In this document: positions 1-64,000 of the stretch, one piece after another
Layout of the letters: each line of letters opens with the position of its first letter
Numbering within the stretch: the stretch's first letter is position 1
From: Eimeria praecox
Lineage: Eukaryota
DNA: 64,000 nucleotides
Assembly: GCA_963920595.1 (NCBI GenBank)
Contig: OY986950.1
Span: forward strand, 5,084,001 to 5,148,000
Direction of reading: 5' to 3'
Program-made: the position numbers and the translations under genes
The notes under the pieces: generated by a model
Seen by the model: only the letters and a program-made list of their open reading frames with translations
What the model was told of the DNA's origin: nothing
Databases searched by the model: none

Positions 1-3000
1 TCATGCTGCACATTTGAAAAATGAGCTTCACGCTTCAGAGCGTGAGTGCAGTTGCAGCCCTCGAATCGCGTGCGTTATACATCTCCTTGCAGGTTGCATT
101 GTGGCTGGTGAATAATCCACAGGAGCTCGCCTGCGGTGGCTTCGTGTCCAGTTAGGAAGCCTCTGTTATGGGACATGCGTGTGGAAGAAACCGTCAAGCC
201 ATGCATCGACGCATACGACCTTCTTTTGCCGGCATCGCCCTGCTGCCGTGTCAACACTGTTGACTGAGTGCTCACGCCGGTTTTCTTGAAAGCAGCACGC
301 ACACGCAGGAGATCGTGCAGGAACGAACATCGTGTGTTTTGCTTTGGGCCTCTCACGGTTTGGCTGCAGATGCCAATGCACACTGCGACGAGGACGTCTG
401 TTTACGCTGCGCAGTCTGTTGTTTTTGGCAGGCGGTAAATGATGATGCATTCAATCGTGAAGGGACACTAGGATGCAGGGGCTCACTGTCATTGTAGAAG
501 TGCGCAGCGTGCCTCAGAAAGCTACTGATATTTCCTGTAGACGGCACAGCATATGTTCAGGCACCAGGGCATTACCGCTACGGTCTGTTTGCGCGGTAGT
601 GTGCATAAGCGAACTTTGATGTTCGTTTAGTTGGCTGTCGGGGCATGCGTTTCACTGGCTGTTGCCTGGTGTACTGGTTGACACCGGTAAAAGCTTGCGT
701 TTTTGTTCTTGCGATTGGACTCGTGAGCATGCTGTATATCCACGTGCGCTCGACTGCTGGCTAAGTAGTCAGCCTAACCTTTTGCTGCGTTGCGCTGTTG
801 TGTTGCATGATGCAGATTTACCTCGCTGTGTCTTCCAAAACCGAAATCCGTTTGCTTTTAGGTTGGCATAGATTGTACGTTCCTGCTGCTTACAGGACCT
901 GACTCGCTTGACGTATACCTACGGAGGACAGTCTGTAGGAGCTTTTGAAGGAGCTTTGGTCAGGTAGATCTTCTGTGGGGAGTGCCCATTCGCAGTTCAG
1001 CTCCACAGTGACTAACTTCGGATGTGCCTGACCATGTGCTTGACATGCTAGCTGGTTCTGAGTGAGAGTTCAACATTGATTCCCTTTTAGCTTCAGTAAG
1101 CATGAACACGTTACCTGATGAGATTCGCTGGGTTGGCCCATTGCACCTAGAGTGCGACGCTATAAGGATGAAGTTGGAGGAGCCTCCCTGTTAATTGTAC
1201 CAGCGCCGCGCCCTGCTGCTTGCTATGATTATCTTGCAGCTGGCACCAGATGCGTGGAAGGAGGAGCATCTCTATCAAGAGCTTAAACTCCCGCCTCCTG
1301 CGCATGCTTGCATCGGCTTGCACGATTCATTTTTTTGTGCACCGGGGTGGTTGGTGCAGCAAGAAGTGACCTTTGAGTAAAGCTCAGGATTACTTTGACT
1401 CTACTTAAGCTTGCGTCAGTGCTCTGTGTTGGTGGCAACTAAAGCTCTGCTGAATTCATGCCATCGGCTGACACTAATAAGCCGACTCAGTGCCGGGTTT
1501 TCATGACGGCGATGCGCTGATCGGTCAGCTGCGTGATCCGAGGCCAGCAAAGCCAAATGGGTGTGGAACCGAAAGTACTGCGCTGCGTTTGGCGTCGACG
1601 CCGACAGAAGCCCTCTTTTCTCTCTAGTGGCAGATGAGTGTGTGTAGTTACAGCCCTCAAAGCTGCTCGCTGCAGCACCTTATTTCGTTGGGGACCGAAG
1701 TACACGAGGTACAGCAAGTGAGTGAATGGCCACGTTAAACGCGATTTTAGGATGGAACGCCTTCGTCATCTGTTTAGCTGTGCCGGCTTCTCATTCAGCA
1801 TAGGTAATGCCATAGGCTGCTGCTATCAGGAATCTCAGTTGGGCGCAGCTGTTGTGTACTGATCATGGATGGTGGTAGGCAATGGACAAGCGAGCAAGTG
1901 TATCCGTGCTGGTTGCCATTTGACACGGGATTATGCAGGACAGCCGCAGCAGAGGCTGAAGAGCCAAATTGCGAATGACGCTCAGTTGTGTCTACGGCCT
2001 TGCATCTCCCTCTTCTGTGTCTATAGACGAAGATTCCTGGACACGCCGGCATTGCTTTTCGAGCTCGTGCTTGTCTGTGTGCTGCGTATCAATACTATGA
2101 CGCGCAGAAAACGCGAAATATCTTAACTCGCAGAAGCGCATGCACTGTGGTGGAGCTGCGCATTTTACAGTGACTGGCCTGGAAGGAACCGCCTAAGTTG
2201 TCTTTTCTGATGGGCTAAGTTGTCGGGTGCGACAGCCCAGAGGAAGAGATGATTCTTACGGAGAAGTGCATTCGGGTGTACTCAGGCCAAGCAAGCAGTG
2301 GTGGCAGCATGTCCTGTGGGTGCTGTTTTCCGTTGCGCGCGGGGTCTCAGGCTGTGCGTTAAAGCACCTTGCTGTTGGATTGGCGTTGCATTTGGGTGGT
2401 GCTGTCCAATAGAACAGTTGACGACCGGCGGGGATATAGCCAGGATTTGAGTTTTGTCGTATGCTGTATGCCGCTGCAGGCACCTCTGCCGCATGGTGCC
2501 CCACACGAAGCGTATTCACGTGCACGCAAGTAAACAGTACCGATCGATTATTCGTAAGCAGCGTTTTCCCATTTGAGAGAAAACGCATGCGCGGGATGTC
2601 GCGCTAGGTGCACTTCTGAAAAAAAGATTTAGATGACGTTTGCAAGGGGAAAGGGAGGATGTCAAGCAGCGAGTACGTATAAGCCCGATGTGTACAGCAA
2701 TCCATGGGCGAGGGCGTTTACCGCGGGTAAGGCTTGACTGCCAAGGTGGCGCGGGACAGCGGTGCATGTTAGCAAGAAGCTCGATCGGCGAAGGTAGTAC
2801 TTCTTGCTCGCTGTACCAAATTGGAAAATTGGATTTGCTTGAGTTTGTGGGGGTGGACGGACGAGCTACTTACCCCGTGCTGCCAATGCGAGATCTTGTT
2901 AGCTAGCAGGTGTTACGGGTAAAATGATGGTTTCCACACCAGCTTCCCCATTTGCGGATGGGAAGTCGGCGAAGTCCATATAAGCATTCGCCAAGCAACC

Positions 3001-6000
3001 TAATATCTAATTGATTCCTCTGCTGCTGGCGTGTGCTGCAACGCGTTCAAGCCAGCTTATAGGTATCCCGAATATCATGGGTTTGCGTTGCTGTTGATTT
3101 ATCAGTAGGCTTCAGGGTTGTTGCCCATTCAAATTTTTCAGTTCGTCGTACATAGTGGCCACGCTTACCACAGTGGACTTAGGGATTCATGGGTTGGGCA
3201 AATACAGGATGTGCGCGGACGTGGATATACACGATATACATGGTTCAAGATCTTAGCCAAGCATTCGAACGCGTCTCACGCCATGAAATTGCATAAGAAA
3301 CCCTTATGCACCTGTAGTCATTGTGGTTCCGTCCACGTACGAGCATCCTCAATGGAGGGATCAATTTCTTAACAGCTGGTGGCCGCTGTAAGCATGCGAA
3401 TTCCCCGAGGAATTTTAATCTGCAGGCAGTTGAGAATGCCCAGCCAGCGGGTCCATTGCTGCTGCAAGAATACACTAGCTGATCTTTCTATGCGTCGCTG
3501 CAATTTGTGCACCACGGTGCAAGAGATTAAGGGTAGACCACTGTTTCCTTAATCCTCCCAGCACAAAGCGAACGCGCACATCAGGGCTGTCATTTTGCGT
3601 CTGTCGCAGATCAGGAATGGGATTGTTGCTTCTTCACTTGCCGTTAGAAGCGGACACTTGCGAATGGATCGCGTTGGCTAGGCGTACTGGTTTTTTAGTG
3701 AAACTCTTTTTTAAATAGACAAAAGAACAGTTTCCGGGCCTCAATGCATTTCGAGGAGAACCAGCTAGCTCCGAATTCGATGCGCCCCGCGCCTTCCTCG
3801 TATGACATATGTGACGCTCGTGCTTCGCTGTTGTAGTCGTTGGCTTGTAGAGTGTCTTTGCTTCTGTATGTGCACGTTCGCTAGGCGATGAAGGGGCTAT
3901 AACCATTTTGTTGGGAGCAGGGTACCAGGAATAGTGGCTTTCGTTTAAAATCGGTTTGTGCTTCTCGCAGACAGGCACGAAAACGAGGTCATCATGCTGC
4001 ACATTTGAAAAATGAGCTTCACGCTTCAGAGCGTGAGTGCAGTTGCAGCCCTCGAATCGCGTGCGTTATACATCTCCTTGCAGGTTGCATTGTGGCTGGT
4101 GAATAATCCACAGGAGCTCGCCTGCGGTGGCTTCGTGTCCAGTTAGGAAGCCTCTGTTATGGGACATGCGTGTGGAAGAAACCGTCAAGCCATGCATCGA
4201 CGCATACGACCTTCTTTTGCCGGCATCGCCCTGCTGCCGTGTCAACACTGTTGACTGAGTGCTCACGCCGGTTTTCTTGAAAGCAGCACGCACACGCAGG
4301 AGATCGTGCAGGAACGAACATCGTGTGTTTTGCTTTGGGCCTCTCACGGTTTGGCTGCAGATGCCAATGCACACTGCGACGAGGACGTCTGTTTACGCTG
4401 CGCAGTCTGTTGTTTTTGGCAGGCGGTAAATGATGATGCATTCAATCGTGAAGGGACACTAGGATGCAGGGGCTCACTGTCATTGTAGAAGTGCGCAGCG
4501 TGCCTCAGAAAGCTACTGATATTTCCTGTAGACGGCACAGCATATGTTCAGGCACCAGGGCATTACCGCTACGGTCTGTTTGCGCGGTAGTGTGCATAAG
4601 CGAACTTTGATGTTCGTTTAGTTGGCTGTCGGGGCATGCGTTTCACTGGCTGTTGCCTGGTGTACTGGTTGACACCGGTAAAAGCTTGCGTTTTTGTTCT
4701 TGCGATTGGACTCGTGAGCATGCTGTATATCCACGTGCGCTCGACTGCTGGCTAAGTAGTCAGCCTAACCTTTTGCTGCGTTGCGCTGTTGTGTTGCATG
4801 ATGCAGATTTACCTCGCTGTGTCTTCCAAAACCGAAATCCGTTTGCTTTTAGGTTGGCATAGATTGTACGTTCCTGCTGCTTACAGGACCTGACTCGCTT
4901 GACGTATACCTACGGAGGACAGTCTGTAGGAGCTTTTGAAGGAGCTTTGGTCAGGTAGATCTTCTGTGGGGAGTGCCCATTCGCAGTTCAGCTCCACAGT
5001 GACTAACTTCGGATGTGCCTGACCATGTGCTTGACATGCTAGCTGGTTCTGAGTGAGAGTTCAACATTGATTCCCTTTTAGCTTCAGTAAGCATGAACAC
5101 GTTACCTGATGAGATTCGCTGGGTTGGCCCATTGCACCTAGAGTGCGACGCTATAAGGATGAAGTTGAAGGAGCCTCCCTGTTAATTGTACCAGCGCCGC
5201 GCCCTGCTGCTTGCTATGATTATCTTGCAGCTGGCACCAGATGCGTGGAAGGAGGAGCATCTCTATCAAGAGCTTAAACTCCCGCCTCCTGCGCATGCTT
5301 GCATCGGCTTGCACGATTCATTTTTTTGTGCACCGGGGTGGTTGGTGCAGCAAGAAGTGACCTTTGAGTAAAGCTCAAGATTACTTTGACTCTACTTAGG
5401 CTTGCGTCAGTGCTCTGTGTTGGTGGCAACTAAAGCTCTGCTGAATTCATGCCATCGGCTGACACTAATAAGCCGACTCAGTGCCGGGTTTTCATGACGG
5501 CGATGCGCTGATCGGTCAGCTGCGTGATCCGAGGCCAGCAAAGCCAAATGGGTGTGGAACCGAAAGTACTGCGCTGCGTTTGGCGTCGACGCCGACAGAA
5601 GCCCTCTTTTCTCTCTAGTGGCAGATGAGTGTGTGTAGTTACAGCCCTCAAAGCTGCTCGCTGCAGCACCTTATTTCGTTGGGGACCGAAGTACACGAGG
5701 TACAGCAAGTGAGTGAATGGCCACGTTAAACGCGATTTTAGGATGGAACGCCTTCGTCATCTGTTTAGCTGTGCCGGCTTCTCATTCAGCATAGGTAATG
5801 CCATAGGCTGCTGCTATCAGGAATCTCAGTTGGGCGCAGCTGTTGTGTACTGATCATGGATGGTGGTAGGCAATGGACAAGCGAGCAAGTGTATCCGTGC
5901 TGGTTGCCATTTGACACGGGATTATGCAGGACAGCCGCAGCAGAGGCTGAAGAGCCAAATTGCGAATGACGCTCAGTTGTGTCTACGGCCTTGCATCTCC

Positions 6001-8287
6001 CTCTTCTGTGTCTATAGACGAAGATTCCTGGACACGCCGGCATTGCTTTTCGAGCTCTTGCTTGTCTGTGTGCTGCGTATCAATACTATGACGCGCAGAA
6101 AACGCGAAATATCTTAACTCGCAGAAGCGCATGCACTGTGGTGGAGCTGCGCATTTTACAGTGACTGGCCTGGAAGGAACCGCCTAAGTTGTCTTTTCTG
6201 ATGGGCTAAGTTGTCGGGTGCGACAGCCCAGAGGAAGAGATGATTCTTACGGAGAAGTGCATTCGGGTGTACTCAGGCCAAGCAAGCAGTGGTGGCAGCA
6301 TGTCCTGTGGGTGCTGTTTTCCGTTGCGCGCGGGGTCTCAGGCTGTGCGTTAAAGCACCTTGCTGTTGGATTGGCGTTGCATTTGGGTGGTGCTGTCCAA
6401 TAGAACAGTTGACGACCGGCGGGGATATAGCCAGGATTTGAGTTTTGTCGTATGCTGTATGCCGCTGCAGGCACCTCTGCCGCATGGTGCCCCACACGAA
6501 GCGTATTCACGTGCACGCAAGTAAACAGTACCGATCGATTATTCGTAAGCAGCGTTTTCCCATTTGAGAGAAAACGCATGCGCGGGATGTCGCGCTAGGT
6601 GCACTTCTGAAAAAAAGATTTAGATGACGTTTGCAAGGGGAAAGGGAGGATGTCAAGCAGCGAGTACGTATAAGCCCGATGTGTACGGCAATCCATGGGC
6701 GAGGGCGTTTACCGCGGGTAAGGCTTGACTGCCAAGGTGGCGCGGGACAGCGGTGCATGTTAGCAAGAAGCTCGATCGGCGAAGGTAGTACTTCTTGCTC
6801 GCTGTACCAAATTGGAAAATTGGATTTGCTTGAGTTTGTGGGGGTGGACGGACGAGCTACTTACCCCGTGCTGCCAATGCGAGATCTTGTTAGCTAGCAG
6901 GTGTTACGGGTAAAATGATGGTTTCCACACCAGCTTCCCCATTTGCGGATGGGAAGTCGGCGAAGTCCATATAAGCATTCGCCAAGCAACCTAATATCTA
7001 ATTGATTCCTCTGCTGCTGGCGTGTGCTGCAACGCGTTCAAGCCAGCTTATAGGTATCCCGAATATCATGGGTTTGCGTTGCTGTTGATTTATCAGTAGG
7101 CTTCAGGGTTGTTGCCCATTCAAATTTTTCAGTTCGTCGTACATAGTGGCCACGCTTACCACAGTGGACTTAGGGATTCATGGGTTGGGCAAATACAGGA
7201 TGTGCGCGGACGTGGATATACACGATATACATGGTTCAAGATCTTAGCCAAGCATTCGAACGCGTCTCACGCCATGAAATTGCATAAGAAACCCTTATGC
7301 ACCTGTAGTCATTGTGGTTCCGTCCACGTACGAGCATCCTCAATGGAGGGATCAATTTCTTAACAGCTGGTGGCCGCTGTAAGCATGCGAATTCCCCGAG
7401 GAATTTTAATCTGCAGGCAGTTGAGAATGCCCAGCCAGCGGGTCCATTGCTGCTGCAAGAATACACTAGCTGATCTTTCTATGCGTCGCTGCAATTTGTG
7501 CACCACGGTGCAAGAGATTAAGGGTAGACCACTGTTTCCTTAATCCTCCCAGCACAAAGCGAACGCGCACATCAGGGCTGTCATTTTGCGTCTGTCGCAG
7601 ATCAGGAATGGGATTGTTGCTTCTTCACTTGCCGTTAGAAGCGGACACTTGCGAATGGATCGCGTTGGCTAGGCGTACTGGTTTTTTAGTGAAACTCTTT
7701 TTTAAATAGACAAAAGAACAGTTTCCGGGCCTCAATGCATTTCGAGGAGAACCAGCTAGCTCCGAATTCGATGCGCCCCGCGCCTTCCTCGTATGACATA
7801 TGTGACGCTCGTGCTTCGCTGTTGTAGTCGTTGGCTTGTAGAGTGTCTTTGCTTCTGTATGTGCACGTTCGCTAGGCGATGAAGGGGCTATAACCATTTT
7901 GTTGGGAGCAGGGTACCAGGAATAGTGGCTTTCGTTTAAAATCGGTTTGTGCTTCTCGCAGACAGGCACGAAAACGAGGTCATCATGCTGCACATTTGAA
8001 AAATGAGCTTCACGCTTCAGAGCGTGAGTGCAGTTGCAGCCCTCGAATCGCGTGCGTTATACATCTCCTTGCAGGTTGCATTGTGGCTGGTGAATAATCC
8101 ACAGGAGCTCGCCTGCGGTGGCTTCGTGTCCAGTTAGGAAGCCTCTGTTATGGGACATGCGTGTGGAAGAAACCGTCAAGCCATGCATCGACGCATACGA
8201 CCTTCTTTTGCCGGCATCGCCCTGCTGCAGTGTCAACACTGTTGACTGAATGTTCACGCCGGTTTTCTTGAAAGCAACACGTACGCG
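1..8287. repeat. Tandem duplication with a 3991-bp period: two full periods (1-3991, 3992-7982) plus a partial third (7983 to ~8287); may extend left of the window
   Basis: The sequence and the ORF track repeat at exactly +3991. Only about five substitutions were noticed between copies 1 and 2. The third copy is identical to ~8227, diverged to ~8287, then unrelated. Confidence 0.97.
39..8023 (+). CDS. Candidate micro-exons carried by the 3991-bp repeat
   Basis: Copy 1: AGC 39-41 (cag/gtgagt), GCG 432-434 (cag/gtaaat), ATT 872-874 (tag/gtacgt), CAA 1715-1717 (cag/gtgagt), GCT 2351-2353 (cag/gtgcgt), CGA 2670-2672 (cag/gtacgt), GAT 3208-3210 (cag/gtgcgc), 12-nt CTGGTGGCCGCT 3376-3387 (cag/gtaagc). 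Copy 2 (+3991): 4030, 4423, 4863, 5706, 6342, 6661, 7199, 7367-7378. Copy 3: AGC 8021-8023. Reads S-A-I-Q-A-R-D-LVAA per unit and may be incomplete. Confidence 0.55.
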
Positions 8288-11200
8288 TAGTAGAGCTTTC
8301 AACGGACAACAGGCTGTCTCCTCGTAGGTCGATGGAAATGGTGGCATGGCCAGCGCAAAGTTCTCTTCAGTGTCCTGTCGAACAGTAGCAATTGCAAGTG
8401 TTCTTGGCACGACGCGTGGCCCCTGGATGTGGTACTTCAATCATTTCATAGGATTTGGCTGGGGCGTCTGCGTGCCTTTGCATACTTTACATGGTCAGTT
8501 TGATGTGGCACAGACTCAAGTGGTGCACCAGCCTACAGTGATGTATATCTCCACGTAGCCACTAATAGCAGCTTGTGCGTTGTCATTGATGAGGAAGCCA
8601 AAGCCGACGAGCAGGCTTCAGAGGCGCATAGCCACTGTGGAGGGCCAGCTTCTCTTACAATTATTGTGATTGCCACTAGCTCGCAAATTGGAATCATGCA
8701 CCAGGATATCCAAGTAGTTCTACGTTTCGGGCCACCTTTAAAAAAAACCACGTTGATCGTCCTTTGGCCGGCTGTCGAGAAATCTGTTTGATTAGCTGAT
8801 GGGCGCCGGTTATCCTCTATAGCTATCCTTTGCCGTGTGTAGTGGCAGGAAGCGGTTGCACGTGGTGCTTATATCCGGATAACCCGTTTGATAATTACCG
8901 AAAGCAGGCTATGTGTCGCCTTGATAGCCCAATAGGCCACGTAGCCTGGGGACTATGACAGGTGGCTCGGGCACGATTTAGCTCGTTTCTAGCTAGCTGA
9001 GTAATTACAAACCTTCTGAGCCGGGTGGTTGAATTATCGGCACATCGTATGCTTTCTTTTTCAATAAGGCTGTGCGTTTCTATCCCCGGCAATACGTGTA
9101 TGCCTTTAAATGTAAGGGCGGCCCAGGAAAGCGGCGAAAATCATCTACGCCGTTGCTGGCTAACTTTGATGCTGTGCGTCTGGTTGCTTGAAGCGACAAT
9201 GAGCGACTTTAGTATATATAAACTGGCGTGCATGCTTGGTGAGTTGAGCTGAGGCATCTGGAGGACCCAAGCAGGTGGTTTGCTTAACGTGGAACTGAAC
9301 ATCTCGCCATTTGCCTGATTATGCTTGAGGTGCCGATGATCAACTGCGTCAAGCCCATCAAAGAGTGCTAACGTTAACTGCTTCCTGGCCCGTGTCGTAT
9401 TCCAGTGTTGTTCTGCATGCTTGTGCCTCCACCTAAACTAAAGACTGTGGGTCGTTAGCCAAGTTGAACTGAGTTTGATGCTCGTGTGCCTTAAGCCTGA
9501 GCCTACCCTATATTTTCTGCTGCATTCAAATGCTGAAGACGTTTACCGTTTTCCTCCTTCATCTGTATAGCGCGAACTTGCACTATTTCACTAACGCACT
9601 GGCAGCCATTGCGTAAACGAGCGAGTATTCTTGCTGTCGATTTGATTTCGCCATATTGCACGGAGCGCTGACTTCTAGGGGTGCTCCACCAGTGGTTACA
9701 AATGTCAAATTCGCCCGGTTACAACCAGCATGTTGTGGCTCGTTCACGCTTTCCTCCAGTAATGTTCACTGGGCCCAGCAGGCCTTGTGCTTTAAGGTGG
9801 CGTTTTTCCCTGCATCTTTAGATGGATGCTTGCGAATTCTTCATGAATTTGGAAACGGTTCCGTTGCTCGTGAAGCGCGGCGCCAACTACCAGCGTCCGA
9901 ACAACCAGGGAGACGCCCCAGTGGGATACTGGCCCTGCGCGTTATTTTGAGCGGCGTCGTACTCATAATTGTGACTCGTTCAGTGGCAGTTGCATTCTGG
10001 TGAGCCCTGTTCGCTCTGTAATAACTTCGTTAACTCAGGAAGTACGCAACTGCCTTGTTCCTATAACACAAGTCAAACATGGCTAGCCTTGTTGAACACA
10101 CACTGAGGTTGTCGTCTAACGATCGCGTGGTGCTTGTCATGCTCGAGCACTGCCCGTTCGAGATGCAGACAGCGGATTTATCGCTTGTTGGTGCTGCTAC
10201 TGTTTCCGGCTCTGCCAGCCTGATTTGAAGACAAGCGAAAGTACGTGGCCCTCCATCTTTGTATGGTAGCTTGCCTTCCCTGAGAGCGTGATTGCTCAGT
10301 TGTGCACTGAGGTAAGAATGTTTTTGCCACCAGCTTGGCTAAACGATTTTATCGAAGCTGCATTTTCAACAAGCGAAACCGGCGCCGGATATGTTGGGCG
10401 GGTGCTGGTTGACAGCCAGTTAAACTGGAACGCCTTTATCCATTGCAGGAATTGTGTCTGGAGTAGAGGAGCCATACACCCAGTTTAGCTTCCCTTTGCG
10501 TCGCATTTGCATTTATGCGCAATACGGAAAAATTGAAGCTGCATGCGCACGATGGCGTTGCACTTGTTGAACGCCGCTGGTAAGGCCCTCGAATGAAAAT
10601 GGCTACCAGGTTCCCCCTAAGCCAGTTACTGGCTTGGACATGATGGGGCTCCGCACCTGGACACTCACGCGGCTGCAGATTGTTCTGCCCACAACTTTGC
10701 ATTTCGATTTTGCTGTGTTACTAAGATAGAGAGCAAATTCTATGCTATTTCGCAATATAGCGAGTACGACAAGCTTCAACCTGTGCAGGAATGAACTTGC
10801 ATTCAGGCTCAGTCTAGCGATACTGACCCAATAAGAGCTGCTTCACCTTTTTAAGGCCATATTCATGGCTCCCTTTACCCCATCAAAGGCACTGCAGATT
10901 GCAGTAAATTCAAGATTTACTCTATAAGTGCGGAGATCGTCCTGAAACTCAGGGAAGGCTGCCTGTATCTTGAAAGAGCCAGCCTAGTAGGTCTTGGTAC
11001 CTAAAGCATGGCCTTTGGTTAACCTGGGCTTACTGGCAGATGCAAAACCCACTCAAGGGTGCTTCTCTCTAGAGGAGAAAGCCCCAGGGAGCCTTGTTCT
11101 CTGCTACTCGAGTTGCTTGGCTGGTGCTGTACGGAGAAACAGAGGCAAGCTTGCCTAAGCCTGATTCTTTGCTTCCGTTAGCATGCACAGGCTGAGGCCA

Positions 11201-14200
11201 TGGAGTGCTTGGTGAGAACGGTATTTTGGCTGTTGGCTGGGGGGGGGGGCTGCAAATGTGAAGCGAGCTGCTTAACTGCCTTCCGTTGCATATCTAAGAG
11301 GGTATCTTAGGCTAAGCGCGGCGGTGACAACAAGTAAAATGGTGCGAGCCCGTTTGCCTATTACCCAAGAAACGGGCAATCTAGGAGGTACGTGTAGCTC
11401 AAATCTCGAGGCAGACCTACAGCTACGACAGAAAATGCAAGTCCAGGAGCCACTTCTGCTCCTGTTCGAGCTTCACTGTTGCGACATTCCTTACGTGCGC
11501 GTAACGCTCACAGCTTAGCTGCAGGCTGCGGCGCCTGTGTTCCATCGGAGAGTCGTAACAATACCCAGTTTCACGACGTAAGCGTGGGATGCTCTCATTG
11601 ATGAAATCCCGACACTGGCCATCACTGCATAGTCTTATGAAATGACGTCCACAAGCTTCTACAGGCACACCAGAATAGGTAACTGTCTTAACATGGAGCG
11701 AACCTCCACAAGCTGCCTGTCAGGAATGTGAGGTTGTGCCTCTTTTCTCCTTTCCATATTAGCGGTTGTTTCATACTAATTTCGAACTAAGCATCCTCTT
11801 AGCTTGAATGAGGCACCTGCCCCGATGGGTCCATTTATTATATTGTACGGGAAAAGCATGCATGTGAAAAATGCGCTTGCGTTTTGAAGCAGACCGGGAA
11901 CAACCAACCCCACGGCGTGTGGACTACCCCAGGCTGTGCGCATCCAGCTCGTTTTTCTTGTCAGGTGAAGCTAGTGCTGGTGTTCCCAGAAACGCTGGCG
12001 AATGCCACGGGGCTCAGATAACCACCAGCGAAACAATGTTGCGTTAAGTTGGCATGCTGCTTAAAATTAGGCTGGAGCAAGTGGCACTTTCTCGCGTTTG
12101 TCTTGTAGGAATATAAAGTGTGCTCTGTAATAGTTTTAGGTAATCCGATATACCTAAAGTGTTGTTGTTAGTTGTTTCCACAAACACTGCAAACTACCTT
12201 GAGTGTGGGCTACCACGGACACTGCACTCTTGGGGGCACACATTGAACATACTGGAAACATGGCTAGTCAACATGAGGTGGCACAAAAGGGGCAGTCTTG
12301 AAGGTTGCATGTGCTACCAGAGGCTGATTAGTACTTACGTGCTGCTAACGCCTCCACACTTTGCTAGGGTTGAAGCGGTGCGCGCAGTTGCGAATCCCTT
12401 AATGCCAGTGGCCTGTCTAGCAGGCATTAGGTGGTTTTAGATAAGTGCCCTTTTGCGGTTACTTCCATGTTGTGGCTCGGACTGTGCTTCTGGAATAGCT
12501 CTAAAGAAACGTTTCGCGGACCTTGTGTGCTGCCCTACACTCCAACAAAAGAACCCACAGGCCATCCAAGGCTTACTTGGTGTACTAGTGATATGCCGTG
12601 ATGAGCAGCTTGTGAGCTATATTCATTTTGGCTGTGAATGACTCACGGTAGCTAAGCGCAAACGCTGAATGTAAGTGCGGATATACGCTTCTGCATATTC
12701 ACGACAAAGCAGACCCCATGTCTGCGCTGGGCAGCGTCAACCCATCATATGCGGTCCTCGCGTGCTACTTGTTGTTTTGTTCAGGTATATGGGTAAGCAC
12801 ATAATGTAATGCACCCTAACTGGTGAGAAGGGCAGGGGTGCACGAGGAGATGAGAGATGCAAGGCAAACAGTCTGATGGCGGTGCACTCCCTGTGGTGTC
12901 GTAGCACGTTTCGGAAGGTACCATCTTGTGCGAATGCCTTCCCTCCCATGCACCACATTTCCCGAACCGATGCTCCCAACCAAAGGGAACGTGCCATATT
13001 GCTTTTCATCAGCTAGTGCGTTGCTGCCGGATGATGCGCCGACATGTATAAGCAGTGGGAGGCCGTAAGCCTCAGGCTGCAGAGTCCAGCTTATTTGTGC
13101 ATAGTGCAAAAGTAGAGCTCTTTTTCTTAAGGAGTCGTCTAAGAATTCACGGATTGCGTTAAAGCAGATGCTGTCGTACTGGCAGCGTGGCGCTGACGTT
13201 TTTAGGGACTATGTGTCCTAGCAGATGATCCGGCGAGCAACTGCTTGCTTTTGGGGCGGACCCGTGACACTGCTTCGATCCATCCAGAGGCCCCTGATGT
13301 AAATCTATGCAGCAAATTGCACCAAGGTCCGTATATTATACTAGCATATGTGCTGGCCGCACGCGCCCTCTTCCCTCTGGAAATATATGGCTTGTGAAAA
13401 GCTGTGAATTCTAGACGGTGAGTTGGCAATCAGCATGGACTGGCTGGGTTCGTATCACACTGTAACCCTATGCTTTGCAGAATGCAGCTTATGGTTTTGG
13501 CGTCCTTGTCCCTAATGCGAAGTGCGAGCTCCTTTACCACAGTTATTGCAGTTCTATCAGGGCGTCACCAAGCTCATTCGGGTATTCGTAGGCTCCCGAT
13601 TTTAAGGTAGCGTCAAGTCGATTGACGCAGTGTATGTGCGCTTTAACAGCCATTAGCTGTGTATTTTGGTATGGACAAGAGCATGTGTTGCGCCAGAGCA
13701 ACAAATGGCAGTATGATGGGGCGTTGTCTGTGTACGTTCAAAGGTATCTGAATTGGAAAGACAGGCCAGTCCGGCTGCAGCCATCGTAGGCGAAAGGCCA
13801 GTGACACAAGCCGTTGACCTATTTGGCCCTGTAATGAAAAGTGGTGCAGCAAGCTGCCTTTTACTGCTCCAGCTCAGAAAAGCACAGGAATTACTCCGAT
13901 GGCTTGGAAGTCGCAATTCTCGGAGGCTCAAGCTGCCTGCTTATGGATATGAAAAATTGAGGCTGCTGAGTCGGAGGAAAGGCAACGTCTACAGACTGAC
14001 TGAGTGCTGAACGTTATCAGGCATTCATAAAGGCGTTTGGTGGACAGGAAGTAGGCGTAGGAAAGAGTCGGTTATGAAGTGTTAGAAACAGTCAAGAAAT
14101 ATTGCAGTTGGAGTGCCTCATGCGATTTGCAAGCTGGAAGTGTGAGTTCATTTCCGGCGGGAGTGCTTGGTTGGCACTTGATGCTGGAGACATCTGGTGC

Positions 14201-17200
14201 CAAAGTCAGAGCAACAGGCAAAGAAGAGCAATCCATCCGGAAACGGGAAAATAGCAGTTCACTATGATATCGAGCATAACTCTTGGCGTTTCCGCAGCAG
14301 CGTTGCAGACCGCCATGTAGGGTCCCTGCAACTATTAAGAAAGCGCTTTTTGCCTGTGAACTGATCGAAGAGGCGTACCGTAGGCGCGATCCTGCCTGCT
14401 GGTGCCTGTGGAAGAACTCGTCGACGCACCTGTTGTCTATCTGCAGATGCACCTACAGTGAAGTCTTGTGCTCGCCACCAGCGGCACAGGCTGCTGTCCT
14501 TCAGATGCAGATTCTGTCGACGGGTAGCTGCCGCTGAACTATGTGCATTACAAAATGTTGCAGCACATACCCCTCTGGCGGCACTGTTGTGTAAACGGTT
14601 GCCAGGTTGTTTTCGAATCACCCAAGCAGCTTGCTGAAGTGTGGAGAAACACTAGTGATGCTTGTTCAGACTGTGCAATTTCGCAGCAGCTTCCTGGCGT
14701 GTGTGATGAGTGGGGAGCTCAATGGGTCGCTAAGCGTCCGCGCTACAGAACTCGCTGAGAAGTGCACGTCGTGCATATCTCAACGCCGTAGCGCCTAAAT
14801 GGGCAATTTATGGCGTGGCGTCTGGATTAGCATCTGTTCAAAATCCCCGTTGCACAGGCAGTGAGCAGAAGATTTTGCATTCCGTGGCTATATCTGCGGA
14901 TGTGCAACCATTCATCCAGTTTGCAGCTTAGGGCGTATAAAAGCTCTCACAGTTGTGGCTACGATCCCCGACCTCTCATATCTTTACGCTGCATTTCTAC
15001 TGTGGCGCTGCGATCCCCATAAAAGTCAACTGGCTGCTGAGGTCCTCGGTGCAGCCCATCAGCGTGGTAGAGTGCAGTTAGGAAGGGCTTTATTGCTTCT
15101 TAGGACGTCCTGATGCATCTACCCGAAATAGGAAAGTAGGTGTCCACCTCCCGCGCTTCTAACGCGCAATATCATCTCCCGGGGCATCTTTCGTCAGGAA
15201 GTATGCGCTGAATGACATACGGCACGCCAGAGCTTGGGGAACGCCGTCTTCTCCCGGCGTTCAGTGAAATTTGTGTCTGCTGGTTGCAGTGTCAACTATG
15301 GCGCAGCGGGACCAAATTGGCGATACCGCCCGTGCCACAGGAATGATAAGTTGCTGGATGCTATTCAGCATTGCGCCTCGAGCGACTGGCTTTTCTTGAA
15401 GATTGGGCGTTCTTCTATAGAAAGGAAACGAAGGTTCAGATTTGTCCGAGGGCTGCAACTACTTTACTTTCCAATTCGTTTTCGAGGAGTGTAGCATTAG
15501 TATGGATTTTATATCTGGTTTTGATGAGTGTTGGTGTAAAAAGTCGAAAACGTTGTCTAGGATTTGATAATGGAACTTCAGCCGTCGCTCTGCAAGATGG
15601 TGTAGCAAAGCCCTTGCATTATCCTGCCTACGAGACGATGCACAAGAACCTGTGCCTTTTCATGTTTTGAAAAACCAAGCTGGCATGCTTTTGCGGGTTG
15701 CTACTGCCACTGGGATCTCGAGGGATACTGATGGGCTGCTGCTATTAAGAGCGCAAAGGAGGGTCTAGGGCTCGTTGCCATTGCAGCGGTGGATGCATAA
15801 CATGGCCACTTGCACCACTTGACTGTATCGCAAGAAGTGCAGTGCTAATCTGTTTTTTGCTGTATCCCTGTATTATGCACCGGCTGACCTGAGCATGTAG
15901 TTTGCAGGTACGGTGGTACAGCGAGTAAGCCTCTGGTCAAGCGGGTGCTAGCCCTAACTACGTAAAAAGCTTACATGGCGTTTCATTCCCTGCCCAGCAG
16001 CAGTACTTCCTTTGATCGCAGCACTCAAGTTTCATGACGTGACGCAATGTTGCACAGGCAGTAGGCGAACTGTAGCACAGGATATGGAGCAATTCCAGGA
16101 GTACCAGGAGCCGGGCTACTTGAATGCTAAAAAGGCGGTCCACGGCGCACCACATGGCTAGCGTGGAACTTTGTCGCGTAACTGGCAGCAGCGTGAGATA
16201 AGAGCGGCTCAGGGGGAAATAGGCTAGTTGCGCCATCTTGGCTGTTTGTTACGTGCTACAGGAATCATTAGACCGCCTCCTGACGACAGCTTGCACTTTC
16301 CCGTCTTTTATTTACCCCTATGGTCAATGCGTATCGCATGGGACCTTGGATGCCAAAGGACGCCCAAGCACCTGGCCGGAACTCGCGTACAGGATAACAG
16401 ACGGGCCCAGTGTAAGGTAATGCAGCAGCCGCCCTTTCACCTTGGAAGTGGTCGCGGGGATGTATGCGTGCGCAACATGCACGTTTCCACAATTTGCTGA
16501 CTGGCGCATCGGACCCTGGGGTGCGGTAACAGCAGTGACGCCTCGATTGCAGGTCAGGGCAAGGGTTCGCATTAACTGGTGGCGATGAAGTACGGCATGA
16601 CCAAATGGGGTCTTCGTTTTGTACGTGAGCTCTGCTTTGCGGTGCACACAGTCCTGGGGATGCAGCAAGTAAGGTCAAGCAAAGGAGTAGCTTTATTTGT
16701 GGCATCCAGCTCTACGTTTTCTCGCTATGTAATGTGTGTATGGCATGCGCTTTGATGAATGATTATTCCCCACAGCGGCAGAATGCCTGGTATCGTGACC
16801 GACCCCGTTCAGCATGCCATTTGTACAGGAAGTATGGTGCAACTGCTAAATGCTATAGAATAGTGCGAAAGATTAAAAGCAACGTGCTAGGTTGTGCGCT
16901 ATTTAGGGTGCCACCGTATGATAGAGCATTTGAGTCTACTGGTAAGCTTGTTGCGGCAACGCAAATAAGACCTTGTCCAAACTGAGGCAGCTGAGACATA
17001 TGAAACTCAATTCTTTGACAGCCAGATATGGCCGCGCAGGCTCTATGTAGTTGGAGTTTGGCATGCTGTTGCATGTGGGCACTTTTAATGGTAGCTTGAG
17101 TGAGAATAGCAGATTTTGCCTGTACGTGCTAGGCTAGGGCAGGACTGGCAGCACTAGGAATAAATGACCCGCTGCAGCAGCATTAATTGCTGCATTTCTT

Positions 17201-20200
17201 GTTGCTCACGCCTAAGGGTGATCTGGGGTGCAGCTATCACACGCTCACGGAGGTGCAGAAAGTGCGCTCATGGTCAAGGGGCGAGCCGGTTCTCAATATT
17301 GCCTAGAGCCTGATCCCCGCTTTCCGAAATTGGTGTTGCCGCGCTGCCGCGTACACATTTTTAGAACAAGCATGTAGGCAACGGAACTTGTTAAATATCA
17401 TCTCTTGCACAGGCCGTAGGTTTGCGAAGCTGTCTGCTATGGAATGGAGCGTTGCGCAGACATAATATAGATCACTGGCAACGAGGAACTGTTAACGGTG
17501 GCGTCTTGTTGGCTTGCAAGGCGGCGCATCTGGGTTACCTTTTAGGGACTGAAAACTTTGGCTCACATCATAACAGAATGATTGCCCGAGTGGCCTAGTT
17601 GCCGAATAGAAGGGGCTCGTTGTGATGTGCTTCATGACCAATATTCCAAAGGTCGGCGACGCTGTTTCCATGTGGGAGTGAGTAGTGTAAAAACCTGGTG
17701 GAGGAGAGGGATGCGCATGAGGCGACGCTGCACGGCAATGAAGCAGCCAGTCTTGCGGTAACTTTTCATATGCCTTCCTTTAACGGTGCATTGTGCCGTT
17801 TGCCGGCTCCCGTTACCTTCATTGTGTGAAACCATTGAATCTGGGTGCTGACAGTGTCCTATCCAGTCAATTAAATACAATTTCTCTGCTGGAAGGTAAT
17901 TTAGGCGAAACTATACTTGCCGCTGGCACCCACGTAGCCAGCTGGAAGCATTACATCGCAACAGATGATCCATACAGGGTCGCGTCTCACGAACCCATGT
18001 TCTGTCAACAAAGCAAGTGCGTTTTCTGCAAAGCGCGTTCTCTTCGCAATAGGGTAAGCTGGGGCCCCTCGATTCTGTTCCCACAGTGCACTAAAGGAAA
18101 TCTGTGCAATTTCTCCATGGATGCCCGATGGCGAAACAAAGAAACATGCGTAGCAACGAGCGAGAAGTAGAGGTAGCCTGCATGCTCTTCTATACAGTTA
18201 GTAGGTGTAACGTTGGCTGGATGCTAAGCCCAGAGGTATAAAGCGCCTGTGACAATTTCACTCATGCGGGAGTGAGAAGAGGTAGAGTGAGAAACTGTGA
18301 CGGCGGATTCAGTTGACGGCTAAACTCGCTCTGGACTAGTGGCCGGCCAAACCAGGAAAGGCGGTTATCACATTCCCGCAGCTGGTTTGGGGTGTGCTTG
18401 CTCGAATATGCATTGCTTGTCAAAGATTCTGTTTTCTGGGAAAGCTGCGTTTTCAGTATCAGCATGGTGGCATCCCTCTTTTAGCACGCGACAAAGCATT
18501 GGGTCTTCTCTAACGTAGCAGATGGATCCCAAACAACCACAACCACTACAGTACACCGGGTATGATAGCGACGTGCACGCTTGCTCACGAGAAGGCGACG
18601 CAGGCTGTTCAGGAAAGTGCAGTTTTTCTTCTACCGCCCTTATCATTTGCGCTCATTGAAGCGTGGGACACTGTCTTGTTTGCAAACTCCTTAGCATTCA
18701 CGATGCTACGAATCATGAAGAGCTTATTTTATTGGCAACTGTTTCCCCCAAATTAAGTCCTGCAGTCGTGATTCCCCAGCGTCTCATGGAAAAAAGATGG
18801 CTGCTTTGAAGGCTGTATTATTATGAGGCGAAAAAACCTTGTCAGCACTTTCGCTGTGGTTTCTAGCATTACAACTACTCAGCTATGGCTTTTTGAAACG
18901 GCTGCGTCCCATGTGCGGGATATGTAGGACAATCATGCAGTGCATTCCGTTTGCAGACGCCTCGAACTGCTTGCGCAACTATGAGTAAACGGGGGGCCAC
19001 AAGGCATCTTTCCAAACTGCAGGCTGTTCGTTTTGCCTCATGGGTAATCGTGCACTAGGTAACCCTTGTGCATGGCAGGAGTTGCCTTAACCTTTTAGCC
19101 AGCAGCCCGATCCAGTCAATCTACTGAAATGGGCAGAAATCATAGTAGGCTTCCAGCGAACGTGTGCTGGGATCCTTATAGACGTTTCAACGATTTGCGT
19201 CGGCCAAGCTGGGATCTATTGCTTTCTGGCAGTGCAGTCTACATACGTCATAACCCCGCGCGAAAAGCGTACTTTGCCGAAAAATGGCGGCCTGGCTACA
19301 AAGTAATGAGCAAACGCAACTCTTGGCAAGAAGAAAAATGCATACAGGCAGTACGCGTGAACTTGAATTTTGTGCAGTATTGTATTTGCACGAACTTGGG
19401 TTTATTGCAAGTATGGGTTTGAAAGATATCTTTAGCGGTCGAAGTTGTTTGTTTGGCTCTATTTTCATTTTCACCCAGGCCCAGTGCACAAACGTTCAGC
19501 ACAGTGACAGCGAGAGCTTTTTGCCTACCAGACAGTACGGATGCGCTTGCGAGGGAGGTAGAAACAGCTTTTGGGTGTGACACCAAAGCCTTATGGTTCG
19601 TTGACGTCCTGCAAAAATGTGGGAGTGCAGTGAATAGCGTGTAGTCGAACACCTAGCAGCGCTGCTATACCTATACCGGGCTTTTATTCGTATTGTATGC
19701 TGTTAGTGTGCCCTTCGATTGGCAAACGGAGGTGCGGGATCCGACGCTTTGTAAGCAATTGAGCGGGAAGCGTTCGTCGACGGTGTACAGGACATGTTGC
19801 ATCAGGTTGTAGGCTTCATTCCTGAATTAATGTGGTTAAAAACTAAGACTGCAAAATGGTCCTTATTCAAACCCAGAATCGATCACATTCGAGAGCACTC
19901 CGTGCCTGAACCCTAGCGTATAGAGCTTGCATCATAAATGCAGTTAATCTGCCTGCTGAAGCTGCGTTCTTGTAGCTCGCCTTGAGCACAAGCAACAGAA
20001 GCTTTGATTACTCCCCCAATGCCGTCGTCCATCTTCGCAGCCTAGCATGCTGTGCAACAGGAAGTACGCTAAGCGTGCGGACTCTGAGCACAAAGAAGGC
20101 GTCGAAGGTAGCTCCAAAATCAGAAACCGTGTTGTGGGGGTGCATTTATGGGGTACAACCTTGCGTATGCCTACATGAAAACGCGGGATGGAGAGTTGCG

Positions 20201-23200
20201 GCTACATTTCCCACAAGCGCCTTATTCTTAGATTGGTAGTTCACGGCTGTGCCCGCCCTTCATCACGAAGATAGCATAAGGCCCACATGGGTGTGGGTGA
20301 TGAGATGATCAATGATATATTGAGGCAATAAGAAAGACTTTTGCACTAGGCGGTAAGCTGCTTTCCCATGTGACTTGCATACTCAGTCCCTTGAACGCAG
20401 CCAATTGTGCGTCAGAAGTCGGTAACTGACTGTTCGGTTTGAGATCTTCGCGCACAAATGGACTAGTATACTTTCTCTTCGCTCTATACTTCTGGCCCGT
20501 TCCAGCCCACGCTCTTGTTGGGATATCACCCATTTGACTATATTTGGATTTTTTATTGAGAGTAAAAGGTTCTTGAATTTGCGTTTGATGCTGAAGGCAT
20601 ATATTCCGGTACCATGTAACTTCGATGCTTCGTGACTCCTCAGGCTGTACGGTTCACTTCTAAAGTGCATACATCATAAGCTCCGCTTGCAGGCATGCAG
20701 AACCATCGTTAAAACACATGAGCATTCCAGCAACGTTCCGCGCATCGTCTGCTCATTCATCATGCACAAAGGCGGATGGAATATAAGCACAGCAGATATC
20801 GTGGGTTTACCGTGGAACGCTGGTGAACAAGTACAACAAAGTGACAACTGCATTTGCAGTGGACTCCAAAAATACCAGGCAGTACGCTAGCTTCGTAGCG
20901 TGCTCATATGGGGAGTCCCGCGTTAACTGGCAATTACATGGGAGATTTCCCGCAGCCATTTGAAAGGCTTTGAGTGTCTCGGTTTAGTGGTCCGATTACC
21001 GATTTCTTCTGTTCTTGTGCAGATGCTTTGCGCTGGTACAATGCCAGTGAATTATGAATCAGGCAGTAAGCGTGTTTGCACAACAATCGCTAGCGCCGTT
21101 AGGATTTGTGAGCGCTTGAGGCAGGCTACGTTTCGTATGTGTGGCCTGCCTAAGATCGGCTGGAGCATATGGGAACCCTTAATGCCGTGGTGCTAGGCTG
21201 GTAACGCATCAGGCTGTGTGTTTGTACTCCATATGGCACGTGCCAGCACTGCGTCTGCTACCGGCGTGAACAAAGGGGACGCTTCGCAAATATTTTTCAT
21301 TTGTTTTACACTGCGTGCACTACCCCCAAAACAGCCGTCCTACAAAAGGAGTAATTAGCTAATATGGATAAGGCTAGTGTTGGCTACTACCGGGAATATG
21401 GCCCATGGCTGGGTGCCTCGTAAGTAGGAAAAGAGCACATATCGTGTCTCAAAATTGGTCCCATGCATCAGGCAGTATGATTGCTCTCGATCCGATTTCC
21501 ACCCATAAATTGTGGCCTTAACCGCGTGCCATGCGCCAAGCACAGCTAGTTGCGCTCCATCATACTTTCCCGCTCAGTGCTGGGTAAGCAGTAAAACGAT
21601 TTCACAATCACCGATAGGCACCTACAGGCTTGTTGGTATGAACGTGCCTTTGCGAAAGTGGGTTGAGTCTGCTTCGCGCTGATGTGTACGATGAACAAGA
21701 AGCCAGCGTGCTTGAAGGGAATATGAGAATCCTGCCCATCAGGCTGTACGTTGGAAAGAGCTTAGTGCTGTTGATTTCATTTGAATAGTTCGGGGATCCC
21801 ACTGTCCCAGGCTGGGTTAACGTGATTGCGCAGACAAATTTGGCAGTGGCCATGCATTGGAGAAGGGCCTTCTGCACTTCCTAGACGAGCCATCCGTCAA
21901 AACCGCAATGGAGCAACCCAACGATAAGGCATATGCAGTCTTCTAGATGGGTGATCATTGATTAGAGAGTGCGTTTAGTCTGAATTCAAGCGATGGAATT
22001 TTTCGTGCTCGCTTCAACCAGACCGTTTGTTTGGGTGCTCGTGTGCCACGGAGGTAATGCAGATGTGCACGAAGCTTGCCTACTTGAAGCTTGTGCGCAT
22101 TTGATTCTCCAGGCAGTGCGTTCAGCGCGTTTTCTGGAAGCTAAACGGATGATTGTATTCGACAGCTAAAATGATGTATATTCCCTGCTTGCTTACTTCT
22201 CAGTGTTGGAATTTCTTGTTCATGCCAGACGTAATGTCGAATTCTCAGCTAGGTATCGCTGACGCGGATCATACTCAAGCCAGTACTCACGGTTGCAAAA
22301 TAGGTGACGTCTTTAATTTATACCTCTTGCCTAAGCGTTGAACACGGATGGAAGCCTGGAGACGTTGTAGAGACCAAGCATCGGTGGCGGCTCTCCAAAA
22401 GTGTACTTTGTCAGGAAGTACGCAACATATTTGATGTGTTAAAGCGCCGCTTCGGAACATGTGTACTCTCAAAGATAATTCTAAAACCAAGCGTTGCTGT
22501 CCTTGCTAGCAGCCGTGACGTTTTGGAAATTATCTGTATCACGCACCGTAGGCGTTCGTCCTCTTCTTTGATGGCTTCCTCAGGCTGCTGGACAGCTTTT
22601 CGGGGGCGTTGTGTATGGTACCCAATTTAGCCTTGATGGGTAAGGAGCAGAAGTGAGCACCAAAGAATAAGCTCACCTTGAATCAGGAAGTACGCTTGCT
22701 CTCGAGGCTGCTTGAACGAGAACGAGCTTGGAGAAGTGAATCTTCAAGAGCGGATGCGTGAGACGGTTTCCCAACTTGAGCTAAATGGGCCGAACCAGGT
22801 TTTGCAGCGCGAAGGAATCGCTGGTTCAGAACTGAGCGCAATCTACTTGCGTGTTGATCGCTTACCTGTGCATTCATCCTTTAGCAAATCACGCGGATGG
22901 GGACAGGAGAGCCGTGATAGGCAGATGGCAGGCAAGTGAATTGTGCACCTTTCGACGCTTTGTGAATCAGGCAGTAAGCCCGACACTGTTTCCGGCACGG
23001 AGCTAACGAAATGCTGAGCAGGTTCAGTTATAGATAATCATCACATGCTGTACTGCAGATGCGGCTTTTCTACCAAATCACATTGCGCAACTGGGGAAGT
23101 GTAGCGGGCGGGTCAAAACAGGCCACTCACTTAAGCGGTCCAGAAATGGCGTGCATCAGGCTGTAAGCTTTCGAGCCTGTAAACGTCGACAAAGGGAGCC

Positions 23201-26200
23201 GCGTGTTGAGGGTGCAAAACAAGCTCAAAAAGTATTGGAGCGGGGCAAAAACGGCTGAATGCCTTCTAGGGAAGACAGCAAAAAAGGCGTGCACTGATTC
23301 TGTAAATAAGAAGTATCTGGGGATTTAGAACTGCTCGTCTACGGCTGATCATGCTTCCTCTACGGTAAGACTGATGTGATTTAAAAGCGTGTGGCAACCA
23401 AGCGTGTACCTTGTCAGTGATAAAATGCCATACATTAGAAAGTAAGCCCGTTATCTGTGCTTAGCACACATGCAGTGTATTGAAAGAAGCATGGAGTTCG
23501 ACGGATAGCCAGGAGGCATTTGACGGTGTTAGGCTGTGCTTTGCACTCAAGATAGCGACCGGTAGAGTGCCACGTGAAGATTAGGAGTAACCTTTACCAC
23601 CACCGCCATACACTGTCCTCATGCAGCTAGATTCAAAATGTGGGCAACAACAGGCGTTTAAAACGATGCTGAATGCCAGATAATAAGAAATGTTGCGATA
23701 GGAACCATCCATGTTTCAGAGAGTAAGCCTTAGCGTCCAGCAGCTTCCCCAATGCACCAAGGATATCAGGGGTATCTGGAGACTTGAAAGCACTCCACAA
23801 AACACAGTTTGGCAACGCATCATCCTCCATCATTGTTCTTTTACCAAAAATTTATCGCGCTTCGCAGGCATGCCGATTCAGCAGCCAACTGCAGACTAAT
23901 TGAATGAAATGCAGGTACCCGGCGTCTGAATACATTTTCAGTGTGGTGAGTAGGGCTTGTGGGTTTTATCAGGCTTATTCGTGCAAAATGTAGTATGCAT
24001 CTCACTACTCATTCAAAAGGCAGTAAGCTTGTTCTCTGTTTGTTATGTACATGCTGTACTTTAGTGAATGCCAGGAGGAAAACACTTCCTAATGGATGGT
24101 ATGAGTTGGTCATGCATGATGGAACGGTGCTAGAGTTATTGTAGAGTACGTCTTTTGCCGAAATTGCTTATGCGTTTGCAACTGCACTGCGACTGCTCCT
24201 TGTTGCTATGCTCCAGCCAGTGCGCTATATTTGCAAACAACCTGCTGATCCAGGCTAGTGGCATGCTCCGCGCATTTTTGTAGAAGCGGGGCACTCTTAC
24301 ATTGGGAAGGATGACACGAAGGACTTGCGTTTGTGACCAGCTGGCGAATATTCTTACAGTCATGCACTGGACACTTGTTATCCTAGGTACTGCAGACTGT
24401 GGCTTAACTGCTTTGAACGTGAGCCTCCCGAATCGTCTCCTGGGGGTTTATGATGGAGCAGATAATTTAGAATGCTCGGGTGTGGCGCGCATAGGTGAAC
24501 AAAAGCACGTTGCGGCGTGTTTGATGAACCTGCAAGGCTTTGCGCATGCTTGCCGCTCTTCGTTGCCGCACCAGAAGATGTTTTAGAAGACAAGAGTGCA
24601 GCCTAGGCAGGTCTGAAAAGGTGGGGCTTGACGATAGAGGAAATTTCACCACGCGATTGCCATGCATCACGGCGTGGGCCTAATACCAACAATGTAAGCA
24701 GTGACTGTCACGCATTCAAGGGACCATGGTGCATTCGGCGGGCACGCAGAAACGATCGTATGCGCGCGCCCCCGGCAGCGTGAATATAACGGGACAGGAA
24801 GTGAGCGCGACCTTCACAGTAGAGCACTAGAGCAGAGCGTGTTGGCTTGCTGAGCGCCCAATGAGGCTATTGACAATCTGCCGGTCAGACGCACCAGAAA
24901 ACTGCTTTTGCCATTATTGGTTTTTTTTTAATTTAGGACTTTCCTTGTGAATACGTCTGGTGTTCAAATCCTCATGGCGCCTAGGTTGGAAATAGGAGCG
25001 GCCCACAGTATACTGCTTAGTGCATGAAGAGCCTGCTTGCACAGATCCAAAATTGGAGTGCCAGAGGAAAGCTGTCCCTCCTGGAATTTACGTGGCATGC
25101 GTTGCCAGGCTTGAGGAGGCAGAGGAGGAACGAAACGAACGCTGCTTCTTAAGAGGTATGCGTGCATTTACCAGCACGTGGAGCGCAAATGAATTTGAAA
25201 ACATGGTACGAGATTGCCAAAGAAATGCCCCTGCTTTTGCTGCATGCTTGGGCGCAAGCTTGGTTTATGACGAGTGCTAGGCCACGTTCGGATGATTTCC
25301 ACGTTGCTTCTAACGGCTAGCATTGGCATTCGGCGGCTGCCATGCATCAGGGTGTCATGCTTCGAGCTACGGGAACAAAGAACAGCTCGACTGCTGCTAA
25401 AGAATTGGGTTTATTTCGATAGATTTGGGAGTCCTTAGGGCTGAACTAGTAACTTTGCGACGTGTACCAGAGTCTAAAAAAACTGCCTAACCAACATAAA
25501 AATACCAATCATGAAGCTAATTTTCTGCAACTCTTGGCTTCTCCGCCTGAGTCGTGCCAGGAGGATGTAGGAAAAGAACAAGCTGCCCGAACGCACTGTG
25601 CCAGAACAGAAATGTCATGCAACGCGCACTGCGATCTGTCTCTACATCGCTACTACAAGATGCACATTTTGCTGGCTTGCGGCAATTTAGAATTTCGTTT
25701 TATTCTTACGAGCGCTGCTGGTTTTGGGGCACGCATGGGCGTTTGAGGGCTTAGGTGGTACCCTCATTATTGGGCCTACAACTATAGAGTACGGTTAAAG
25801 GCCAGACTTGGCATTGTAACCTTTCAACGCAGAACACGATGGGCTGCGCAAAACAACTGAGAGGAAGGTGTGCGCTTGGTGGATAGAGGTCCCTCAACCT
25901 CGTTGGCGCTCCATTTGCTAGTTTTGCTCTCCAGGGAAAATTGTGGCATGCTGACACGAAGATTTATCTCCGCTTCACTGAGCTGATTTGGACTAAAATT
26001 CAACATGGAGGCAATGTGCCATCACGGCTGCATCGCGTGGCAGGCGGTACGCTTGAACCGCAGTAAACGCAAGCGTTTTCTTACCATTTTACGCTTTGAA
26101 GAGTGGCACATTCATGTGAAGAGCTAGATTTTAGGGTTGGTCTGCCTGCTCAAGTGAACCAAGTGAACTTGTGACGGCACGCAGAGAAACTATTGTTGTG

Positions 26201-29200
26201 TTTTGTTAGCTACAGTTCGTTCTGCCCCTTGGGGGTTGCAACTGCGTAAGTCTTTTGGTTGGCGCCTTGAGCAGCTCTTTTTGGTCCTAGAACATTAGCA
26301 AAAAAGCCGTACTTGAAAAGCTGTTGTAGCTCACGGGTGTTATGATGAACTGTCTCCCCCGGTGGAACCAAACTGTAGCTTGCTTAGAGAAGGCCCTTTT
26401 AATCTCAAGCACCAGCATAAGTTAGTTCGCCCTCACAACCATGTTTTCTATTTTCGACTGAAGTTGATGTGGAAACAATCGTACACTGTGTGGGGCTCCA
26501 CTTCGCCAGGCGGTGAGATCGGCACCTGAATACAATTGATATTTCAACAAAAGGCTCACCATCCATCCTGGAAGAAGCGAACACAGTCTTGTGTTCGTAG
26601 GATTGAACACGTGCCGAAGTGTGGCATGCGGGCGCGAGACGTTGGACACAAGTCAGCATCTCCTGTCATCGGGCATTCTGTCGGATGAGATGGTATAGCG
26701 GGCTATCCAAGCCCCCCTTTCCATGCTCTTGTCCTTGCGCATTCTAGAAGATGATTGAGCTACGGGCTTGCAATAAGGAGTCATCGAAGTTTCATGTGCA
26801 AGTTCTGACTAAAGCTGAATACAAATGAGGGCACGATGGACTCACAGCATAGCAAATCCCTTGACACCAAAGGAATGCACTTATGCAACGGCCAACTATT
26901 GGAGCTCAGCGAGTCTAAAACATTCTTGGGAGGGCCGGAAAAAGCCTCGAGAAACGTACTGCCTAGCGGAAGACCATTTTACGCCTCTTGTGGAAAGGCT
27001 GCGCCTACTCCCTCAAGATGCGTACCTCTGGGGGGTGAAGAGGTTAGTGAAAAATCATTAGCGCTAAGCATTGCGGCGCAACGTTACCCGGTTGTGTGTT
27101 GCATCTTTGGGGCTGATGGGCCCGCAGTATGTCCAGCACAGATGAGCCAATGAAGGCTTTTCGGGCAGCGAGCATGCACTTGCGCAGGTAGAGCATAGAG
27201 AACGTGGAGGAGAACCGAACTTTGCTGTAGCGGTATCACACATACTTCGCGTGCCTGTGATATGGTGACGCAATACCTTTGTGGTTGCCACTTATAATGC
27301 CTACTGTGGATCTGCAATAGAACGAGGAAGCAGGCTGCGCAGAAGCAGCCTCGCGCGCAGGAAACTATGGCATGAAAGGCCAGCATAAAAGGTCAACTTA
27401 GCATTGACTTGCAAGTGTGGAAGGCTTTAGCGAAGAGCGCAGGCATTGTGTACGGTCTGACGGTGGTGACCGTGGTGGTGACCGCATGCGATGTTAAGAG
27501 GTGGAGTGCCGTAATAGTTTAAAGCCTTGATTTCTACAGCTAGAGGTTGTATCGTCTGCAACGGCCCTTTCACTAGCGCGTGAGAGCTGGCGTCTGCATA
27601 AATCGAATTTGGCGTGGCCCAGCCCATAAATGCGGCCGCGGGTGTAATAAGGAAGAAGGTTGAACGTGGGTATTCAGGCGGTAAGCACATATCGAATCAA
27701 TCACACAAAGCCTAGTGCTTCAAGGAGTTGCCGAGACCAAATAGCCTTATCTAAGGAGAATTGGCTGCGTTGGATTGTGATCTCTGGGAGTCCCAAGCGG
27801 CGGACAGAGCGGTGGGCAGGTTCAGGAGCGGCGTTCCCAGGCGGTTGTTGACGCTCCTTACTTGGGGGTGCATTTTTTCTTGCTTTGATGAATGCCGTTC
27901 GCGCGTCGTCAACGCAACGACGGATTTTCACTGAGTGCACGCTGGCCTACTGAAGCCTCACAATCCAGGCAGTAGGCTTGAGCCCAAATTAGCGTGGATC
28001 GAAAGGGATACGGCAGCAAAATAGAAAGCGCACTTTCCCACTTAACGACTGGTAAAGCTGAAACAGGTTCACATTCGCAAGCCTTTGCAGTGTATGGGGC
28101 AGCTTCCCACTAAAGACTCTAGGTACGTTGTTGTCGGAGTGATGATTAGTTCCGCCACAAGCGAAATGGGCAAGGCCACTGATTCGACACCGGAAGTGCA
28201 TGGCTGGCGGGTGCAAACCAGGCAACATTATGATGAGGCCCGTGAATAACATGAAAAAGGCTGTACGCGCTTTCTATTCATTGTGTTCAGGCACACTTCT
28301 ATTGGGGACAATAAGTACGTGGAGGAAATTCCAAGATTTAAACGCTAGTGTTGCCGCAATGCAACGACAAGTTGTAGCCCACTGCACATGCAGGGCCTTC
28401 CGAGTCCGTCGATTTTTAACTGTCGTTGGCTATCACCTTGCCTGTGTCTTGACCAGTGAAGTCGAGAGGGCGGAACTATAAAATATGATGTGAGGGATCC
28501 AATTCGGGATAGAGCGGTGCGCCAGAGAGTATGATTGGTCCCTAAGGGCAGTTTGGTAGCTTCAATGCAGTTTAGATATCTAGCGTCAATGCAGTTAAGA
28601 TATCCCATGATCTTTTGCATTGCCTTAGCCTGCAGAGAATACAGGAACCATGCCAAAGATTTGCATGCATAAAGATGTTGTTGTGCCGCTGCGCCCTTTT
28701 GCCCAGGTGAAACCTGTGTAAAAGGTAGAGGCATTGTCCTTAGCAGATCCGCATGGGCGCATTCTAAGCAACCAAATATCATGCTTCAGGAAGTACGAGC
28801 AACTCCTTGTGTCTAAACTCCTGAATGACACCCTGCTTTGAGGAGTAGAGCTGCAGTCTGGGCGTATGAGAGTGACGTGCTCTAGGCGGTAAGTTTTGAA
28901 AGTAAACTACAACGTGAAGCGTTTATCAGGCCCTCGTTGCAGTTGGAGCAAATCCTTAGCCAACCGCTCCTATAGGGGCTCACAAAGTAGGGTTCTTTGA
29001 GTGTAAAACCGGTAGAATGTTGGGATATATAGTGTGCTTTTATTGAACCAGGAACGTTTCGACGGAGGGTGCTTGCCTGAACCTACTGTTCGTGTGCAGA
29101 GGACTGTTCATTGCTTGCAAGGATGGCAAGCCTGTACGGAGTTCACATGTTGGGTTGTGCTATGCATCAGCGAGTGCGCTTGGTTTCCACGCCAGAATGA

Positions 29201-32200
29201 GCAGAGTCCGATGCCGAAGGTCTTGTGCACTATCATGTGTTTCGTGCTGCCCAGGAGGAAGCTTAGACTTGGATCACACTGTGACGCAACGTTGGCATGA
29301 GGCATAACGGCGTTGTTCCACCTTTTAGGCAGGGCATCTTTTGGCCTTATTCCTTCTGGAATATAATCTGTTTCTCACATGCTATCGCTTGCATATTCGA
29401 AAGCATCAGCCACGCTGAACCAGAAAGTAAGCAGAAGAAAGGAAAGGGCGCATACGGGGGAAACGCTTCTTCACATATCCATGAATCGACTGGCGCTGCC
29501 ATATTTCGTTGTCTGCTGGAGTCGCATGCATCAGGCAGTGCGTTTGGATTTAATTCTTTGCGCACGAACAGTTTCTATGGGGCAAAACGGGCAACGGCAT
29601 GCATTTCTGTCATTATGCTGCGACTTTGCACTGTTTCTGAAAAAAAATCTGAATTGAGATCCCTATACAGCTTTTAGCATAGCCGTGCTTTGAACCGTTT
29701 GCAAAAGACTAAACGCGATGGCTATTGGGGAGCATAGACTTCAGTGAATTGTCATACTCAAGGATGTAGATTGCTGTGCCAAGAGGTCTCAAAATCACTG
29801 CTTATGTGTCTCTTCACCTTTTTCAAGAATACACAGCCGCATACGAAGCGTCCTTGAATTGATTTGTGCACGCTGATGAGGGTGCTGGGCGTATGCTTTG
29901 CTAAGGTTCATGATTTGCAAGGGCTATTGTAGTGGCTGTTGCATCTACAGGTTTCATTCAACGCGCCTCACGGGGGCTCCTGCGCCTCGTGAAGCTCATT
30001 TCCGTATATGCGGCAAACATGAATTTTCCTTCTCACCATTTTGTTCTTTCAAGCATTACAGCTTTCCATGGTGCCGTTGATGGCTATCTAGCACCGTTTA
30101 CGGCATGCATAGGCGTCTCATGAGTAGCACGTGCGCCTGGACTGCGCGAGATGGCGTGTTGGATATTCATGAACTATGCTAGAACTGCATTGTTTTCAAC
30201 AGGCTGTGCGTGTGTTCCCTAGGCGTATGACAGCCGTTCAGTAGTAGGATTACGCTAATTGTACTAGAAGCGGCGAACCAGTGTTGGGATGCCTTAATCG
30301 CTCAAACGGCCGCGCCCTTGGCGGATCCTCCGGCAACTACTGGTACTGTTTATAGTCGGAATCGCATGGGCCATGACAACTACACTGAATGCCTGTCTGC
30401 GCGTAGCTTTTTGCGGACGTCTGGTGCACAGTTTATGGAACAGAGACAACCGCATTTACCAGGAAGTACGGGTGGCCTTTGGCTTGCGCATATAGCTGAG
30501 GAATAGGGATAAGAGTGTGCAGACTGATTCTGAGCACGTAGAAGTACAGGAACGCCATGTTTATGGCAGGCGGTAAGCCGGAAACCCAGCCAGCTCATGT
30601 TTATAGCGCTGCATATAGTCCAGAGCAGTGAACCTTTTAGTGGGCGCATAATACTGTCAGGGAACAAAGAGCACGGAGATAGGCTTAGCCGCCTGCCGAC
30701 TCACTACCTTCCTATCAGTCAGCGTCACCTTTTGTTCCGCTGAAGAGCAAATAAGTTTCGTTTCTACCAGCTAAGCTGCACTCGCGAGAGTGGCATACGA
30801 CCGGTGGGCTTGGTGGACCAGGCAGTACGGTTGATGCATAGTGCACGCCTTTGGGAGCAGTACAGTATGCAGGCAAAACTTCGGTGCCGTTCTGTCGGTG
30901 TGCCGAGGTGCCACAGTGCACCGAGCATGAGCAACGGAGGATGGAAATTAGTTAAGGAGCTTTAGGGTCACAATACTTGGGAGCTTTGCTGGCTATCTTG
31001 GGTGTGTGGTGCGTCTCATGAAGCTGGGTTCCGTCATGCGCAAAAATAATGGGAAGGCATTATACTACGTAGGCGGTGAGCTTGTTTCGAGGACAGCTTT
31101 GCTTTCAGACACCTTAAACATCTAGCCCCTTGCAGCTCAGCAGTGGTATCAATTCGCGTCAGGCATGCTGCAGGAAGCGGTATCACCCAGTATAAGAAGA
31201 AGTAGCGCTGCGCCATACACGCATGCCATTCACTTCGGTCCGTCATGGACACCAGCACCAGTTGTTCGCTCTCACGTTCAGTGTATGCTGCGCGAATTCA
31301 GGTTACACTTCCTGAGCGGCAGTGATCTGTGCCAGGATGAGATCGTCGTGCATCAGCAAGTACGCATGAACTCGGCAACACATGCAAGCGTGAACTCGTA
31401 AGTGAAGTAAGGCAACCGAAGACGAGCTGGTGATAGTGAACTTTGGCTTGTGGCGATTGCTTGCGGCTGCATGCGTTAGACAGTACGCTGTATCTCAAGC
31501 CCACCCCAACAATTTGTAGCATGTGTCTCCCGTGTGTTTCAGTAGAACATTCCCTTTGAACCATTGCTCTTGACGATTGGCAGCCAGTGCGCCAGGTGTC
31601 TGAATCGCCTGCGTTAGCATAGCACGGGTAGGGGAAGGCGTATACTTTCAATTCCACTACTGGGATCGCAGAGGTGTGCTTATCGCCAGTACAAAATGAC
31701 TCTGCGTTCTGGGCAACTTGTGGAACTTCCCTAGCATTAAACGTATGCTTGTATTGCTGTCTAACAAATCCTAGCAGGGACGTTCGCGGTGATGGGGGTG
31801 TATCAAGCAGTGTGGCGCTGAGACTGGTAACGTGTGTTTGGGCACTGCGTGGTTGTGGCTTATTAGATAGTATGCTCGATATCTAAAAGATAGATGTGAG
31901 CAATGTTAGGAAAGCATTCATCGACGGATAGCACCAGTCCAGGACAGCAATAAGAAAGTGACGGCCTAGCATTATCCACACCTATAATTCTTAGTGCTTT
32001 GTGTTTGGTTTCTTTGGTGGACGTAAAGTGCGGGTGACCATTGGCTGATCAGTAAGACCCTGACGATGACTTTAGTAGCGGTAAAAAGGTGGATTGGACC
32101 AGCGAGTAAGCAACAGCTGGGCCGCCTACAGGCCATGCCGTGTTGGTAGTTGGCACAGCATAGAGCAGGCATCCACCTCTGTAGGCGCATATGCTGCACG

Positions 32201-35200
32201 CTTACGACGCAAGCTCTTCGCCTCCAAAGCGTTGCCATACCTTGGCGGCCGCTCGCAACCGCGTTTGTATCCTTGTGGGTCATTGCAGGGCGGCATGCTG
32301 CCACGTAATGCGGTGGAAATGAACTTTCATGAATCAGGAGGTAAGCGAATTTGGTAGATAACTTGCACAAGATATGAATGGAAGCCCCTATCAATACTTC
32401 TGGCTCCCGGCCTATGCAAGGGGAACAGGCGAAAATAGATAGTCGCACCTTGCACGCTAAAACTAAGCTGCAATGGTTTTATAATTGGGCTTTTCCTATG
32501 AACTGCTACGTCCGCGCTGTGGGAGGTGAAGCAGGCTGAGTGTGCTTCCATGACACCTCTACCGGATCGCCATATATCAGCAAGTATGATCAGCTTTTTG
32601 GCCAGCCAAGCGGGCAGCTGAAAGGCAGGTGCAATCCGTTGAGTTTCCAGACGATGTGCAAGATTATTGCAGCGTTCATGCCCTTTGGCCGGCTCTTTCA
32701 AGGGCTGCACTCACCCTTAGAGAATTCTTCCTTCATTCGTCGAAAGTGTAGATAGCAGACGTGCTCTTGGCAGTGTAATGGCGGCGCAAGTGCACTTTTT
32801 AACAGGCAGTGCGACTTTAACAAAGCCTGCAATGCTGCTGCCGTTGCACGGCTCAAGGAACTGCTTAACCATTCTTTCTCGCTCCCCAAACCGCTGCACA
32901 TACTTTTTCATTCAGGAGGACAAGTTTCTTAGCAGCTGTTTATGGGAGCGTTGCCAGGAAACGCAGATGAGCCGTCGCTGGATCCTGCGATTCGCAGTGA
33001 ATCGGGCATACTTGCAGGTGATCTGGGCGTGAAGGATTCCGAGGCGGATGCGCATTGTGAAGCCTTCACCGCGATGTGCATCAGCTAGTACGAGCGCAAT
33101 CATTGTGCCTTAGCATGCATGCGCCTGTTGTGCTTGCCGAGACACTTTAATCAGTTTCCCAGCCGAGGCGGAAAGCGGAAGCAGTGCTGTTACTACACCG
33201 GTGCAAACGCGCTACGGTTTTTGTTTACTATTAGTGTCCTGATAATGCATATAAATGAGCGCAACTTGTGGTTATTTTAAGACTGCAATACATTAGACAG
33301 TGAGCTGACTTCCACACTACCTATTTACACCTTGGTCCAGTTTTAGTTCGACGCATCCAGGCCTTCGCATACTTTTACAAAGGCGTCGAATCGCTTCTGC
33401 ATATAACCCAAGTAGTGGGTGCCTCCTAAGGAAAGCCAGCACTGAAACCCAACAACGCAGGCCACTTGCAGTGCTCGCCAAAGCAGAGCATTTGCGTGCA
33501 ATATAGAAAAGGAGCACTGTTGCACACTAGTACGTATGTTGGAGCCATTTTCCTCGTCCGTGGCAGAGAGGCACCTGAGAAACTAGCGGTGGCTGCTATT
33601 TTACCGAAGGCTCCGAGTCTAACAAGCTTTAAACGAGCATAGCGCATAACAAGCAAACCAATTCCTGCAGGAGTTTTAACTGAATATCTTGGGGAAGGGG
33701 AGCGCAGGACCATTCATGGAGAGGGCTGAGAAGTAAGACGATGCGAGGGCAGTGAAAGCATGTAATATATAAGCAAGTGAGCTTGGTATCTGGAATATGC
33801 CAACGACCGAAGGTTCAGACATCACATAAGTACTGGGCTTTTTTCTTCAGGCATACACCGATATTGATGCCTATATGTGCGAGGAGCGCTCTATTTCTTT
33901 TGCGTCAAGCAGAAACGGCATACAGCGTAAAATAATCGGATGACTGCCGGTCGTGTGCGTTTGTGGAGTGGCGTTCCCTGCAAAACCGTGTGGGCGACAG
34001 GGGACGAGAGACACGTGAAGTGGCAAACATCGGATGGTACGCAGAACTTTTTATATAGGTGAGCAGGCATCTTTTAAGGCACATCTAAGTGGATGGCGTT
34101 CCAGCTCGTATGTACATTCGTGCCTTCAGCAATAGAACCATGGGATAAGGGTGACCTGCAAAATGAATGCAGTTCTTTTTAGAACACGAAAACGCGATAC
34201 TTGGTTCTTGCAGGCGGCTGCTACTCCCATTAGAGTGCTGCTATGCTCGCTGACTAGCCGCCGCACCCAGTTTTTACAACCGTATATAGGCTAAATAGTG
34301 GTGAACAGGGGTACTATAGGGAGGAAAGGGTCTCATGTACAAGGCAGTACGACTGATCTCTTGAGTGTATGCACAAGGCACCTGGCAAACATTTCTTGCT
34401 GACCCAAATAATATTTAGAGCTTTGAGAAGCATCCGTTTGGTGGGCAGGCATATTTTAAATGCATAGGCCTGTATATAATTGGGCGCTCACAGATTCAGT
34501 TCCAGGCCATTTTCTTTAGAGGAATCCTGCCGGACATATGCTGAGAACATTTTTCCTTTTGTGGCCACGCAGTTGCAGCTGCGTTCAAGTGGTTCACTTT
34601 GGCATGCAATGCCTCGGTAGGCTGCAAAAGCTTTTGGCACTATGGACGATGCACGCATTAGGCAGTAAGCGCCAGTTGAACCGTAGGACGTTTGGACGCT
34701 TGGCAACACGAAAAACAATATGACCGCTGGCGAGTGTTGACAGCACATAGCGAAGTGAGGATGTTTGAGTGGTGCCGCAGGGCAGGCGAAAAGGATGCAG
34801 CTAACATGTTGCTCCTTTCAAGACACGCGTAACATTCACCCAGTAAATCCATTATATACCACGAACTAGGCAGTACGCTTGATCTATTGGTAGAGCAGTT
34901 GAGGAGTATGAATGAGGCAGCTGACATGTTTGCTTCTTTCCAGTTGCTAGTGTGAGAGCGTTTTGCTCGTTTGACAATGAGTGGCGCGCAGTTCGGCGCC
35001 TGCTGCCTTCTATCCTAGGTAGCGGCTATTTCTGCCAGCTTGGGAGTGTTTTACGTTCCGACAGGGTATGGCGTGTGAGTTTAGCGCACGATACGTGGAG
35101 CAGAAAGTGGGCTTGAACGCCAAACAGCCAAGGCGAACAGCCATGCAAAGTGCCTAGGATATACCACAGTTTTCAACGCAACCCTAGCTCCCGATCAAAC

Positions 35201-38200
35201 AGGTTGCAACTGCCACGCCTTTTGTTTGTTAAAAGCGCGTGTTCAACGGTGCCTTTGATTCCTAGCAGATGCTTTGTAACGCAAGGCCCGAGCGAATGCG
35301 GGCACAGAAAAATTCACCCTCATGAATCCTCCGAGTACTCTTAGGACGAGCACAAGCAATTCTTTGAGATAACTGGAGGAGGTTTTGCGATAGGCAGTAC
35401 GAAGGGCCTCTGGATCATGCACTCCAAGACTGCTTCATTAATGGGAGATGGAGCGGCGGTGTGAGCCCGGGAGGCCATTACTTTGTATTGCAGGAGCTTG
35501 ACTGCATGCTGTGAGCGCAAATGCACCTTTGCGTTTTCATGTTTACTCTTTCGTTTCCTAGAGACGCCACCCTATGATATTTCTCCCCTCGTTTTCTTTC
35601 ACTCTGTCGGGAACCTCTGGCACACGGATGCGGAGCCGCTGACACACGAAACGCCAATGCGCACCGTTGCTGTTCCATATCCACATACATCAGATGGTGC
35701 GTTTTATATTCATGCTTAATGGAAACGATTGTGCGAAAATAATGGCGGGTTTCTTGAGTTGTGCCCATAGTATGCTTGCATTCCCTCTCGCAACAAGGAG
35801 GGATATCGCATTGTTTCAAGAAAATGATCCTGGAGCGTCGACCGCAGTATGTCTGTTTGTGGGGGGTGCTCCATCTGGGTTCGGTACAGCAAGTGTGTAG
35901 CAAAGTGTCGCGGCTGCTCAGCACTGAGCAGAAATGCATGCTGGGGGCGTAAGAGGGTCAACTGACAAAACGCACGCCTGATGCATGGCATCAACAAACT
36001 GGCGCGCTTCTAGGAATACTGAAGAACTCCTCTATTTTTCAAATGCATTATGGTAGCGTTAAGCTGTGTTCAGCGTGGGAGAGAAAAGGATGCGCCGCGT
36101 TAAATGGCTGATGTTTGATTTCCAGTAGGGTAGGTGCGGGCAGCAGACGCATCGCTGATGGTTAATTCGAAACAATACTTCCCACGAAAGGAAGTATGGC
36201 AAAAACATAGTTGGAGTTTTACTTGTGTGCATGGTGTTCACGACGCGCACCCTTGAAGGATCTCGAAGGCTTCACTCTACTGGCACTTTATTACAAATGT
36301 TTACCTCCAGTGCCCTCAGTACGGGTTCGTCATTGTGCGCAAAGACAATGCTGTGATTCGGTTCCGAGGAGCTGGAAAGTAGAGTAGCTTTTCGGGATAC
36401 AGTCAGTTAGCTGTATCCTGCTTATTATTGTGGACGGATGGCATATGGATGAAGTGTTAGCTCTTGGCGTGGCGGAGATTCTATGAAATAGGCAGTACGA
36501 TTAGCCTGCCGGGTTTGTGTTCCTGCAGTGCCTTGCAATTAAGCCAAAGCCCCTTTGCATTTCGCTTCGCGCATCTCAGCTTACGTTTGCATACTGCATA
36601 CTGGTTTGTGTAGATTGGCAGTGAGTAAACAAAAGTGTTTCGGCATGTCGAAGAAAAGCCTTTCCAGTGAATTGTCTAGTAATAGCGCATGGTACAGGTT
36701 TATTTTGAAATGTGAACCAGTCTGGGCTACGTGGGTGAAGAGAATACATGCAGAAGAAGATTTCTGAATTCCCTTTCCCCAGGTAGTATGCTGGATGCTT
36801 AAGCCCTCGTGCAGGATTGTGTCAATCTAGATAGCTGTCAAAAAATACAAGCGGGAGCTAAGCCAGTATTGAAATGGTATCCCTTTGCCTCCAAGCCAGG
36901 GAGGTCCAACATGCCTTACCATGGTGTTCTAAGACACGCAGGATACCCTAGCCCCCGAGTGCCTCGGGCTTCTTCTTCAACAGTTGGAATGAGTGACCGA
37001 CGCAAACGGCAAACACGCACGGTGTATAGGGCTTCCGAATTGGAGCTTGGGAAATGCAGGCTGCGTCAAGCTGGAGCGCCTTCAAATCGTTGCTCTCCGT
37101 CAATAGGGCGGTTCCAACCCTTGCTGTTAATTGCAACTCTTATAACGGCTTCTTGCTTTAGAAAGGGCCTGATTAGCGAATTCGTAAGTAATACATGGAA
37201 ACCAGACTTTAGTAAAACTGAACGACTCTGCCATGCAACAGGACGTGCGCTCGGTTTCTAGCTTTCGGTATATGCGCCAGTGCTAGACTGCATGCTTCCA
37301 GCGAAGGGAGAAAACCAAGTGTGACCTACTGGAAGTAAAACTACTGCTTCCCTAGCCAGCGTCGATAGTTGTGTTTCAGGCCGTGCGCGTGATATACCCA
37401 ACTTAAATGAACTGCAGCTCGAATATGGAAAAATTGTTGTTTTCTCGTCAGCGTATGACTACACCGATGAAACGAACGGGTCGAAACGATCAAACTGCGG
37501 AAGTAAAATTGCTTTTGTTGAAACGGATACTGCGTCCCCGTTTGGTACAGGAAGTGTGTGGCAAAGCGGTGTGGCTGGTCAGCACTGCGCGGAGGTGAAT
37601 AGTAGGGATGCGAGAGTGTGATGCGCTAAAGTAGGCAGCTGAATTTTGAAACATTTAGCATAGCAGGCGTGTACAGCAACGGAAAGCTCATGTGGCCTTC
37701 AGTCACCATTTAGGCGGGGTGTGAGGCTGTTCAATATATGGAGTCAAGAGGCCGAGGAGACGAAGGGGCCGACGTCAATGTGAACACTGGCGATGCTCTT
37801 GCAGGAGGTACGCTATGGTGGGGAGCACCGCCGCGAAATGAATAGGAAAGCTACGCGCCGTCAGGTAGAGACATTACTCTACACTGTATTTGCAGTAATT
37901 TGTCGCTAGCTAAATGCTTGCCCAACTGAAAGGAAGAGGGGATGTAGATGTTCGCGATTTGGGAGTGAGCAATACGCTGTACGGCCAATATCTAGGCTGG
38001 TATAACCAGAAGGAAACCAAGAATCTGCAGGAGAGACGCGGCGCAGCGCAAATGCGTTCTAGGGTCCCTATGGGATATGAAAGTGCTGCAGCTAGGAAGC
38101 ATGCGCTGTTGCCAACTAGCTTTGCATTTCGCCGCGCTGAAAGGGACCGCCTTTGGAGGCAATTCGAGAATGTCCTTCTAGACTAAAATCGGATTACCCT

Positions 38201-41200
38201 CCTGTAGATAGAATGAAAGTGCCATTAGTGGCGACGGATGCTTTAGCTGCGGTGAACACCCGAACACCCGCTACAATGCCTTTTAGAAGTACTTGGAATC
38301 CCCTAAAAAATCGTGGACGCCTTGGTGAGTCAACCGGGGTCGCGGAAGCGCAAGATAGGACTAGGATTCAGCGGGTCATTCTTTTGGCAACTGGGCAATG
38401 CGTAGGTATTCCAAACGGTGGGCAAGGAACGAAGGTAGCGGCTTATTGCGACGGGTAAAAATGCATCAGGAAGTACGCCGTCGCATGGCAGGACTGTCAT
38501 TTTGAACGTGGCTTAGTATTTGGGAAAGTGTCTTCCTCCATGGCGTGCAGGAGCGAACCCGGGAGCACGAAAAGCGTGGGGCGCGGTTCTGGCTTGATAA
38601 ACGTGCTTTGGTATGTAGCGTAGTGGATCGTAGGCGAATCGGGCATTGCTCTCTGCTGCGCAGTAACTTATATTTCAATATGATACTCCATGCAATTATG
38701 CCGAGAAATCTGGAATCTCTGAATGCATGCAGCTGCTACTTGACCGTTGCAGAAACCATTGGGGAGCGCAGACGTTTTCTAAGGAAACAGGTATTCTGCC
38801 ATGTGTATCGCCTATACCACAACTAGGGCGTAACTATTAATCCGCCTTTTCGCTAGCAGGGCTAGTTAGACTGCCGCAACTGCGCTCCCAATGAGTGAAG
38901 GCGGGTGGTGTACTGGCGCGAGACGGGACTGCTGCCCTTCTGGCTCTATGGTTCGTTGTCAGGCGATATATGCGACGAATGGGTGTACACAACTACCGCG
39001 ACATCTCTTTAGACGATTCACATTCAAAGGCACATCAGTCCACAGCCAGTAATACGGTATATTGGATTGCTACTCCTTCCACCCCTTCAAGCTTACTCAA
39101 CAAATGTCTGACGGCGAGTGCGCATATGTTTGGAAATATTACGGCCTTTTGCTCTTCCCAGGCACTTGGAACGTGCGACGCGTGTGCCGTTTTACCTGGG
39201 CACGGTTTGACTTCACGCAACGATCCGTCGCTGATAGCGGGCCATCCAACACGAGCTTCGTTTTGTGAATGGGCCGCTTTATTAGCAGTTCAAAAGCAGG
39301 GGTACTTGCTCAGCAGAAATCTTTGTGGACTGAGCCGCTTGACTGGAGGTTCAATGGGGTGGATTTTCTTGCAACGATTGCACGCCAATGCAATGCATAC
39401 GCCAGGTGGAGTTGGAGCACACCACAAACACGACAGGCCCGCAGTGAATGCACTGTTGCATCGCTCAGTTAATGTGAAGGCGAGCTTTGAGGTTTTCAGC
39501 GTGATGCGTCTGGAATGGCAAGCGTCGGATTGTTCGAGGCCAAAGCGCACAAGCACGTGTGCTCTTGAATCATGATACAGTCCACCGCTCTGCGTTGCAG
39601 CTGCGCCCGTTGAGAACTGGTATTCGCCTCCGTTTGTAGAACCAGTAGAAACCAAAGCGACGTCCACGCGAGTGTGCGGTAGTTTGCTTGGGGCGTGTTC
39701 GCGTTGCTCACCGAAACGCTGAGGATTCCAGGGCGCGTCATGGAAATTGTGCCGACTTGAGCACGACGGTGGACCTTGCAGAAAAGCATTTGCAGCACAT
39801 GCTATTTTGGGCAATGCTGCACTGGCATGGGATCCTGTGAAGCAGATTGTTGAGGCTTTGCGACTATCTGTTTCGGGCAGATCAGGCCAGTGAGAAAAAA
39901 CGCCTAGAATGCACCCTGTGTGGCGCAGCCTTGTCGCACGTTCGAGAGAGGTTTTGCATGTACGTTTAGAGGTCTGTCTGAGTGTGCAGGCTGTGACACT
40001 TGAACAGCGGCTACCAAGGCTCGATTGTTGGGAAGGCATAATGCATTTGAAACATGGTTGTGGCTTGCTTGTATGGATGCTTATTTCTGCACGCTTGTGC
40101 GTCTGCGCGTGCATGTGCATACACCCTTGTATAGATGAATCCGACAGTTCACGGAGGCCGTTATCAACAGAAAGGAAAATCTACAGGCACAATGAGAAGG
40201 TGGCAGCCTCTCTAGCATGCGGACGGTTTTGTCATATTCACTTCCAGAGCGACCAGACTCTTCACCACGAACTGGGCTTCCTGCAGGAATGCCAAGGCTC
40301 TCAGTGTGCAAATTGCTGCTTGCGTTGGGCGCAGAGAGTACGTTGGGTCGACGTGTATGCAGCACCGCTGGTCGTGACAAAGCATTGTGCTCTCTTTTGA
40401 AGATTTAACAATTCTTAATCGCATCGACCACCGCATATGCTTCGATCTAACTGCTCCGCTAGTACTGGAAAGAAGCAAATTGCGTGGTTGCGCAAAAACC
40501 AGCCTAGACCAATGCGCATAAACAACCACCACGAGATGTCTTTAGACGATTCACATTCAAAGGCAGATCAGTCCACAGCCAGTTATACGGTATATTGGAT
40601 TGCTACTCCTTCCACCCCTTCAAGCTTACTCAACAAATGTCTGACGGCGAGTGCGCATATGCGTCATGTGCATGCGACGATAAATAGGAGGCCAAGAGGA
40701 TCCGCTGCGGGGGAAGCCTTGCTGTTCATCTAACGTTTGTGGGACGCCAAACCATGGGGCGAACGGTTTGCGCTCAACAGTCGGCTACACAATCGCAACA
40801 AAATGTGTAACGTTTAACGCACTGCTTCAGAGGCACGTGAAAGGCTGCGGTGAGAAAGGTTGCAGCCGTTAGTAGAGGGTGCCTTTGGCTTGAAGGGCTT
40901 ATGCAATGTGCAGCAGACACACCTTGTTAGCTGTCTGCAAGGGAGACAGAGTCTAGGCGTCTTATGAGGCAGATGCTGTGGCAGTGCCAACACTTACTGT
41001 ACGCGTACAAGACGAGAGCTGGCGCACCCTCCCTCGGTGCCGCTACCAGCCAGCTTTAATATTGCTCAGGCTCTGCTGCACTGATGTTTCGTACGTTTTT
41101 GTGCATTGTAGGACTGTCAATTTGTTGATTGCAGCAGCTGTGGTTTCTCTAAAAATTGCAGGAGCTTGGGGTGACGCAGAAGCTTGCATGTGCTTGCCCC

Positions 41201-44200
41201 AGGACGACGCGATGAAAAGCCACCCGGTTCAAAGCCTGTCGCTGGGCGCCCCTAAGTCGTTTATGTTACAGTGCCTCCGTTCGTGCCAGCATAGAGTTTT
41301 GAATAGCGGTATGCACAGCACGCACACCTGATAAGGTAGCATTCAATGCGCCAAACTTCATGCTGGAGGCATGTTAAGCCTGAAGAGCAAGCACTTCGAG
41401 TTGCTGGGGAGAGAAAGCCTCATTTTGGCAAGTAGGATGCCAAACCAACTGACATGGAGTTCAGGCAATACACCCTGCGGGCGTTTGTTTAGCAGCGTGT
41501 ACGATGCCTCCCCTTTTATGCAGCATCAAAGACATTTAGGGGGCACCGTAAGCATTGTGGACGTGCGAGCATTCGGGCAGGCGCGAGCTGGCGCTGCTCA
41601 GATATCTCCGGCCTGGTGGGCGGCATGCCAAGCAAGCTGTGCACTCTAGGCGTGCCCATCTCTAAGCGCCCAATCGAAACACTGTATGCGCAGCTAAGTT
41701 TGTCCTGAGTTACGCTACCCCAACAGCGCTTCATTATGGCAGCATTCTCCAAAGCAAGTACGGGCCTATATCATGCCTGGGCGAGTTGAACTGGCCAGTC
41801 AGTTTACGCCGGTACTACACCAAGGTCCGCATTGAATATGCATAACTGTCTGTTCAACCACTGGAAAGACCAGTTGCGCCTACCGTAAACGCTTTTGGTT
41901 TGGGAGTATGATTTGCCTGGATTGGCAAGCGTCGGATTCTCCGAGTCCAGAGTGTACGCGCACATGCGCCTTTGTTGCATGAGGTGGTCCTCCATTGCCG
42001 AATACCCTGCGTTGCAGTTGCAGTCATCGAGGCTTGGGTGTTCGCCCCTGTGTGTAGGACCAGCGAAAACCGCAAAGACGTGCACGCCGTTGTGCGCTGA
42101 TCTGCTTGTGGGCGCGTTTGCGTCGCTCAACGTTTGGCTGTGGATTCCAGGGCTCGCGATGGGAATTGTGCTGACTTGAGCACGGCAGTAGATCTCACAG
42201 GGTAGCAGATTGAGCGCGTGCTATTCTAAATGAAGTTGCAGTGGAATTTGTAAGCCGTGTGCGCTACTGATAAGCGAGTGAGTGTCAGTATGCTGGCATC
42301 TGTGCATCACCAGGGCAGGTGCAGTGACGTGCACCCAACAGTAATTGCCATGCAGGTACCTTTTTCTTCGGCACACGCACTATTACCAGAGCTTCGCTAA
42401 AACCATGCACGTCTATCGGAAGCTGGAAGTCTGCACAGTAGGCTCGAGCTTCGTACCACTGTCCCTCGACAGAACACAGGATGGTCTAAACGCCGATTTA
42501 TTGGAAGGCCGTGATTGGGCAGTCACATGCTGACTTGCTGCAATTGCAGTGGTTCTAAAGCTTCTTAGAAAGGAGTGGAATGGGTTCCAGATGGTTCGCA
42601 TATGCTTGCAGGCGCTTTGGAAGCTTTGCAGTGGACATAGGACTAAATCTGCAGGATAGTGGAAGCCTTGAATACGTGCTTCGAGGATAGCATAGCTGCC
42701 GTTAGATGCCTCGTTTTGGCTTGTATGGATCGTAGAGTTGGGCTGTGGAATTGGCGATCGACACGATGAGTTGTCCTCAACCATTGTAGTTTTCAATGCT
42801 ACATTAGGCTGTGCATGAATCTCTAGAGATACCTAAGACGGAATTTAGTCCTGCAGAATGGACCACAGCAGGAAGCGCGCACTGCCGTTTCGATTGCTGG
42901 ACACGGTCAGCACGTTTAGAGGACACCAGGTGCTGCGTGGTGGATACGGTTCCAGCAGGGTAGTGGATTGCCTGCAAGGACGGCTGGCAGTATGGAAGCA
43001 CATGACCAACTTCAAACAGCGCCCGGCTTCCCTGAGAGTAGCGTTGGTCCTCTAGCAGTGCCAAAACGTCCCGCCCGTAAAGGAATTCAATGTGTAGATA
43101 GATGTGACCAATTTCTCGGTGCATGCTTGGCCGTTTCGGAGCTCCGTGTTCTGTAGCACCACTGCTTGGAAGTATTACGGCCTTTTGCTTTTCCCAGGCA
43201 CTTGGAACGTGCGACGCGTGTGCCGTTTTACCTGGGCACGGTTTGACTTCACGCAACGACCCGTCGCTGATAGCGGGCCATCCAACACGAGCTTCGTTTT
43301 GTGAATGGGCCGCTTTATTAGCAGTTCAAAAGCAGGGGTACTTGCTCAGCAGAAATCTTTGTGGACTGAGCCGCTTGACTGGAGGTTCAATGGGGTGGAT
43401 TTTCTTGCAACGATTGCACGCCAATGCAATGCATACGCCAGGTGGAGTTGGAGCACACCACAAACACGACAGGCCCGCAGTGAATGCACTGTTGCATCGC
43501 TCAGTTAATGTGAAGGCGAGCTTTGAGGTTTTCAGCGTGATGCGTCTGGAATGGCAAGCGTCGGATTGTTCGAGGCCAAAGCGCACAAGCACGTGTGCTC
43601 TTGAATCATGATACAGTCCACCGCTCTGCGTTGCAGCTGCGCCCGTTGAGAACTGGTATTCGCCTCCGTTTGTAGAACCAGTAGAAACCAAAGCGACGTC
43701 CACGCGAGTGTGCGGTAGTTTGCTTGGGGCGTGTTCGCGTTGCTCACCGAAACGCTGAGGATTCCAGGGCGCGTCATGGAAATTGTGCCGACTTGAGCAC
43801 GACGGTGGACCTTGCAGAAAAGCATTTGCAGCACATGCTATTTTGGGCAATGCTGCACTGGCATGGGATCCTGTGAAGCAGATTGTTGAGGCTTTGCGAC
43901 TATCTGTTTCGGGCAGATCAGGCCAGTGAGAAAAAACGCCTAGAATGCACCCTGTGTGGCGCAGCCTTGTCGCACGTTCGAGAGAGGTTTTGCATGTACG
44001 TTTAGAGGTCTGTCTGAGTGTGCAGGCTGTGACACTTGAACAGCGGCTACCAAGGCTCGATTGTTGGGAAGGCATAATGCATTTGAAACATGGTTGTGGC
44101 TTGCTTGTATGGATGCTTATTTCTGCACGCTTGTGCGTCTGCGCGTGCATGTGCATACACCCTTGTATAGATGAATCCGACAGTTCACGGAGGCCGTTAT

Positions 44201-47200
44201 CAACAGAAAGGAAAATCTACAGGCACAATGAGAAGGTGGCAGCCTCTCTAGCATGCGGACGGTTTTGTCATATTCACTTCCAGAGCGACCAGACTCTTCA
44301 CCACGAACTGGGCTTCCTGCAGGAATGCCAAGGCTCTCAGTGTGCAAATTGCTGCTTGCGTTGGGCGCAGAGAGTACGTTGGGTCGACGTGTATGCAGCA
44401 CCGCTGGTCGTGACAAAGCATTGTGCTCTCTTTTGAAGATTTAACAATTCTTAATCGCATCGACCACCGCATATGCTTCGATCTAACTGCTCCGCTAGTA
44501 CTGGAAAGAAGCAAATTGCGTGGTTGCGCAAAAACCAGCCTAGACCAATGCGCATAAACAACCACCACGAGATGTCTTTAGACGATTCACATTCAAAGGC
44601 AGATCAGTCCACAGCCAGTTATACGGTATATTGGATTGCTACTCCTTCCACCCCTTCAAGCTTACTCAACAAATGTCTGACGGCGAGTGCGCATATGCGT
44701 CATGTGCATGCGACGATAAATAGGAGGCCAAGAGGATCCGCTGCGGGGGAAGCCTTGCTGTTCATCTAACGTTTGTGGGACGCCAAACCATGGGGCGAAC
44801 GGTTTGCGCTCAACAGTCGGCTACACAATCGCAACAAAATGTGTAACGTTTAACGCACTGCTTCAGAGGCACGTGAAAGGCTGCGGTGAGAAAGGTTGCA
44901 GCCGTTAGTAGAGGGTGCCTTTGGCTTGAAGGGCTTATGCAATGTGCAGCAGACACACCTTGTTAGCTGTCTGCAAGGGAGACAGAGTCTAGCCGTCTTA
45001 TGAGGCAGATGCTGTGGCAGTGCCAACACTTACTGTACGCGTACAAGACGAGAGCTGGCGCACCCTCCCTCGGTGCCGCTACCAGCCAGCTTTAATATTG
45101 CTCAGGCTCTGCTGCACTGATGTTTCGTACGTTTTTGTGCATTGTAGGACTGTCAATTTGTTGATTGCAGCAGCTGTGGTTTCTCTAAAAATTGCAGGAG
45201 CTTGGGGTGACGCAGAAGCTTGCATGTGCTTGCCCCAGGACGACGCGATGAAAAGCCACCCGGTTCAAAGCCTGTCGCTGGGCGCCCCTAAGTCGTTTAT
45301 GTTACAGTGCCTCCGTTCGTGCCAGCATAGAGTTTTGAATAGCGGTATGCACAGCACGCACACCTGATAAGGTAGCATTCAATGCGCCAAACTTCATGCT
45401 GGAGGCATGTTAAGCCTGAAGAGCAAGCACTTCGAGTTGCTGGGGAGAGAAAGCCTCATTTTGGCAAGTAGGATGCCAAACCAACTGACATGGAGTTCAG
45501 GCAATACACCCTGCGGGCGTTTGTTTAGCAGCGTGTACGATGCCTCCCCTTTTATGCAGCATCAAAGACATTTAGGGGGCACCGTAAGCATTGTGGACGT
45601 GCGAGCATTCGGGCAGGCGCGAGCTGGCGCTGCTCAGATATCTCCGGCCTGGTGGGCGGCATGCCAAGCAAGCTGTGCACTCTAGGCGTGCCCATCTCTA
45701 AGCGCCCAATCGAAACACTGTATGCGCAGCTAAGTTTGTCCTGAGTTACGCTACCCCAACAGCGCTTCATTATGGCAGCATTTTCAATAGCCTGTGCGTG
45801 CCTTTATCAAGGCTGGGCGGGTTGAACTGGCCAGTCAGTTTACGCCGGTACTACACCAAGGTCCGCATTGAATATGCATAACTGTCTGTTCAACCACTGG
45901 AAAGACCAGTTGCGCCTACCGTAAACGCTTTTGGTTTTGGAGTATGATTTGCCTGGATTGGCAAGCGTCGGATTCTCCGAGTCCAGAGTGTACGCGCACA
46001 TGCGCCTTTGCTGCATGAGGTGGTCCTCCATTGCCGAATACCCTGCGTTGCAGTTGCAGTCATCGAGGCTTGGGTGTTCGCCCCTGTGTGTAGGACCAGC
46101 GAAAACCGCAAAGACGTGCACGCCGTTGTGCACTAGTCTGCTTGTGGGCGCGTTTGCGTCGCTCAACGTTTGGCTGTGGATTCCAGGGCTCGCGATGGGA
46201 ATTGTGCTGACTTGCGCACGGCAGTAGGCCTCGCAGAAAGGCATCTGCAACACAGCTATATTTTAGCTTCACTTGCGTTCACATAGGTTCCCTTGTTTGG
46301 AGTGTTGAAGGCGAGTAGTTGTTAGTGTTATACGTGCACGTAGAGCGTTATGGGGAGCAAATGGTGTCCAAGTCAGCCCTGTTGCATCTGCGCTTCTCTC
46401 CTTCGAAAGCCCGAGAAGCACGATGTGTGCATGCACGGTGTGCAGGCGTGTAGAAGGCTTTCTTTCTTCAATGAAGACTTTGCTTGGACGGCTCTGGCGC
46501 ACGACGGGGAGCCACGTGAAACGCGTAGTTGTGAACAACAGAGGAATTCTGTTGGCCTAACCGTTCGGCTCATGAGAGAGCACGAAGTTTGTGGGTAGTT
46601 TTACTGCACGGGGAAGCTGTAGTGGCAGTCCGTTCCCTTGTGCTCGAAGTCGTTTTGCATTATTTAGACAAGTAAGCAGGCAGGAAGCGCAACCGACCTA
46701 CTGATGTTCTGTACTATGTAGAAAAGGCAAACCTGAAGGCCGCCACAGTACGTGTGGTCGCTGACCATCGTTCAGGCTAAGACGTTGAGACAGGCGGCGC
46801 ATGGCATGCTTGTGTTCGAGACAGTCAGAGATGGGAATACAGAATTGCAGCACGACTTGCTAGGGACATCATTTCATAGTGGTAGAGAAGTAGCTGACGT
46901 GTCTACTAGTTCGTGAGCGCAGATGGAAAGCCTCTGCCTTGACTGAAACACATGCATTACAGTTGCAGCGCATAGCCAGGCAGGTCTCTACCTGTCATGC
47001 TTCTCAGCAGCGCTGAGCGCTGCTGAGAAGCATGACAGGCCTACCATGAGGTTGCACAGGCAGCGTAAGGGTGGTGTAGGTGTTGTGAGAAGATTGGACC
47101 CTGAGGGCGGCGCTCGCAAGCGCGTAGAGACGTGGACGTCGGCGCATTTGTTTTGGGGTACCGCAGCTGTGGTTAGCAAATTCTTTCTCCTTTGTGAGCG

Positions 47201-50200
47201 TGAGCGCAAACATTATCAAGGCAAGGATTCCATGTTTGCAAGGCACCAGAAGATCACCGGCTTCCGTACAGGAGGCTGTGCCAAACGTAATGCTTGCTTT
47301 GAAGGAGGGGATGGCTGAATATGAGGGTGGGTTGGGGGCCGTTCCATCATGAACCAGAATGCTGAGTTTTTGCGACTATCTGTTTCGGGCATATCAGATC
47401 AGGGCCAAACGGCTTCCTAGACTGCGCGTTGTGTGATGCAGTGTCTTGTCAAGTTGGAATGAGGTTATGCCTATATTTTTAGAGGTAGGTCTGAGTGTGC
47501 ATGCCTTGACACTTGAGCAGCGACTATGACGGCTCGTTTGTTTGGCTGGCAAGATGCATTCGAAGTGCCACGGTGAGTTGTTTGTTCGGTTGTATGCGGC
47601 GTTTGTCATTGGGTCTGCGTGGGTGTGTGCATGCATCCGTGTTTAGCTTAATCACATAGTTTAGGCACCTACCTACTACTGGCGAAAGGCACAGCGTGAG
47701 GATAAGGGCCTCTTTAGCATGTGGTCGGGCTTGCCGCATTGACGACCAGGGCAGCCTTTATCGTCCCTACGAAATTGGCTGCTTGCAAGGATGTGAAGAC
47801 TCCTGCTTGGCGTGTCCTTGCGTGAGGGCGGCACAGGGTGTACGATGGCTAGAGGCGTCTGCATCATCATTGGTCTATGGAAAGCACAACGTTCTGCTGT
47901 AGAACATTTCAGACTTAGCAGTCGTGCTGTGAACGTCATGCGCTGCGTGTTAGAAGCCATGCTTTGCTAGCAAAAGCGAGACCACAATGCTGCGTGGTTA
48001 GGTTGGAAAAGCGCATAGATGACAAAGCCGAAACAGCCAACCAGCATCAAATATTGTTATCTCTTGGCGATCCATGACCAGCGAGATGCAGGTCTAGAGC
48101 AAGCAGCATCGTGCATGGCCTTGCTACTACTCTGAGGTGATACATCGACTACGTTCCAGCGAGTGCGCTGATATGTGTTGCGTCTTTTGTGTGTCCAGCA
48201 TAAGGATGTCTAGGGGCTTAGTCGCCGGAAACGCGATGTTGTTTGTAGCGCTTTTGAGAGAACCGAACCCCGGATGCCTATAACGTACGCTGAGTGTTGC
48301 TCGCCACCACAGCAGTAAAAGGACTGGCGTTACAAGACGCCATGCTTCAGGCACACGTGAAAGTGCTGAATGAAGGAGGTTGAAGCTGGTGGTTGAGGGC
48401 GCCTGTACCTGGGAGGGCATGCGCAGACGCGTGTCAAACGCACGGCTCTGGCAGCCTCCATCGAAGCTGGAGTCCTCGAGGCGTGTGCGGTTGTTAACAT
48501 GGCAGTGGCAAAAGTATATCCTACAGTGGATGGCCGGTAGTAGAGCTGTTTTGCCTGGGTCTCGCTACGGGCGATGCTCGATATGGCCTTTTGTACCAGT
48601 TGAACGGATGCTTGGTAGGTTATTAATTGGTTGTAAGCAGGACGCCATCCTGGTGTTGCAGGTGCAGTTTGTCTACCTACGCTGCTGCATAAGCGTGATA
48701 TGAGGTGCACGTGTTATTGCCCGTTTCACCCAAGGTTAGAAGAGAAACCCAGGAGGGTAAAGGGCTGTTGCTAAGCGCCCTTAGCGGGGGTAAGCTGGAG
48801 AGCCTAGGTTCCTCTTTGCATAGAGATTTGCTTATCTGAAGGCGAAAGCGAAACGGGGCCAGATAGTAGAATGGCCTTCTAGCCGGCCTATTGCATGCTG
48901 GAGATGCGCGTGGCGCGCATGGCGAATAGTTAGTGTTGCTGGAGAGAGACGGCCTCTTTTTGGCAAGTAGGATGCCGAACCAACTGATATGGAGTTCAGG
49001 CAATACACCCTGCGGGCGTTTGGTTGGCAGAGTGTACGGTGCCTCGCCTTATACGCAGCATCACAGGCATTTAGGGGGCACCGTAAGCAGTTTGGAGGTG
49101 CAGGCATTCAGGCAGGCGCGAGCTGGCGCTGCTCAGATATCTCCGGCCTGGTGGGCGGCATGCCAAGCAAGCTGTGCACTCTAGGCGTGCCCATCTCTAA
49201 GCGCCCAATCGAAACACTGTATGCGCAGCTAAGTTTGTCCTGAGTTACGCTACCCCAACAGCGCTTCATTATGGCAGCATTCTCCAAAGCAAGTACGGGT
49301 CTATATCATGCCTGGGCGGGTTGAACTGGCCAGTCAGTTTACACCGGTACTACACCAAGGTCCGCATTGAATATGCATAACTGTCTGTTCAACCACTGGA
49401 AAGACCAGTTGCGCCTACCGTAAACGCTTTTGGTTTTGGAGTATGATTTGCCTGGATTGGCAAGCGTCGGATGCTCCGAGTCCAGAGTGTACGCGCACAT
49501 GCGCCTTTGTTGCATGAGGTGGTCCTCCATTGCCGAATACCCTGCGTTGCAGTTGCAGTCATCGAGGCTTGGGTGTTCGCCCCTGTGTGTAGGACCAGCG
49601 AAAACCGCAAAGACGTGCACGCCGTTGTGCACTAGTCTGCTTGTGGGCGCGTTTGCGTCGCTCAACGTTTGGCTGTGGATTCCAGGGCTCGCGATGGGAA
49701 TTGTGCTGACTTGCGCACGGCAGTAGGCCTCGCAGAAAGGCATCTGCAACACAGCTATATTTTAGCTTCACTTGCGTTCACATAGGTTCCCTTGTTTGGA
49801 GTGTTGAAGGCGAGTAGTTGTTAGTGTTATGCGTGCACGTAGAGCGTTATGGGGAGCAAATGGTGTCCAAGTCAGCCCTGTTGCATCTGCGCTTCTCTCC
49901 TTCGAAAGCCCGAGAAGCACGATGTGTGCATGCACGGTGTGCAGGCGTGTAGAAGGCTTTCTTTCTTCAATGAAGACTTTGCTTGGACGGCTCTGGCGCA
50001 CGACGGGGAGCCACGTGAAACGCGTAGTTGTGAACAACAGAGGAATTCTGTTGGCCTAACCGTTCGGCTCATGAGAGAGCACGAAGTTTGTGGGGAGTTT
50101 TACTGCACGGGGAAGCTGTTGTGGCAGTCCGTTCCCTTGTGCTCGAAGTCGTTTTGCATTATTTAGACAAGTAAGCAGGCAGGAAGCGCAACCGACCTAC

Positions 50201-53200
50201 TGACCTTAATAATGTTCTGTACTATGTAGAAAAGGCAAACCTGAGGGCCGCCACAGTACGTGTGGTCGCTGACCATCGTTCAGGCTATGGCGTTGACACA
50301 GGCGGCGCATGGCATGCTTGTGTTCGAGAGAGTCAGAGACAGGATTATAGAGCTTCAGAATGACTTGTTAGGGATTTCATTTATAGACGTACAAAGGTGT
50401 GTGGCTTGCCTACTAGTTAGTGCGTGCAGACGAGAAGCCTCTGCCTTGACTGAAACACATGCATTACAGTTGCAGCGCATAGCCAGGCAGGTCTCTACCT
50501 GTCATGCTTCTCAGCAGCGCTGAGCGCTGCTGAGAAGCATGACAGGCCTACCATGAGGTTGCACAGGCAGCGTAAGGGTGGTGTAGGTGTTGTGAGAAGA
50601 TTGGACCCTGAGGGCGGCGCTCGCAAGCGCGTAGAGACGTGGACGTCGGCGCATTTGTTTTGGGGTACCGCAGCTGTGGTTAGCAAATTCTTTCTCCTTT
50701 GTGAGCGTGAGCGCAAACATTATCAAGGCAAGGATTCCATGTTTGCAAGGCACCAGAAGATCACCGGCTTCCGTACAGGAGGCTGTGCCAAACGTAATGC
50801 TTGCTTTGAAGGAGGGGATGGCTGAATATGAGGGTGGGTTGGGGGCCGTTCCATCATGAACCAGAATGCTGAGTTTTTGCGACTATCTGTTTCGGGCATA
50901 TCAGATCAGGGCCAAACGGCTTCCTAGACTGCGCGTTGTGTGATGCAGTGTCTTGTCAAGTTGGAATGAGGTTATGCCTATATTTTTAGAGGTAGGTCTG
51001 AGTGTGCATGCCTTGACACTTGAGCAGCGACTATGCCGGCTCGTTTGTTTGGCTAGCAAGTTTCATTTGAAGTGCCACGGTGAGTTGTTTGTTCGGTTGT
51101 CTGCGGCTTTGTTGATGGGTCTGTGCGTGTATGCGTGTATGGCTGAATCATACAGTTCAGGCAGGCGGTTATTAACGGCAAAACGCACAGTGTGAGGATA
51201 AGGGCCTCTTTAGCATGTGGTCGGGTTTGCCGCATTGGCTGGCAGGTCAGCCAGGTTCTTTACTGAGCAATCGACAGCTCAAAAGATTGCAAATCCGTGC
51301 TTTGTGCCAGTTACTGCGTGTGTGTGGGCCAGACAGTACGATGAATAGAGGGGTGTGCACCCTCAATGATATTGACAAAGCACTATGGCCGGCCGCAAAT
51401 TTTGGAGATTTCGTACTCGCCTCGTGGGGGCCATTCGAAGCGTCTTTGCATGCAAGCCACGCGGGTGATACTTGGGAGCACCAAAGTGCGTGTTTGCATT
51501 CAGCAGAGCTTAGCGAACGCCGTCACGACACCTAGGCAGCACCTACCGTTGTTATCCTTAGGCGACGCACAACCAGAGATTCATTTGCAGCAAGGAACAT
51601 CGTGCTTTGCATTGATAGTCCCCGCTACGTTCCAGGAAGTGCGATGCTATATCCTGCATTTGCATCCAGACGAAAAACGCATAGGTTCTTGGGCGCCTGA
51701 GACGCGATATTAATTGCGGAATTCTCTGGCGAGACCAAACCAGAAGGCCCATAAGGTACGCTGAGTGTTGCTCGCCACCATTGCAATAAAAGGACTGACG
51801 TTGCAAGACACCGTGCTTCAGAGGTACGTGAAAGTGCTGAATGATAGAGGTTGTAGCTGATGGTTGAGGGCGCCTTTACCTTGGAGGACATGCGCGGTTG
51901 TGTGGGGGAAGCAGGCCAATGGCAGTGCGCAACGAATTTGCAGCCTTGGCGGAGTATGGGGTAGCTGGTGAAGGCGTCAATACAATACAATCATACGACA
52001 GTGGAAGGCCGGCTGTGGAGCTGTTTTGCATGCCTCTGGCTAAGGGCCACGCTCGATGTGGCTTTTTGTGCCGGATGAACTGACGCTTGGTAGATTATTA
52101 ATTGGCTGTAAGCATGGCGCCATGCTGGTGTTGCAGGTGTGGTTTGTCTACCTACGCTGCTGCATAAGCGTGGAATGATCTGCGCGTGCTAACGCGCTTT
52201 CCGCCGAGCAGCAGGGCATAATGGCACCGCGAGGCACTCCGGAGAGAGCATATCCGTTATATGTGTATAGCGTTTTGAATAGCAGATAGCAAACACAAGT
52301 AAAAGATCAACGGTGGAGTAGATTTCTCTGCGGCATGTTGGATGCAAGGGATACACTAGTGTGGCGCGGAGGGGCGAAACCGATATATTGGAGAGAGCAG
52401 GCCCTTTTGTGGGACGTAGAGAGTCGAAGGATCTGACATTAGGTACACACCCTACAAGGGCCACGATTTTCTGGAGCAGAGCGTACGATGCGTCGTCATG
52501 TATGCAGCATCGTTGTCCAGTTCAAGGCATCCACCTCAGCAGAGACGCTGGAGAGTCAATCTCTATCATGCCCATACTAACCCATGCGTTGCATTCGAAC
52601 GTTAGTATAGGTAGCTTTGAAGCGCAGCGTGATGCGTGTGGAAGTTGAATATAGGTTATGGAATCGTGTTTGGACAGGCGGTGCATGCCATGCTTGTTTT
52701 CGGGTGTTGCCGGCATAGGATTGTACAGCATGCGCTACTCGGGCCGTTCCATGCGCAGCGCCAAAGTAGCTAGCTTGCCTGCTAGCTAGTCTGCGCCGAC
52801 AAAGCGCATCCGTCTTCAGCATAGCTAATGCCTTACTGTTGCACGTAATAAGCCAGTGCTGCTTCTTCTTTAGGTCTATCTGTGTGGCGAACAACGGCAG
52901 GCGTGGTGTACCGTGAGGTTCAGCATGCTGCATAAGGGTGCTTTAGGTGTTGTGAGGAGATTCGACCCTGCAGGCGGCGCTGGCAAGGGCCCGCAGACGT
53001 GGACGTCGGTGCATTTGTTTTGGGGTACCGCAGCTGTGGCTATCAAGTTTTTTCTCCTTTGTGAGCGTGAGCGCAAACATTATCACGGCAAGTATGCCAT
53101 GTTTGCGAGGCACGAGAAGATCACGGGTGCCCGTAGGGTGTCCGTAGAGTAGGCTGTGCCAAACGTATTGCTTGCTTTGAAGGAGGGGATGGCTGAATAT

Positions 53201-56200
53201 GAGAGTGGGGTGTAGGCAATTCTGTCATGAAGCAGGATGCTGAGGTTTTGCGACTATCGGTTTCGGGAATACGAGATCAGGGCAAAACAGCTTCCTAGAC
53301 TGCGCGTTGTGTGATGCAGTGTCTTGTCAAGTTGGAATGAGGTTATGCCTATTTTTTTAGAGGTAGGTCTGAGTGTGCATGCCTTGATACTTGAGCAGCG
53401 ACTATGACGCTCGTTTGTTTGGCTAGCCAGATGCATTTGAAGTGCCACGGTGAGTTGCTTGTTCGGTTGTATGAGACGTTTGTTGATGGGTCTGTGTGTG
53501 GGCGTGCATGTATCCGTTATACCTCAGTCGCACAGTTTAGGCAGGCGGTTATTATTAGGAAAAGGCACAGTGTGAAGACAGCGGCCTCTCTGGCATGTGG
53601 TCGAGTTTGCCGCATTGGCTGGCAGGTCAGCCAGGTTCTTCACTAAGCAATGGACAGCTCAGAAGATTGTAAATCCGCGCCGTATGCAAATGATTGGCTG
53701 CGTGTGTGTCGCAGAGAGTACGATGGCTAGAGGCGTGTGCACCCTCAATGATATTGACAAAGCATTATGGCTTGGCGTAAATTGCGGTGATTTCGTACTC
53801 ACCTCGTGGGAGCCATTCGAAGCATCTTAGCATGCGTGCTACACGGGTGATACTTGGGAGTGCCAAAATGCGTGTTTGCATTCAGCAGAGCTTAGCGAAT
53901 ACCGTCACGACATCTAGGCAGCACCTACCGTTGTCTTCTGCCGGCGACTCATAATCAACCAGAGAATTGTTTGCAGCAAGGAACATCGTGCTTTGCATTG
54001 ATAGTCGCTTTAGGCGACGCGTCGACTACGTTCCAGGAAGTGCGATGCTATATCCTGCATTTGCATCCAGAGGAAAAACGCATAGGTTCTTGGGTGCCGG
54101 AGACGCGATATAAATTGCGGCATTCTCTGGCGAGACCAAACCAGAACGCCCATAAGGTACGCTGAGTGTTGCTCGCCACCATTGCAATAAAAGGACTGAC
54201 GTTGCAAGACACCGTGCTTCAGAGGTACGTGAAAGTGCTGAATGATAGAGGTTGTAGCTGATGGTTGAGGGCGCCTTTACCTTGGAGGACATGCGCGGTT
54301 GTGTGGGGGAAGCAGGCCAATGGCAGTGCGCAACGAATTTGCAGCCTTGGCGGAGTATGGGGTAGCTGGTGAAGGCGTCAATACAATACAATCATACGAC
54401 AGTGGAAGGCCGGTTGTGGAGCTGTTTTGCATGCCTCTGGCTAAGGGCCACGCTCGATGTGGCTTTTTGTGCCGGATGAACTGACGCTTGGTAGATTATT
54501 AATTGGCTGTAAGCATGGCGCCATGCTGGTGTTGCAGGTGTGGTTTGTCTACCTACGCTGCTGCATAAGCGTGGAATGATCTGCGCGTGCTAACGCGCTT
54601 TCCGCCGAGCAGCAGGGCATAATGGCACCGCGAGGCACTCCGGAGAGAGCATATCCGTTATATGTGTATAGCGTTTTGAATAGCAGATAGCAAACACAAG
54701 TAAAAGATCAACGGTGGAGTAGATTTCTCTGCGGCATGTTGGATGCAAGGGATACACTAGTGTGGCGCGGAGGGGCGAAACCGATATATTGGAGAGAGCA
54801 GGCCCTTTTGTGGGACGTAGAGAGTCGAAGGATCTGACATTAGGTACACACCCTACAAGGGCCACGATTTTCTGGAGCAGAGCGTACGATGCGTCGTCAT
54901 GTATGCAGCATCGTTGTCCAGTTCAAGGCATCCACCTCAGCAGAGACGCTGGAGAGTCAATCTCTATCATGCCCATACTAACCCATGCGTTGCATTCGAA
55001 CGTTAGTATAGGTAGCTTTGAAGCGCAGCGTGATGCGTGTGGAAGTTGAATATAGGTTATGGAATCGTGTTTGGACAGGCGGTGCATGCCATGCTTGTTT
55101 TCGGGTGTTTCCGGCAATAGCGGTGTACTGGTATAGCATATCGGTGGCGGGGACGTGATTTATACAGTGCCAAAATAGCTATTTTGTTTACTAGATAGTG
55201 CGTGCAGACCAGAGGCATGCGCCTGGACTAGAACAGATGCCTTGTACTAAGTGCCGGAAGCAAGTGATGCTTGGGCTCTTCCTTTAGCGCTGCTGGGAGC
55301 GCTGATCTGTGTACGGTGAGGTTGCGTATGCTGGGTCATGGGGTGTTAGGGTTTCTTGTGAGAGTGGACCCTGCAGAGGGTGTTGGCAACTGCGTGCAAA
55401 CGTCCACGTCAGGGCGTTTGGTTTTAGGGCACGGCAGCGGTCGTTAACGAGCTTTTTCTCCTTTGTGAGCGTGAGCGCAAACATTATCAAGGCAAGGATT
55501 CCATGTTTGCAGGCCTCCAGAAGATCGCCGGTGTCCGTAGAGTAGGCTGCGCCAAACGTATTGTTTGATTTGAAGGAGAGGATGGCTGAATATGAGGGTG
55601 GGGTGCAGACCGTTCCGTCATGAAGCAGGATGTTGAGGTTTTGCAACTATGTGTTTCGGACATATCAGATCAGGGCGAAACGGCTTCCTAGAATGCGCTT
55701 TGTGTGATGCAGTGTCTTGTCAAGTTGGAATGAGGTTATGCCTCTATTTTTATAGGTAGGTCTGAGTTTGCATTTCGTGACACTTGAGCAGCTGCTATGA
55801 CGGCTCGTTTGTTTGGCTGGCAAGATGCATTTGAACTGCCACGGTGAGTTGTTTGTTCGGTTGTATGCGACGTTTGTTGATGGGTCTGTGTGTGCGTGTG
55901 CATGTATCCGTGTATAGATCAGTCACACAGTTCAGGCAGGCAGTTATTAACGGCAAAAGGCACAGCGTGAGGATAAGGGCCTCTCTGGCATGTGGTCGGG
56001 TTTGCCGCATTGACTGGCAGGACAGCCAGGCCCTTTGCTAGGCAATGAGCAGCTCAGAATATTGTAAAGCCAAGGCCTGTGCTCCCCTGTAGATTTGGCT
56101 CACTTCGTAGTCGCATCAGGGGCGTCATTCCACGCGTTTTAGGACACACGGTACGGTACTGATACTGAGGAGCAGCAAAATGCGTGCTTGCATCCAGCTG

Positions 56201-59200
56201 TGTGTAGGCGACACCGTCAAAGCATGGAGGCATAACAAAAAGGTGTTGTCGTTAGGCAATTCGCGAACAACCAGAAATTATCTTAAAGCCACTAATGCAC
56301 TGCGCTGGTTTCTCACTCTTCTGATGCGCCACATCGACTACGTTTCAGGCAGTGCGCAGACACCTCCGAGGCTGTTTCCAGACGAACGATGTCAAGGTTC
56401 TTGGGCGCGGGAGACGCGATATTAATTGCGGCATTCTCTGGCGAGACCAAGCCAGAAGGCCCATAAGGTACGCTGAGTGTTGCTCGCCACCATTGCAATA
56501 AAAGGACTGACATTACAAGACACCGTGCTTCAGAGGTACGTGAAAGTGCTGAATGATAGAGGTTGCAGCTGATGGTTGAGGGCGCCTTTACCTTGGAGGA
56601 CATTCTCGGTTGTGTGGGGGAAGCAGGCCAGTGGCAGTGCGCAACGAATTTGCAGCCTTGGCGGAGTATGGGGTAGTTGGTGAAAGCGTCAATACAGTAC
56701 GGGCATACGACAGTGGACGGCCCGTAGTGGAGCTGTTTTGCATGCCTCTGGCTAAGGGCCACGCTCGATGTGGCTTTTTGTGCCGGATAAACTGACGCTT
56801 GGTAGATTATTAATTGGCTGTAAGCATGGCGCCATGCTGGTTTTGCAGGTGTGGTTTGTCTACCTACGCTGCTGCATAAGCGTGGAATGATCTGCGCGTG
56901 CTAACGCGCTTTCCGCCGAGCAGCAGGGCATAATGGCACCGCGAGGCACTGATGGAAAAGCATATCCGTTATGTGTGTATAGCGTTTTGAATAGCAGATA
57001 GCAAACACAAGTAAAAGATCAACGGTGGAGTAGATTTCTCTGCGGCATGTTGGATGCAAGGGATACAGTAGTGTGGCGCGGAGGGGCGAAACCGATATAT
57101 TGGAGAGAGCAGGCCCTTTTGTGGGACGTAGAGAGTCGAAGGATCTGACATTAGGTACACACCCTACAAGGGCCACGATTGTCTGGAGCAGAGCGTACGA
57201 TGCGTCGTCATGTATGCAGCATCGTTGTCCAGTTCAAGGCATCCAACTCAGCAGAGACGCTGGAGAGTCAATCTCTATCATGCCCATACTAACCCATGCG
57301 TTGCATTCGAACTTTAGTATAGGTAGCTTTGAAGCGCAGCGTGATGCGTGTGGAAGTTGAATATAGGTTGTGGAATCGTGTTTGGACAGGCGGTGCATGC
57401 CATGCTTGTTTTCGGGTGTTGCCGGCATAGGATTGTACAGCATGCGCTACTCGGGCCGTTCCATGCGCAGCGCCAAAGTAGCTAGCTTGCCTGCTAGCTA
57501 GTCTGCGCCGACAAAGCGCATCCGTCTTCAGCATAGCTAATGCCTTACTGTTGCACGTAATAAGCCAGTGCTGCTTCTTCTTTAGGTCTATCTGTGTGGC
57601 GAACAACGGCAGGCGTGGTGTACCGTGAGGTTCAGCATGCTGCATAAGGGTGCTTTAGGTGTTGTGAGGAGATTCGACCCTGCAGGCGGCGCTGGCAAGG
57701 GCCCGCAGACGTGGACGTCGGTGCATTTGTTTTGGGGTACCGCAGCTGTGGCTATCAAGGTTTTTCTCCTTTGTGAGCGTGAGCGCAAACATTATCACGG
57801 CAAGTATGCCATGTTTGCGAGGCACGAGAAGATCACGGGTGCCCGTAGGGTGTCCGTAGAGTAGGCTGTGCCAAACGTATTGTTTGCTTTGAAGGAGGGG
57901 ATGGCTGAATATGAGAGTGGGGTGTAGGCAATTCTGTCATGAAGCAGGATGCTGAGGTTTTGCGACTATCGGTTTCGGGAATACGAGATCAGGGCAAAAC
58001 AGCTTCCTAGACTGCGCGTTGTGTGATGCAGTGTCTTGTCAAGTTGGAATGAGGTTATGCCTATTTTTTTAGAGGTAGGTCTGAGTGTGCATGCCTTGAT
58101 ACTTGAGCAGCGACTATGACGGCTCGTTTGTTTGGCTAGCCAGATGCATTTGAAGCGCCATGGTGAGTTGTTTGTTCGGTTGTATGAGACGTTTGTTGAT
58201 GGGTCTGTGTGTGGGCGTGCATGTATCCTTGTATAGCTCAATTACGCAGTTCAGGCAGGTGGTTGTAAATCGCAAAAGGCACAGTGTGAAGACAGCGGCC
58301 TGTCTGGCATGTGGTCGAGTTTGCCGCATTGGCTGGCAGGTCAGCCAGGTTCTTCACTAAGCAATGGACAGCTCAGAAGATTGTAAATCCGCGCCGTATG
58401 CAAATGATTGGCTGCGTGTGTGGCGTAGACAGTACGATGGCTAGAGGCGTGCTCAACCTCATTGATATTGACAAAGCATTATGGTTTGCCGTAAATTGTG
58501 GTGATTTCGTATTCGCCTCGTTAGGCCCATCCGAAGCGTCCTAGGAGGCAAGCTTCGCGGGCGTTATTCGGGAGCACTAAAGTGCGTATTTGCATTCAGC
58601 AGAGCCTAATGGACACCTTCACAACACGCAGGAATCACTAAACGGTGTTAACATTGGGCGATTCACGATCAAACAAAAACTAGGTTACAGCCAGGAACGC
58701 AGTTCACCGCATTGGTACTGCCGTTACGCAGCAAATTGACTGCGTTCCAGCGAGTGAGCAGGCACATCCTACCGCTGCTTCGGGACGGACGACGTCATGT
58801 ATGACAAGGGCCTTTCTGCCGGTTGAACTGATGTTTGGAAGATTATTAATTGGCTGTAAGCATGGCGCCATGCTGGTTTTGCAGGTGTGGTTTGTCTACC
58901 TACGCTGCTGCATAAGCGTGGAATGATCTGCGCGTGCTAACGCGCTTTCCGCCGAGCAGCAGGGCATAATGGCACCGCGAGGCACTGATGGAAAAGCATA
59001 TCCGTTATGTGTGTATAGCGTTTTGAATAGCAGATAGCAAACACAAGTAAAAGATCAACGGTGGAGTAGATTTCTCTGCGGCATGTTGGATGCAAGGGAT
59101 ACAGTAGTGTGGCGCGGAGGGGCGAAACCGATATATTGAAGAGAGCAGGCCCTTTTGTGGGACGTAGAGAGTCGAAGGATCTGACATTAGGTACACACCC

Positions 59201-62200
59201 TACAAGGGCCACGATTGTCTGGAGCAGAGCGTACGATGCGTCGTCATGTATGCAGCATCGTTGTCCAGTTCAAGGCATCCAACTCAGCAGAGACGCTGGA
59301 GAGTCAATCTCTATCATGCCCATACTAACCCATGCGTTGCATTCGAACGTTAGTATAGGTAGCTTTGAAGCGCAGCGTGATGCGTGTGGAAGTTGAATAT
59401 AGGTTGTGGAATCGTGTTTGGACAGGCGGTGCATGCCATGCTTGTTTTCGGGTGTTGCCGGCATAGGATTGTACAGCATGCGCTACTCGGGCCGTTCCAT
59501 GCGCAGCGCCAAAGTAGCTAGCTTGCCTGCTAGCTAGTCTGCGCCGACAAAGCGCATCCGTCTTCAGCATAGCTAATGCCTGACTGTTGCACGTAATAAG
59601 CCAGTGCTGCTTCTTTTTTAGGTCTATCTGTGTGGCGAACAACGGCAGGCGTGGTGTACCGTGAGGTTCAGCATGCTGCGTAAGGGTGCTTTAGGTGTTG
59701 TGAGGAGATTCGACCCTGCAGGCGGCGCTGGCAAGGGCCCGCAGACGTGGACGTCGGTGCATTTGTTTTGGGGTAACGCAGCTGTGGCTATCAAGTTTTT
59801 TCTCCTTTGTGAGCGTGAGCGCAAACATTATCACGGCAAGTATGCCATGTTTGCGAGGCACGAGAAGATCACGGGTGTCCGTAGGGTGTCCGTAGAGTAG
59901 GCTGTGCCAAACGTATTGTTTGCTTTGAAGGAGGGGATGGCTGAATATGAGAGTGGGGTGTAGGCAATTCTGTCATGAAGCAGGATGCTGAGATTTTGCG
60001 ACTGTCGGTTTCGGGAATACGAGATCAGGGCAAAACAGCTTCCTAGACTGCGCGTTGTGTGATGCAGTGTCTTGTCAAGTTGGAATGAGGTTATGCCTAT
60101 TTTTTTAGAGGTAGGTCTGAGTGTGCATGCCTTGATACTTGAGCAGCGACTATGACGGCTCGTTTGTTTGGCTGGCAAGATGCATTTGAAGCGCCATGGT
60201 GAGTTGTTTGTTCGGTTGTATGAGACGTTTGTCATTGGGTCTGTGTGTGGGCGTGCATGTATCCTTGTATAGCTCAATTACGCAGTTCAGGCAGGTGGTT
60301 GTAAATCGCAAAAGGCACAGTGTGAAGACAGCGGCCTGTCTGGCATGTGGTCGAGTTTGCCGCATTGGCTGGCAGGCCAGCCAGGTTCTTCACTAAGCAA
60401 TGGATAGCACAGAAGATTGTAAATCCGCGCCGTATGCAAATGATTGGCTGCGTGTGTGTCGCAGAGAGTACGATGGCTAGAGGCGTGCTCAACCTCATTC
60501 GTGTTTGCAGAGATCTGTTCTGCTGTAAAAGATTTCAGACTTTGCAGCCGCATCGCGGACATCATGCGATGCGTGTTAGGATGTATGCTACGCTGCCAGT
60601 ATTGGGGAGGACAATGTTTCATGCATGCGTTGAAGAGGGTCCAAACAAATGGTTCTAGACACCCACCACGAGATGGTGTTACCTTTAGGCGATCCATGAC
60701 CAGCGAGATGCAGGCTTAGAGAGAGCAGCATCGTGCATTGCCCTGCTACTACTCTGAGGCGATACATCGACTACGTTCCAGCGAGTGCGCTGATATGTGC
60801 TGCGTCTTTTGTGTGTCCAGCATAAGGATGTCTAGGGGCTTAGTCGCCGGAAACGCGATGTTGTTTGTAGCGCTTTTGAGAGAACAGAACCCAGGAGGCC
60901 TATAACGTACGGTGAGTGTTGCTCGCCACCACAGCAGTAAAAGGACTGGCGTTACAAGACGCCATGCTTCAGGCACACGTGAAAGTGCTGAATGAAGGAG
61001 GTTGAAGCTGGTGGTTGAGGGCGCCTGTACCTGGGAGGGCATGCGCAAACGCGTGTCAAACGCACGGCTCTGGCAGCCTTCATCGAAGCTGGAGTCCTCG
61101 AGGCGTGTGCGGTTAACATGGCAGTGGCAAAAGTATATCCTACAGTGGATGGCCGGTAGTAGAGCTGTTTTGCCTGGGTCTCGCTACGGGCGATGCTCGA
61201 TATGGCCTTTTGTATCAGTTGAACGGATGCTTGGTAGGTTATTAATTGGTTGTAAGCATGGCGCCATGCTGGTGTTGCAGGTGCGGTTTGCCTACCTTCG
61301 CTGCTGCATAAGCGTGGAATGATCTGCGCGTGCTAACGCGCTTTGCGCCGAGCAGCATGGCATAACGGCACCGCGAGGCACTCATGGAAGACCATATCGG
61401 TTAGGTGTATATAGCGTTTTGAATAGCAGATGGAGAACACAAGGGAATCATCAACGGCGAGGTAGATATATCTGTGGCGTGGTGAGTGCAAGGGATACAG
61501 TAGTAGGGCGCGGGGGGGCCAAACAGATATATTGGGGAGATCAGGGCCCCTTGTGGGACGTATAGCGCCGAATGGGCTGATGTGAGGTTCACACCCTACA
61601 AGGGCCACGATTTTCTGGAGCAGAGTGTACGTGGCGTCGCCTTGAATTTAGTAGCGTTGTCCAGTTCAAGATATCGAACAGAGCATCCTTCGCTACTATG
61701 ACCACACTAGTAAATGCGTTGCATTCGAATGTTAGCATAGGTAGCTTTGAAGGGCAGCGTGATGCGTGTGGAAGTTGAATATAGGTTATGGGATCGTGTT
61801 TGGAGAGGTGGCTCATGCCATGTCTGTTCTGAAGAGAAGCCGGGAATAGGGTTGTAACGTTGCAGCATGCGTAGCTAGGAACGTCATTTATACAGGGGTA
61901 GAGTTGCTACCTTGCCTGCTAGTTTGTGCGTGCCGATCAGAAGCCTCTGCCCCCACTAGAACGCATGCCTTATAGTCGCAGGGCATAGGCTGATGGCGGT
62001 TTTGCTTTTCGTATCCTGCTGCTGAGAACGCCAGCAGGTATACAGTAATCGTGTGTCTGCTGCATAATGGTGTTTTAGGTGTAGTGAGCACATTGGACCT
62101 TGCATGCGGTATTGGCAAGCGCGTGCAAACGTCGACGTCAGCGCATTTGATTTGGGGTACCGCAGGTGTGGCTCGCAAGTTCTTTCAAGTTCTTTCTCCT

Positions 62201-63294
62201 TTGTGAGCGTGAGCGCAAACGTTATCAAGGCAAGGATTCCATGTTTGCGAGGAACGCGGAGATCACCGGTGTACGTAGAGTAGGCTGTGCCAAACGTCAT
62301 GCTTGCTTTGAAGGAGCGGAAGGCTGAATATGAGGGTGGGGTGCAGACCGTTCCGTCATGAAGCAGGATGTTGAAATTTTGCGACTACCTGCTTCGGACA
62401 TATCAGATCAGGGCGAAGCGGCTTCCTAGCTTGCGCGTTGTCTGTTCGAGCCTCTTGTCAAGTTGGAGTGAGGTTATGCCTCTATTTTTATAGGTAGGTC
62501 TGAGTGTGCAAGTCGTGACACTTGAGCAGCTGGTATGACGGCTCGTTTGTTTGGCTGGCAAGATGCATTTGAACTGCCACGGTGAGTTGTTTGTTCGGTT
62601 GTATGAGACGTTTATTAATGATTCTGTGTGTGCGTGAGCATGCATCCGTGTATACGTCGATCACACAGTTCAGGCAGCCGGTTATTAATAGCAAAAGGCA
62701 CAGTGTGAGGATAACGGCCTATCTGGCATGTGGTCGGATTTTGCCGCATTGACCGGCATAGCGGCGATTATCGTCTCTACGTAATTAGGTGCTTGCAAGG
62801 ATGTGAAATCTCCTGCTTGGCGTGTCCTTACGTGAGCGTGGTACAGGGTGTACGATGGCTAGAGACGTCTGCATCATCATTGGTCTATGGAGAGCACTAT
62901 GTTCTGCTGTAGAGCATCTCAAGGTTCGCAGGCGTGGTGTGAACGTCATGCGCTGCGTGTTAGAAGGCATGCTTTCCTCACAAAAGGGAGAGCGCAATGC
63001 CTCCCGTTCAGGTTGACAAAGGGCTTGGGCGACAAAGTAGAAACAGCCAGCTAGCACCAAACATAGCTCTCTCTTGGCGCTCCATGACGCACCAGATGCA
63101 GGTCTAGAGCAAGAAGCATCGTGCATTGCCTTGCTACTACTCTTAGGCGACACATCGGCTACGTTTCAGCGAGTGCTCTGATATGTACTGCGTCGTTTGT
63201 GTGTCCAGAAGAAGGATATATAGGGGCTTAGGAGCGGGAAACGCGAGGTTGCTTGTAGCGCTTTTGAGAGAACAGAACCCAGGAGGCCTATAAC
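39..63294 (+). CDS. Putative giant micro-exon gene (internal portion), made of ~130 candidate 3-nt single-codon exons plus a few 12-nt exons; predicted Ala/Glu/Arg/Gln/Lys-rich helical or coiled-coil-like protein
   Basis: Recurrent (C/T/A)AG-NNN-GT(A/G)NG on the + strand, e.g. tcagGAAgtacgc 10039, tcagGCAgtaagc 21063 and 22971, tcagGCGgtaagc 27678. About 79 sites lie in the non-repetitive 8.3-38.5 kb, against roughly 7-11 expected if bases were uniform (about 1 per 2.7-4.1 kb). No stop codons were noted among the triplets and 51 of 79 encode Ala or Glu. Gene ends are not visible, and more than one gene is possible. Confidence 0.75.
9069..18200 (+). CDS. Run of 18 candidate 3-nt micro-exons reading AEREALEAERAQEVKAQL
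   Basis: First base of each: GCT 9069, GAA 10039, CGA 10761, GAG 11385, GCT 11933, CTT 12609, GAA 14048, GCA 14858, GAA 15198, CGA 15922, GCA 16058, CAA 16666, GAA 16829, GTT 16891 (very short upstream intron, doubtful), AAA 17259, GCC 17413, CAA 18014, TTA 18198. Each is flanked by AG and GT(A/G)NG. Spacing is wider and less regular here, so a few may be chance hits. Confidence 0.6.
19348..24022 (+). CDS. Dense run of 19 candidate 3-nt micro-exons reading ATVEAAAAAAAAEEAAKRA
   Basis: GCA 19348, ACA 19532, GTT 19806, GAA 20061, GCG 20350, GCT 20644, GCA 20879, GCA 21063, GCT 21213, GCA 21472, GCT 21743, GCA 22113, GAA 22415, GAA 22687, GCA 22971, GCT 23160, AAA 23439, AGA 23720, GCA 24020. 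Implied introns are 147-367 nt. Only 1-2 such sites are expected by chance in 4.7 kb. Confidence 0.82.
24217..26512 (+). CDS. Sparse candidate micro-exons (P, E, A, A)
   Basis: CCA 24217 (cag/gtgcgc), GAA 24798 (cag/gtgagc), GCG 26044 (cag/gtacgc), GCG 26510 (cag/gtgaga). The gaps contain weaker or decayed-looking sites, such as tgcatcagGGTgtcatg at 25351. Confidence 0.5.
27678..38472 (+). CDS. Run of 38 candidate 3-nt micro-exons reading AAAREARKAAEAAAQTPIREALTYQLAAAAQEAVAEEE
   Basis: First bases: 27678, 27969, 28260, 28526, 28790, 28886, 29171, 29424, 29535, 30203, 30463, 30570, 30822, 31073, 31357, 31480, 31584, 31867, 32103, 32338, 32806, 33085, 33297, 33531, 33774, 34105, 34344, 34662, 34870, 35394, 35890, 36191, 36492, 36783, 37380, 37551, 37805, 38470. 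All match AG-NNN-GT(A/G)NG and most are 200-330 bp apart. Confidence 0.75.
35870..37620. repeat. Old diverged duplication: ~35870-35955 resembles ~37530-37615, each centred on a micro-exon candidate
   Basis: ggtacagCAAgtgtgtagcaaagtgtcgcggctgctcagcactgagc vs ggtacagGAAgtgtgtggcaaagcggtgtggctggtcagcactgcgc; offset 1661. Confidence 0.7.
38990..39128. repeat. ~140-bp segment also present at ~40523-40661 and ~44559-44697; marks the left edge and a rearrangement junction of the array
   Basis: tctttagacgattcacattcaaagg...ctgacggcgagtgcgcatatg occurs three times. After 39128 the sequence jumps to the block matching 43166. Confidence 0.9.
39130..46226. repeat. Direct repeat of ~3.06 kb (39130-42190 and 43166-46226, offset 4036) separated by ~1 kb of different sequence
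   Basis: Identical ORFs at +4036 (39290/43326, 39909/43945, 40978/45014). The copies are near-identical apart from a divergent patch at 41745-41780 vs 45781-45816. Confidence 0.95.
40335..63294 (+). CDS. Candidate micro-exons at homologous positions of the ~2.0-2.4-kb repeat units
   Basis: Site a: CGT 41496/45532, AGT 49031, AGC 52480/54881/57192/59228, AGT 61624. Site b: TTC 46910, TTA 50417, CTA 52786, ATA 55195, CTA 57498/59534, TTT 61923. Site c: AGA 40335/44371, GGT 47837, ACA 51333, AGA 53715, ACA 58429, AGA 60465, GGT 62847. Site d: CGA 48160, GAA 51636/54037, GCA 56349, CGA 58751/60782/63170. 12-nt site e: 51744, 54145, 56456, 60895, 63283. Others: CAA 41755, CCT 45791, CAA 49290, AGT 41951/45987/49486, CGA 42275. 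Confidence 0.65.
45436..51237. repeat. Direct repeat of ~2.3 kb (~45436-47740 and ~48935-51237, offset 3499-3507)
   Basis: ORF pairs 45840/49339, 46269/49768, 46988/50495 and 47046/50553, plus direct sequence identity with diverged ends. Confidence 0.92.
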
Positions 63295-64000
63295 GTACGC
63301 TGAGTGTTGTTGGCCGCCACAGCAGTAAAAGGACTGGCGTTATAAGACGCCGTGCTTCAGGCACACGTGAAAGTGCTGAATGAAGGAGGTTGAAGCTGGT
63401 GGTTGAGGGCGCCTGTACCTGGGAGGGCATGCGCAGACGCGTGTCAAACGCACGGCTCTGGCAGCCTTCATCGAAGCTGGAGTCCTCGAGGCGTGTGCGG
63501 TTGTTAACATGGCAGTGGCAAAAGTATATCCTACAGTGGATGGCCGGTAGTAGAGCTGTTTTGCCTGGGTCTGGCTACGGGCGATGTTCGATATGGCCTT
63601 TTGTATCAGCTGAATGGATGCTTGGTACGTTATTAATTGGTTGTAAGCATGACGCCATGCTGGTGTTGCAGGTGCGGTTTGTCTACCTACGCTGGTGCAT
63701 AAGCGTGGAATGATCTGCGCGTGCTAACGCGCTTTGTGCCGAACAACAATGCATAATTGCACCGCGTTGCGCTCTGGGAAGCGCATATCCGATAGGTGCG
63801 TAAAGCGTTTTGAATAGCAGATGGCGAACGCAAGGAAACGATCAACAGTGAAGGTGATTTCTCTGCGGCGTGTTGAATGCACGGGATACTGTAGTGGGGC
63901 GCGGAAGGGCGAAACCGATATATTGGAGAGAGCAGGCCCCCTTGTGGGACGGAGGGTGTGGAGCGTGAACGAGCGAACTGACGATATTTTCACACGCTGC

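What the first reader, a model, noticed from the sequence alone, without database searches (positions are those of the whole stretch)
39..63294. A gene apparently written one codon per exon: >60 kb array of 3-nt micro-exons
Seen: about 130 + strand sites of acceptor-triplet-donor (AG-NNN-GTRNG), often regularly spaced. The non-repetitive 30 kb holds ~79 of them against ~7-11 expected from uniform base composition. I noticed no comparable series on the - strand, though I only spot-checked it. The triplets are sense codons, 51/79 Ala or Glu, and vary mainly at the third base. Established: micro-exon genes with short symmetric exons (Schistosoma MEGs) and isolated 3-nt exons exist. I do not know of a described gene made of ~100 or more consecutive single-codon exons, but novelty needs a literature check. 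Inference: under 1% of the DNA is coding, the gene would be invisible to ORF finders and spliced aligners, and any subset of exons can be skipped without frameshift. That would allow residue-by-residue isoform diversity in a helical protein.
Basis: partly seen in the sequence, partly recalled or inferred. Interest (0 to 1): 0.97.

Follow-up and report, generated by a model that had tools for sequence, protein, structure and literature searches.

The report
Over 100 one-codon exons in series
A 63-kb stretch of an unidentified eukaryote carries about 110 intact splice-signal pairs, each framing exactly three bases, which are likely exons that spell a helical protein segment one amino acid at a time; this gene design is known from the black truffle but is several times larger here, and its splicing is inferred, not yet seen in RNA.

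Summary
YAG-NNN-GTRNG occurs 131 times on + against 6 on - and 22 in shuffles, so about 110 sites are genuine, not 130. In the unique core (19.3-38.5 kb) 66 sites lie about 260 nt apart. They share an ancestral flank, so they arose by tandem duplication of an intron-plus-codon cassette, and the intron interiors have since diverged. The six splice-critical bases are kept (53 intact sites against 4 one-step mutants, control level), while neighbouring bases are only 35-73% conserved. The triplets behave like codons: no stop in 149, glycine 2 against 11 expected, helix formers enriched. Best reading: real single-codon coding exons of one very long gene whose ends lie outside the window. Splicing was not observed, and the protein is unidentified. 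The design is not categorically new: Tuber melanosporum nank genes have tens of alternatively spliced 3-bp exons (Iotti 2012, seen through citing papers). This scan also noted such arrays before in other genomes (14-55 exons). New here are the scale, the age and the amino-acid-level signal. Residue-by-residue isoform shuffling is untested, and a weak helical charge pattern favours in-order inclusion.

The parts
19346..38478 (+). Core array C: 66 predicted 3-nt exons (57 by matrix score, 9 added by hand because they are in register), median spacing 260 nt, shortest 96, unique sequence. AG positions: 19346,19530,19804,20059,20348,20642,20877,21061,21211,21470,21741,21964,22111,22413,22685,22969,23158,23437,23718,24018,24215,24796,26042,26508,27575,27676,27967,28258,28524,28788,28884,29169,29422,29533,30201,30461,30568,30820,31071,31355,31478,31865,32101,32336,32579,32804,33083,33295,33529,33772,34103,34342,34660,34868,35102,35392,35692,35888,36189,36490,36781,37240,37378,37549,37803,38468; the exon is bases +2 to +4 from each.
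8570..18206 (+). Segment B: 23 pattern matches (about 16-19 genuine), median spacing 450 nt, unique sequence, flanks weakly related to the core consensus
   Evidence: flank score above shuffled controls, p=0.002
1..8294 (+). Segment A: head-to-tail duplication of a 3991-nt block (99.7% identical) with 7 pattern matches per copy; the array runs off the window's left end
39552..63178 (+). Segment D: 41 pattern matches in nested 2.0-4.0-kb block duplications (mostly 75-99% identical). Four site families keep AG and GT in all 24 copies aligned; two other families are mostly broken; the repeat runs off the right end
24669..24679 (+). Decayed unit (AC in place of AG); other decayed units at 25349, 25624 and 34032 lie in the longer gaps of the core
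47519..47529 (+). Representative of a dead site family in segment D: donor CT in 6 of 7 correctly anchored copies, GT only at 62528
21454..21485 (+). Exon-centred island that, with 22104-22136, is matched by one other high-depth contig whose flanks do not align: a second array elsewhere in the same genome

Best explanation
The window is likely the inside of one very long + strand pre-mRNA in which about 110 three-base exons, separated by GT-AG introns of 100-1300 nt, would be spliced together to encode a predicted Ala/Glu/Arg-rich alpha-helical segment one residue per exon. Shown: the sites, their spacing, their shared ancestral flank, the selective retention of the splice bases, and codon-like structure in one frame. 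Inferred: (1) the array grew by tandem duplication of an intron-plus-codon cassette, long ago in the core and recently as 2-4-kb blocks at both ends; (2) introns are recognised across the intron (intron definition), since a 3-nt exon cannot hold both complexes; (3) because every exon is one whole codon, units can be gained, lost or skipped without a frameshift, so rod length and sequence evolve by birth and death of exons; (4) most core exons are included in order, with some skipping possible. The start, the end and any folded domain lie outside the window.
For: Enrichment only at k=3 and only on +. Scoring flanks alone, 22 of the 26 best sites keep AG and GT and the other 4 are at control level. 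At flank score >=3, 53 intact sites against 4 one-step mutants (controls 2 and 3), although the other positions are only 35-73% conserved. No k=3 excess for GC, GA, GTY or non-G +5 donors. In block copies AG 0/124 and GT 0/124 pairwise mismatches against 0.30-0.39 in flanks and 0.43 in triplets. Stops 0 of 133 against 3.0 expected (p=0.027); Gly 2 against 11.4 (0 of 20000 permutations); joined frames hold 0, 6 and 10 stops. Core: helix formers 58 of 70 against 42.5. Coupling of triplet bases 1 and 2 is the strongest of 19 pairs tested (p=0.0005). Opposite charges at i+3/i+4 are enriched (p=0.006-0.03). G and T skew on + throughout. A published precedent shows that such exons can be spliced.
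Against: No branch-point or pyrimidine-tract signal upstream of the acceptors (CTRAY 7 of 101 against 9.9 expected), and the organism's normal splice consensus is unknown. No ordinary coding exon, start or domain in the window, so neither a single gene nor a protein identity is shown. Codon patterns could partly reflect shared ancestry of units, which the permutations ignore. The charge test is uncorrected (18 tests per set). Segment D has dead site families and weaker enrichment at 38.6-43.1 kb. The block families were picked because some copies carried the motif, which inflates AG/GT conservation there.
Confidence: 0.75

Rival explanations
1. The exons are real, but the array works mainly as a diversifier: each transcript includes a different small subset, as reported for Tuber nank genes, and no full-length helix is made. 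This is a variant of the best explanation, not exclusive of its first half.
For: Only frame 0 survives arbitrary skipping; triplets in block copies diverge at least as fast as introns (0.43 vs 0.39); precedent.
Against: In-order i+3/i+4 charge pattern (weak); low-complexity Ala-rich content offers little diversity; triplets are not clearly faster than neutral.
Confidence: 0.3
2. The sites are functional splice signals but not coding: stepping stones for removing one giant intron in pieces, with the triplets discarded, or exons of a non-coding RNA.
For: No ordinary coding exon in 64 kb; strong selection on splice bases alone.
Against: Recursive sites abut (k=0), which is not enriched; stop and glycine avoidance and base 1-2 coupling need a codon-level cause.
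Confidence: 0.08
3. The motif is the conserved box of an old satellite or a protein-binding site spaced about every 260 nt, and its likeness to splice sites is coincidence.
For: Regular spacing and shared flanks; no branch-point signal.
Against: The invariant bases are exactly AG, GT, +3 R and +5 G with a free triplet between; strict strand bias; codon-level structure.
Confidence: 0.06
4. The array is a recently dead relic of a once-spliced gene.
For: Broken families in segment D and a few decayed units in the core.
Against: Only 4 one-step mutants against 53 intact core sites, so any loss of function must be very recent.
Confidence: 0.07
5. The introns are insertions of an intron-generating transposon (introner) into a once continuous coding sequence, not tandem duplicates.
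For: Shared sequence at both intron ends beyond the splice bases.
Against: No pairing between intron ends (p=0.6-0.98); the triplets themselves share one consensus, as expected if the codon was copied with the intron; exact 3-nt spacing; tandem block duplication is visible in segments A and D.
Confidence: 0.04

Closest known systems
[quoted passage not shown] 2012, not held; seen only as passages in PMC4986451, PMC9815663, PMC3689799, PMC13449251)
   Same: Tens or dozens of 3-bp, one-codon exons in one gene, frame-neutral when skipped.
   Different: Here about 110 or more sites over at least 63 kb; no NACHT or ankyrin sequence in the window; alternative splicing untested; the residues show helix-type constraint. 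I could not see the truffle genes' intron lengths or exon counts.
Schistosoma micro-exon genes, MEGs (PMC8293314, passages)
   Same: Coding region made mainly of short symmetric exons; skipping keeps the frame; growth by duplication.
   Different: MEG exons are up to 36 bp and of mixed size, and the products carry signal peptides; here all are 3 nt, and no N-terminus is visible.
Isolated 1-3-nt exons (plant APC11 and VPS55, PMC8831610 passages; MAP4K5, PMC8632122 listing; RPS24, listings; Amphidinium, PMC12584245 passage)
   Same: Show that spliceosomes can include exons this small.
   Different: Single exons or at most a few, not long series.
Unpublished arrays noted earlier by this scan in other genomes (14-55 one-codon exons, several behind RING/B-box, HET or surface-protein genes)
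   Same: Same cassette layout.
   Different: 1-6 kb, often with near-identical introns; this one is ten times longer than those and its core introns are almost fully diverged. Those notes are unchecked.

Membership tests
Tuber nank-type codon-sized mini-exon arrays | Tens of consecutive 3-bp exons bounded by canonical splice sites | tested here: met
   At DNA level only:
Tuber nank-type codon-sized mini-exon arrays | Alternative splicing of the mini-exons | not testable with these tools
   Needs RNA reads; see Tried and rejected
Tuber nank-type codon-sized mini-exon arrays | Host gene is a NACHT-ankyrin NLR | tested here: inconclusive
   No Pfam family above its cut-off in 299 ORFs, but the gene ends are outside the window and no genome is held
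Schistosoma MEGs | Mainly short (<=36 bp) symmetric exons | tested here: met
   All predicted exons are 3 nt; no other size from 0 to 45 nt is enriched
Schistosoma MEGs | Signal peptide, secreted or surface product | not testable with these tools
   N-terminus not in the window
Schistosoma MEGs | Raised dN/dS | tested here: inconclusive
   Triplets diverge like introns in segment D; in the core one-step changes from GCA are 14 synonymous to 15 non-synonymous
Introner elements (definition recalled) | Near-identical introns with paired ends | tested here: not met
   Core intron interiors barely alignable (mean z 0.37); no end pairing
Recursive (ratchet) splice sites | Acceptor directly followed by donor (k=0) | tested here: not met
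   k=0: 4 sites against 81 at k=3 in the unique 30 kb

The most novel reading that the evidence does not exclude
One gene splices more than 110 consecutive single-codon exons, mostly in order, into a long helical rod whose length is tuned one residue at a time by gain and loss of intron-plus-codon cassettes. It would be the longest such chain I could find described, old enough for its introns to have lost most similarity, present in further copies in the genome, and one case of a gene architecture that annotation has missed in many eukaryotes.
Probability: 0.4. Interest if true: 0.9.

Novelty: new variant of a known kind. Interest (0 to 1): 0.74.

Why it matters
If spliced, under 1% of more than 60 kb is coding, and the gene is invisible to ORF finders and to spliced aligners. 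It would be an extreme test of intron definition: over 100 adjacent introns must be removed with three bases between them, which makes splicing order and fidelity directly measurable. It would also extend codon-sized exon arrays from truffle immune receptors to a large, old array under protein-level constraint, and it shows birth and death of single-residue exons within one locus.

Tried and rejected
No RNA holder listed: two runs of one sample and one study hold the stretch, neither on record as RNA; this says nothing about expression. Both give even cover like DNA and may be the window's own source, so they are not independent support. No whole genome is held, so flanking exons and the normal splice consensus could not be read. 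Pfam: 299 ORFs (193 on + of at least 55 aa, 106 on - of at least 75 aa; duplicated blocks 1-3990, 43.2-46.2 kb and 52-62 kb left out) gave one hit below its cut-off (DZR, E=0.0064). Rfam: none. Metagenome scan with a degenerate 20-base consensus: 81 loci, none with an array; the 5 BLAST matches cover only the motif, so they are treated as chance. Hairpins across the exon or across the intron: not supported. Branch point or pyrimidine tract: not found. Other exon sizes and GC or GA donors: no excess. Tandem Repeats Finder sees only one 48-nt repeat. In one search one row (52788) and three rows of the two broken families (40003, 47953, 56153) were mis-anchored; the figures and the rates for those two families are not used. 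The depth-2.9 relative's differences were below the listing threshold, so conservation of the sites in it could not be tested. The spliced peptide was not searched or folded, which leaves its relatives unknown. The Iotti 2012 paper is not held; its text and supplements may give exon counts that bear on the size comparison. Literature searches for longer chains; none beyond the truffle case was listed, within open-access holdings only.
Full report
Observation. The pattern YAG-N3-GTRNG occurs 131 times on the + strand and 6 times on the - strand; other spacings from 0 to 30 give 13-39 on +. Dinucleotide shuffles give 22.3+-5.4, or 33.8+-6.5 against 149 when A is also allowed before AG, so about 110-115 sites are genuine. 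In the unique 8.6-38.6 kb there are 81 against 9.1+-2.8. Five of six regions tested are enriched; 38.6-43.1 kb is not significant with the YAG pattern. A weight matrix gives 60 sites at k=3 and 0-3 at any other k or on - (trained on these sites, so partly circular).

Anatomy. Segment A (1-8294) is a 3991-nt tandem duplication at 99.7% identity; B (8.3-19.3 kb) and C (19.3-38.6 kb) are unique; D (39-64 kb) consists of nested 2.0-4.0-kb block duplications. In C, 66 sites (57 by score, 9 added by hand) have a median spacing of 260 nt, with 75% of gaps at 170-340 nt against 25% at random. Spacing is wider in A, B and D (medians 636, 450, 400). No ordinary gene or RNA family was found. G and T are in excess on + along the whole window. 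The organism is an unidentified eukaryote of about 51% GC; the donor consensus is GTRYGC/GTAAGC, and no pyrimidine tract or branch motif is detectable.

Origin. The consensus extends from about -11 to +16 around the splice bases, more than splice signals require, and flanks in B and D score above controls on the core matrix (p=0.002 and 0.00015; A not significant, n=7). Interiors of 37 core introns are barely alignable (mean z 0.37 over 666 pairs, 23 above 3; control -0.08, 1 of 194 above 3). This fits old tandem duplication of an intron-plus-codon cassette, with recent block duplication at both ends. Intron ends do not pair, which argues against an introner origin (definition recalled).

Selection on splice bases. 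This is the main evidence. Scoring only the flanks, 22 of the 26 best positions keep AG and GT, and the remaining 4 match the controls (6 and 1). Requiring five of six key bases, there are 53 intact sites and 4 one-step mutants (controls 2 and 3), while the other positions are 35-73% conserved. Neutral decay at even 73% would give about twice as many one-step mutants as intact sites (my arithmetic). Relaxed donors show no k=3 excess. In four site families of segment D (24 copies), AG and GT never differ (0/124 each) while flanks differ at 0.30-0.39 and triplets at 0.43; these families were chosen by motif, so this is weaker. Two other families in D are mostly broken, one block copy lacks a site by deletion, and a few decayed units fill long gaps in C: exons are also lost.

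Codon-level signal. None of 149 triplets is a stop; among 133 distinct sites 3.0 were expected (p=0.027), and glycine occurs twice against 11.4. Joined in order, the three frames hold 0, 6 and 10 stops. In C (70 matches), Ala 30, Glu 11, Arg 6; Gly 0 against 3.8, Pro 3 against 7.2, helix formers 58 against 42.5. GGA is one step from both commonest codons yet absent. Bases 1 and 2 of the triplet are the most strongly coupled of 19 pairs. Opposite charges at i+3/i+4 are enriched (11 vs 6.3, p=0.030; 12 vs 5.9, p=0.006; 14 vs 8.5, p=0.025; uncorrected), which weakly favours in-order inclusion in a helix. Shared ancestry among units can mimic part of this.

Reads. The two runs that hold the stretch are contigs of one sample with even cover and may be the source of the window. 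In X1, a contig of depth about 482 matches only 21454-21485 and 22104-22136, and one of depth about 498 only a short piece ending at 29548 and 35880-35905. All four pieces are centred on predicted exons, so further arrays likely exist elsewhere in this genome. Records of depth about 2.9 are colinear with 20.9-23.0 kb at 80-84% identity (39/197, 25/160, 109/636, 139/895 differences), probably a related organism in the run; their differences were not listed.

Mechanism. Inferred: each intron is recognised across its own length, the model proposed for exons too small for exon definition (PMC8378409, passages), and introns are removed one after another so that the growing exon lengthens by a codon each time. 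Whole-codon exons make duplication, loss and skipping frame-neutral. The product is predicted to be a helical rod or spacer of at least 110 residues inside a larger protein. Earlier scan notes place similar arrays behind RING/B-box/coiled-coil, HET and surface-protein genes, and one reports three such exons spliced in order in a homologue's transcripts; these are unchecked leads.

Comparison. Four papers (passages read: PMC4986451, PMC9815663, PMC3689799, PMC13449251) state that Tuber melanosporum nank genes have tens or dozens of alternatively spliced codon-sized exons, citing Iotti 2012, which I could not open. Schistosome MEGs use symmetric exons up to 36 bp (PMC8293314, passages). Single 1-3-nt exons are documented (PMC8831610 and PMC12584245, passages; PMC8632122 and RPS24 papers, listings). 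Ten searches listed no chain near 100. The locus works like the truffle arrays in layout but cannot be filed as a nank gene or a MEG.

Verdict. The feature is real and most likely a functional array of single-codon exons (0.75). It is a new, much larger and older variant of a known but obscure design, awaiting RNA proof. Interest 0.74; 0.9 if more than 110 exons are shown to be spliced in order.

Noticed in passing
window 46991-47039 and 50498-50546: A near-perfect 49-nt palindrome (hairpin) present in two block copies and absent from the other five aligned copies.
   Followed up: no
window 20922-22964 (run X1): Low-depth (about 2.9) colinear records at 80-84% identity, probably a related species or strain in the same run; an outgroup for testing conservation.
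   Followed up: partly
window 21454-21485, 22104-22136, up to 29548, 35880-35905, up to 27983: Other contigs of the same run match only short exon-centred islands (depth about 480-500 where given), pointing to more arrays in the genome.
   Followed up: partly
window 51447, 53829, 58543, 60578, 62962: A site family about 115 nt after another site whose copies have GC, GT or broken signals; the GC copies could be GC-AG introns or decay.
   Followed up: partly
window 1-8294: 3991-nt tandem duplication at 99.7% identity that starts before the window; not checked against reads, so recent duplication and assembly artefact are not told apart.
   Followed up: no
window 39552-62845: Triplets in segment D encode a different residue mix (Arg, Ser, Phe, Tyr, Leu, Gly) from the Ala/Glu core, so it may encode a different kind of segment.
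   Followed up: no
window 26795: Single T>C difference between the window and both runs, possibly an assembly error or a variant.
   Followed up: no
window 28557-28604: Two-copy 24-nt tandem repeat inside a core intron.
   Followed up: no
whole window: TGCAG is 200 on + against 123 on -, and AATAAA 4 against 17, both as expected for the sense strand of a long transcript.
   Followed up: no

Follow-up and report, generated by a model that had tools for sequence, protein, structure and literature searches.

Analysis of the window, i.e., the entire 64-kb stretch of DNA considered here, revealed about 110 AG-NNN-GTRNG units on the plus strand that span its whole length (Table 1). Sites were extracted using a rule based on the flanks only (YAG-NNN-GTRNG, the triplet itself being free), which returned 131 sites on the plus strand versus 6 on the minus strand; the other 18 spacer lengths yielded 13–39. 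Over the whole window, stop codons among the 131 plus-strand triplets numbered 0, 6 and 12 in the three frames, leaving frame 0 alone stop-free, and no stop was found among the 119 sites left after removal of near-identical copies. The GC content was 50%, and the most frequent hexamer was GCATGC, a composition that may resemble that of a coccidian or a green alga. The 64 kb yielded neither a start nor a stop, and no large exon or domain either: Pfam gave no matches for 14 long ORFs picked from 169, Rfam gave none, and the Atlas contained no informative match for two window ORFs. Tandem Repeats Finder reported nothing more than a single 24-nt duplet, and GC and GA donors showed no excess.

Table 1. 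Coordinates of the predicted one-codon exons and repeat regions in the window.
Feature	Position	Strand	Details
Near-identical tandem duplication	39..8023	+	Unit 3991 nt, 99.7%; 7 rule sites per unit, none on −
Rule sites in first 3991-nt unit (copied in second)	39, 872, 932, 1715, 2351, 2670, 3208	+	Rule
Candidate one-codon exons, ~20	8572..18200	+	Rule; median spacing 548 nt; residues mainly Glu, Ala, Leu, Arg
Exon starts by rule	8572, 10039, 10761, 11385, 11933, 12609, 13013, 13415, 14048, 14858	+	YAG-NNN-GTRNG
Exon starts by rule, continued	15198, 15922, 16058, 16666, 16829, 16891, 17259, 17413, 18198	+	YAG-NNN-GTRNG
Further candidate exon starts	9069, 18014	+	AAG acceptor, outside YAG rule
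Earlier-noted 18 exon starts	9069, 10039, 10761, 11385, 11933, 13013, 14048, 14858, 15198	+	AG-NNN-GT
Earlier-noted 18 exon starts, continued	15922, 16058, 16666, 16829, 16891, 17259, 17413, 18014, 18198	+	AG-NNN-GT
Dense core, 63 candidate one-codon exons	19348..38472	+	Rule; 3 on −, 6.3 expected; median spacing 271 nt
32 nt around exon at 21472	21454..21485	+	2 differences from copy in separate 411-nt contig with non-fitting flanks
Diverged tandem repeats	38974..64000	+	Units ~1.2, 2.4, 3.5, 4.0 kb; 66–99% alike; 34 rule sites

The interval 9060–18210 is the sparse part of this window-filling array. Here, the sequence-only reading had joined 18 triplets picked by eye into a peptide; all 18 (9069–18198) were present as AG-NNN-GT, and the peptide was reproduced. 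Automatic extraction returned 18 stop-free sites on the plus strand and one on the minus strand, whereas the other 30 spacer lengths gave a mean of 2.8 and a maximum of 9 (Poisson p = 1e-9); that maximum belonged to k = 9, an unconvincing exon size. The rule retrieved 16 of the 18 eye-picked triplets, missed 9069 and 18014 and added 12609 and 13415. Picking by eye, which the same reading had feared as a source of bias, was not the cause of the pattern. A stricter rule found 14 sites, compared with a mean of 2.1 and a maximum of 7 in 200 dinucleotide shuffles. When a matrix trained on 19.3–38.6 kb only was applied to this held-out range, 12 k = 3 candidates scored above 0, versus 0–4 for the other 24 lengths and 0–4 on the minus strand. 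The range does contain 64 unfiltered AG-N3-GT sites, including four stops, and about three of the 18 rule matches are expected by chance. Nevertheless, the Poisson, held-out, shuffle and strand comparisons refute chance matches chosen by eye, and the probability of such an origin is practically negligible. Because of these chance matches and unfiltered stops, and because zero stops in 18 triplets is not significant by itself (P = 0.41), the exact peptide is uncertain by several residues. As to the concern that exons had been missed, 64 AG-N3-GT sites against a background of 39 leave room for no more than a few further GT-donor exons. The longer introns ascribed to this range were confirmed by the median spacing (548 vs. 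271 nt downstream). Its acceptors tended to TG(C/T)ACAG.

Several properties suggested that the triplets are read as codons. With a helix-former set and a donor rule that were chosen after the data were seen, donor quality predicted residue class within the range: helix formers made up 16 of 18 good-donor triplets, with no stop, but only one of 16 poor-donor triplets, which included two stops (Fisher p = 2e-6). Permuting the three codon columns gave 10.0 helix formers versus the 16 observed (p = 0.001). Across the 82 sites at 8.3–38.6 kb, the same permutation gave 48.0 helix formers versus 69 observed (reached in 0 of 20000 permutations) and 13.2 Gly, Pro or stop triplets versus 2. All four Ala codons were present at these sites, and Arg appeared as CGA, AGA and CGC. 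Only three of the 82 triplets ended in AG; therefore, an exonic donor preference does not explain the triplets. The proposal of phase-0 translation is thus supported statistically by the relationship between donor quality and residue class, the column permutation and the stop-free frame 0.

Alternatively, the splice signals could be genuine and the triplets untranslated, either as 3-nt remnants of the recursive splicing of one giant intron or as non-coding RNA exons. Any splice-related element could show such a strand bias and regular spacing, the triplet is more variable than its flanks in repeat copies, and the predicted coding density is as low as 0.6%. However, recursive splice sites consist of AG joined to GT without a spacer, and such sites (k = 0) numbered 14, which is within the background, with the excess confined to k = 3. 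Moreover, the absence of stops from all 131 triplets, the amino-acid-level structure beyond column composition and the link between donor quality and residue class require selection on translation, making untranslated triplets unlikely.

The range product had been described as coiled-coil-like, a description that the analysis did not support. No periodicity of 3.4–3.8 was found (p = 0.27–0.87), and large hydrophobic residues accounted for just 18%; for large hydrophobic residues alone, no heptad pattern was found in any region between 8.5 and 64 kb (p = 0.22–0.57). In the dense core, an Ala-inclusive signal at 3.6 depended on the exon set, with windowed apolar p < 0.05 in four of seven sets and 0.06–0.55 in the others. 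A helix-prone stretch rich in Ala, Glu and Arg is the more fitting description of the predicted range product.

Core triplets included 27 Ala, 10 Glu and 6 Arg, with no stop; the acceptor consensus was (A)TGCATCAG and the donor consensus GTA(C/A)GCT. Although gaps of ~1 kb occur within the core, 63% of the spacings were 180–335 nt, compared with 22% at random (maximum 47% in 10000). The intron interiors were unrelated (26.0% vs. 25.2% identity); thus, the shared 20-nt core does not merely reflect recent descent, and a recent satellite was ruled out on the same ground. The invariant letters of the sites were confined to YAG and GT, plus G at +5. The usual accompanying signals were lacking: YTRAY preceded 11 of 130 window sites (background 16%) and two of 63 core sites, the pyrimidine fraction before window sites was 0.51, providing no signal, and no branch-point or enhancer k-mer exceeded multiple-testing noise. 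Together with the constant 3-nt spacer between two conserved half-sites and the frequent TGCAT-type words in the window, this absence of a branch point and pyrimidine tract would fit a DNA-level element, such as protein-binding sites placed at regular intervals, or what is left of an old satellite or mobile element, with a spacer of 3 variable nt. The restriction of the invariant letters to splice-type positions, the stop-free, protein-like triplets and the identical grammar accompanying textbook fungal introns behind NACHT exons (see below) make such an element very unlikely. Furthermore, the two halves did not covary (best z of 2.3 among 182 pairs); therefore, they form neither a hairpin nor a palindrome, and a hairpin between the flanks was ruled out.

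The duplication at the start of the window likely belongs to the same transcription unit as the array, entering the window from upstream. In the diverged repeats at the opposite end, four site families recurred in which AG and GT were retained and the triplet varied; these triplets were rich in Arg and Ser (9 and 9 of 34), and one family carried a GTCTGC donor in three of seven copies. The separate AG/GT retention value of 1.0 arises partly by construction, and repeat copies < 92% alike are the fair test. In these copies, AG and GT were both retained in 89 of 109 alignments versus 369 of 582 decoys, the pairs not being independent. Conservation was 0.99/0.94 at AG, 0.91/0.90 at GT and 0.63–0.68 in the triplet, against a background of 0.81. 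Pairwise counts, which reflect few independent events, gave 49 non-synonymous and 10 synonymous triplet changes and none to a stop. The lower conservation of the triplets than of the intron flanks would also fit a neutral spacer.

It is also conceivable, but quite unlikely, that a once-coding one-codon array is in decay, with the 9–18 kb range partly dead or mostly skipped. Flank scores are lower in this range, its spacing is irregular (62–810 nt), helical periodicity is absent from it, and the core contains the gaps noted above; however, the 18 rule sites are stop-free, their donors are still canonical, and the residue class is retained. In addition, a contig from elsewhere (X2) matches from the AG of site 10761 onwards (loose end at 10759), consistent with a conserved site. 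Similar loose ends lay at 23034 and 23693, and at 21454 in contig sets X1, X2 and X3. The copy in the 411-nt contig (Table 1), which belongs to X1, a set that may be the source of the window, would fit a paralogous array at another place in the genome. When aligned to 9000–28900, contig sets X1–X3 showed even cover and five joints, none GT..AG-ended; they behave as DNA and are uninformative on expression.

A pattern scan of metagenomes identified 57 one-codon exon arrays among 77 loci, forming 39 clusters; 12 loci without an array and eight with low-diversity or other-period repeats were excluded from the triplet counts. The 57 arrays contained four stops in 1688 triplets, versus 29 and 238 when the other two frames were read, and several lay behind fungal NACHT exons (e.g., L012, L016, L052 and L060). 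Similar to the window, the fungal-type arrays have YAG-NNN-GTRNG sites on one strand, are nearly stop-free and would have grown by intron-plus-codon duplication. Their 9–66 units are separated by introns of 50–80 nt that carry CTRAY and a pyrimidine tract and are often near-identical; YTRAY preceded 978 of 1674 sites, and the pyrimidine fraction was 0.69. In contrast, the window has ~110 predicted exons and unrelated introns of 250–900 nt with neither a branch point nor a pyrimidine tract, which, along with its spacing of 271–548 nt, places it outside the fungal type. The missing branch-point signal makes a fungal source of the window improbable. No DNA similarity was found between the window and the metagenome arrays. 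For the upstream exon of a fungal array, none of the 120 relatives listed among 802 matches had a tail matching any array.

Genes of this kind are already known from Tuber NACHT-ankyrin and flatworm micro-exon genes, and a larger scale is predicted here. Nank-type NLR genes of Tuber are reported to contain tens of codon-sized exons that are alternatively spliced (cited in PMC4986451, PMC3689799, PMC10197012, PMC13449251). Like these genes, the window contains predicted runs of 3-nt, one-codon exons that would be frame-neutral on skipping, and tens of them are consecutive; unlike them, it is predicted from DNA to comprise ~110 such exons over > 64 kb. No NACHT or ankyrin exon was found in the window by Pfam (0 matches in 14 ORFs), and a large exon would lie outside it. 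Flatworm micro-exon genes (MEGs) of Schistosoma and tapeworms encode secreted proteins and have 10–20 exons, mostly of 15 bp (6–81) (PMC10526429; 10.1101/2020.04.08.031872; PMC4350168). They share with the predicted array a long series of tiny, frame-preserving exons as well as tandem duplication, and have introns of 0.1–5 kb and fast non-synonymous change in their exons, whereas nearly all candidate exons detected here are 3 nt long and exceed those of MEGs five- to tenfold in number. MEGs have been defined by at least seven exons, at least half of them < 70 nt and divisible by 3, and stretches in which four or more micro-exons follow one another (10.1101/2020.04.08.031872); as far as prediction from DNA goes, the window would fall within this definition, with 131 rule sites and runs of > 15 at 150–300 nt spacing. 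Isolated 3-nt microexons have been reported in 26 genes of Coprinopsis cinerea, 27 in all (PMC12230235), and are also spliced in the alveolate Amphidinium carterae (PMC12584245). These occur about once per gene, whereas the whole region here would be composed of such exons. For apicomplexans and algae, a literature search that covered few subscription journals found no such array.

We consider it probable that the consecutive one-codon exons form a single spliceosomal gene of > 64 kb with ~110 units. To remove each 250–900 nt intron, the spliceosome would pair a strong GTRNG donor with a YAG acceptor, and in the core the TGCAT element right before AG perhaps aids splicing, replacing the pyrimidine tract. 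Blocks of an intron plus a codon may have been duplicated in tandem as the array grew; the recent ones would still be visible at 1–8 kb and 39–64 kb, and the older ones would have lost their interior similarity. The product expected from the spliced message has a helix-prone Ala/Glu/Arg/Lys stretch (8.5–38.5 kb) and, after it, a repeat stretch rich in Ser and Arg (39–64 kb). Because each exon would be one phase-0 codon, its skipping, loss or duplication would be frame-neutral. The domains needed to identify the protein are beyond the window ends. The chances are about even that the encoded stretch serves a recognition or surface protein as a helical region that varies, as opposed to a constant structural rod. 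Exon skipping together with rapid codon change could diversify such a region, in the manner reported for truffle NLRs. More tentatively, and with greater doubt than belief, the locus might be a > 64-kb unit in a non-fungal eukaryote in which > 100 consecutive one-residue exons (0.6% coding) are recognised via a dedicated TGCATCAG-type acceptor across long unrelated introns that lack both branch-point and pyrimidine signals, and are skipped combinatorially, yielding a huge repertoire of helical recognition or surface protein variants, paralogous arrays being present at other sites of the genome.

If spliced, this gene would represent a limiting case of gene fragmentation, with > 100 splicing events for ~110 residues. 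Ordinary exon definition would not reach exons of this size, and the introns lack their usual 3′ signals, which offers a natural test of how the spliceosome handles and orders consecutive 3-nt exons. Such genes escape gene finders and read mappers, and their proteins are thus probably missing from databases. The 39 distinct metagenome arrays, several directly behind mushroom-type NACHT exons, suggest that the truffle NLR mechanism is more widespread.

Across 9060–18210 of the window, all 18 splice-flanked triplets from which the sequence-only reading had assembled a coiled-coil-like peptide were located on the + strand as AG-NNN-GT, and joining them reproduced that peptide. Automatic extraction by flanks only (YAG-N3-GTRNG, each site being a predicted one-codon exon of 3 nt) regained 16 of the 18, lost two with AAG acceptors and added two. 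It yielded 18 sites on the + strand and one on the − strand, against an average of 2.8 (maximum 9) for 30 other spacer lengths, and a stricter rule gave 14 sites compared with 2.1 (maximum 7) in 200 shuffles; the excess of 3-nt spacers thus stands. Because the rule was learned from the same data, training of a matrix was confined to 19.3–38.6 kb; applied to the held-out range, it gave 12 candidates with 3-nt spacers a score >0, compared with 0–4 for other lengths and likewise on the − strand. The expectation of a non-random codon spectrum free of stops held in part: bare AG-N3-GT (64 occurrences vs. 39.2 at other spacer lengths) included four stops, whereas the 18 YAG-N3-GT sites with an RNG donor included none, and 16 encoded Ala, Glu, Lys, Arg, Gln, Leu or Met. 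Without this donor, only 1 of 16 sites fell in that residue class, and two stops, two Pro, two Gly and one Cys occurred; this association between donor quality and residue class (p = 2e-6) was the best internal control. The coiled-coil reading of the peptide failed in this range (p = 0.27–0.87).

This range is one portion of a larger array. The whole window contained 131 sites on the + strand and six on the − strand, with 3–16 in each 4-kb bin; since other spacer lengths gave 13–39, approximately 110 sites are in excess. Stops in the joined triplets numbered 0, 6 and 12 per frame, leaving frame 0 alone without any. In the dense stretch (19.3–38.5 kb), median spacing was 271 nt, with 63% of intervals at 180–335 nt (22% at random), and sites were flanked by the acceptor (A)TGCATCAG and the donor GTA(C/A)GCT; at 9060–18210, spacing was 548 nt and acceptors tended towards TG(C/T)ACAG. 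The two near-identical duplications copy whole exon sets, and therefore growth of the array appears to be ongoing.

Repeat structures in the window and arrays in metagenome loci; identities of the near-identical duplications are taken from the assembly as it stands.
Feature	Sequence	Position	Unit or offset	Remarks
Tandem duplication	window	1–8.3 kb (1–8294)	3991 nt, 99.7%	7 sites per unit
Diverged repeats	window	39–64 kb	1.2–4 kb	
Near-identical tandem duplication	window	39127–46236	4036 nt, 99.2%	whole sets of codon exons copied
Example array	L012	2309–7241		
Example array	L023	2897–7465		
Example array	L024	52–3824		
Example array	L013	3806–6384		
I-x-x-W-R array ends	L001, L008, L010, L034, L046, L048, L058, L067, L069			arrays otherwise differ

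At 35700–38600, spacing becomes irregular and residues change from Ala/Glu-rich to Ser/Arg-rich; two genes may adjoin here. Protein-looking ORFs at 37914–38186 and 38141–38458 had no Pfam match, and a search for large exons or domains that covered 14 of the window's 169 long ORFs gave none. At 45000–64000, the repeat copies hold nearly constant islands besides four exon families (near 48655, 47188, 47480 and 47568); several include AG or GT words, and they are possibly other-sized exons or regulatory elements. The + strand shows a steady G>C and T>A skew that increases to 0.2 in the 3′ direction; transcription of a single long strand would be expected to leave such a skew. The four single-base differences from all three sequencing runs compared (9094, 9098, 9786 and 26795) lie outside predicted exons and their AG/GT.

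The 82 sites at 8.3–38.6 kb comprised 31 Ala (all four codons used), 15 Glu and 8 Arg (CGA, AGA, CGC), with no Gly, Cys or stop; only three triplets ended in AG. Under permutation of the three codon columns, which retains any position-wise splice preference, 48.0 helix formers were expected and 69 observed (reached in 0 of 20000 permutations), and Gly, Pro and stop totalled 2 rather than 13.2. Repeat copies <92% alike kept AG and GT in 89 of 109 alignments (decoys: 369 of 582), while triplet identity was 0.63–0.68, below the background of 0.81; changes were non-synonymous in 49 cases, synonymous in 10 and to stop in none, the pairs not being independent. Since intron interiors in the dense stretch are unrelated, the 20-nt core that the sites share must be under maintenance. 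A separate 411-nt contig has 32 nt in common with the surroundings of the exon at 21472, with differing flanks, consistent with its being part of a putative paralogous array. The triplets are predicted from the DNA to be coding microexons, which we consider probable. Ala-inclusive 3.6-residue periodicity in four of seven exon sets of the dense stretch (best p = 0.003; others up to 0.55; scored with helix and hydropathy scales) was suggestive of an amphipathic helix, although not robustly so.

Neither a branch-point signal (YTRAY at 11 of 130 sites vs. 16% background) nor a pyrimidine signal was found ahead of the window's sites. At 19500–38500, YTRAY was depleted 6–40 nt before acceptors (2/63 vs. 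15% background); the A within TGCATCAG might be the branch point itself. TGC lay ≤10 nt from AG at 23 of 63 sites of the dense stretch (20% background), without enrichment at 9060–18210 or in the repeats. Toxoplasma introns are reported to have 50.8% AT, lengths near 470–580 nt and weak branch points (PMC2483917), which places the window's introns within range for an intron-rich protist.

In the literature searched, the one-codon exon array layout was in print for Tuber only, whose NACHT-ankyrin genes are described as having tens of alternatively spliced codon-sized exons (Iotti et al. 2012, as cited in PMC4986451, PMC3689799, PMC10197012 and PMC13449251). Isolated 3-nt exons are supported in Coprinopsis (PMC12230235) and Amphidinium (PMC12584245), and fast-evolving flatworm MEGs (PMC4350168) have 10–20 exons, mostly of 15 bp (PMC10526429); the window, as predicted, falls within the operational MEG definition (bioRxiv 10.1101/2020.04.08.031872). 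A three-site pattern search matched 77 metagenome loci: 57 diverse arrays with periods of 55–82 nt (39 clusters), eight other repeats and 12 loci without an array. The 1688 triplets of the 57 arrays contained four stops, compared with 29 and 238 when read in the two remaining frames, and the spacers were textbook fungal introns of 50–80 nt (YTRAY in 978 of 1674), in contrast to the window's spacing of 271–548 nt without this signal. Several arrays lay directly behind NACHT exons: among 16 flanking ORFs scanned, those of L012, L016, L052 and L060 matched NACHT above the curated cut-off, one more matched NPHP3_N and 11 had no match. ORFs ahead of other arrays look like GTPase or ubiquitin-like domains without a Pfam match. 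Named relatives of the L012 exon were Agaricomycetes (Jaapia, Piloderma, Sphaerobolus, Serpula and Mycena). A terminal I-x-x-W-R was spelled over separate one-codon exons in 9 of 58 joined arrays, and no database protein among the matches listed contained a spliced array tail. L005, L018, L026, L032, L053 and L064 hold low-diversity repeats of 18–93 nt period sharing the AG-NNN-GT grammar (e.g., Glu-rich at 46 nt, Ala/Val at 18 nt), either satellites or very small intron arrays. No metagenome locus showed DNA likeness to the window; the architecture recurs, and these loci are not homologues.

The feature is real and is most likely a predicted, very large one-codon-exon gene, of a kind already known and little studied, from which it differs in being larger, in having introns that are long and unrelated to each other, and in lacking 3′ signals. 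The units themselves, their strand and spacing, their codon structure and the conservation of their flanks are directly observed; we infer transcription, intron removal, growth and skipping: one long + strand unit would be transcribed, each intron would be removed via its strong donor and YAG acceptor, perhaps aided by the TGCAT element, the array would grow by duplication of intron-plus-codon blocks, and exon skipping would be neutral for the frame. The product would likely form a helical part, variable in sequence, of a protein for recognition or at the surface, with a constant rod being about equally probable.

Follow-up and report, generated by a model that had tools for sequence, protein, structure and literature searches.

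A plus-strand array of predicted single-codon exons in a 64-kb stretch of DNA without a recognisable gene

Can a gene be built from exons of one codon each? This question is raised by the window analysed here, a continuous stretch of 64,000 nucleotides for which a sequence-only reading proposed that 19 separate triplets, each placed between AG and GT, are exons joined in one mRNA. The window itself is without a recognisable gene, shows a steady positive GC skew and contains repeats of low uniqueness, and in these features it resembles the 'gene deserts' described for Eimeria.

Conventional coding regions were searched for in several ways. In Pfam, seven weak matches, all below the cut-off, were obtained for 210 of the 310 ORFs of at least 70 amino acids (91 on the plus strand and 119 on the minus strand); most of the 100 ORFs outside this search lie in further repeat copies. 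No matches were obtained in Rfam, and no relatives were identified for the longest ORF (39293-40180, minus strand). In the 2.4-kb repeat units no frame with a clear synonymous bias was found, and these units thus contain no long coding exon. Two long exons proposed by parsing, 19059-19350 and 29708-29890, were rejected because of stops or a frame shift. The coccidian palindrome TGCATGCA was not enriched (2 vs 2.8), and a telomere-like heptamer was not found.

Units of the type AG-NNN-GT matching the splice consensus are enriched on the plus strand only and at a length of three nucleotides only (59 vs 1). When consensus sites of the form AG-N(k)-GT were counted for k from 0 to 40, 74 were obtained for k=3, between 2 and 14 for each other length, and 4 on the minus strand. 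Splice models were cross-trained, so that each of two blocks was scored with the model derived from the other, at a threshold of at least 10 bits. This identified 20 sites in 19.5-24.2 kb and 34 sites in 27.7-38.5 kb (blocks A and B, Table 1), so that codon-sized exons are predicted by the tens in this array. For 19.3-24.3 kb, the 20 sites compare to 0.3 expected when 27.5-38.6 kb is the sole training region. Site scores span about 10 to 24 bits, the null rate at 14 bits or more being 0.015 per kb, and the window-wide total, with repeat copies counted, is 104 sites vs about 4 expected. The gaps between units have a median of 261 nt, and 2 of 63 are below 90 nt, where 16 were expected. The array is genuine and is bigger than the sequence-only reading had it, since it runs on past the last unit of that reading to 38.5 kb and further. 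That it reflects chance, an assembly artefact or a dispersed motif unrelated to splicing is highly improbable, given the probabilities of the block counts (P=6e-20 for block A and P=3e-35 for block B), the bias for one strand and the exclusion of AG upstream of the acceptor described below. In addition, contigs from an independent study (X2 and X3, from one sample) correspond to 18.5-38.5 kb with one letter different, which shows that this DNA is not an assembly artefact. At low depth, X2 also contains DNA of a relative that is about 82% alike. The search for sequencing runs with this DNA listed no RNA run, and the three runs compared consist of contigs that include the introns, which is uninformative as to splicing.

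Table 1. Positions of the predicted units and of the surrounding zones of the window
Feature	Position	Strand	Remarks
3991-nt tandem unit, about 2 copies, few such sites	1..8294	+	4 vs mean 0.4 in one unit
Upstream zone, sparser units, weaker acceptors	8300..19300	+	12 vs mean 1.3 (other lengths); 11 vs 0.7
Open phase-0 frame up to donor at 19351	19099..19350	+	two in-frame ATGs
Block A, 3-nt candidate exons	19348..24219	+	introns 144-299 nt
Block A, starts of units	19348, 19532, 19806, 20061, 20350, 20644, 20879, 21063, 21213, 21472, 21743, 21966, 22113, 22415, 22687, 22971, 23160, 23439, 23720, 24020, 24217	+	
Seven Ala-codon units in a row	20350..21745	+	three synonymous codons
Arg-codon unit, overlooked earlier	21966..21968	+	14.7 bits cross-validated (acceptor 7.0, donor 7.7)
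Pro-codon unit just past the end of the sequence-only reading	24217..24219	+	18.6 bits
Sparse interval, three clear units (24798, 26044, 26510)	24220..27576	+	3 sites vs 0.2 expected
Strong acceptor, then 12-residue mostly hydrophobic frame and stop	24898..24936	+	acceptor 9.4 bits
Block B, 3-nt candidate exons	27678..38472	+	34 sites of at least 10 bits, model trained on block A
Block B, starts of units	27678, 27969, 28260, 28526, 28790, 28886, 29171, 29424, 29535, 30203, 30463, 30822, 31357, 31480, 31867, 32103, 32338, 32581, 32806, 33085, 33297, 33531, 33774, 34344, 34662, 34870, 35104, 35694, 36492, 36783, 37242, 37380, 37805, 38470	+	
Block B, weaker units	27577, 30570, 31073, 34105, 35394, 35890, 37551	+	
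Pair of copied units (exons 35890, 37551), intron-end/codon/intron-start	35879..37593	+	54 nt, 81%, E 3e-7
Tandem 2.0-4.0 kb duplications	38974..64000	+	

The donor consensus was identified as GT(A/G)(C/A)GC and the acceptor consensus as near TGCAYCAG, both on the plus strand alone. For a non-circular check, 71 sites were chosen by AG-NNN-GT[AG]NG alone. In 4 of these 71 sites an AG is present at positions -12 to -3, against a background of 0.536 (P=4e-18), revealing an AG exclusion upstream of the acceptor. T is found at -8 in 48 of 71 sites (control 28%) and A at -5 in 43 of 71 (control 21%). Selection by the acceptor pattern only, which was written with the consensus already known, gave a GT exactly 3 nt further on in 20 of 26 sites, and in 1 of 8 on the minus strand. 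Acceptors score 7-8 bits in the blocks vs about 3 bits in the flanking zones, as though the units there were in decay. At 45 of the 71 sites the exon ends in A, instead of in the usual G. Neither a branch-point consensus nor a polypyrimidine tract is visible at the intron ends; of 55 intron ends, 2 contain a CTRAY-like motif, compared to about 9 for mid-intron positions, and the host's own consensus may differ.

Codon-like behaviour of the triplets was identified in several tests. In 64 sites joined in order, no stop is present in frame 0, while 2 and 5 stops are present in the +1 and +2 frames, and at the 59 junctions between neighbouring sites in the set of 71 there are 1 (+1) and 5 (+2). 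Triplet positions 1 and 2 are coupled (p=0.0015), and across junctions no coupling was found. Helix-forming residues are encoded by 58 of 71 triplets, where permutation of the triplet positions gives an expectation of 43.1 and none of 20000 permutations was as high. Helix breakers are encoded by 5 of the 71 vs 15.8 (p=1e-4). For block A, opposite-charge pairs at i+3/i+4 number 4 vs 1.6 (p=0.036), a pattern which is absent from block B (1 vs 1.5, p=0.77). All strong units are predicted to be 3 nt long and in phase 0, and hence symmetric. A role of the triplets as phase-0 codons, also proposed in the sequence-only reading, is thus supported by the frame, coupling and composition tests, but not by the wobble argument on which that proposal had been based. 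An apparent avoidance of NAG codons (2 vs 13) was rejected, being indistinguishable from a general bias for A at position 3 (Fisher p=0.70).

Recursive splice sites are zero-length AG/GT junctions, and the units might be non-coding stepping-stones of a similar kind in a long intron or a non-coding RNA, with the 3 nt acting as a spacer. This would agree with the finding of no conventional coding exon in the window, and the array-wide preference for G as the first and A as the third base of the triplet could stem from splicing. However, zero-length sites are not enriched here (4 vs 4, and 3 vs 2 in a second count), and it would be left unexplained why positions 1 and 2 are coupled, why helix formers are in excess and why frame 0 is free of stops, so that stepping-stones are very improbable.

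In block A, all 19 triplets of the sequence-only reading are present at the coordinates given there, every one between AG and GT, and 18 of them score at least 10 bits. The exception is the unit at 19348, for which a strong donor is combined with a weak acceptor (5.4 bits); this unit may be the tail of a longer exon. The reported intron lengths of 147-367 nt were reproduced for the parse on which they were based. However, the 367-nt intron contains the Arg unit, which divides it into 220 and 144 nt, and the eight consecutive Ala exons that had been described are in fact seven Ala, one Arg and one Ala. The 57-nt mRNA predicted earlier lacks this Arg codon and would at best represent a skip form, and a real gene could thus be missed by an exact search for this sequence. 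The run of seven Ala codons is the longest in the array (p=0.11 over the whole array, p=0.03 within the first block) and is unremarkable, since Ala is encoded at 30 of 64 sites. Two further candidates were left out of block A, CTT at 22090 (7.4 bits, 20 nt before the next acceptor) and CCA at 22280 (8.6 bits).

The absence of long repeats from the introns, noted before, was confirmed: TRF gave only two arrays in 8.3-39.1 kb, both short and both outside the run described earlier, and 4 of 1485 intron pairs lie above the 99.9th percentile of shuffles. The introns are without mutual similarity save for rare duplicated pairs. In the pair listed in Table 1, seen in a 95-column local alignment, one copy codes for Gln and the other for Glu. 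The dissimilarity of the introns suggests that the design has long been kept by selection and is more than a recent repeat expansion. For other contigs at genome-level depth, only short pieces are shared with the window, and among the matches listed these contain predicted exons, namely 21454-21485, the piece from 22104, those up to 27983 and up to 29548, and 35880-35905; the chance of a site in a random piece of 26-32 nt is 0.07-0.09. Four short loose ends of X3 fall outside exons among the matches listed. The splice consensus common to the exons in itself makes partial matches on exons likelier.

Outside the two blocks the units are less regular. The upstream zone shows the codon preferences of the array (Ala, Glu, Leu, Arg, Gln). 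The sparse interval, with a mean acceptor score of 3.3 bits, represents either long introns, decayed units or the border between two genes. In the tandem duplications, four AG-NNN-GT sites retain AG and GT in nearly all covering aligned copies while the triplets vary, and for 46.9-64 kb 21 sites vs a mean of 2.3 were counted, the copies not being independent. A microexon gene that once functioned, is in decay and has lost splicing would account for the weakness and sparseness of the units in the flanks and across 24.2-27.6 kb, for solitary strong donors spaced about as expected, for example at 29891, and for the recent tandem duplications. Yet blocks A and B have near-perfect signals and no stop triplet though the intron interiors are wholly diverged, which would require recent selection, and decay is therefore quite improbable.

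The array combines splice signals, a size of 3 nt, one strand, regular intervals and a codon-like triplet content. With moderate confidence, and on support that is at the DNA level throughout, the units are considered likely spliceosomal single-codon exons of one or two unannotated protein-coding genes, encoding an alpha-helical rod rich in Ala, Glu, Arg, Lys and Gln. The triplets would be spliced one after another, with most codons kept in order. Exon definition is not feasible for an exon as short as 3 nt, so that each intron of about 250 nt would be recognised across its own length, and the introns would be removed serially. Since every exon is in phase 0, skipping would remove a single residue and leave the frame intact, so that the layout can be tolerated. 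The array may have grown by duplication of intron-plus-codon units and of larger blocks, with later divergence of the intron interiors and retention of splice sites and helix-compatible codons. As judged from composition only, the protein would most likely serve as a helical spacer or stalk.

The ends of the predicted gene are a matter of speculation. The open frame upstream of the first donor might be a conventional first exon; no signal-peptide-like stretch was seen in it by eye, and no credible relatives were found. The single representative match, a 55-amino-acid repeat protein, consisted of summed weak stretches only and was rejected. The short hydrophobic frame in the sparse interval might be the last exon of block A, and T-rich DNA readily yields such tails.

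Arrays of very small exons have been described for other systems, and the comparisons given here are limited to the sections of the reports drawn on. In the truffle Tuber, single nank genes, coding for NACHT-ankyrin proteins, contain tens of codon-sized exons which are alternatively spliced (PMC4986451, PMC13449251). The predicted number of such exons is similar here; however, a NACHT or ankyrin match was not obtained in Pfam for the 210 of 310 ORFs searched, though such domains might be encoded by exons beyond the window, the tract is of low complexity and helix-forming, with at least 54 strong units over 19 kb, and alternative splicing, a conjecture for the present array, has been demonstrated in Tuber. 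In the MEGs of Schistosoma, which form paralogous families and in some cases encode helices, short symmetric exons make up most of the coding region (PMC5825161, PMC4015677), as predicted here. The MEG exons are of 6-36 bp (PMC5825161), in contrast to 3 nt almost throughout and an enrichment at 3 nt only, and almost every MEG product is secreted or anchored in the membrane (PMC5825161, PMC4015677). No signal peptide was identified here, the speculative first exon showing no signal-like stretch, and the hydrophobic tail of the speculative last exon is a candidate only. Plant microexons of 1-15 nt (PMC8831610) and the 3/18/22-bp exon trio of human RPS24 (PMC11162997) demonstrate that exons of 1-3 nt do get spliced and are often overlooked by annotation, but they occur as one to three per gene amid ordinary exons, and not as dozens in succession. 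The HAARs of Eimeria are also Ala-rich tracts; they are encoded by contiguous CAG repeats, whereas the Ala codons here are separated by introns, and in 8.3-39 kb one triple-CAG and no such tandem array was identified.

The MEG and nank genes are also precedents for a coding array whose layout serves combinatorial skipping, as in the tuning by exon skipping proposed in the sequence-only reading, giving proteins that differ in helix length and register. The symmetric units would keep every subset in frame, splice strength is variable, and the triplets vary among the duplicated copies (10 of 12 columns). However, this variability is not clearly over background, with 35% of all columns invariant; strong sites predominate in blocks A and B, the residue set is narrow and helix-forming, unlike a variable binding surface, and the tentative ordering of charge pairs in block A suits fixed inclusion. 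A function in combinatorial skipping is therefore rather unlikely. Similarly doubtful is the wider proposal that the whole 64-kb 'gene desert' is made up of one or a few giant genes in which nearly every exon is a single codon, with some 100 such units here and paralogous arrays at other places of the genome. If the DNA is coccidian, to which the features of the window point only loosely, the gene-poor subtelomeres of Eimeria and Toxoplasma might then hide such a family, with helical products varying residue by residue through skipping.

To the known arrays of codon-sized exons, the present one adds diverged introns, a large size and the absence of a domain in the window. If the predicted splicing takes place, coding sequence would make up about 1% of the transcribed DNA, and dozens of consecutive 3-nt exons would have to be joined in order, an extreme case provided by nature in which intron definition and the order of splicing are put to the test. 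Exons of one codon escape gene finders and read aligners, so that an extreme gene layout in a seemingly gene-free stretch would be overlooked by ordinary annotation, and 'gene deserts' may contain unrecognised protein families. The AG-NNN-GT length test is simple and can be applied to any genome.

On the plus strand between 10.0 and 38.6 kb, the pattern YAG-N(k)-GT[AG][ACT]G was identified 74 times with k=3. Each of the remaining values of k between 0 and 40 gave 2-14 occurrences, and k=3 on the minus strand gave four. A weight-matrix count of such 3-nt units (AG-NNN-GT) in 19.0-38.6 kb gave 59 on the plus strand versus one on the minus strand. To avoid circularity, matrices were trained on 27.5-38.6 kb and applied to 19.3-24.3 kb, and the roles were then reversed. 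In 19.3-24.3 kb, 20 of the 42 AG-NNN-GT candidates reached at least 10 bits versus 0.3 expected, and the reverse-trained model identified 34 sites in 27.5-38.6 kb. For the whole window, 104 sites of at least 10 bits were obtained versus about 4 expected, a total in which the training block is counted along with repeat copies that are not independent of each other. The array pattern is far from chance. Gaps below 90 nt are rare (2 of 63, with 16 expected), and the median gap is 261. The mean acceptor strength was 8.1 bits for block A (candidate exons 19348..24219) and 7.1 bits for block B (27678..38472); in the flanks and the interval 24.3-27.5 kb, units are sparser, with acceptors near 3 bits.

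The sequence-only reading had described 19 one-codon exons in 19348..24022, with eight consecutive Ala sites. All 19 triplets are present there, each flanked by AG and GT, and the intron lengths of 147-367 nt are correct for its own parse; together with the non-chance pattern, this part of the observation stands. The extent and the Ala run had to be revised: units continue well past 24022, and inside the supposed 367-nt intron lies a unit for Arg (position 21966; 14.7 bits with the cross-trained matrices), which turns the eight Ala into seven Ala, Arg and Ala. By itself, the Ala run carries little weight (p=0.11 over the array, 0.03 when block A is taken separately).

Splice signals were judged on 71 sites picked by AG-NNN-GT[AG]NG alone, with 349 sites as controls. 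A second AG within ten bases before the acceptor was found at 4 of the 71 sites versus a background of 0.536 (P=4e-18). T was present at -8 in 48/71 sites (28% of the controls), A at -5 in 43/71 (21%) and a pyrimidine at -3 in 63/71 (47%). By these features, which lie outside the selection criteria, the units carry splice signals. Among sites picked by an acceptor pattern, which was composed with the consensus already known, GT followed exactly 3 nt downstream in 20 of 26, compared to one in eight minus-strand sites. Neither a branch-point motif nor a polypyrimidine tract was found near the ends of the candidate introns, and zero-length AG-GT sites were not enriched in the pattern and weight-matrix counts.

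A helix would be plausible in frame +1 as well, and the phase was therefore tested directly. The ordered join of 64 sites contains no stop in frame 0, two in +1 and five in +2, and the 59 adjacent junctions contain one in +1 and five in +2. Bases 1 and 2 are coupled inside the triplets (p=0.0015), while no coupling was detected across junctions (p=0.11-0.96). Ala, Leu, Arg, Met, Lys, Gln or Glu are encoded by 58 of 71 triplets, compared to 43.1 expected when the three positions are permuted, a value reached in 0 of 20000 permutations; helix breakers and stops number 5 versus 15.8 expected. Opposite-charge pairs at i+3/i+4 are in excess in block A (4 versus 1.6 expected, p=0.036) and not in block B (p=0.77). 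The triplet content is codon-like, which supports the earlier interpretation in the part that concerns coding in phase 0; exon skipping that tunes the Ala tract, its other part, would be possible.

On this sequence evidence, we lean towards the codon exons being mostly included in order. A 3-nt exon is too short to be bridged by exon definition, so that the introns of about 250 nt would be defined across their own length and may be removed serially. The product would be a helix rich in Ala, Glu, Arg, Lys and Gln, most likely serving as a spacer or stalk. Because of the phase-0 symmetry, duplication and skipping leave the frame unharmed and the array could grow; traces of duplication were observed in it. 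Skipping as the main purpose of the layout, for which the same symmetry would be suitable, is considered rather unlikely, and so are, as a group, the readings of the array as non-coding, decayed or an artefact. Candidate gene ends are listed in the table.

Candidate gene ends and conserved downstream sites
Feature	Position	Strand	Remark
Possible first exon	ends 19350	+	speculative
Possible last exon	starts 24898	+	speculative
Candidate exon ending exactly on ATG, A-rich context	25175-25213, donor 25206		could be block B first exon; speculative
Conserved site 1	46900-64000 repeats		always hydrophobic triplet (Phe/Leu/Ile), middle base fixed
Conserved site 2	46900-64000 repeats		mostly Ser, via two synonymous codons
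Conserved sites 3 and 4	46900-64000 repeats		variable (Gly/Thr/Arg; Arg/Glu/Ala)

The intron interiors have no mutual similarity (of 1485 pairs, 4 exceed the 99.9th percentile of the null), the exceptions being the duplicated unit 35890/37551 and one adjacent pair. In 34665-35103, adjacent introns are alike over 56 columns, the top intron pair (score 42 versus a null maximum of 35), which is what remains of a local duplication. Tandem multi-unit duplications occupy both window ends, with at least seven units of 2.0-3.5 kb in 46900-64000. In nearly all aligned downstream copies covering them, the AG and GT of four sites are intact while the triplets vary, a conservation that is illustrative only, since the sites were chosen by their conserved GT. 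A probable 12-nt exon is likewise retained in these repeats. Two repeat copies contain an inverted repeat with perfect 24-nt arms and a 1-nt loop (46991-47039 and 50498-50546).

Three sequencing runs (X1, X2 and X3) contain the stretch; one of them may be its source, and two come from one sample of a second study. In all three, 18.5-38.5 kb is covered with a single letter differing, showing that the array did not arise as an artefact of assembly. At 26795, outside the candidate exons, the window has T and a contig in each of the three runs has C, so that T is probably an error of the window assembly. Other contigs near the depth of the locus (X2, 482 and 498 versus about 600; X1, 47 versus 53) match short pieces only. 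All five X1/X2 pieces listed end at most 20 bases from predicted exons (21472, 22113, 27969, 29535, 35890), and two pairs keep the same order on a single contig; the chance that a random piece of such size contains a site is 0.07-0.09. Four short X3 loose ends among the matches listed lie away from exons. We infer that paralogous arrays are present elsewhere in the genome. X2 contigs of low depth (2-3x) are about 82% alike to the locus, and in 19283-26475 they are collinear with it at about 80-85%; the array region may thus be shared by another, related organism or be present in a copy that has diverged. Exons 20879 and 21213 lie within segments without alignment to these contigs.

The locus works like the truffle (Tuber) NACHT-ankyrin nank genes with codon-sized exons and the Schistosoma micro-exon genes, yet differs from them in domains or exon size. 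The latter are described with symmetric exons of 6-36 bp and secreted or anchored products (PMC5825161, PMC4015677), and isolated 1-3 nt exons as validated in plants (PMC8831610) and in human RPS24 (PMC11162997). In literature mostly outside subscription journals, no description was found of arrays with diverged introns coding for a helical tract or of apicomplexan single-codon exon arrays. Pfam gave no match at the cut-off in 210/310 window ORFs of at least 70 aa, Rfam gave none in the window, and no credible protein relatives of two candidate frames were found. The window resembles the subtelomeres with few genes in Eimeria tenella and Toxoplasma gondii, as described in PMC9131526, in being without ordinary genes, with steady GC skew and low-uniqueness repeats; repeats that serve as markers of Eimeria show no enrichment in it, and a coccidian origin is therefore given roughly even odds. 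The GC skew is positive in 32 of 32 bins of 2 kb on the strand bearing the splice signals, reaching about 0.2 toward the 3' end of the window.

Follow-up and report, generated by a model that had tools for sequence, protein, structure and literature searches.

Runs of candidate single-codon exons along a 64-kb locus of Eimeria praecox

Results

The window analyzed here, a 64,000-nt stretch of an Eimeria praecox contig (OY986950.1, positions 5,084,001 to 5,148,000), contains about 100 splice-like signals in which an acceptor, three bases, and a donor directly follow one another (AG-NNN-GT); roughly 70 of these are nonredundant. Signals with the spliceosomal consensus, YAG-NNN-GTRHG(Y), are in excess on the plus strand in all eight segments (P = 0.046 to 3 × 10−24), with a fixed gap of 3 nt. 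All 32 bins of the window (32 of 32) have a positive GC skew. The density of the signals peaks at 19 to 39 kb (the core), in which they are separated by unrelated spacers of about 250 nt. The layout of the window is as follows.

1..8294, plus strand: tandem 3,991-bp duplication (99.7%); 6 weak 3-nt sites per unit versus 1.5 by chance, 0 of which pass a stricter trained model
8300..19000, plus strand: sparser stretch of AG-NNN-GT sites, 15 versus 2.5 by chance
19348..24217, plus strand: run of 21 candidate single-codon exons (12 Ala, 3 Glu), neighbors at most 340 nt apart
27577..29535, plus strand: run of 10 candidate single-codon exons
30203..36783, plus strand: run of 28 candidate single-codon exons, neighbors at most 340 nt apart
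39127..64000, plus strand: mosaic of duplicated multi-exon blocks of about 2.0 to 4.0 kb, 53 to 99% alike, extending past the window end

No ordinary exon or start was found within the window. Pfam domains had no match in the 64 scanned open reading frames of the 169 listed, and the candidate gene proposed below extends beyond the window. Rfam likewise yielded no match in the window, and the only tandem repeats there are four tiny ones. The TGCATGCA motif, which is enriched in the noncoding DNA of coccidian (Eimeria-like) genomes, is not enriched in the window (2 observed versus 2.9 expected).

To evaluate the core signal, we trained a splice model on one half of the core, left the triplet unscored, compared spacings of 0 to 30 nt in the other half, and then reversed the halves. 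At spacing 3, the held-out half contained 22 sites, compared to 0.30 expected by chance, and no other spacing gave more than 2; with the halves reversed, there were 26 (0.40 expected). On the minus strand, both tests gave 0 sites. Exon lengths other than 3 showed no excess (0 to 30 nt in the held-out tests and up to 60 nt overall), and the zero-length AG|GT form was not enriched in the held-out core (0 sites). The motif that the model learned consists of a GTRAGY-like spliceosomal donor (GT R M G C T), with G at +5, preceded by a YAG acceptor, on one strand. Applied to the repeats at 39 to 64 kb, the same held-out model found 16 spacing-3 sites, compared to 0.93 by chance. The first-pass annotation had proposed a micro-exon model from the repeats; that model is strongly supported, mainly by this nonrepeated core, which the annotation did not cite.

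The core spacers measure 90 to 330 nt in 53 of 66 cases and have essentially no similarity to one another (mean score over 946 pairs, 17.4 versus 16.7 for the null), which argues that the core is not a satellite. No tandem array was found inside these spacers, and any trace of a tandem origin of the core introns is at most faint (3 pairs scored 30 to 34 against a null maximum of 25, with no prominent lag). Branch-point motifs were not enriched upstream of the acceptors (CTRAY, 5 of 67 versus 5.0 in controls; TRAY, 39 versus 28.8). Possible 1- and 2-nt exons at 24145 to 25870 and a 12-nt candidate exon at 51744 were discounted, as their acceptors are weak.

The triplets themselves resemble codons in several respects. 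None of 122 is a stop codon (background, 4.1%), and when the core triplets are joined, frame 0 is open, whereas the other frames contain 2 and 4 to 5 stops. Core codons are rich in Ala and Glu, and 55 of 67 encode A, E, K, R, Q, or L, compared to 40.7 with shuffled columns (0 of 2,000 shuffles reached 55). Among Glu, Gln, and Lys codons, NAA outnumbers NAG by 13 to 2 (P = 0.005), a pattern that avoidance of a second AG would produce. The codon bias could come partly from splicing preferences, or from GCA/GAA ancestry. A third-position coding test was not significant (P = 0.30 and 0.65). Autocorrelation of the core residues had looked helical before periodicity was tested; helical periodicity was not significant in two of three tests (P = 0.20, 0.40, and 0.04).

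In the repeat array, the candidate exons fall into families that occupy homologous columns of the duplicated units, as the first-pass annotation had proposed.

40335..40337, plus strand: family c, AGA; copies at 44371 (AGA), 47837 (GGT), 51333 (ACA), 53715 (AGA), 58429 (ACA), 60465 (AGA), and 62847 (GGT)
48160..48162, plus strand: family d, CGA; copies at 51636 (GAA), 54037 (GAA), 56349 (GCA), 58751 (CGA), 60782 (CGA), and 63170 (CGA; +5 T)
40648..40650, plus strand: family d homologue with acceptor AG lost (GG), reading gacgg-CGA-gtgcgc; likewise at 39115 and 44684
41496..41498, plus strand: family a, CGT; copies at 45532 (CGT), 49031 (AGT), 52480, 54881, 57192, and 59228 (AGC), and 61624 (AGT)
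46910..46912, plus strand: family f, TTC (ctag-NNN-gt, 7 copies); others at 50417 (TTA), 52786, 57498, and 59534 (CTA; weak donor GTCTGC), 55195 (ATA), and 61923 (TTT)
41755..41757, plus strand: family e, CAA; copies at 45791 (CCT) and 49290 (CAA)
41951..41953, plus strand: family b, AGT; copies at 45987 and 49486

All 15 c and d sites reported earlier (8 c and 7 d) lie at their positions with the triplets given, the donor +5 base among them is G except for the T at 63170, and the eight a sites vary among CGT, AGT, and AGC, including the synonymous Ser change. Family f, absent from that annotation, encodes a hydrophobic residue in every copy. The flanks have diverged greatly between some units, again as reported: over 120 nt, some pairs of copies share only about 55 to 65%, compared to about 50 to 55% for unrelated sites. 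The persistence of AG, GT, and the 3-nt spacing holds in the copies originally listed but was overstated for the array as a whole. The acceptor AG is lost in three d copies, site c is deleted in the unit at 55.6 to 56.3 kb (near 56071), and the b homologue near 39546/43582 has neither AG nor GT. The GG-type d homologue at 40648 lies 313 nt past c, where d follows c by 303 to 323 nt in other units, and is likely a dead exon. Candidate sites in the repeats are 2 to 3 times sparser than in the core, and many of their acceptors score poorly.

We then asked whether the splice letters are conserved beyond the intron background. On local trees of the duplicated blocks at 39 to 64 kb, the AG and GT columns show 1 change versus 16.1 expected, and families a, c, and d alone show 1 versus 12.9 (P = 3.5 × 10−5), in families that had been chosen for being kept. 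Equal invariance is seen in only 1 to 8 of the roughly 250 background quads for each family, and at site e both AG and GT are intact within a cluster of 11 differences in 40 nt. In a naive control, AG-N3-GT families were kept in 5 of 42 cases versus 0 to 8 of 32 to 58 at other spacings, so that a spacing of 3 is unexceptional. When a splice model trained on sequence other than the repeats was instead used to define the families (three thresholds tried), high-scoring 3-nt families were kept in 4 of 6 cases, compared to 1 of 32 for families that scored low (P = 0.001) and 2 of 14 for those that scored high at other lengths (P = 0.037; 0.059 and 0.09 at two other thresholds). Across the deepest split, spacing 3 was kept in 3 of 8 cases and all spacings in 29 of 105, with no excess. 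Support for constraint on the splice letters is thus weaker once the choice of sites is controlled (P = 0.001 to 0.09). These comparisons give moderate support to purifying selection on the splice dinucleotides of the repeat units, as the first-pass annotation had suggested: the local trees and the model-defined families speak for it, and the naive control, the deepest split, and the lost sites speak against it.

The same annotation had proposed testing whether the triplets are less conserved than the introns, which is not the case: triplet columns show 13 changes versus 12.6 expected at the intron rate (P = 0.49; low power), and those of families a, c, and d show 9 versus 10.0. The codon between the splice letters only drifts, with no sign of diversifying selection.

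Among other sequence data, contigs from runs X1 to X3 contain the candidate exons and the spacers alike, with no GT..AG joints; paralogous copies of the array also occur in X1 and X2. Run X1, nearly identical and perhaps of the same strain, thus gives no independent biological support. Run X4 (share, 0.08) contributed only two short pieces at 19 to 39 kb and none at 53.6 to 55.0 kb. Metagenome contigs contained no match to a 27-mer conserved among the repeats. A search for the two-exon pattern returned 13 loci, 12 of them without a 3-nt excess. Locus L001 was set aside, as it is a 23-bp minisatellite that is unrelated and does not resemble the window.

Discussion

We consider it likely that one very long plus-strand gene, rich in introns, has these sites as its single-codon exons (3 nt, phase 0) and that 39 to 64 kb is an array of its duplicated intron-exon blocks; the best reading of this array is that the candidate gene grew partly by block duplication. 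A bolder version, which we hold only tentatively, is a coding gene exceeding 64 kb that gives each of over 100 consecutive residues a separate exon, uninterrupted by any ordinary exon; residues would be gained and lost exon by exon and by block duplication, and skipping would create combinatorial length variants. This would be the most extreme exon fragmentation known to us, in a lineage for which our literature search returned no such report.

Other readings were weighed against the same evidence. The core chain could be real and the sites at 39 to 64 kb decaying relics, their apparent conservation arising from the picking of survivors and from gene conversion. The unexceptional naive control (5 of 42 versus 0 to 8), the lack of excess at the deepest split, the lost sites, the neutral triplets, and the low site density in the repeats all fit such decay. 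We nevertheless find it unlikely, given the single change versus 16.1 in locally diverged AG/GT columns, the rarity of equally invariant quads (1 to 8 of about 250 per family), the model-defined families (4 of 6 versus 1 of 32), and the intact letters of site e amid 11 differences in 40 nt. That the codon is under diversifying selection between conserved splice sites, as the first-pass annotation had raised as a possibility, is quite improbable. Most triplet changes do alter the residue, and among the 256 dinucleotide pairs AG..GT ranks first as a conserved flank around at least three triplets (5 of 95 such cases). Against this, the triplets change at the intron rate (13 versus 12.6; a, c, and d, 9 versus 10.0), which leaves the claim unsupported, the changes include synonymous ones at a and f, every f copy encodes a hydrophobic residue, and 6 of 8 a copies encode Ser. 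The claim adds nothing to the significance of the locus.

The splice sites might also serve as stepping stones for the piecewise removal of a very long intron, or belong to a noncoding RNA, with the triplets untranslated. The lack of any ordinary exon or domain found and the intron-like rate of the repeat triplets are compatible with this, but zero-length AG|GT sites are not enriched in the held-out core (0 sites), stop triplets are absent, and frame 0 has a bias at the amino acid level, making it improbable. We regard it as very improbable that the motif, instead of being a splice signal, binds a protein at dispersed positions or was left behind by a satellite or a mobile element. The minisatellite of L001 displays the same AG-NNN-GT excess, so repeats can mimic the signal, and duplication inflates the counts at 39 to 64 kb; the core spacers, in contrast, are unrelated, with no tandem array inside, the strand bias is strict, and an exact donor and acceptor consensus surrounds a variable triplet.

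Single-codon exons have precedents. Truffle nank genes are reported to have tens to dozens of frame-neutral 3-bp exons per gene, NACHT and ankyrin domains, and alternative splicing of the mini-exons (PMC4986451, PMC13449251, PMC9815663). The E. praecox locus shares the many frame-neutral, GT-AG-bounded 3-bp exons, here predicted from sequence statistics alone. NACHT and ankyrin domains had no match in 64 of 169 open reading frames but could lie outside the window, off which the candidate gene runs. The locus differs in having about 70 nonredundant (about 100 total) sites over at least 64 kb without an ordinary exon found; and in its Ala/Glu-rich core and duplicated 2- to 4-kb multi-exon blocks. 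The exon lengths of Schistosoma micro-exon genes (MEGs) are multiples of 3. MEGs are described as encoding secreted proteins from exons of 3 to 81 bp (also given as 6 to 81 bp, mostly 15 bp), with introns of up to 5 kb (PMC10526429). Set beside them by description, the locus likewise has a predicted coding region of very short exons separated by far longer introns but essentially one exon length (3 nt), spacers of about 250 nt, and no signal-peptide exon found in the window. Isolated 3-nt microexons occur in animals, for example in MAP4K5 (PMC8632122). There too, three bases lie between AG and GT; such microexons are single, among ordinary exons, whereas here they form runs of at least 20. Our literature search, which covered few subscription papers, returned no report of apicomplexan micro-exon genes or of runs of 3-nt exons.

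Under the single-codon-exon reading, the spacers would be removed successively by intron definition, with one codon added per step, and an exon skipped or lost would mean one residue fewer with the frame intact. Such frame neutrality would explain why single sites can die (the change of AG to GG at d, the deletion of c) and most nevertheless stay. By analogy, length variants derived from skipping are plausible. The core would encode an Ala/Glu-rich low-complexity segment, probably helical, and the repeats a short repeated motif (Ser, hydrophobic, Arg/Thr/Gly, Arg/Glu/Ala), whose weakly constrained residues would drift at the intron rate.

If splicing follows this prediction, the gene would require about 100 splicing steps to yield about 300 coding bases. 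Its exons would be too short for simultaneous recognition from both sides, which would make the gene a naturally occurring case in which to test ordered, intron-defined splicing and the accuracy that it requires. Gene finders and short-read aligners miss such genes, which would hence be absent from annotations. The duplicated blocks, in which exons may die without a frameshift, would offer a direct view of residue-by-residue indel evolution.

A 3-nt-spaced splice-like signal on the plus strand

Candidate 3-nt exons (AG-NNN-GT) occur through the whole window on the plus strand. In the core, the nonrepeated region at 19 to 39 kb, the simple pattern gave 67 sites at a spacing of 3; other spacings gave 1 to 18 each, and the minus strand gave 5. 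When a splice model was trained on one half of the core, with the triplet left unscored, and run on the other half, it found 22 and 26 sites. Simulated sequence gave 0.3 to 0.4, and no other spacing exceeded 2. The learned motif is a spliceosomal donor plus a YAG acceptor. Elsewhere, the trained model found 7 sites at 8.3 to 19 kb and, with 0.9 expected, 16 in the repeats. The first tandem unit gave none with this model and 6 (1.5 expected) with a looser pattern. That unit (3991 bp) is tandemly duplicated with 99.7% identity at positions 1 to 8294 and carries six weak 3-nt sites per copy.

In total, the pattern occurs 122 times in the window, with 81 occurrences outside duplicates (about 10 expected). 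The core spacers are mutually unrelated and measure 90 to 330 nt in 53 of 66 cases. Candidates follow one another in runs of 21, 10, and 28 with gaps of ≤340 nt, although a few of them may match by chance. All 32 bins have a positive GC skew (GC content, about 51%), which is consistent with one long direction of transcription. The one motif test of a suspected coccidian source gave no support for it.

A gap in the chain (24145 to 25870) holds strong donors with an AG 1 or 2 bases upstream, giving lengths of 1, 2, 1, and 2 (sum, 6) with weak acceptors; these are possibly sub-codon exons and likely chance. Contigs from three sequencing runs (X1, X2, and X3) were compared with the window. At position 26795, the covering contigs of all three runs have C where the window has T, probably an assembly error of the window. 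At 36946 to 37391, one X3 contig with a depth of 7, against about 1000 for the others, is roughly 85% alike and possibly derives from a related organism present at a low level.

Coding evidence

None of the 122 triplets is a stop. When the core triplets are joined, only frame 0 stays open, provided that the site list is complete, and A, E, K, R, Q, or L accounts for 55 of the 67 (40.7 with shuffled columns). NAG codons are avoided (2, versus 13 NAA), a bias that competition between an internal AG and the acceptor would be expected to produce. Against a coding role, a third-position coding test and two of three helix-period tests gave no significant result; no ordinary exon turned up, nor did any Pfam domain in the 64 ORFs scanned (of 169 listed).

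The duplicated array

Duplicated blocks extend from ~39.1 kb to the window end in units of 2.0 to 4.0 kb; likeness is 53 to 92% between entire units and reaches 99% locally. Paralogous copies are present as separate contigs in X1 and X2 (the contig table gave no triplet columns), and the array is therefore not an assembly artifact. At its left edge, a 155-bp segment (38974 to 39128) is 93% alike to 40507 to 40661 and stops just past a dead site at 39115. An X1 contig has a loose end at 54754 that by eye matches no aligned unit, which suggests more copies beyond the window. Two units share a near-perfect palindrome of ~50 bp (46989 to 47042 and about 50496 to 50549) that is absent from the others and may be a small insertion.

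The first-pass annotation had reported that repeat copies keep AG and GT but swap the codon between them. All 15 listed positions of site families c and d and all 8 of family a read as it had stated, and alignment places the three families in homologous columns of the repeat units. Most copies do keep AG and GT; lost d acceptors, a deleted c site, and a further family, f, had been overlooked.

Site losses and additional candidates in the repeat units
39115, 40648, and 44684 (39- to 45-kb units): d position, GG in place of AG
55.6- to 56.3-kb unit: site c deleted
Repeat units, 7 copies: family f
51744 to 51755 and the homologous positions of four further units: candidate 12-nt exon whose donor is strong but whose acceptor is weak; the 48.3-kb copy has lost its AG

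Constraint on splice letters and triplets

We counted changes per column on local trees (150 nt on each side), with flanking columns as the expectation. Identical or near-identical copies were omitted, leaving 7 of 8 for c, 8 of 10 for d, 5 of 8 for a, and 5 of 7 for f. Across these families, the AG/GT columns changed once (16.1 changes expected from the flanks); in a, c, and d alone, the expectation was 12.9 for the same single change. The donor +5 column also changed once (4.0 expected; P = 0.09). The triplets changed 13 times with 12.6 expected, so the codon is as variable as intron DNA but not more.

Because the tested sites had been picked for being kept, we added controls on an eight-unit alignment. 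With all AG..GT pairs considered, spacing 3 was unremarkable (5 of 42 kept, versus 0 to 8 at other spacings). When sites were instead defined by a splice model whose training sequence lay outside the repeats, high-scoring 3-nt families were kept in 4 of 6 cases. Among low-scoring ones, 1 of 32 was kept (P = 0.001), and for high-scoring families with a length other than 3 nt the figure was 2 of 14 (P = 0.037; the other two thresholds gave 0.059 and 0.09). At the deepest split, there was no excess of kept 3-nt families (3 of 8, versus 29 of 105). These sequence comparisons lend moderate support to constraint on the splice letters in the repeats, as the first-pass annotation had proposed; the diversifying selection that it considered possible found no support in the triplet counts, and the residues that the array would encode look weakly constrained.

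Predicted gene and known systems

Under the model of a very long plus-strand gene, a long pre-mRNA would shed its short introns singly, gaining one codon per step. A one-codon exon could be skipped or lost with the frame intact; this would account for the dead copies of d and the deleted copy of c. The array would have grown from multi-exon blocks through unequal crossing-over and conversion; conversion fits the clustered differences that surround site e in a block that is 99% identical elsewhere.

Designs of this kind are already known. Truffle nank genes are described as having 3-bp exons that number in the tens to dozens and are alternatively spliced (PMC4986451, PMC13449251, PMC9815663), and schistosome MEGs as having exons that range from 3 bp, or from 6 bp, up to 81 bp (PMC10526429). 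The predicted gene differs from both in scale, composition, block duplication, and the near-absence of other exon lengths. A literature search surfaced no longer chain of such exons, although the original truffle paper could hold comparable counts.

A metagenome scan found no relative. Its only strong match (locus L001, 5521 to 6555) was rejected as an unrelated 23-bp minisatellite mimicking the pattern. Its repeat unit can be read as 20 nt running from GT to AG, followed by GCA, and the contig is AT-rich and CpG-poor; the minisatellite either mimics the pattern or is a series of very short introns.

The interest of the region rests on the larger predicted gene and not on the codon swaps.

Follow-up and report, generated by a model that had tools for sequence, protein, structure and literature searches.

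The window, the whole 64-kb stretch of DNA analysed here, carries an excess of splice acceptors and donors separated by exactly three bases. AG and GT dinucleotides enclosing k bases were counted on both strands for k=0-39, and only k=3 was enriched. With a canonical donor required, AG-NNN-GT gives 115 sites on the + strand and 4 on the - strand, compared with 6-25 at other spacings. In the non-repetitive region at 8.3-39 kb the k=3 counts are 70 and 3, respectively, and other spacings give 2-14. A weight-matrix count found 128 k=3 sites on the + strand and 5 on the - strand, and cross-validated weight matrices found 37 and 41 sites at k=3 versus 1-7 at other k. Donors and acceptors scoring ≥8 outside k=3 pairs show no excess over the - strand (20 vs 21; 17 vs 22). 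The sites are regularly spaced, with gaps of <90 nt in 1/47 cases against 11.1 expected. The splice signals are reminiscent of coccidians or green algae. Each triplet is a candidate one-codon exon (Table 1).

Table 1. Candidate one-codon exons and the repeat structures that contain them.
Feature	Position	Strand	Description
3991-bp tandem duplication	1..8294	+	99.7% alike; leaves left window end; six candidate one-codon exons per unit
Candidate exons of left duplication	39, 872, 1715, 2351, 2670, 3208	+	first unit
Non-repetitive chain	8572..38472	+	85 candidate one-codon exons, separated by introns that are unrelated to each other; splice scores, spacing, composition
Older diverged unit copies	39127..46236	+	lie in a near-exact duplication of 4036 bp; intact slots scarce (39554, 41496, 41951, 42275 and duplicates)
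Tandem array	45436..64000	+	seven mosaic units; leaves right window end; unit alignment, splice scores
Ser/Arg slot	45532, 49031, 52480, 54881, 57192, 59228, 61624	+	array units
Phe/Leu/Ile slot, unit 1, TTC (Phe)	46910..46912	+	candidate one-codon exon; splice score 8.8
Phe/Leu/Ile slot, unit 2, TTA (Leu)	50417..50419	+	splice score 8.2
Phe/Leu/Ile slot, unit 3, CTA (Leu)	52786..52788	+	likely skipped; weak acceptor and donor; splice score -1.1; donor class 0/61
Phe/Leu/Ile slot, unit 4, ATA (Ile)	55195..55197	+	strongest copy; splice score 12.0
Phe/Leu/Ile slot, unit 5, CTA	57498..57500	+	near-identical duplicate of unit 3; 2 mismatches/500 bases
Phe/Leu/Ile slot, unit 6, CTA	59534..59536	+	near-identical duplicate; 5 mismatches/500 bases
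Phe/Leu/Ile slot, unit 7, TTT (Phe)	61923..61925	+	splice score 6.8
Gly/Thr/Arg slot	47837, 51333, 53715, 58429, 60465, 62847	+	missing in unit 4
Arg/Glu/Ala slot	48160, 51636, 54037, 56349, 58751, 60782, 63170	+	array units

The non-repetitive chain was reduced from 86 to 85 candidates by dropping 22090, which lies 20 nt from a stronger one. It is densest at 19.3-35.8 kb, where 60 sites are separated by introns of mostly 200-300 nt. Homology between introns was unsupported, with a best local score of 34 among 62 introns versus 29 for shuffled sequences. The triplets are codon-like and encode 34 Ala (40%), 14 Glu and 8 Arg among 85 residues. Gly, Pro, Asp, Asn, Ser and stop together, a helix-breaker set picked after the composition was seen, account for 4/85 triplets, where trinucleotide-aware nulls predict 16.7-17.2 (p 5-7e-5). 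In the unfitted set found by regular expression they account for 3/70 triplets versus about 13 expected. In-frame stops number 0 in 85 triplets, while the two other frames contain 3 and 7 over 84 junctions; a null that preserves the base make-up at each position expects 0.6 in-frame stops, and finding none is then not significant (P=0.49). The third base is A in 54/85 and the first base G in 52/85, a bias that implies nucleotide-level constraints on the triplet. Testing for synonymous third-base changes gave no significant result (p 0.23 and 0.46). Helical periodicity is at the limit of significance for charge (p 0.05-0.07), and none is seen for hydropathy (p 0.25).

Most units of the tandem array hold four intact 3-nt slots. 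Pairwise identity between units switches blockwise, and divergence is highest close to the intact slots (Spearman -0.70, second-ranked among 50 circular shifts). The array triplets are rich in Ser and Arg, unlike those of the Ala/Glu chain. Directly after the Phe/Leu/Ile slot the +1 frame is closed in 5/7 units, and the +2 frame has a single stop in the array. Strong donors lacking AG at -5 are in excess (10 in unit 3 and 16 in unit 7, compared with 2.9 per kb in the unique region), so phase-shifting longer exons or decayed exons are conceivable. Longer exons in the conserved blocks of the units were unsupported, there being no consistent open frame or synonymous excess and frameshifting indels in units 4 and 7. 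In the older copies at 39127-43163, 4 sites at k=3 compare with 0-2 at other k, which is not clearly above chance.

The original prediction singled out the Phe/Leu/Ile slot as a micro-exon position. All seven sites are where it placed them, each between CTAG and GT, and they form one homologous column across seven tandem units of 2.0-3.5 kb. The five different Phe, Leu and Ile codons with a middle T are present, but they amount to five independent types rather than seven because the three CTA copies (units 3, 5 and 6) are near-identical duplicates (2-5 base differences per 500). The sequence types are 53-75% alike around the slot. AG and GT are kept in 7/7 units. In the island round the slot 13/21 columns are invariant, compared with 26/103 in the flanks (Fisher p=0.0016). 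In divergent blocks, retention in all units was seen for 2/173 chance AG-Nk-GT sites and 3/24 k=3 sites. The AG and GT of this slot look like a selected splice site of the same signal class as the 128 + strand sites, and this position probably represents a genuine 3-nt exon, as had been proposed. The slot is nevertheless weak and atypical: its splice scores range from -1.1 to 12.0, where the median is 15.6, and T-first triplets occur in 3/5 types versus 2/85 elsewhere. The suggestion that the CTA copies have a weak donor and may be skipped also fits the data. Their summed score of -1.1 is reached by 30% of 184 chance sites, and their donor pentamer was found in 0/61 strong-acceptor sites. These copies are probably skipped in splicing.

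The further claim, that the change among hydrophobic residues reflects protein-level constraint, was not sustained. We regard it as possible but somewhat doubtful that the exon is constitutive and that purifying selection maintains a single hydrophobic core residue in each repeat. The middle T is present in 5/5 types, the splice island is conserved, and the minimal path read from the codons consists of two synonymous and two conservative changes. In its narrowest form, framed post hoc as five distinct triplets with an invariant middle, the pattern recurs in only 1/68 flanking triplets. However, five triplets are too few: at least four changes in the triplet, 0 of them at the middle base, have a probability of (2/3)^4=0.20, and the background is itself 31-38% invariant across these types (21/67 flanking columns, 15/39 near columns). 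The middle base changes freely at the sister slots Gly/Thr/Arg and Arg/Glu/Ala. Over six array slots the minimum changes per codon position are 6/5/6, making the middle base as changeable as the others. The CTA type scores no better than chance sites, and if it is left out of the mRNA, the number of informative types falls to four. The hydrophobic-only pattern is a single invariant base and is too weak to show constraint. The Phe/Leu/Ile set might fit a hydrophobic position, which we would suggest only tentatively, and is explained equally well by chance. By itself the slot is of little importance. Real evidence that selection acts on the protein is supplied by the 85 candidates of the 8.3-39 kb region, which lie outside the scope of the claim about this slot.

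Two sequencing runs from one sample, X1 and X2, which behave as DNA, were compared with the array. None of the differences listed for their contigs falls in the TTT triplet of unit 7 (61923), and no new triplet was found by aligning them to 91 bases round this position, where only copies at least 80% alike are alignable and the types are 53-75% alike. The stretch occurred in no run registered as RNA, a result that carries no information on expression. Against unit 2 the contigs show paralog differences, none at the slot among the 40 of 328 matches listed. An exact 24-mer of the array units had 0 matches in metagenome contigs.

It is unlikely, though worth weighing, that the chain at 8.3-39 kb is real and the array at 39-64 kb is a decaying, untranslated duplicate whose AG and GT are a relic of past selection. 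Site density in the array is 1.3 per kb versus 3.6 per kb in the chain, and scores are lower. AG or GT has been lost at several homologous slots in some units, the residue make-up differs from that of the chain, and the conserved blocks have no coding signal. Yet four slots keep both AG and GT in all aligned units, three of them in blocks with only 25-39% invariant flanking columns, and 0 stops occur among 31 array triplets. Low density is also found at 8.3-19.3 kb and 1-4 kb, outside the array.

We consider it improbable that the AG-NNN-GT islands are a dispersed DNA or RNA motif, or that they mark recursive, stepwise splicing within a single very long intron and their three bases are missing from the mature mRNA. 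The base bias of the triplets does point to constraint at the nucleotide level, and a clear branch-point motif is absent, the search for a consensus yielding no more than a mild GTGA/GGTG excess at -70 to -20. Recursive points, however, are zero-length AG/GT junctions, and k=0 sites are not enriched (4 on + vs 3 on - at 8.3-39 kb). If an acceptor is spliced and a donor follows three bases later, those bases stay in the RNA. The triplet content departs from base-level nulls along amino-acid classes, and the strand bias is strict. An origin of the array units in misassembly or in the collapse of copies, which would make the slot variation unreal, is very hard to credit: near-exact duplications (99.2-99.7%) do occur elsewhere in the window and the DNA is present in one sample only, but the types differ round the slot far past sequencing error, deep X1/X2 contigs match pieces of units 2 and 7 with 0-3 differences, and the main chain is non-repetitive.

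Other annotations of the window were also considered. No start, stop or ordinary exon was found within it. In the Pfam search, NACHT and ankyrin domains included, 0/22 contiguous frames (of 111) within the window reached the cut-off; the proposed gene leaves both window ends. A structured-RNA gene array was rejected, Rfam giving 4 rows at E 0.62, far below cut-off and all from one perfect hairpin in two copies. A tRNA search of the conserved blocks returned 0, and TRF reported one 24-bp dimer. Fourteen matches to a consensus exon motif were tried as further cases and are attributed to chance, because none has a k=3 excess (0-3 sites each).

In our judgement the window probably represents one + strand gene with about 110-120 one-codon exons, among them the Phe/Leu/Ile slot, and a predicted protein that is largely alpha-helical. 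The slot lies in the recombining tandem array of this proposed gene. Coding sequence would make up about 0.6% of a locus of >64 kb. Introns of 90-1000 nt would be defined and removed in turn, because no spliceosome spans a 3-nt exon, and the mRNA would therefore lengthen by one codon per step. Triplets would be read in phase 0. Passing over a weak site would preserve the frame, and weak copies, the CTA type among them, would each drop one residue. In the array, unequal crossover or conversion in the homogenised intron blocks may reshuffle the diverged exon-bearing cassettes and so vary one residue per cassette. We lean, with some reserve, towards a helical segment of >110 residues that would be built with one exon per amino acid in >100 successive splicing steps, the length and sequence of the protein being varied by single residues through the recombining array and in-frame skipping.

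Several known systems resemble parts of this arrangement, as far as they are described in the portions of the sources that were available. The nank genes of Tuber (truffle) contain tens of exactly one-codon exons, each skippable in frame, for which a role in diversification was proposed (PMC4986451, PMC13449251). The proposed gene shares with them many exactly 3-nt exons with canonical splice signals at one locus. Alternative splicing of the mini-exons in cDNA is a mark of the nank type; here the candidate exons are a signal in the DNA. The proposed gene also differs in number (about 110-120 sites over at least 64 kb instead of tens), in the absence of NACHT, ankyrin and other Pfam hits from the 22 contiguous frames searched, and in that 85 exons lie between introns without detectable mutual likeness and the predicted product is Ala/Glu/Arg-rich. 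Schistosome micro-exon genes (MEGs) carry a signal peptide and 10-20 exons, which measure 3/6-81 bp and in most cases 15 bp (10.1101/2023.06.21.545858). They likewise combine tiny 3n exons with much longer introns, change amino acids fast and vary by skipping. Here every candidate exon is 3 nt long, their number is roughly sixfold higher, and no signal-peptide exon was seen in the window.

Isolated exons of 1-9 nt, including a single-nucleotide exon of Arabidopsis, are spliced by intron definition in two steps (PMC4674806). The same successive removal of flanking introns is assumed here. Such exons stand singly between ordinary exons, whereas the putative exons of this gene form a chain of dozens. 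Podospora repeats carry hypervariable codons. Fungal NLR genes have diversified repeats with high internal conservation and repeat exchange (PMC13449251). As in the array, recombination homogenises tandem units while few codon positions stay variable; the NLR repeats are coding, whereas here the homogenised part looks intronic and each variable codon would be its own exon.

A chain of one-codon exons of such length was not found in the literature searched, which covered papers outside subscription and without supplements. Provided that splicing proceeds as predicted, the proposed gene would hold the longest consecutive run of one-codon exons found described (tens in nank, 10-20 mixed exons in MEGs, in the portions available), and the order and skipping rate with which the spliceosome handles back-to-back 3-nt exons would become testable. 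Genes of one-codon exons escape ORF finders and spliced aligners alike, the latter because reads contain no exon of sufficient length for anchoring. They are detected by simply scanning for the AG-N(k)-GT spacing. Seemingly empty regions of similar genomes may therefore hide more such genes.

Sites with k bases between AG and GT were counted on both strands using the pattern [CT]AG-N(k)-GT[AG][ACG]G. In the whole window, k=3, the spacing of a candidate one-codon exon, formed a lone sharp peak (115 sites on the + strand, 4 on the − strand; 6–25 at other k). The non-repetitive region at 8.3–39 kb gave 70 and 3 k=3 sites on the two strands and 2–14 at other k. When matrices trained on half of this unique region were applied to the other half, 37 and 41 k=3 sites were identified versus 1–7 at other k. 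A matrix scan of the window yielded 128 k=3 sites on the + strand, 5 on the − strand and 9–21 at other k, which suggests ∼110–120 real sites. Their spacing is intron-like, with 1/47 gaps <90 nt versus 11.1 expected and a median gap of 271 nt. Donors and acceptors scoring ≥8 outside k=3 pairs were not commoner than on the − strand, leaving little room for other exons in the unique region. A gene composed of one-codon exons, spliced codon by codon, is a probable reading of the sequence.

The unique-region acceptors (8300–39000) are without a pyrimidine tract and carry T at −8 (46/70), G at −7, A at −5 and a purine at −16 (57/70). No YTRAY branch consensus was found near them; GTGA/GGTG is mildly in excess from −70 to −20. 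No relatedness was detectable among the 62 introns ≤350 nt of the 85-site chain. Short introns return every 3–5 exons in one interval, which may reflect an old duplication of blocks, though the introns no longer align.

The 85 triplets of this chain (86 minus one dropped neighbour) encode in-frame Ala (34), Glu (14), Arg (8), Leu (5), Gln (5), Lys (4) and Thr (4), among others. They contain no in-frame stop, versus 3 and 7 in the other two frames (84 junctions); this absence is by itself not significant given base make-up (P=0.49). Gly, Pro, Asp, Asn, Ser and stop, a class picked after data inspection, comprise 4/85 triplets versus 19.9 with permuted positions and 16.7–17.2 under nulls preserving local trinucleotides (p 5–7e-5), and 3/70 in the unfitted regex set versus about 13 expected. 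A third-base test was not significant; helical periodicity of the product was of borderline significance for charge, with none seen for hydropathy. The triplets (8572–38472, 50% GC) have first base G in 52/85 and third base A in 54/85. This pattern departs from the usual exon-end consensus, AG.

The original prediction concerned a single slot in the tandem array at 45.4–64 kb. All seven Phe, Leu or Ile triplets were present exactly where claimed, and they share one column in an alignment of the seven array units. The three CTA copies differ by 2–5 bases per 500, so the independent types number five, with 53–75% likeness within 35 bases of the site. AG and GT are unchanged in 7/7 units, and 13/21 columns of the slot island are invariant versus 26/103 in its flanks (Fisher p=0.0016). 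The Gly/Thr/Arg (p=0.044) and Arg/Glu/Ala (p=0.010) slots of the array are similar; the Ser slot (p=0.55) sits within a homogenised block and is uninformative. Starting from AG-N(k)-GT present in one unit in divergent blocks of the array, 3/24 were retained across all units at k=3 versus 2/173 at k=0–2 and 4–9.

The slot was scored with matrices trained on the unique region, whose own sites have a median score of 15.6. Chance sites (− strand, n=184) reach 6.8 in 2.7% of cases and −1.1 in 30%. Against this distribution four types could pass for weak but usable exons; the CTA type resembles noise. The CTA donor pentamer occurred at 0/61 strong-acceptor sites, and the suggestion that these copies may be skipped is well founded as a prediction.

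Features of the window by position
Feature	Units	Position	Detail
Near-exact tandem duplication		1–8294	3991 bp, 99.7%
Recurring short introns		27577–31584	93–120 nt among 250–290-nt introns
Near-exact tandem duplication		39127–46236	4036-bp period, 99.2%
Slot, TTC	1	46910	splice score 8.8
Slot, TTA	2	50417	splice score 8.2
Slot, CTA	3, 5, 6	52786, 57498, 59534	splice score −1.1 each
Slot, ATA	4	55195	splice score 12.0
Slot, TTT	7	61923	splice score 6.8
GCG slot	3–6	52678, 55079, 57390, 59426	weak donor
GCG-slot homologs	1, 2, 7	46794, 50302, 61808	GC replacing GT
Strong AGT sites		41951, 45987, 49486	
Strongest conserved array acceptor		48351, 51822, 54223, 56534, 60973, 63361	mean score 11.8
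Perfect inverted repeat	1, 2	46991–47039, 50498–50546	24-base arms, 1-base loop
Missing segment	5	58794–58813	∼370 bases missing

The restriction to Phe, Leu and Ile reduces to one invariant T, and 21/67 flanking columns are also invariant. The triplet requires at least four changes with none at the middle base (probability 0.20), and minimum changes by codon position, summed over six slots, were 6, 5 and 6. A constant middle base combined with five different triplets was seen at 1/68 flanking triplets, by a criterion defined post hoc. The sites were confirmed and the predicted skipping is likely. The proposed protein-level constraint is compatible with the pattern but not demonstrated by it; that such a constraint acts here is conceivable and somewhat doubtful. 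Contigs at least 80% alike, from two runs of one sample, showed no alternative letter at the TTT site; the more diverged types do not reach this likeness. Contig depth, which is not a copy number, hints at additional TTT-type copies. The hydrophobic pattern is minor next to its locus.

Self-comparison of the window revealed array units of 2.0–3.5 kb, older unit copies at 39–46 kb, and the two near-exact duplications, which would double blocks of one-codon exons. Up to four slots per unit are intact, at distances of 300–930 nt. Identity between units changes blockwise, and the units diverge most around these slots (Spearman −0.70; second-ranked among 50 shifts). We infer that recombination within homogenised intron blocks may shuffle older exon-bearing cassettes. 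The conserved blocks showed frameshifting indels, no coding signal, no Rfam or tRNA match and, in the 22 frames scanned, no Pfam match. Orphan donors are denser there than in the unique region; longer or decayed exons are therefore possible, which leaves the phase of the Phe/Leu/Ile triplet putative. Joined straight to the next intact slot, this triplet has a closed +1 frame in 5/7 units; the +2 frame of directly joined slots meets one stop in the array.

A strong orphan donor lies 66 alignment columns ahead of the strongest conserved acceptor, and none of the three frames stays open beyond about 40 bases from this acceptor (by eye, units 1 and 2). The site possibly marks a 2-nt or 6-nt exon, or a last exon. 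By eye, the GCG slot lines up with the strong AGT sites, and in some copies it has the look of a decaying exon. The segment missing from unit 5 is part of the second conserved block and holds the strong donor and acceptor; its absence costs no intact 3-nt slot. The inverted repeat, ∼80 bases downstream of the Phe/Leu/Ile slot in units 1 and 2 only, would give a strong pre-mRNA hairpin.

Recursive splicing is very unlikely, since k=0 was not enriched. Schistosome MEG identity is also very unlikely, MEGs having 10–20 exons of mostly 15 bp (bioRxiv 10.1101/2023.06.21.545858). Truffle nank genes, as cited in PMC4986451 and PMC13449251, have tens of codon-sized, alternatively spliced mini-exons. 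The locus appears to work alike, a likeness in architecture read from sequence that need not mean gene-family membership. No one-codon-exon chain this long was found in the openly accessible literature searched; the candidate locus would be an extreme, longer than the genes of its kind found there.

Because exon definition is impossible across 3 nt, the flanking introns would be recognised as introns and removed in succession, as argued for a one-base Arabidopsis exon in PMC4674806. Repeated >100 times, stepwise intron removal would assemble the message one codon at a time. A missed site would cost one residue and keep the frame, so weak copies would be tolerable and length variants of a helical rod could arise.

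Follow-up and report, generated by a model that had tools for sequence, protein, structure and literature searches.

Predicted one-codon exons in the window

The window, i.e., the whole 64-kb stretch of Eimeria praecox DNA analysed here, has a GC content of ~50% and features a six-fold excess of the hexamer GCATGC (94 occurrences vs. 15.6 expected), two properties that may be likened to those of coccidian parasites. About 100 single-codon exons are predicted over these 64 kb on the plus strand, separated by predicted introns of ~150–1200 bases which are mostly unique, and neither the start nor the end of a gene was identified within the window. The motif AG-NNN-GTRCG occurs 85 times in the 64 kb, compared to 17.3 ± 4.6 times in shuffled sequences, with 84 matches on the plus strand and a single one on the minus strand. 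When considering only the non-repetitive part, 50 matches were counted vs. 4.8 ± 2.2 expected. Likewise, when good acceptors are paired with good donors, a peak appears solely at an exon length of 3 nt, with 56 pairs vs. 0–5 at other lengths up to 45 nt and 0–4 on the minus strand. The existence of 3-nt exons, which the preliminary description of this locus had taken as its premise, is thus backed by a real signal at the population level, consisting of the motif excess, the strand bias and the peak restricted to 3 nt.

A splice model trained outside the tandem array placed 100 of 422 AG-NNN-GT sites of the plus strand above 3 bits as opposed to 1 of 184 on the minus strand, its scores being partly circular for the training region. 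The base preceding AG in the 67 training sites is C in 45, T in 15 and A in 7 cases, and AG is nearly absent 4–14 bases upstream of the training exons (5 occurrences), which leaves an AG-poor zone in front of them. None of 63 stricter sites starts with T, and Ala, Glu, Arg, Leu and Thr occur with synonymous codons; the lack of T-initial triplets and the synonymous codon use thus favour phase 0. In the array, four exon families were aligned, among which AG/GT differ in 2.8% of the pairwise comparisons, codons in 42% and flanks in 38%, whereby the figure for AG/GT conservation is biased by the recognition of these families via the motif. Judged from the DNA sequence, the region likely encodes a protein with one amino acid per exon.

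On the plus strand, predicted single-codon exons form a dense, non-repetitive chain over 19348–38472, with a median exon spacing of 265 bases in 19348–24217. Codons for Ala, Glu, Arg and Lys abound in this chain, a composition which suggests a helical low-complexity protein. Besides, AG is located exactly 17 bases upstream of 15 of the 67 training exons (19300–38500) vs. ~4 at adjacent positions. An in-frame alternative acceptor or a branch-site feature may account for this AG at -17. A convincing long coding exon was sought in the window and not found, the longest frame comprising 296 codons. Long open frames on either strand were rejected as coding since indels of 10 and 11 bases between units break them. 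Rfam yielded no matches, and neither did the comparison with plasmids. At the left end of the window, positions 1–8294 are occupied by a tandem repeat with a period of 3991 and 99.7% identity, featuring ~6 exon candidates per unit and few internal differences, which lie off the exons.

The mosaic tandem array

From 38974 to 64000, the plus strand carries a mosaic tandem array with units of 2.0–4.0 kb and ~2–5 predicted 3-nt exons per unit, the blocks of which differ in their age of exchange. Within this array, 43163–46236 is a recent duplicate of 39127–42200, and the pair differs at 25 of 3074 bases; 10 of these sites lie inside the short patch described below. A part of the duplicate, 45612–46236, is near-identical in three units (also 41576–42200 and 49111–49735), with a fourth copy indicated by the depth in sequencing run X2 (2405 vs. 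~600 per copy). Just outside this homogenised block, the units differ by 38% (45236–45435 vs. 48735–48934) and 44% (46237–46436 vs. 42201–42400), and between those outer stretches the divergence changes stepwise over 12%, 0%, <1% and 7%. The 45 kb copy is a chimera: to the left of 45612 it resembles the 41 kb unit, and to the right of 46131 the 49 kb unit. Its switch interval of ~520 bases, which belongs to a near-identical stretch of 3.7 kb, contains the patch.

Further features of the array concern the exon content of its units. In the exon homologues at 40648, 44684, 52786, 57498 and 59534, the acceptor is lost (GG instead of AG) or the donor is weak (GTCTG), so that units likely differ in exon number. 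At 58794–58813, a deletion of ~0.4 kb inside a unit is joined to a 98.4% copy of 56777–58463. In addition, ~48660–48712 and its homologues (52136, 54537, 56848, 58885, 61280, 63671) feature a conserved strong acceptor and a short open stretch with a stop after ~13 codons. Possibly, this family represents a terminal exon; the array would then be a series of small genes instead of one gene.

The diverged patch and its predicted exon

The patch, hereafter version B, covers 45783–45812 on the plus strand; in it, a triplet is preceded by 8 bases of the predicted upstream intron and followed by 19 of the predicted downstream one. The counterpart, version A, is found at 41747–41776, with a second copy at 49282–49311 (29/30 identical), both on the plus strand. 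Version B differs from the former at 10 of 30 bases (2 transitions and 8 transversions) and from the latter at 11 of 30, in each case ungapped, which corresponds to a divergence of 33–37%. The preliminary description had reported 10 differing positions between 45781–45816 and 41745–41780 as well as a near-identical counterpart of the latter at ~49280. Both statements proved accurate, with 26/36 positions matching in the first comparison, 25/36 between 45781–45816 and 49280–49315, and 35/36 between the two copies of version A.

The flanks of the patch are >99% identical (0–0.9% differences), so that a dense ungapped tract lies in near-identical surroundings, as would be expected of a short-tract gene conversion event. 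Over 2483 bases to the left, a single difference separates the 45 kb copy from the 41 kb copy, and over 171 bases none separates it from the 49 kb copy; the counts on the right side are 3 in 318 bases and 6 in 891, respectively. At the background rate, a cluster of 10 differences in 30 bases has a probability of ~4e-12.

The triplet at 45791–45793 (plus strand) is a predicted 3-nt exon with a Pro codon (CCT), a TAG acceptor and a GTGCG donor, reaching 4.4 bits in the splice model, a score attained by only 1 of 184 AG-NNN-GT sites of the minus strand. The version A counterparts score -1.4 bits (41755–41757, Gln codon, weak AAG acceptor) and -0.5 bits (49290–49292). Ranked among the 67 training exons, the AAG acceptor of version A falls at the 7th percentile and the TAG acceptor of version B at the 39th, the donors being similar; AAG acceptors are nevertheless present in the chain (7 of 67). 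The 10 changes of the patch spare AG, GT and CG of the micro-exon motif (chance ~0.10), and AG-NNN-GTRCG persists in both versions, as had been claimed.

The change from Gln to Pro put forward earlier stands as far as the codons are concerned. A swap of the residues themselves is unproven, as the weak acceptor of the Gln version might lead to the gain or loss of a residue instead. For the predicted exon, a replacement of Gln by Pro and an alternation between skipping and Pro are both possible. A possible upstream CAG acceptor at 45776–45778 (plus strand), common to versions A and B, would yield a 15-nt exon that is open in A and interrupted by an in-frame stop in B. Exons of 15 nt show no enrichment in the window, and this acceptor, 12 bases upstream, is a minor alternative. 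The further statement that the patch replaces exactly one micro-exon is correct in that one predicted 3-nt exon is covered; still, it is partly automatic, since the predicted introns on either side are 256 and 193 bases long and account for 27 of the patch's 30 bases. The centring alone is notable (p ~0.04, post hoc), a segment of 30 bases placed at random in the duplicated block containing one of its 5 exon candidates with a probability of 0.04.

A homology of the patch exon to the TTC/TTA/ATA/TTT exon of other units was considered and rejected. MAFFT aligned the two, and the profile of these units gave no match at 45.6–46.0 kb. As this pairing is positional only, it was not used for polarising versions A and B.

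Evidence from sequencing runs

Four public runs (X1–X4) contain the region, none of which is recorded as RNA. X2, which stems from the same sample as X3, is possibly the source data of the assembly, so that it excludes a consensus error but does not represent a second strain. In X2, an unbranched contig of 89 bases over 45754–45842 has no differences to the window and a depth of 599, which lies in the range of single-copy contigs (587–614). The contig of version A reaches a depth of 1460 (1483 expected) and the shared left flank 2405. These depths fit four copies of the shared block, one with version B and three with version A. Since the window holds three, one copy must be located outside the window or be collapsed in it. 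The single-copy depth and complete agreement of the version B contig show that B is not a consensus error. The patch thus withstands the objection raised in advance, namely that reads might expose it as an error, and the diverged stretch of 30 bases is a real sequence variant.

The contigs of X1, X3 and X4 display version A only. Contigs drop minority bubbles and are thus silent on the absence of B; that B can be lost from them is evident from X3, which was derived from the same sample as X2. The depth of 192.7 in X1 is compatible with B being present (190–197) as well as absent (195–208). Judged from the contig depths of X1 and X2 over 45490–46874, the shared block should occur a fourth time, and additional array units should exist, beyond the window.

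Origin of the patch

A difference of 33% cannot accumulate in 30 bases with flanks being 99% alike, thus either the patch was imported or homogenisation acted on the flanks that surround it. Ectopic exchange of some kind, as proposed before, is therefore needed, and both routes named at that time, the import by conversion and the tract that escaped homogenisation, are still to be weighed. Most likely, the patch is a leftover of ordinary DNA exchange between repeats and not the product of a targeted editing system.

The search for a donor of the variant, which had been recommended as a check, gave none within the 64-kb window by blastn-short, an ungapped scan, nhmmer and an exon-anchored comparison. 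The longest exact match to the patch elsewhere in the window comprises 11 bases, and the best exon-anchored match 20/30. An intact identical donor, as a conversion event would leave it, is hence lacking in the window, and the patch is not classed as a proven import. Metagenome contigs contained no match to a 25-base piece of the patch. A 21-base motif of the flank matched three metagenome contigs, all of them unrelated (58–60% GC, alike over 21–24 bases only). From the X2 data we infer that an exact 30-base donor elsewhere is improbable, because a second identical 30-mer should break a contig built with k=31. As the patch spans exactly 30 bases, one later mutation or a difference at its ends would hide a donor from this contig test.

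The best reading, held at about even odds, is that the patch represents the remnant of an older, ~35% diverged unit lineage caught between two exchange junctions. Two old unit lineages, the 41 kb type and the 49 kb type, would have merged over a block of 625 bases, and the 45 kb copy would have arisen as a chimera of both. If one exchange junction fell immediately to the left of the triplet and a second one immediately to its right, this copy alone would retain 30 bases of the displaced lineage. Unequal exchange and gene conversion would have equalised the DNA on both sides of the patch among neighbouring units. The predicted consequence is a better acceptor with a Pro codon, compared to a weak acceptor with a Gln codon in the other three copies, whereby a residue would be swapped or added. 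Such a remnant is supported by the divergence of the patch (33–37%), which resembles the 38–44% of the unhomogenised unit flanks, and by its position inside the switch interval of the chimeric copy. Moreover, two junctions 30 bases apart in a merged block require no outside donor. The same reading is weakened by the occurrence of version A in three of four copies, as simple counting makes B the newcomer, and by the sharp edges of the patch (0 differences in 171 bases to the left). In a low-confidence alignment with a distant homologue at 39.4 kb, 4 of the 10 sites agree with A, 2 with B and 4 with neither, so that both versions look old. Since the flanks of the displaced lineage are not preserved, the history cannot be polarised. 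Selection may help to retain the patch, although it is not required.

A short-tract import is a tentative alternative of somewhat lower probability. Here, a break near the triplet would have been repaired with ~30 bases of a diverged paralogous unit or allele that has since been mutated, overwritten or lost. This agrees with the ungapped tract and its sharp edges, which reached a likelihood of 0.009–0.037 for mean tracts of 30–50 bases in a toy simulation with assumed parameters, the scope of which was a single import and an island protected by selection. Mosaic VSG genes of Trypanosoma brucei provide a precedent (PMC13233330). Small transfers with a visible donor occur in the array as well, since the cluster of 3 differences at 60233–60235 has a matching haplotype at 47602. 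The array also continues beyond the window, in which one of the four copies is missing. However, the window holds no donor and the X2 contig is unbranched and single-copy, the mismatch of 33–37% exceeds the ~20% of the trypanosome case, and an import leaves the position of the patch within the switch interval of the chimera unexplained.

A more far-reaching proposal appears doubtful. It assumes a giant gene of >100 one-codon exons in which short tracts would swap cassettes of exon and splice sites and thereby diversify the protein at the DNA level, residue by residue, with selection keeping exon-centred tracts; the patch would then be one event caught whole. The mapping of conversion tracts relative to exon positions, likewise recommended earlier, did not bear out such a targeting. 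A systematic scan of the array revealed four isolated short difference clusters, and only 45783–45812 covers a 3-nt exon candidate. The cluster at 48264–48290 places 4 differences over a possible 12-base exon, and those at 52239–52261 (7 differences) and 58197–58199 (3 differences, with a matching array haplotype) fall off exon candidates. These four clusters and one further cluster at a block edge are too few, thus exon targeting cannot be shown.

Less probable still is a divergence peak maintained by selection, in which conversion equalises the introns while tracts running over the codon and its splice sites are purged. The centring of the patch on an exon candidate (p ~0.04, post hoc), the contrast between AG/GT and the codons and flanks of the four exon families (2.8% vs. 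42% and 38%) as well as theory and the human red/green opsin case (PMC3924837) speak in its favour. An island at equilibrium should, however, have tails, and the toy model produced the sharp profile at 0.0001–0.010 only; besides, the other short clusters fall off exons. It is very unlikely that clustered mutation or local template switching generated the 10 changes in situ: the failure to find a donor would fit, but the changes are scattered and ungapped, spare AG, GT and CG, and have neither an inverted nor a direct local template, the longest match within 200 bases being 6–7 bases. An assembly or consensus error, for which the presence of B in one of four runs might be quoted, can practically be dismissed as X2 carries B at single-copy depth and the depths sum up to one B and three A.

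Comparison with known systems and significance

By analogy, the patch may work like interlocus gene conversion among tandem duplicates, for which divergence peaks were described with the human red/green opsin genes as a case (Fawcett and Innan, 2011; PMC3924837). Near-identical paralogues, a narrow and highly diverged stretch over a (here predicted) exon and stepwise strata of identity recur in the present locus. In contrast, the stretch found here measures 30 bases, surrounds a predicted 3-base exon and lacks tails, and selection on it is hypothetical.

The VSG mosaics of T. brucei contain templated insertions with a median of 29 bp, ~9 bp of junction identity and a tolerance of ~20% mismatch, and depend on RAD51 (PMC13233330). 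They resemble the present case in tract size (29 bp vs. 30), in the ungapped nature of the patch and in the use of diverged paralogous sequence. There, the donor stays intact and tracts lie in continuous coding sequence, whereas here no donor was found, 27/30 bases belong to predicted introns and the mismatch is higher. Furthermore, a role facing the host is not known for the E. praecox region.

With regard to the exons, the closest parallels come from a truffle and from schistosomes. The nank (NACHT-ankyrin) genes of Tuber melanosporum feature arrays of microexons that are the size of a codon (Iotti et al., 2012, as cited in PMC4986451). A series of one-codon exons, i.e., serial 3-nt exons with canonical splice signals, is equally predicted here. 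Diversification of nank was reported to result from alternative splicing inside a gene for a multidomain receptor; in the E. praecox locus, the variation is found at the DNA level, and ~100 predicted one-codon exons are spread over 64 kb in which neither a long coding exon nor a domain is apparent. The micro-exon genes (MEGs) of Schistosoma have a signal peptide and comprise 10–20 exons, mostly of 15 bp (6–81 bp, in the extreme case 3) (PMC10526429, PMC4015677, PMC4350168). They share a coding sequence that consists mostly of tiny symmetric exons between long introns, but differ from the ~100 candidates described here, nearly all of which have 3 nt. The term conversion does not appear in the accessible text of two of these papers (PMC10526429, PMC4350168). 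In the literature covered, which mostly excludes subscription journals, no report was found on chains of one-codon exons in apicomplexans. Within the same incomplete coverage, this applies also to the conversion of a single micro-exon, the exchange of one-codon exons at the DNA level and a chain of this length.

Taken alone, the patch is what exchange between tandem repeats ordinarily produces, and the interest lies in the gene architecture; the chain of about 100 exons is more unusual than the patch itself. With one codon per exon, ~99% of such a gene would be intron, and introns would provide all the homology for recombination. An exchange of 30 bases could thus add, drop or replace one residue without a risk for the reading frame. 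If transcripts confirm the chain, this one-codon-per-exon gene would be far longer than the arrays found described and, moreover, invisible to standard annotation. It would then also offer a clean system to ask whether conversion tracts persist preferentially over exons.

Further short difference clusters

Additional short diverged patches in the array are present at 56951–56973 (7 differences) and 58229–58273 (~11 differences), both of which contain no 3-nt exon candidate. Between 48264–48290 and 60886–60912, the four differences remove the AG before the possible 12-base exon, with flanks being near-identical. Candidates for 12-base exons also occur at ~51746, 54147 and 56458. At 58423–58430, three differences lie around the predicted exon at 58429, which has a Thr vs. 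an Arg codon, between units that are otherwise 98% identical; this cluster is situated at the edge of a shared block and was left uncounted in the scan.
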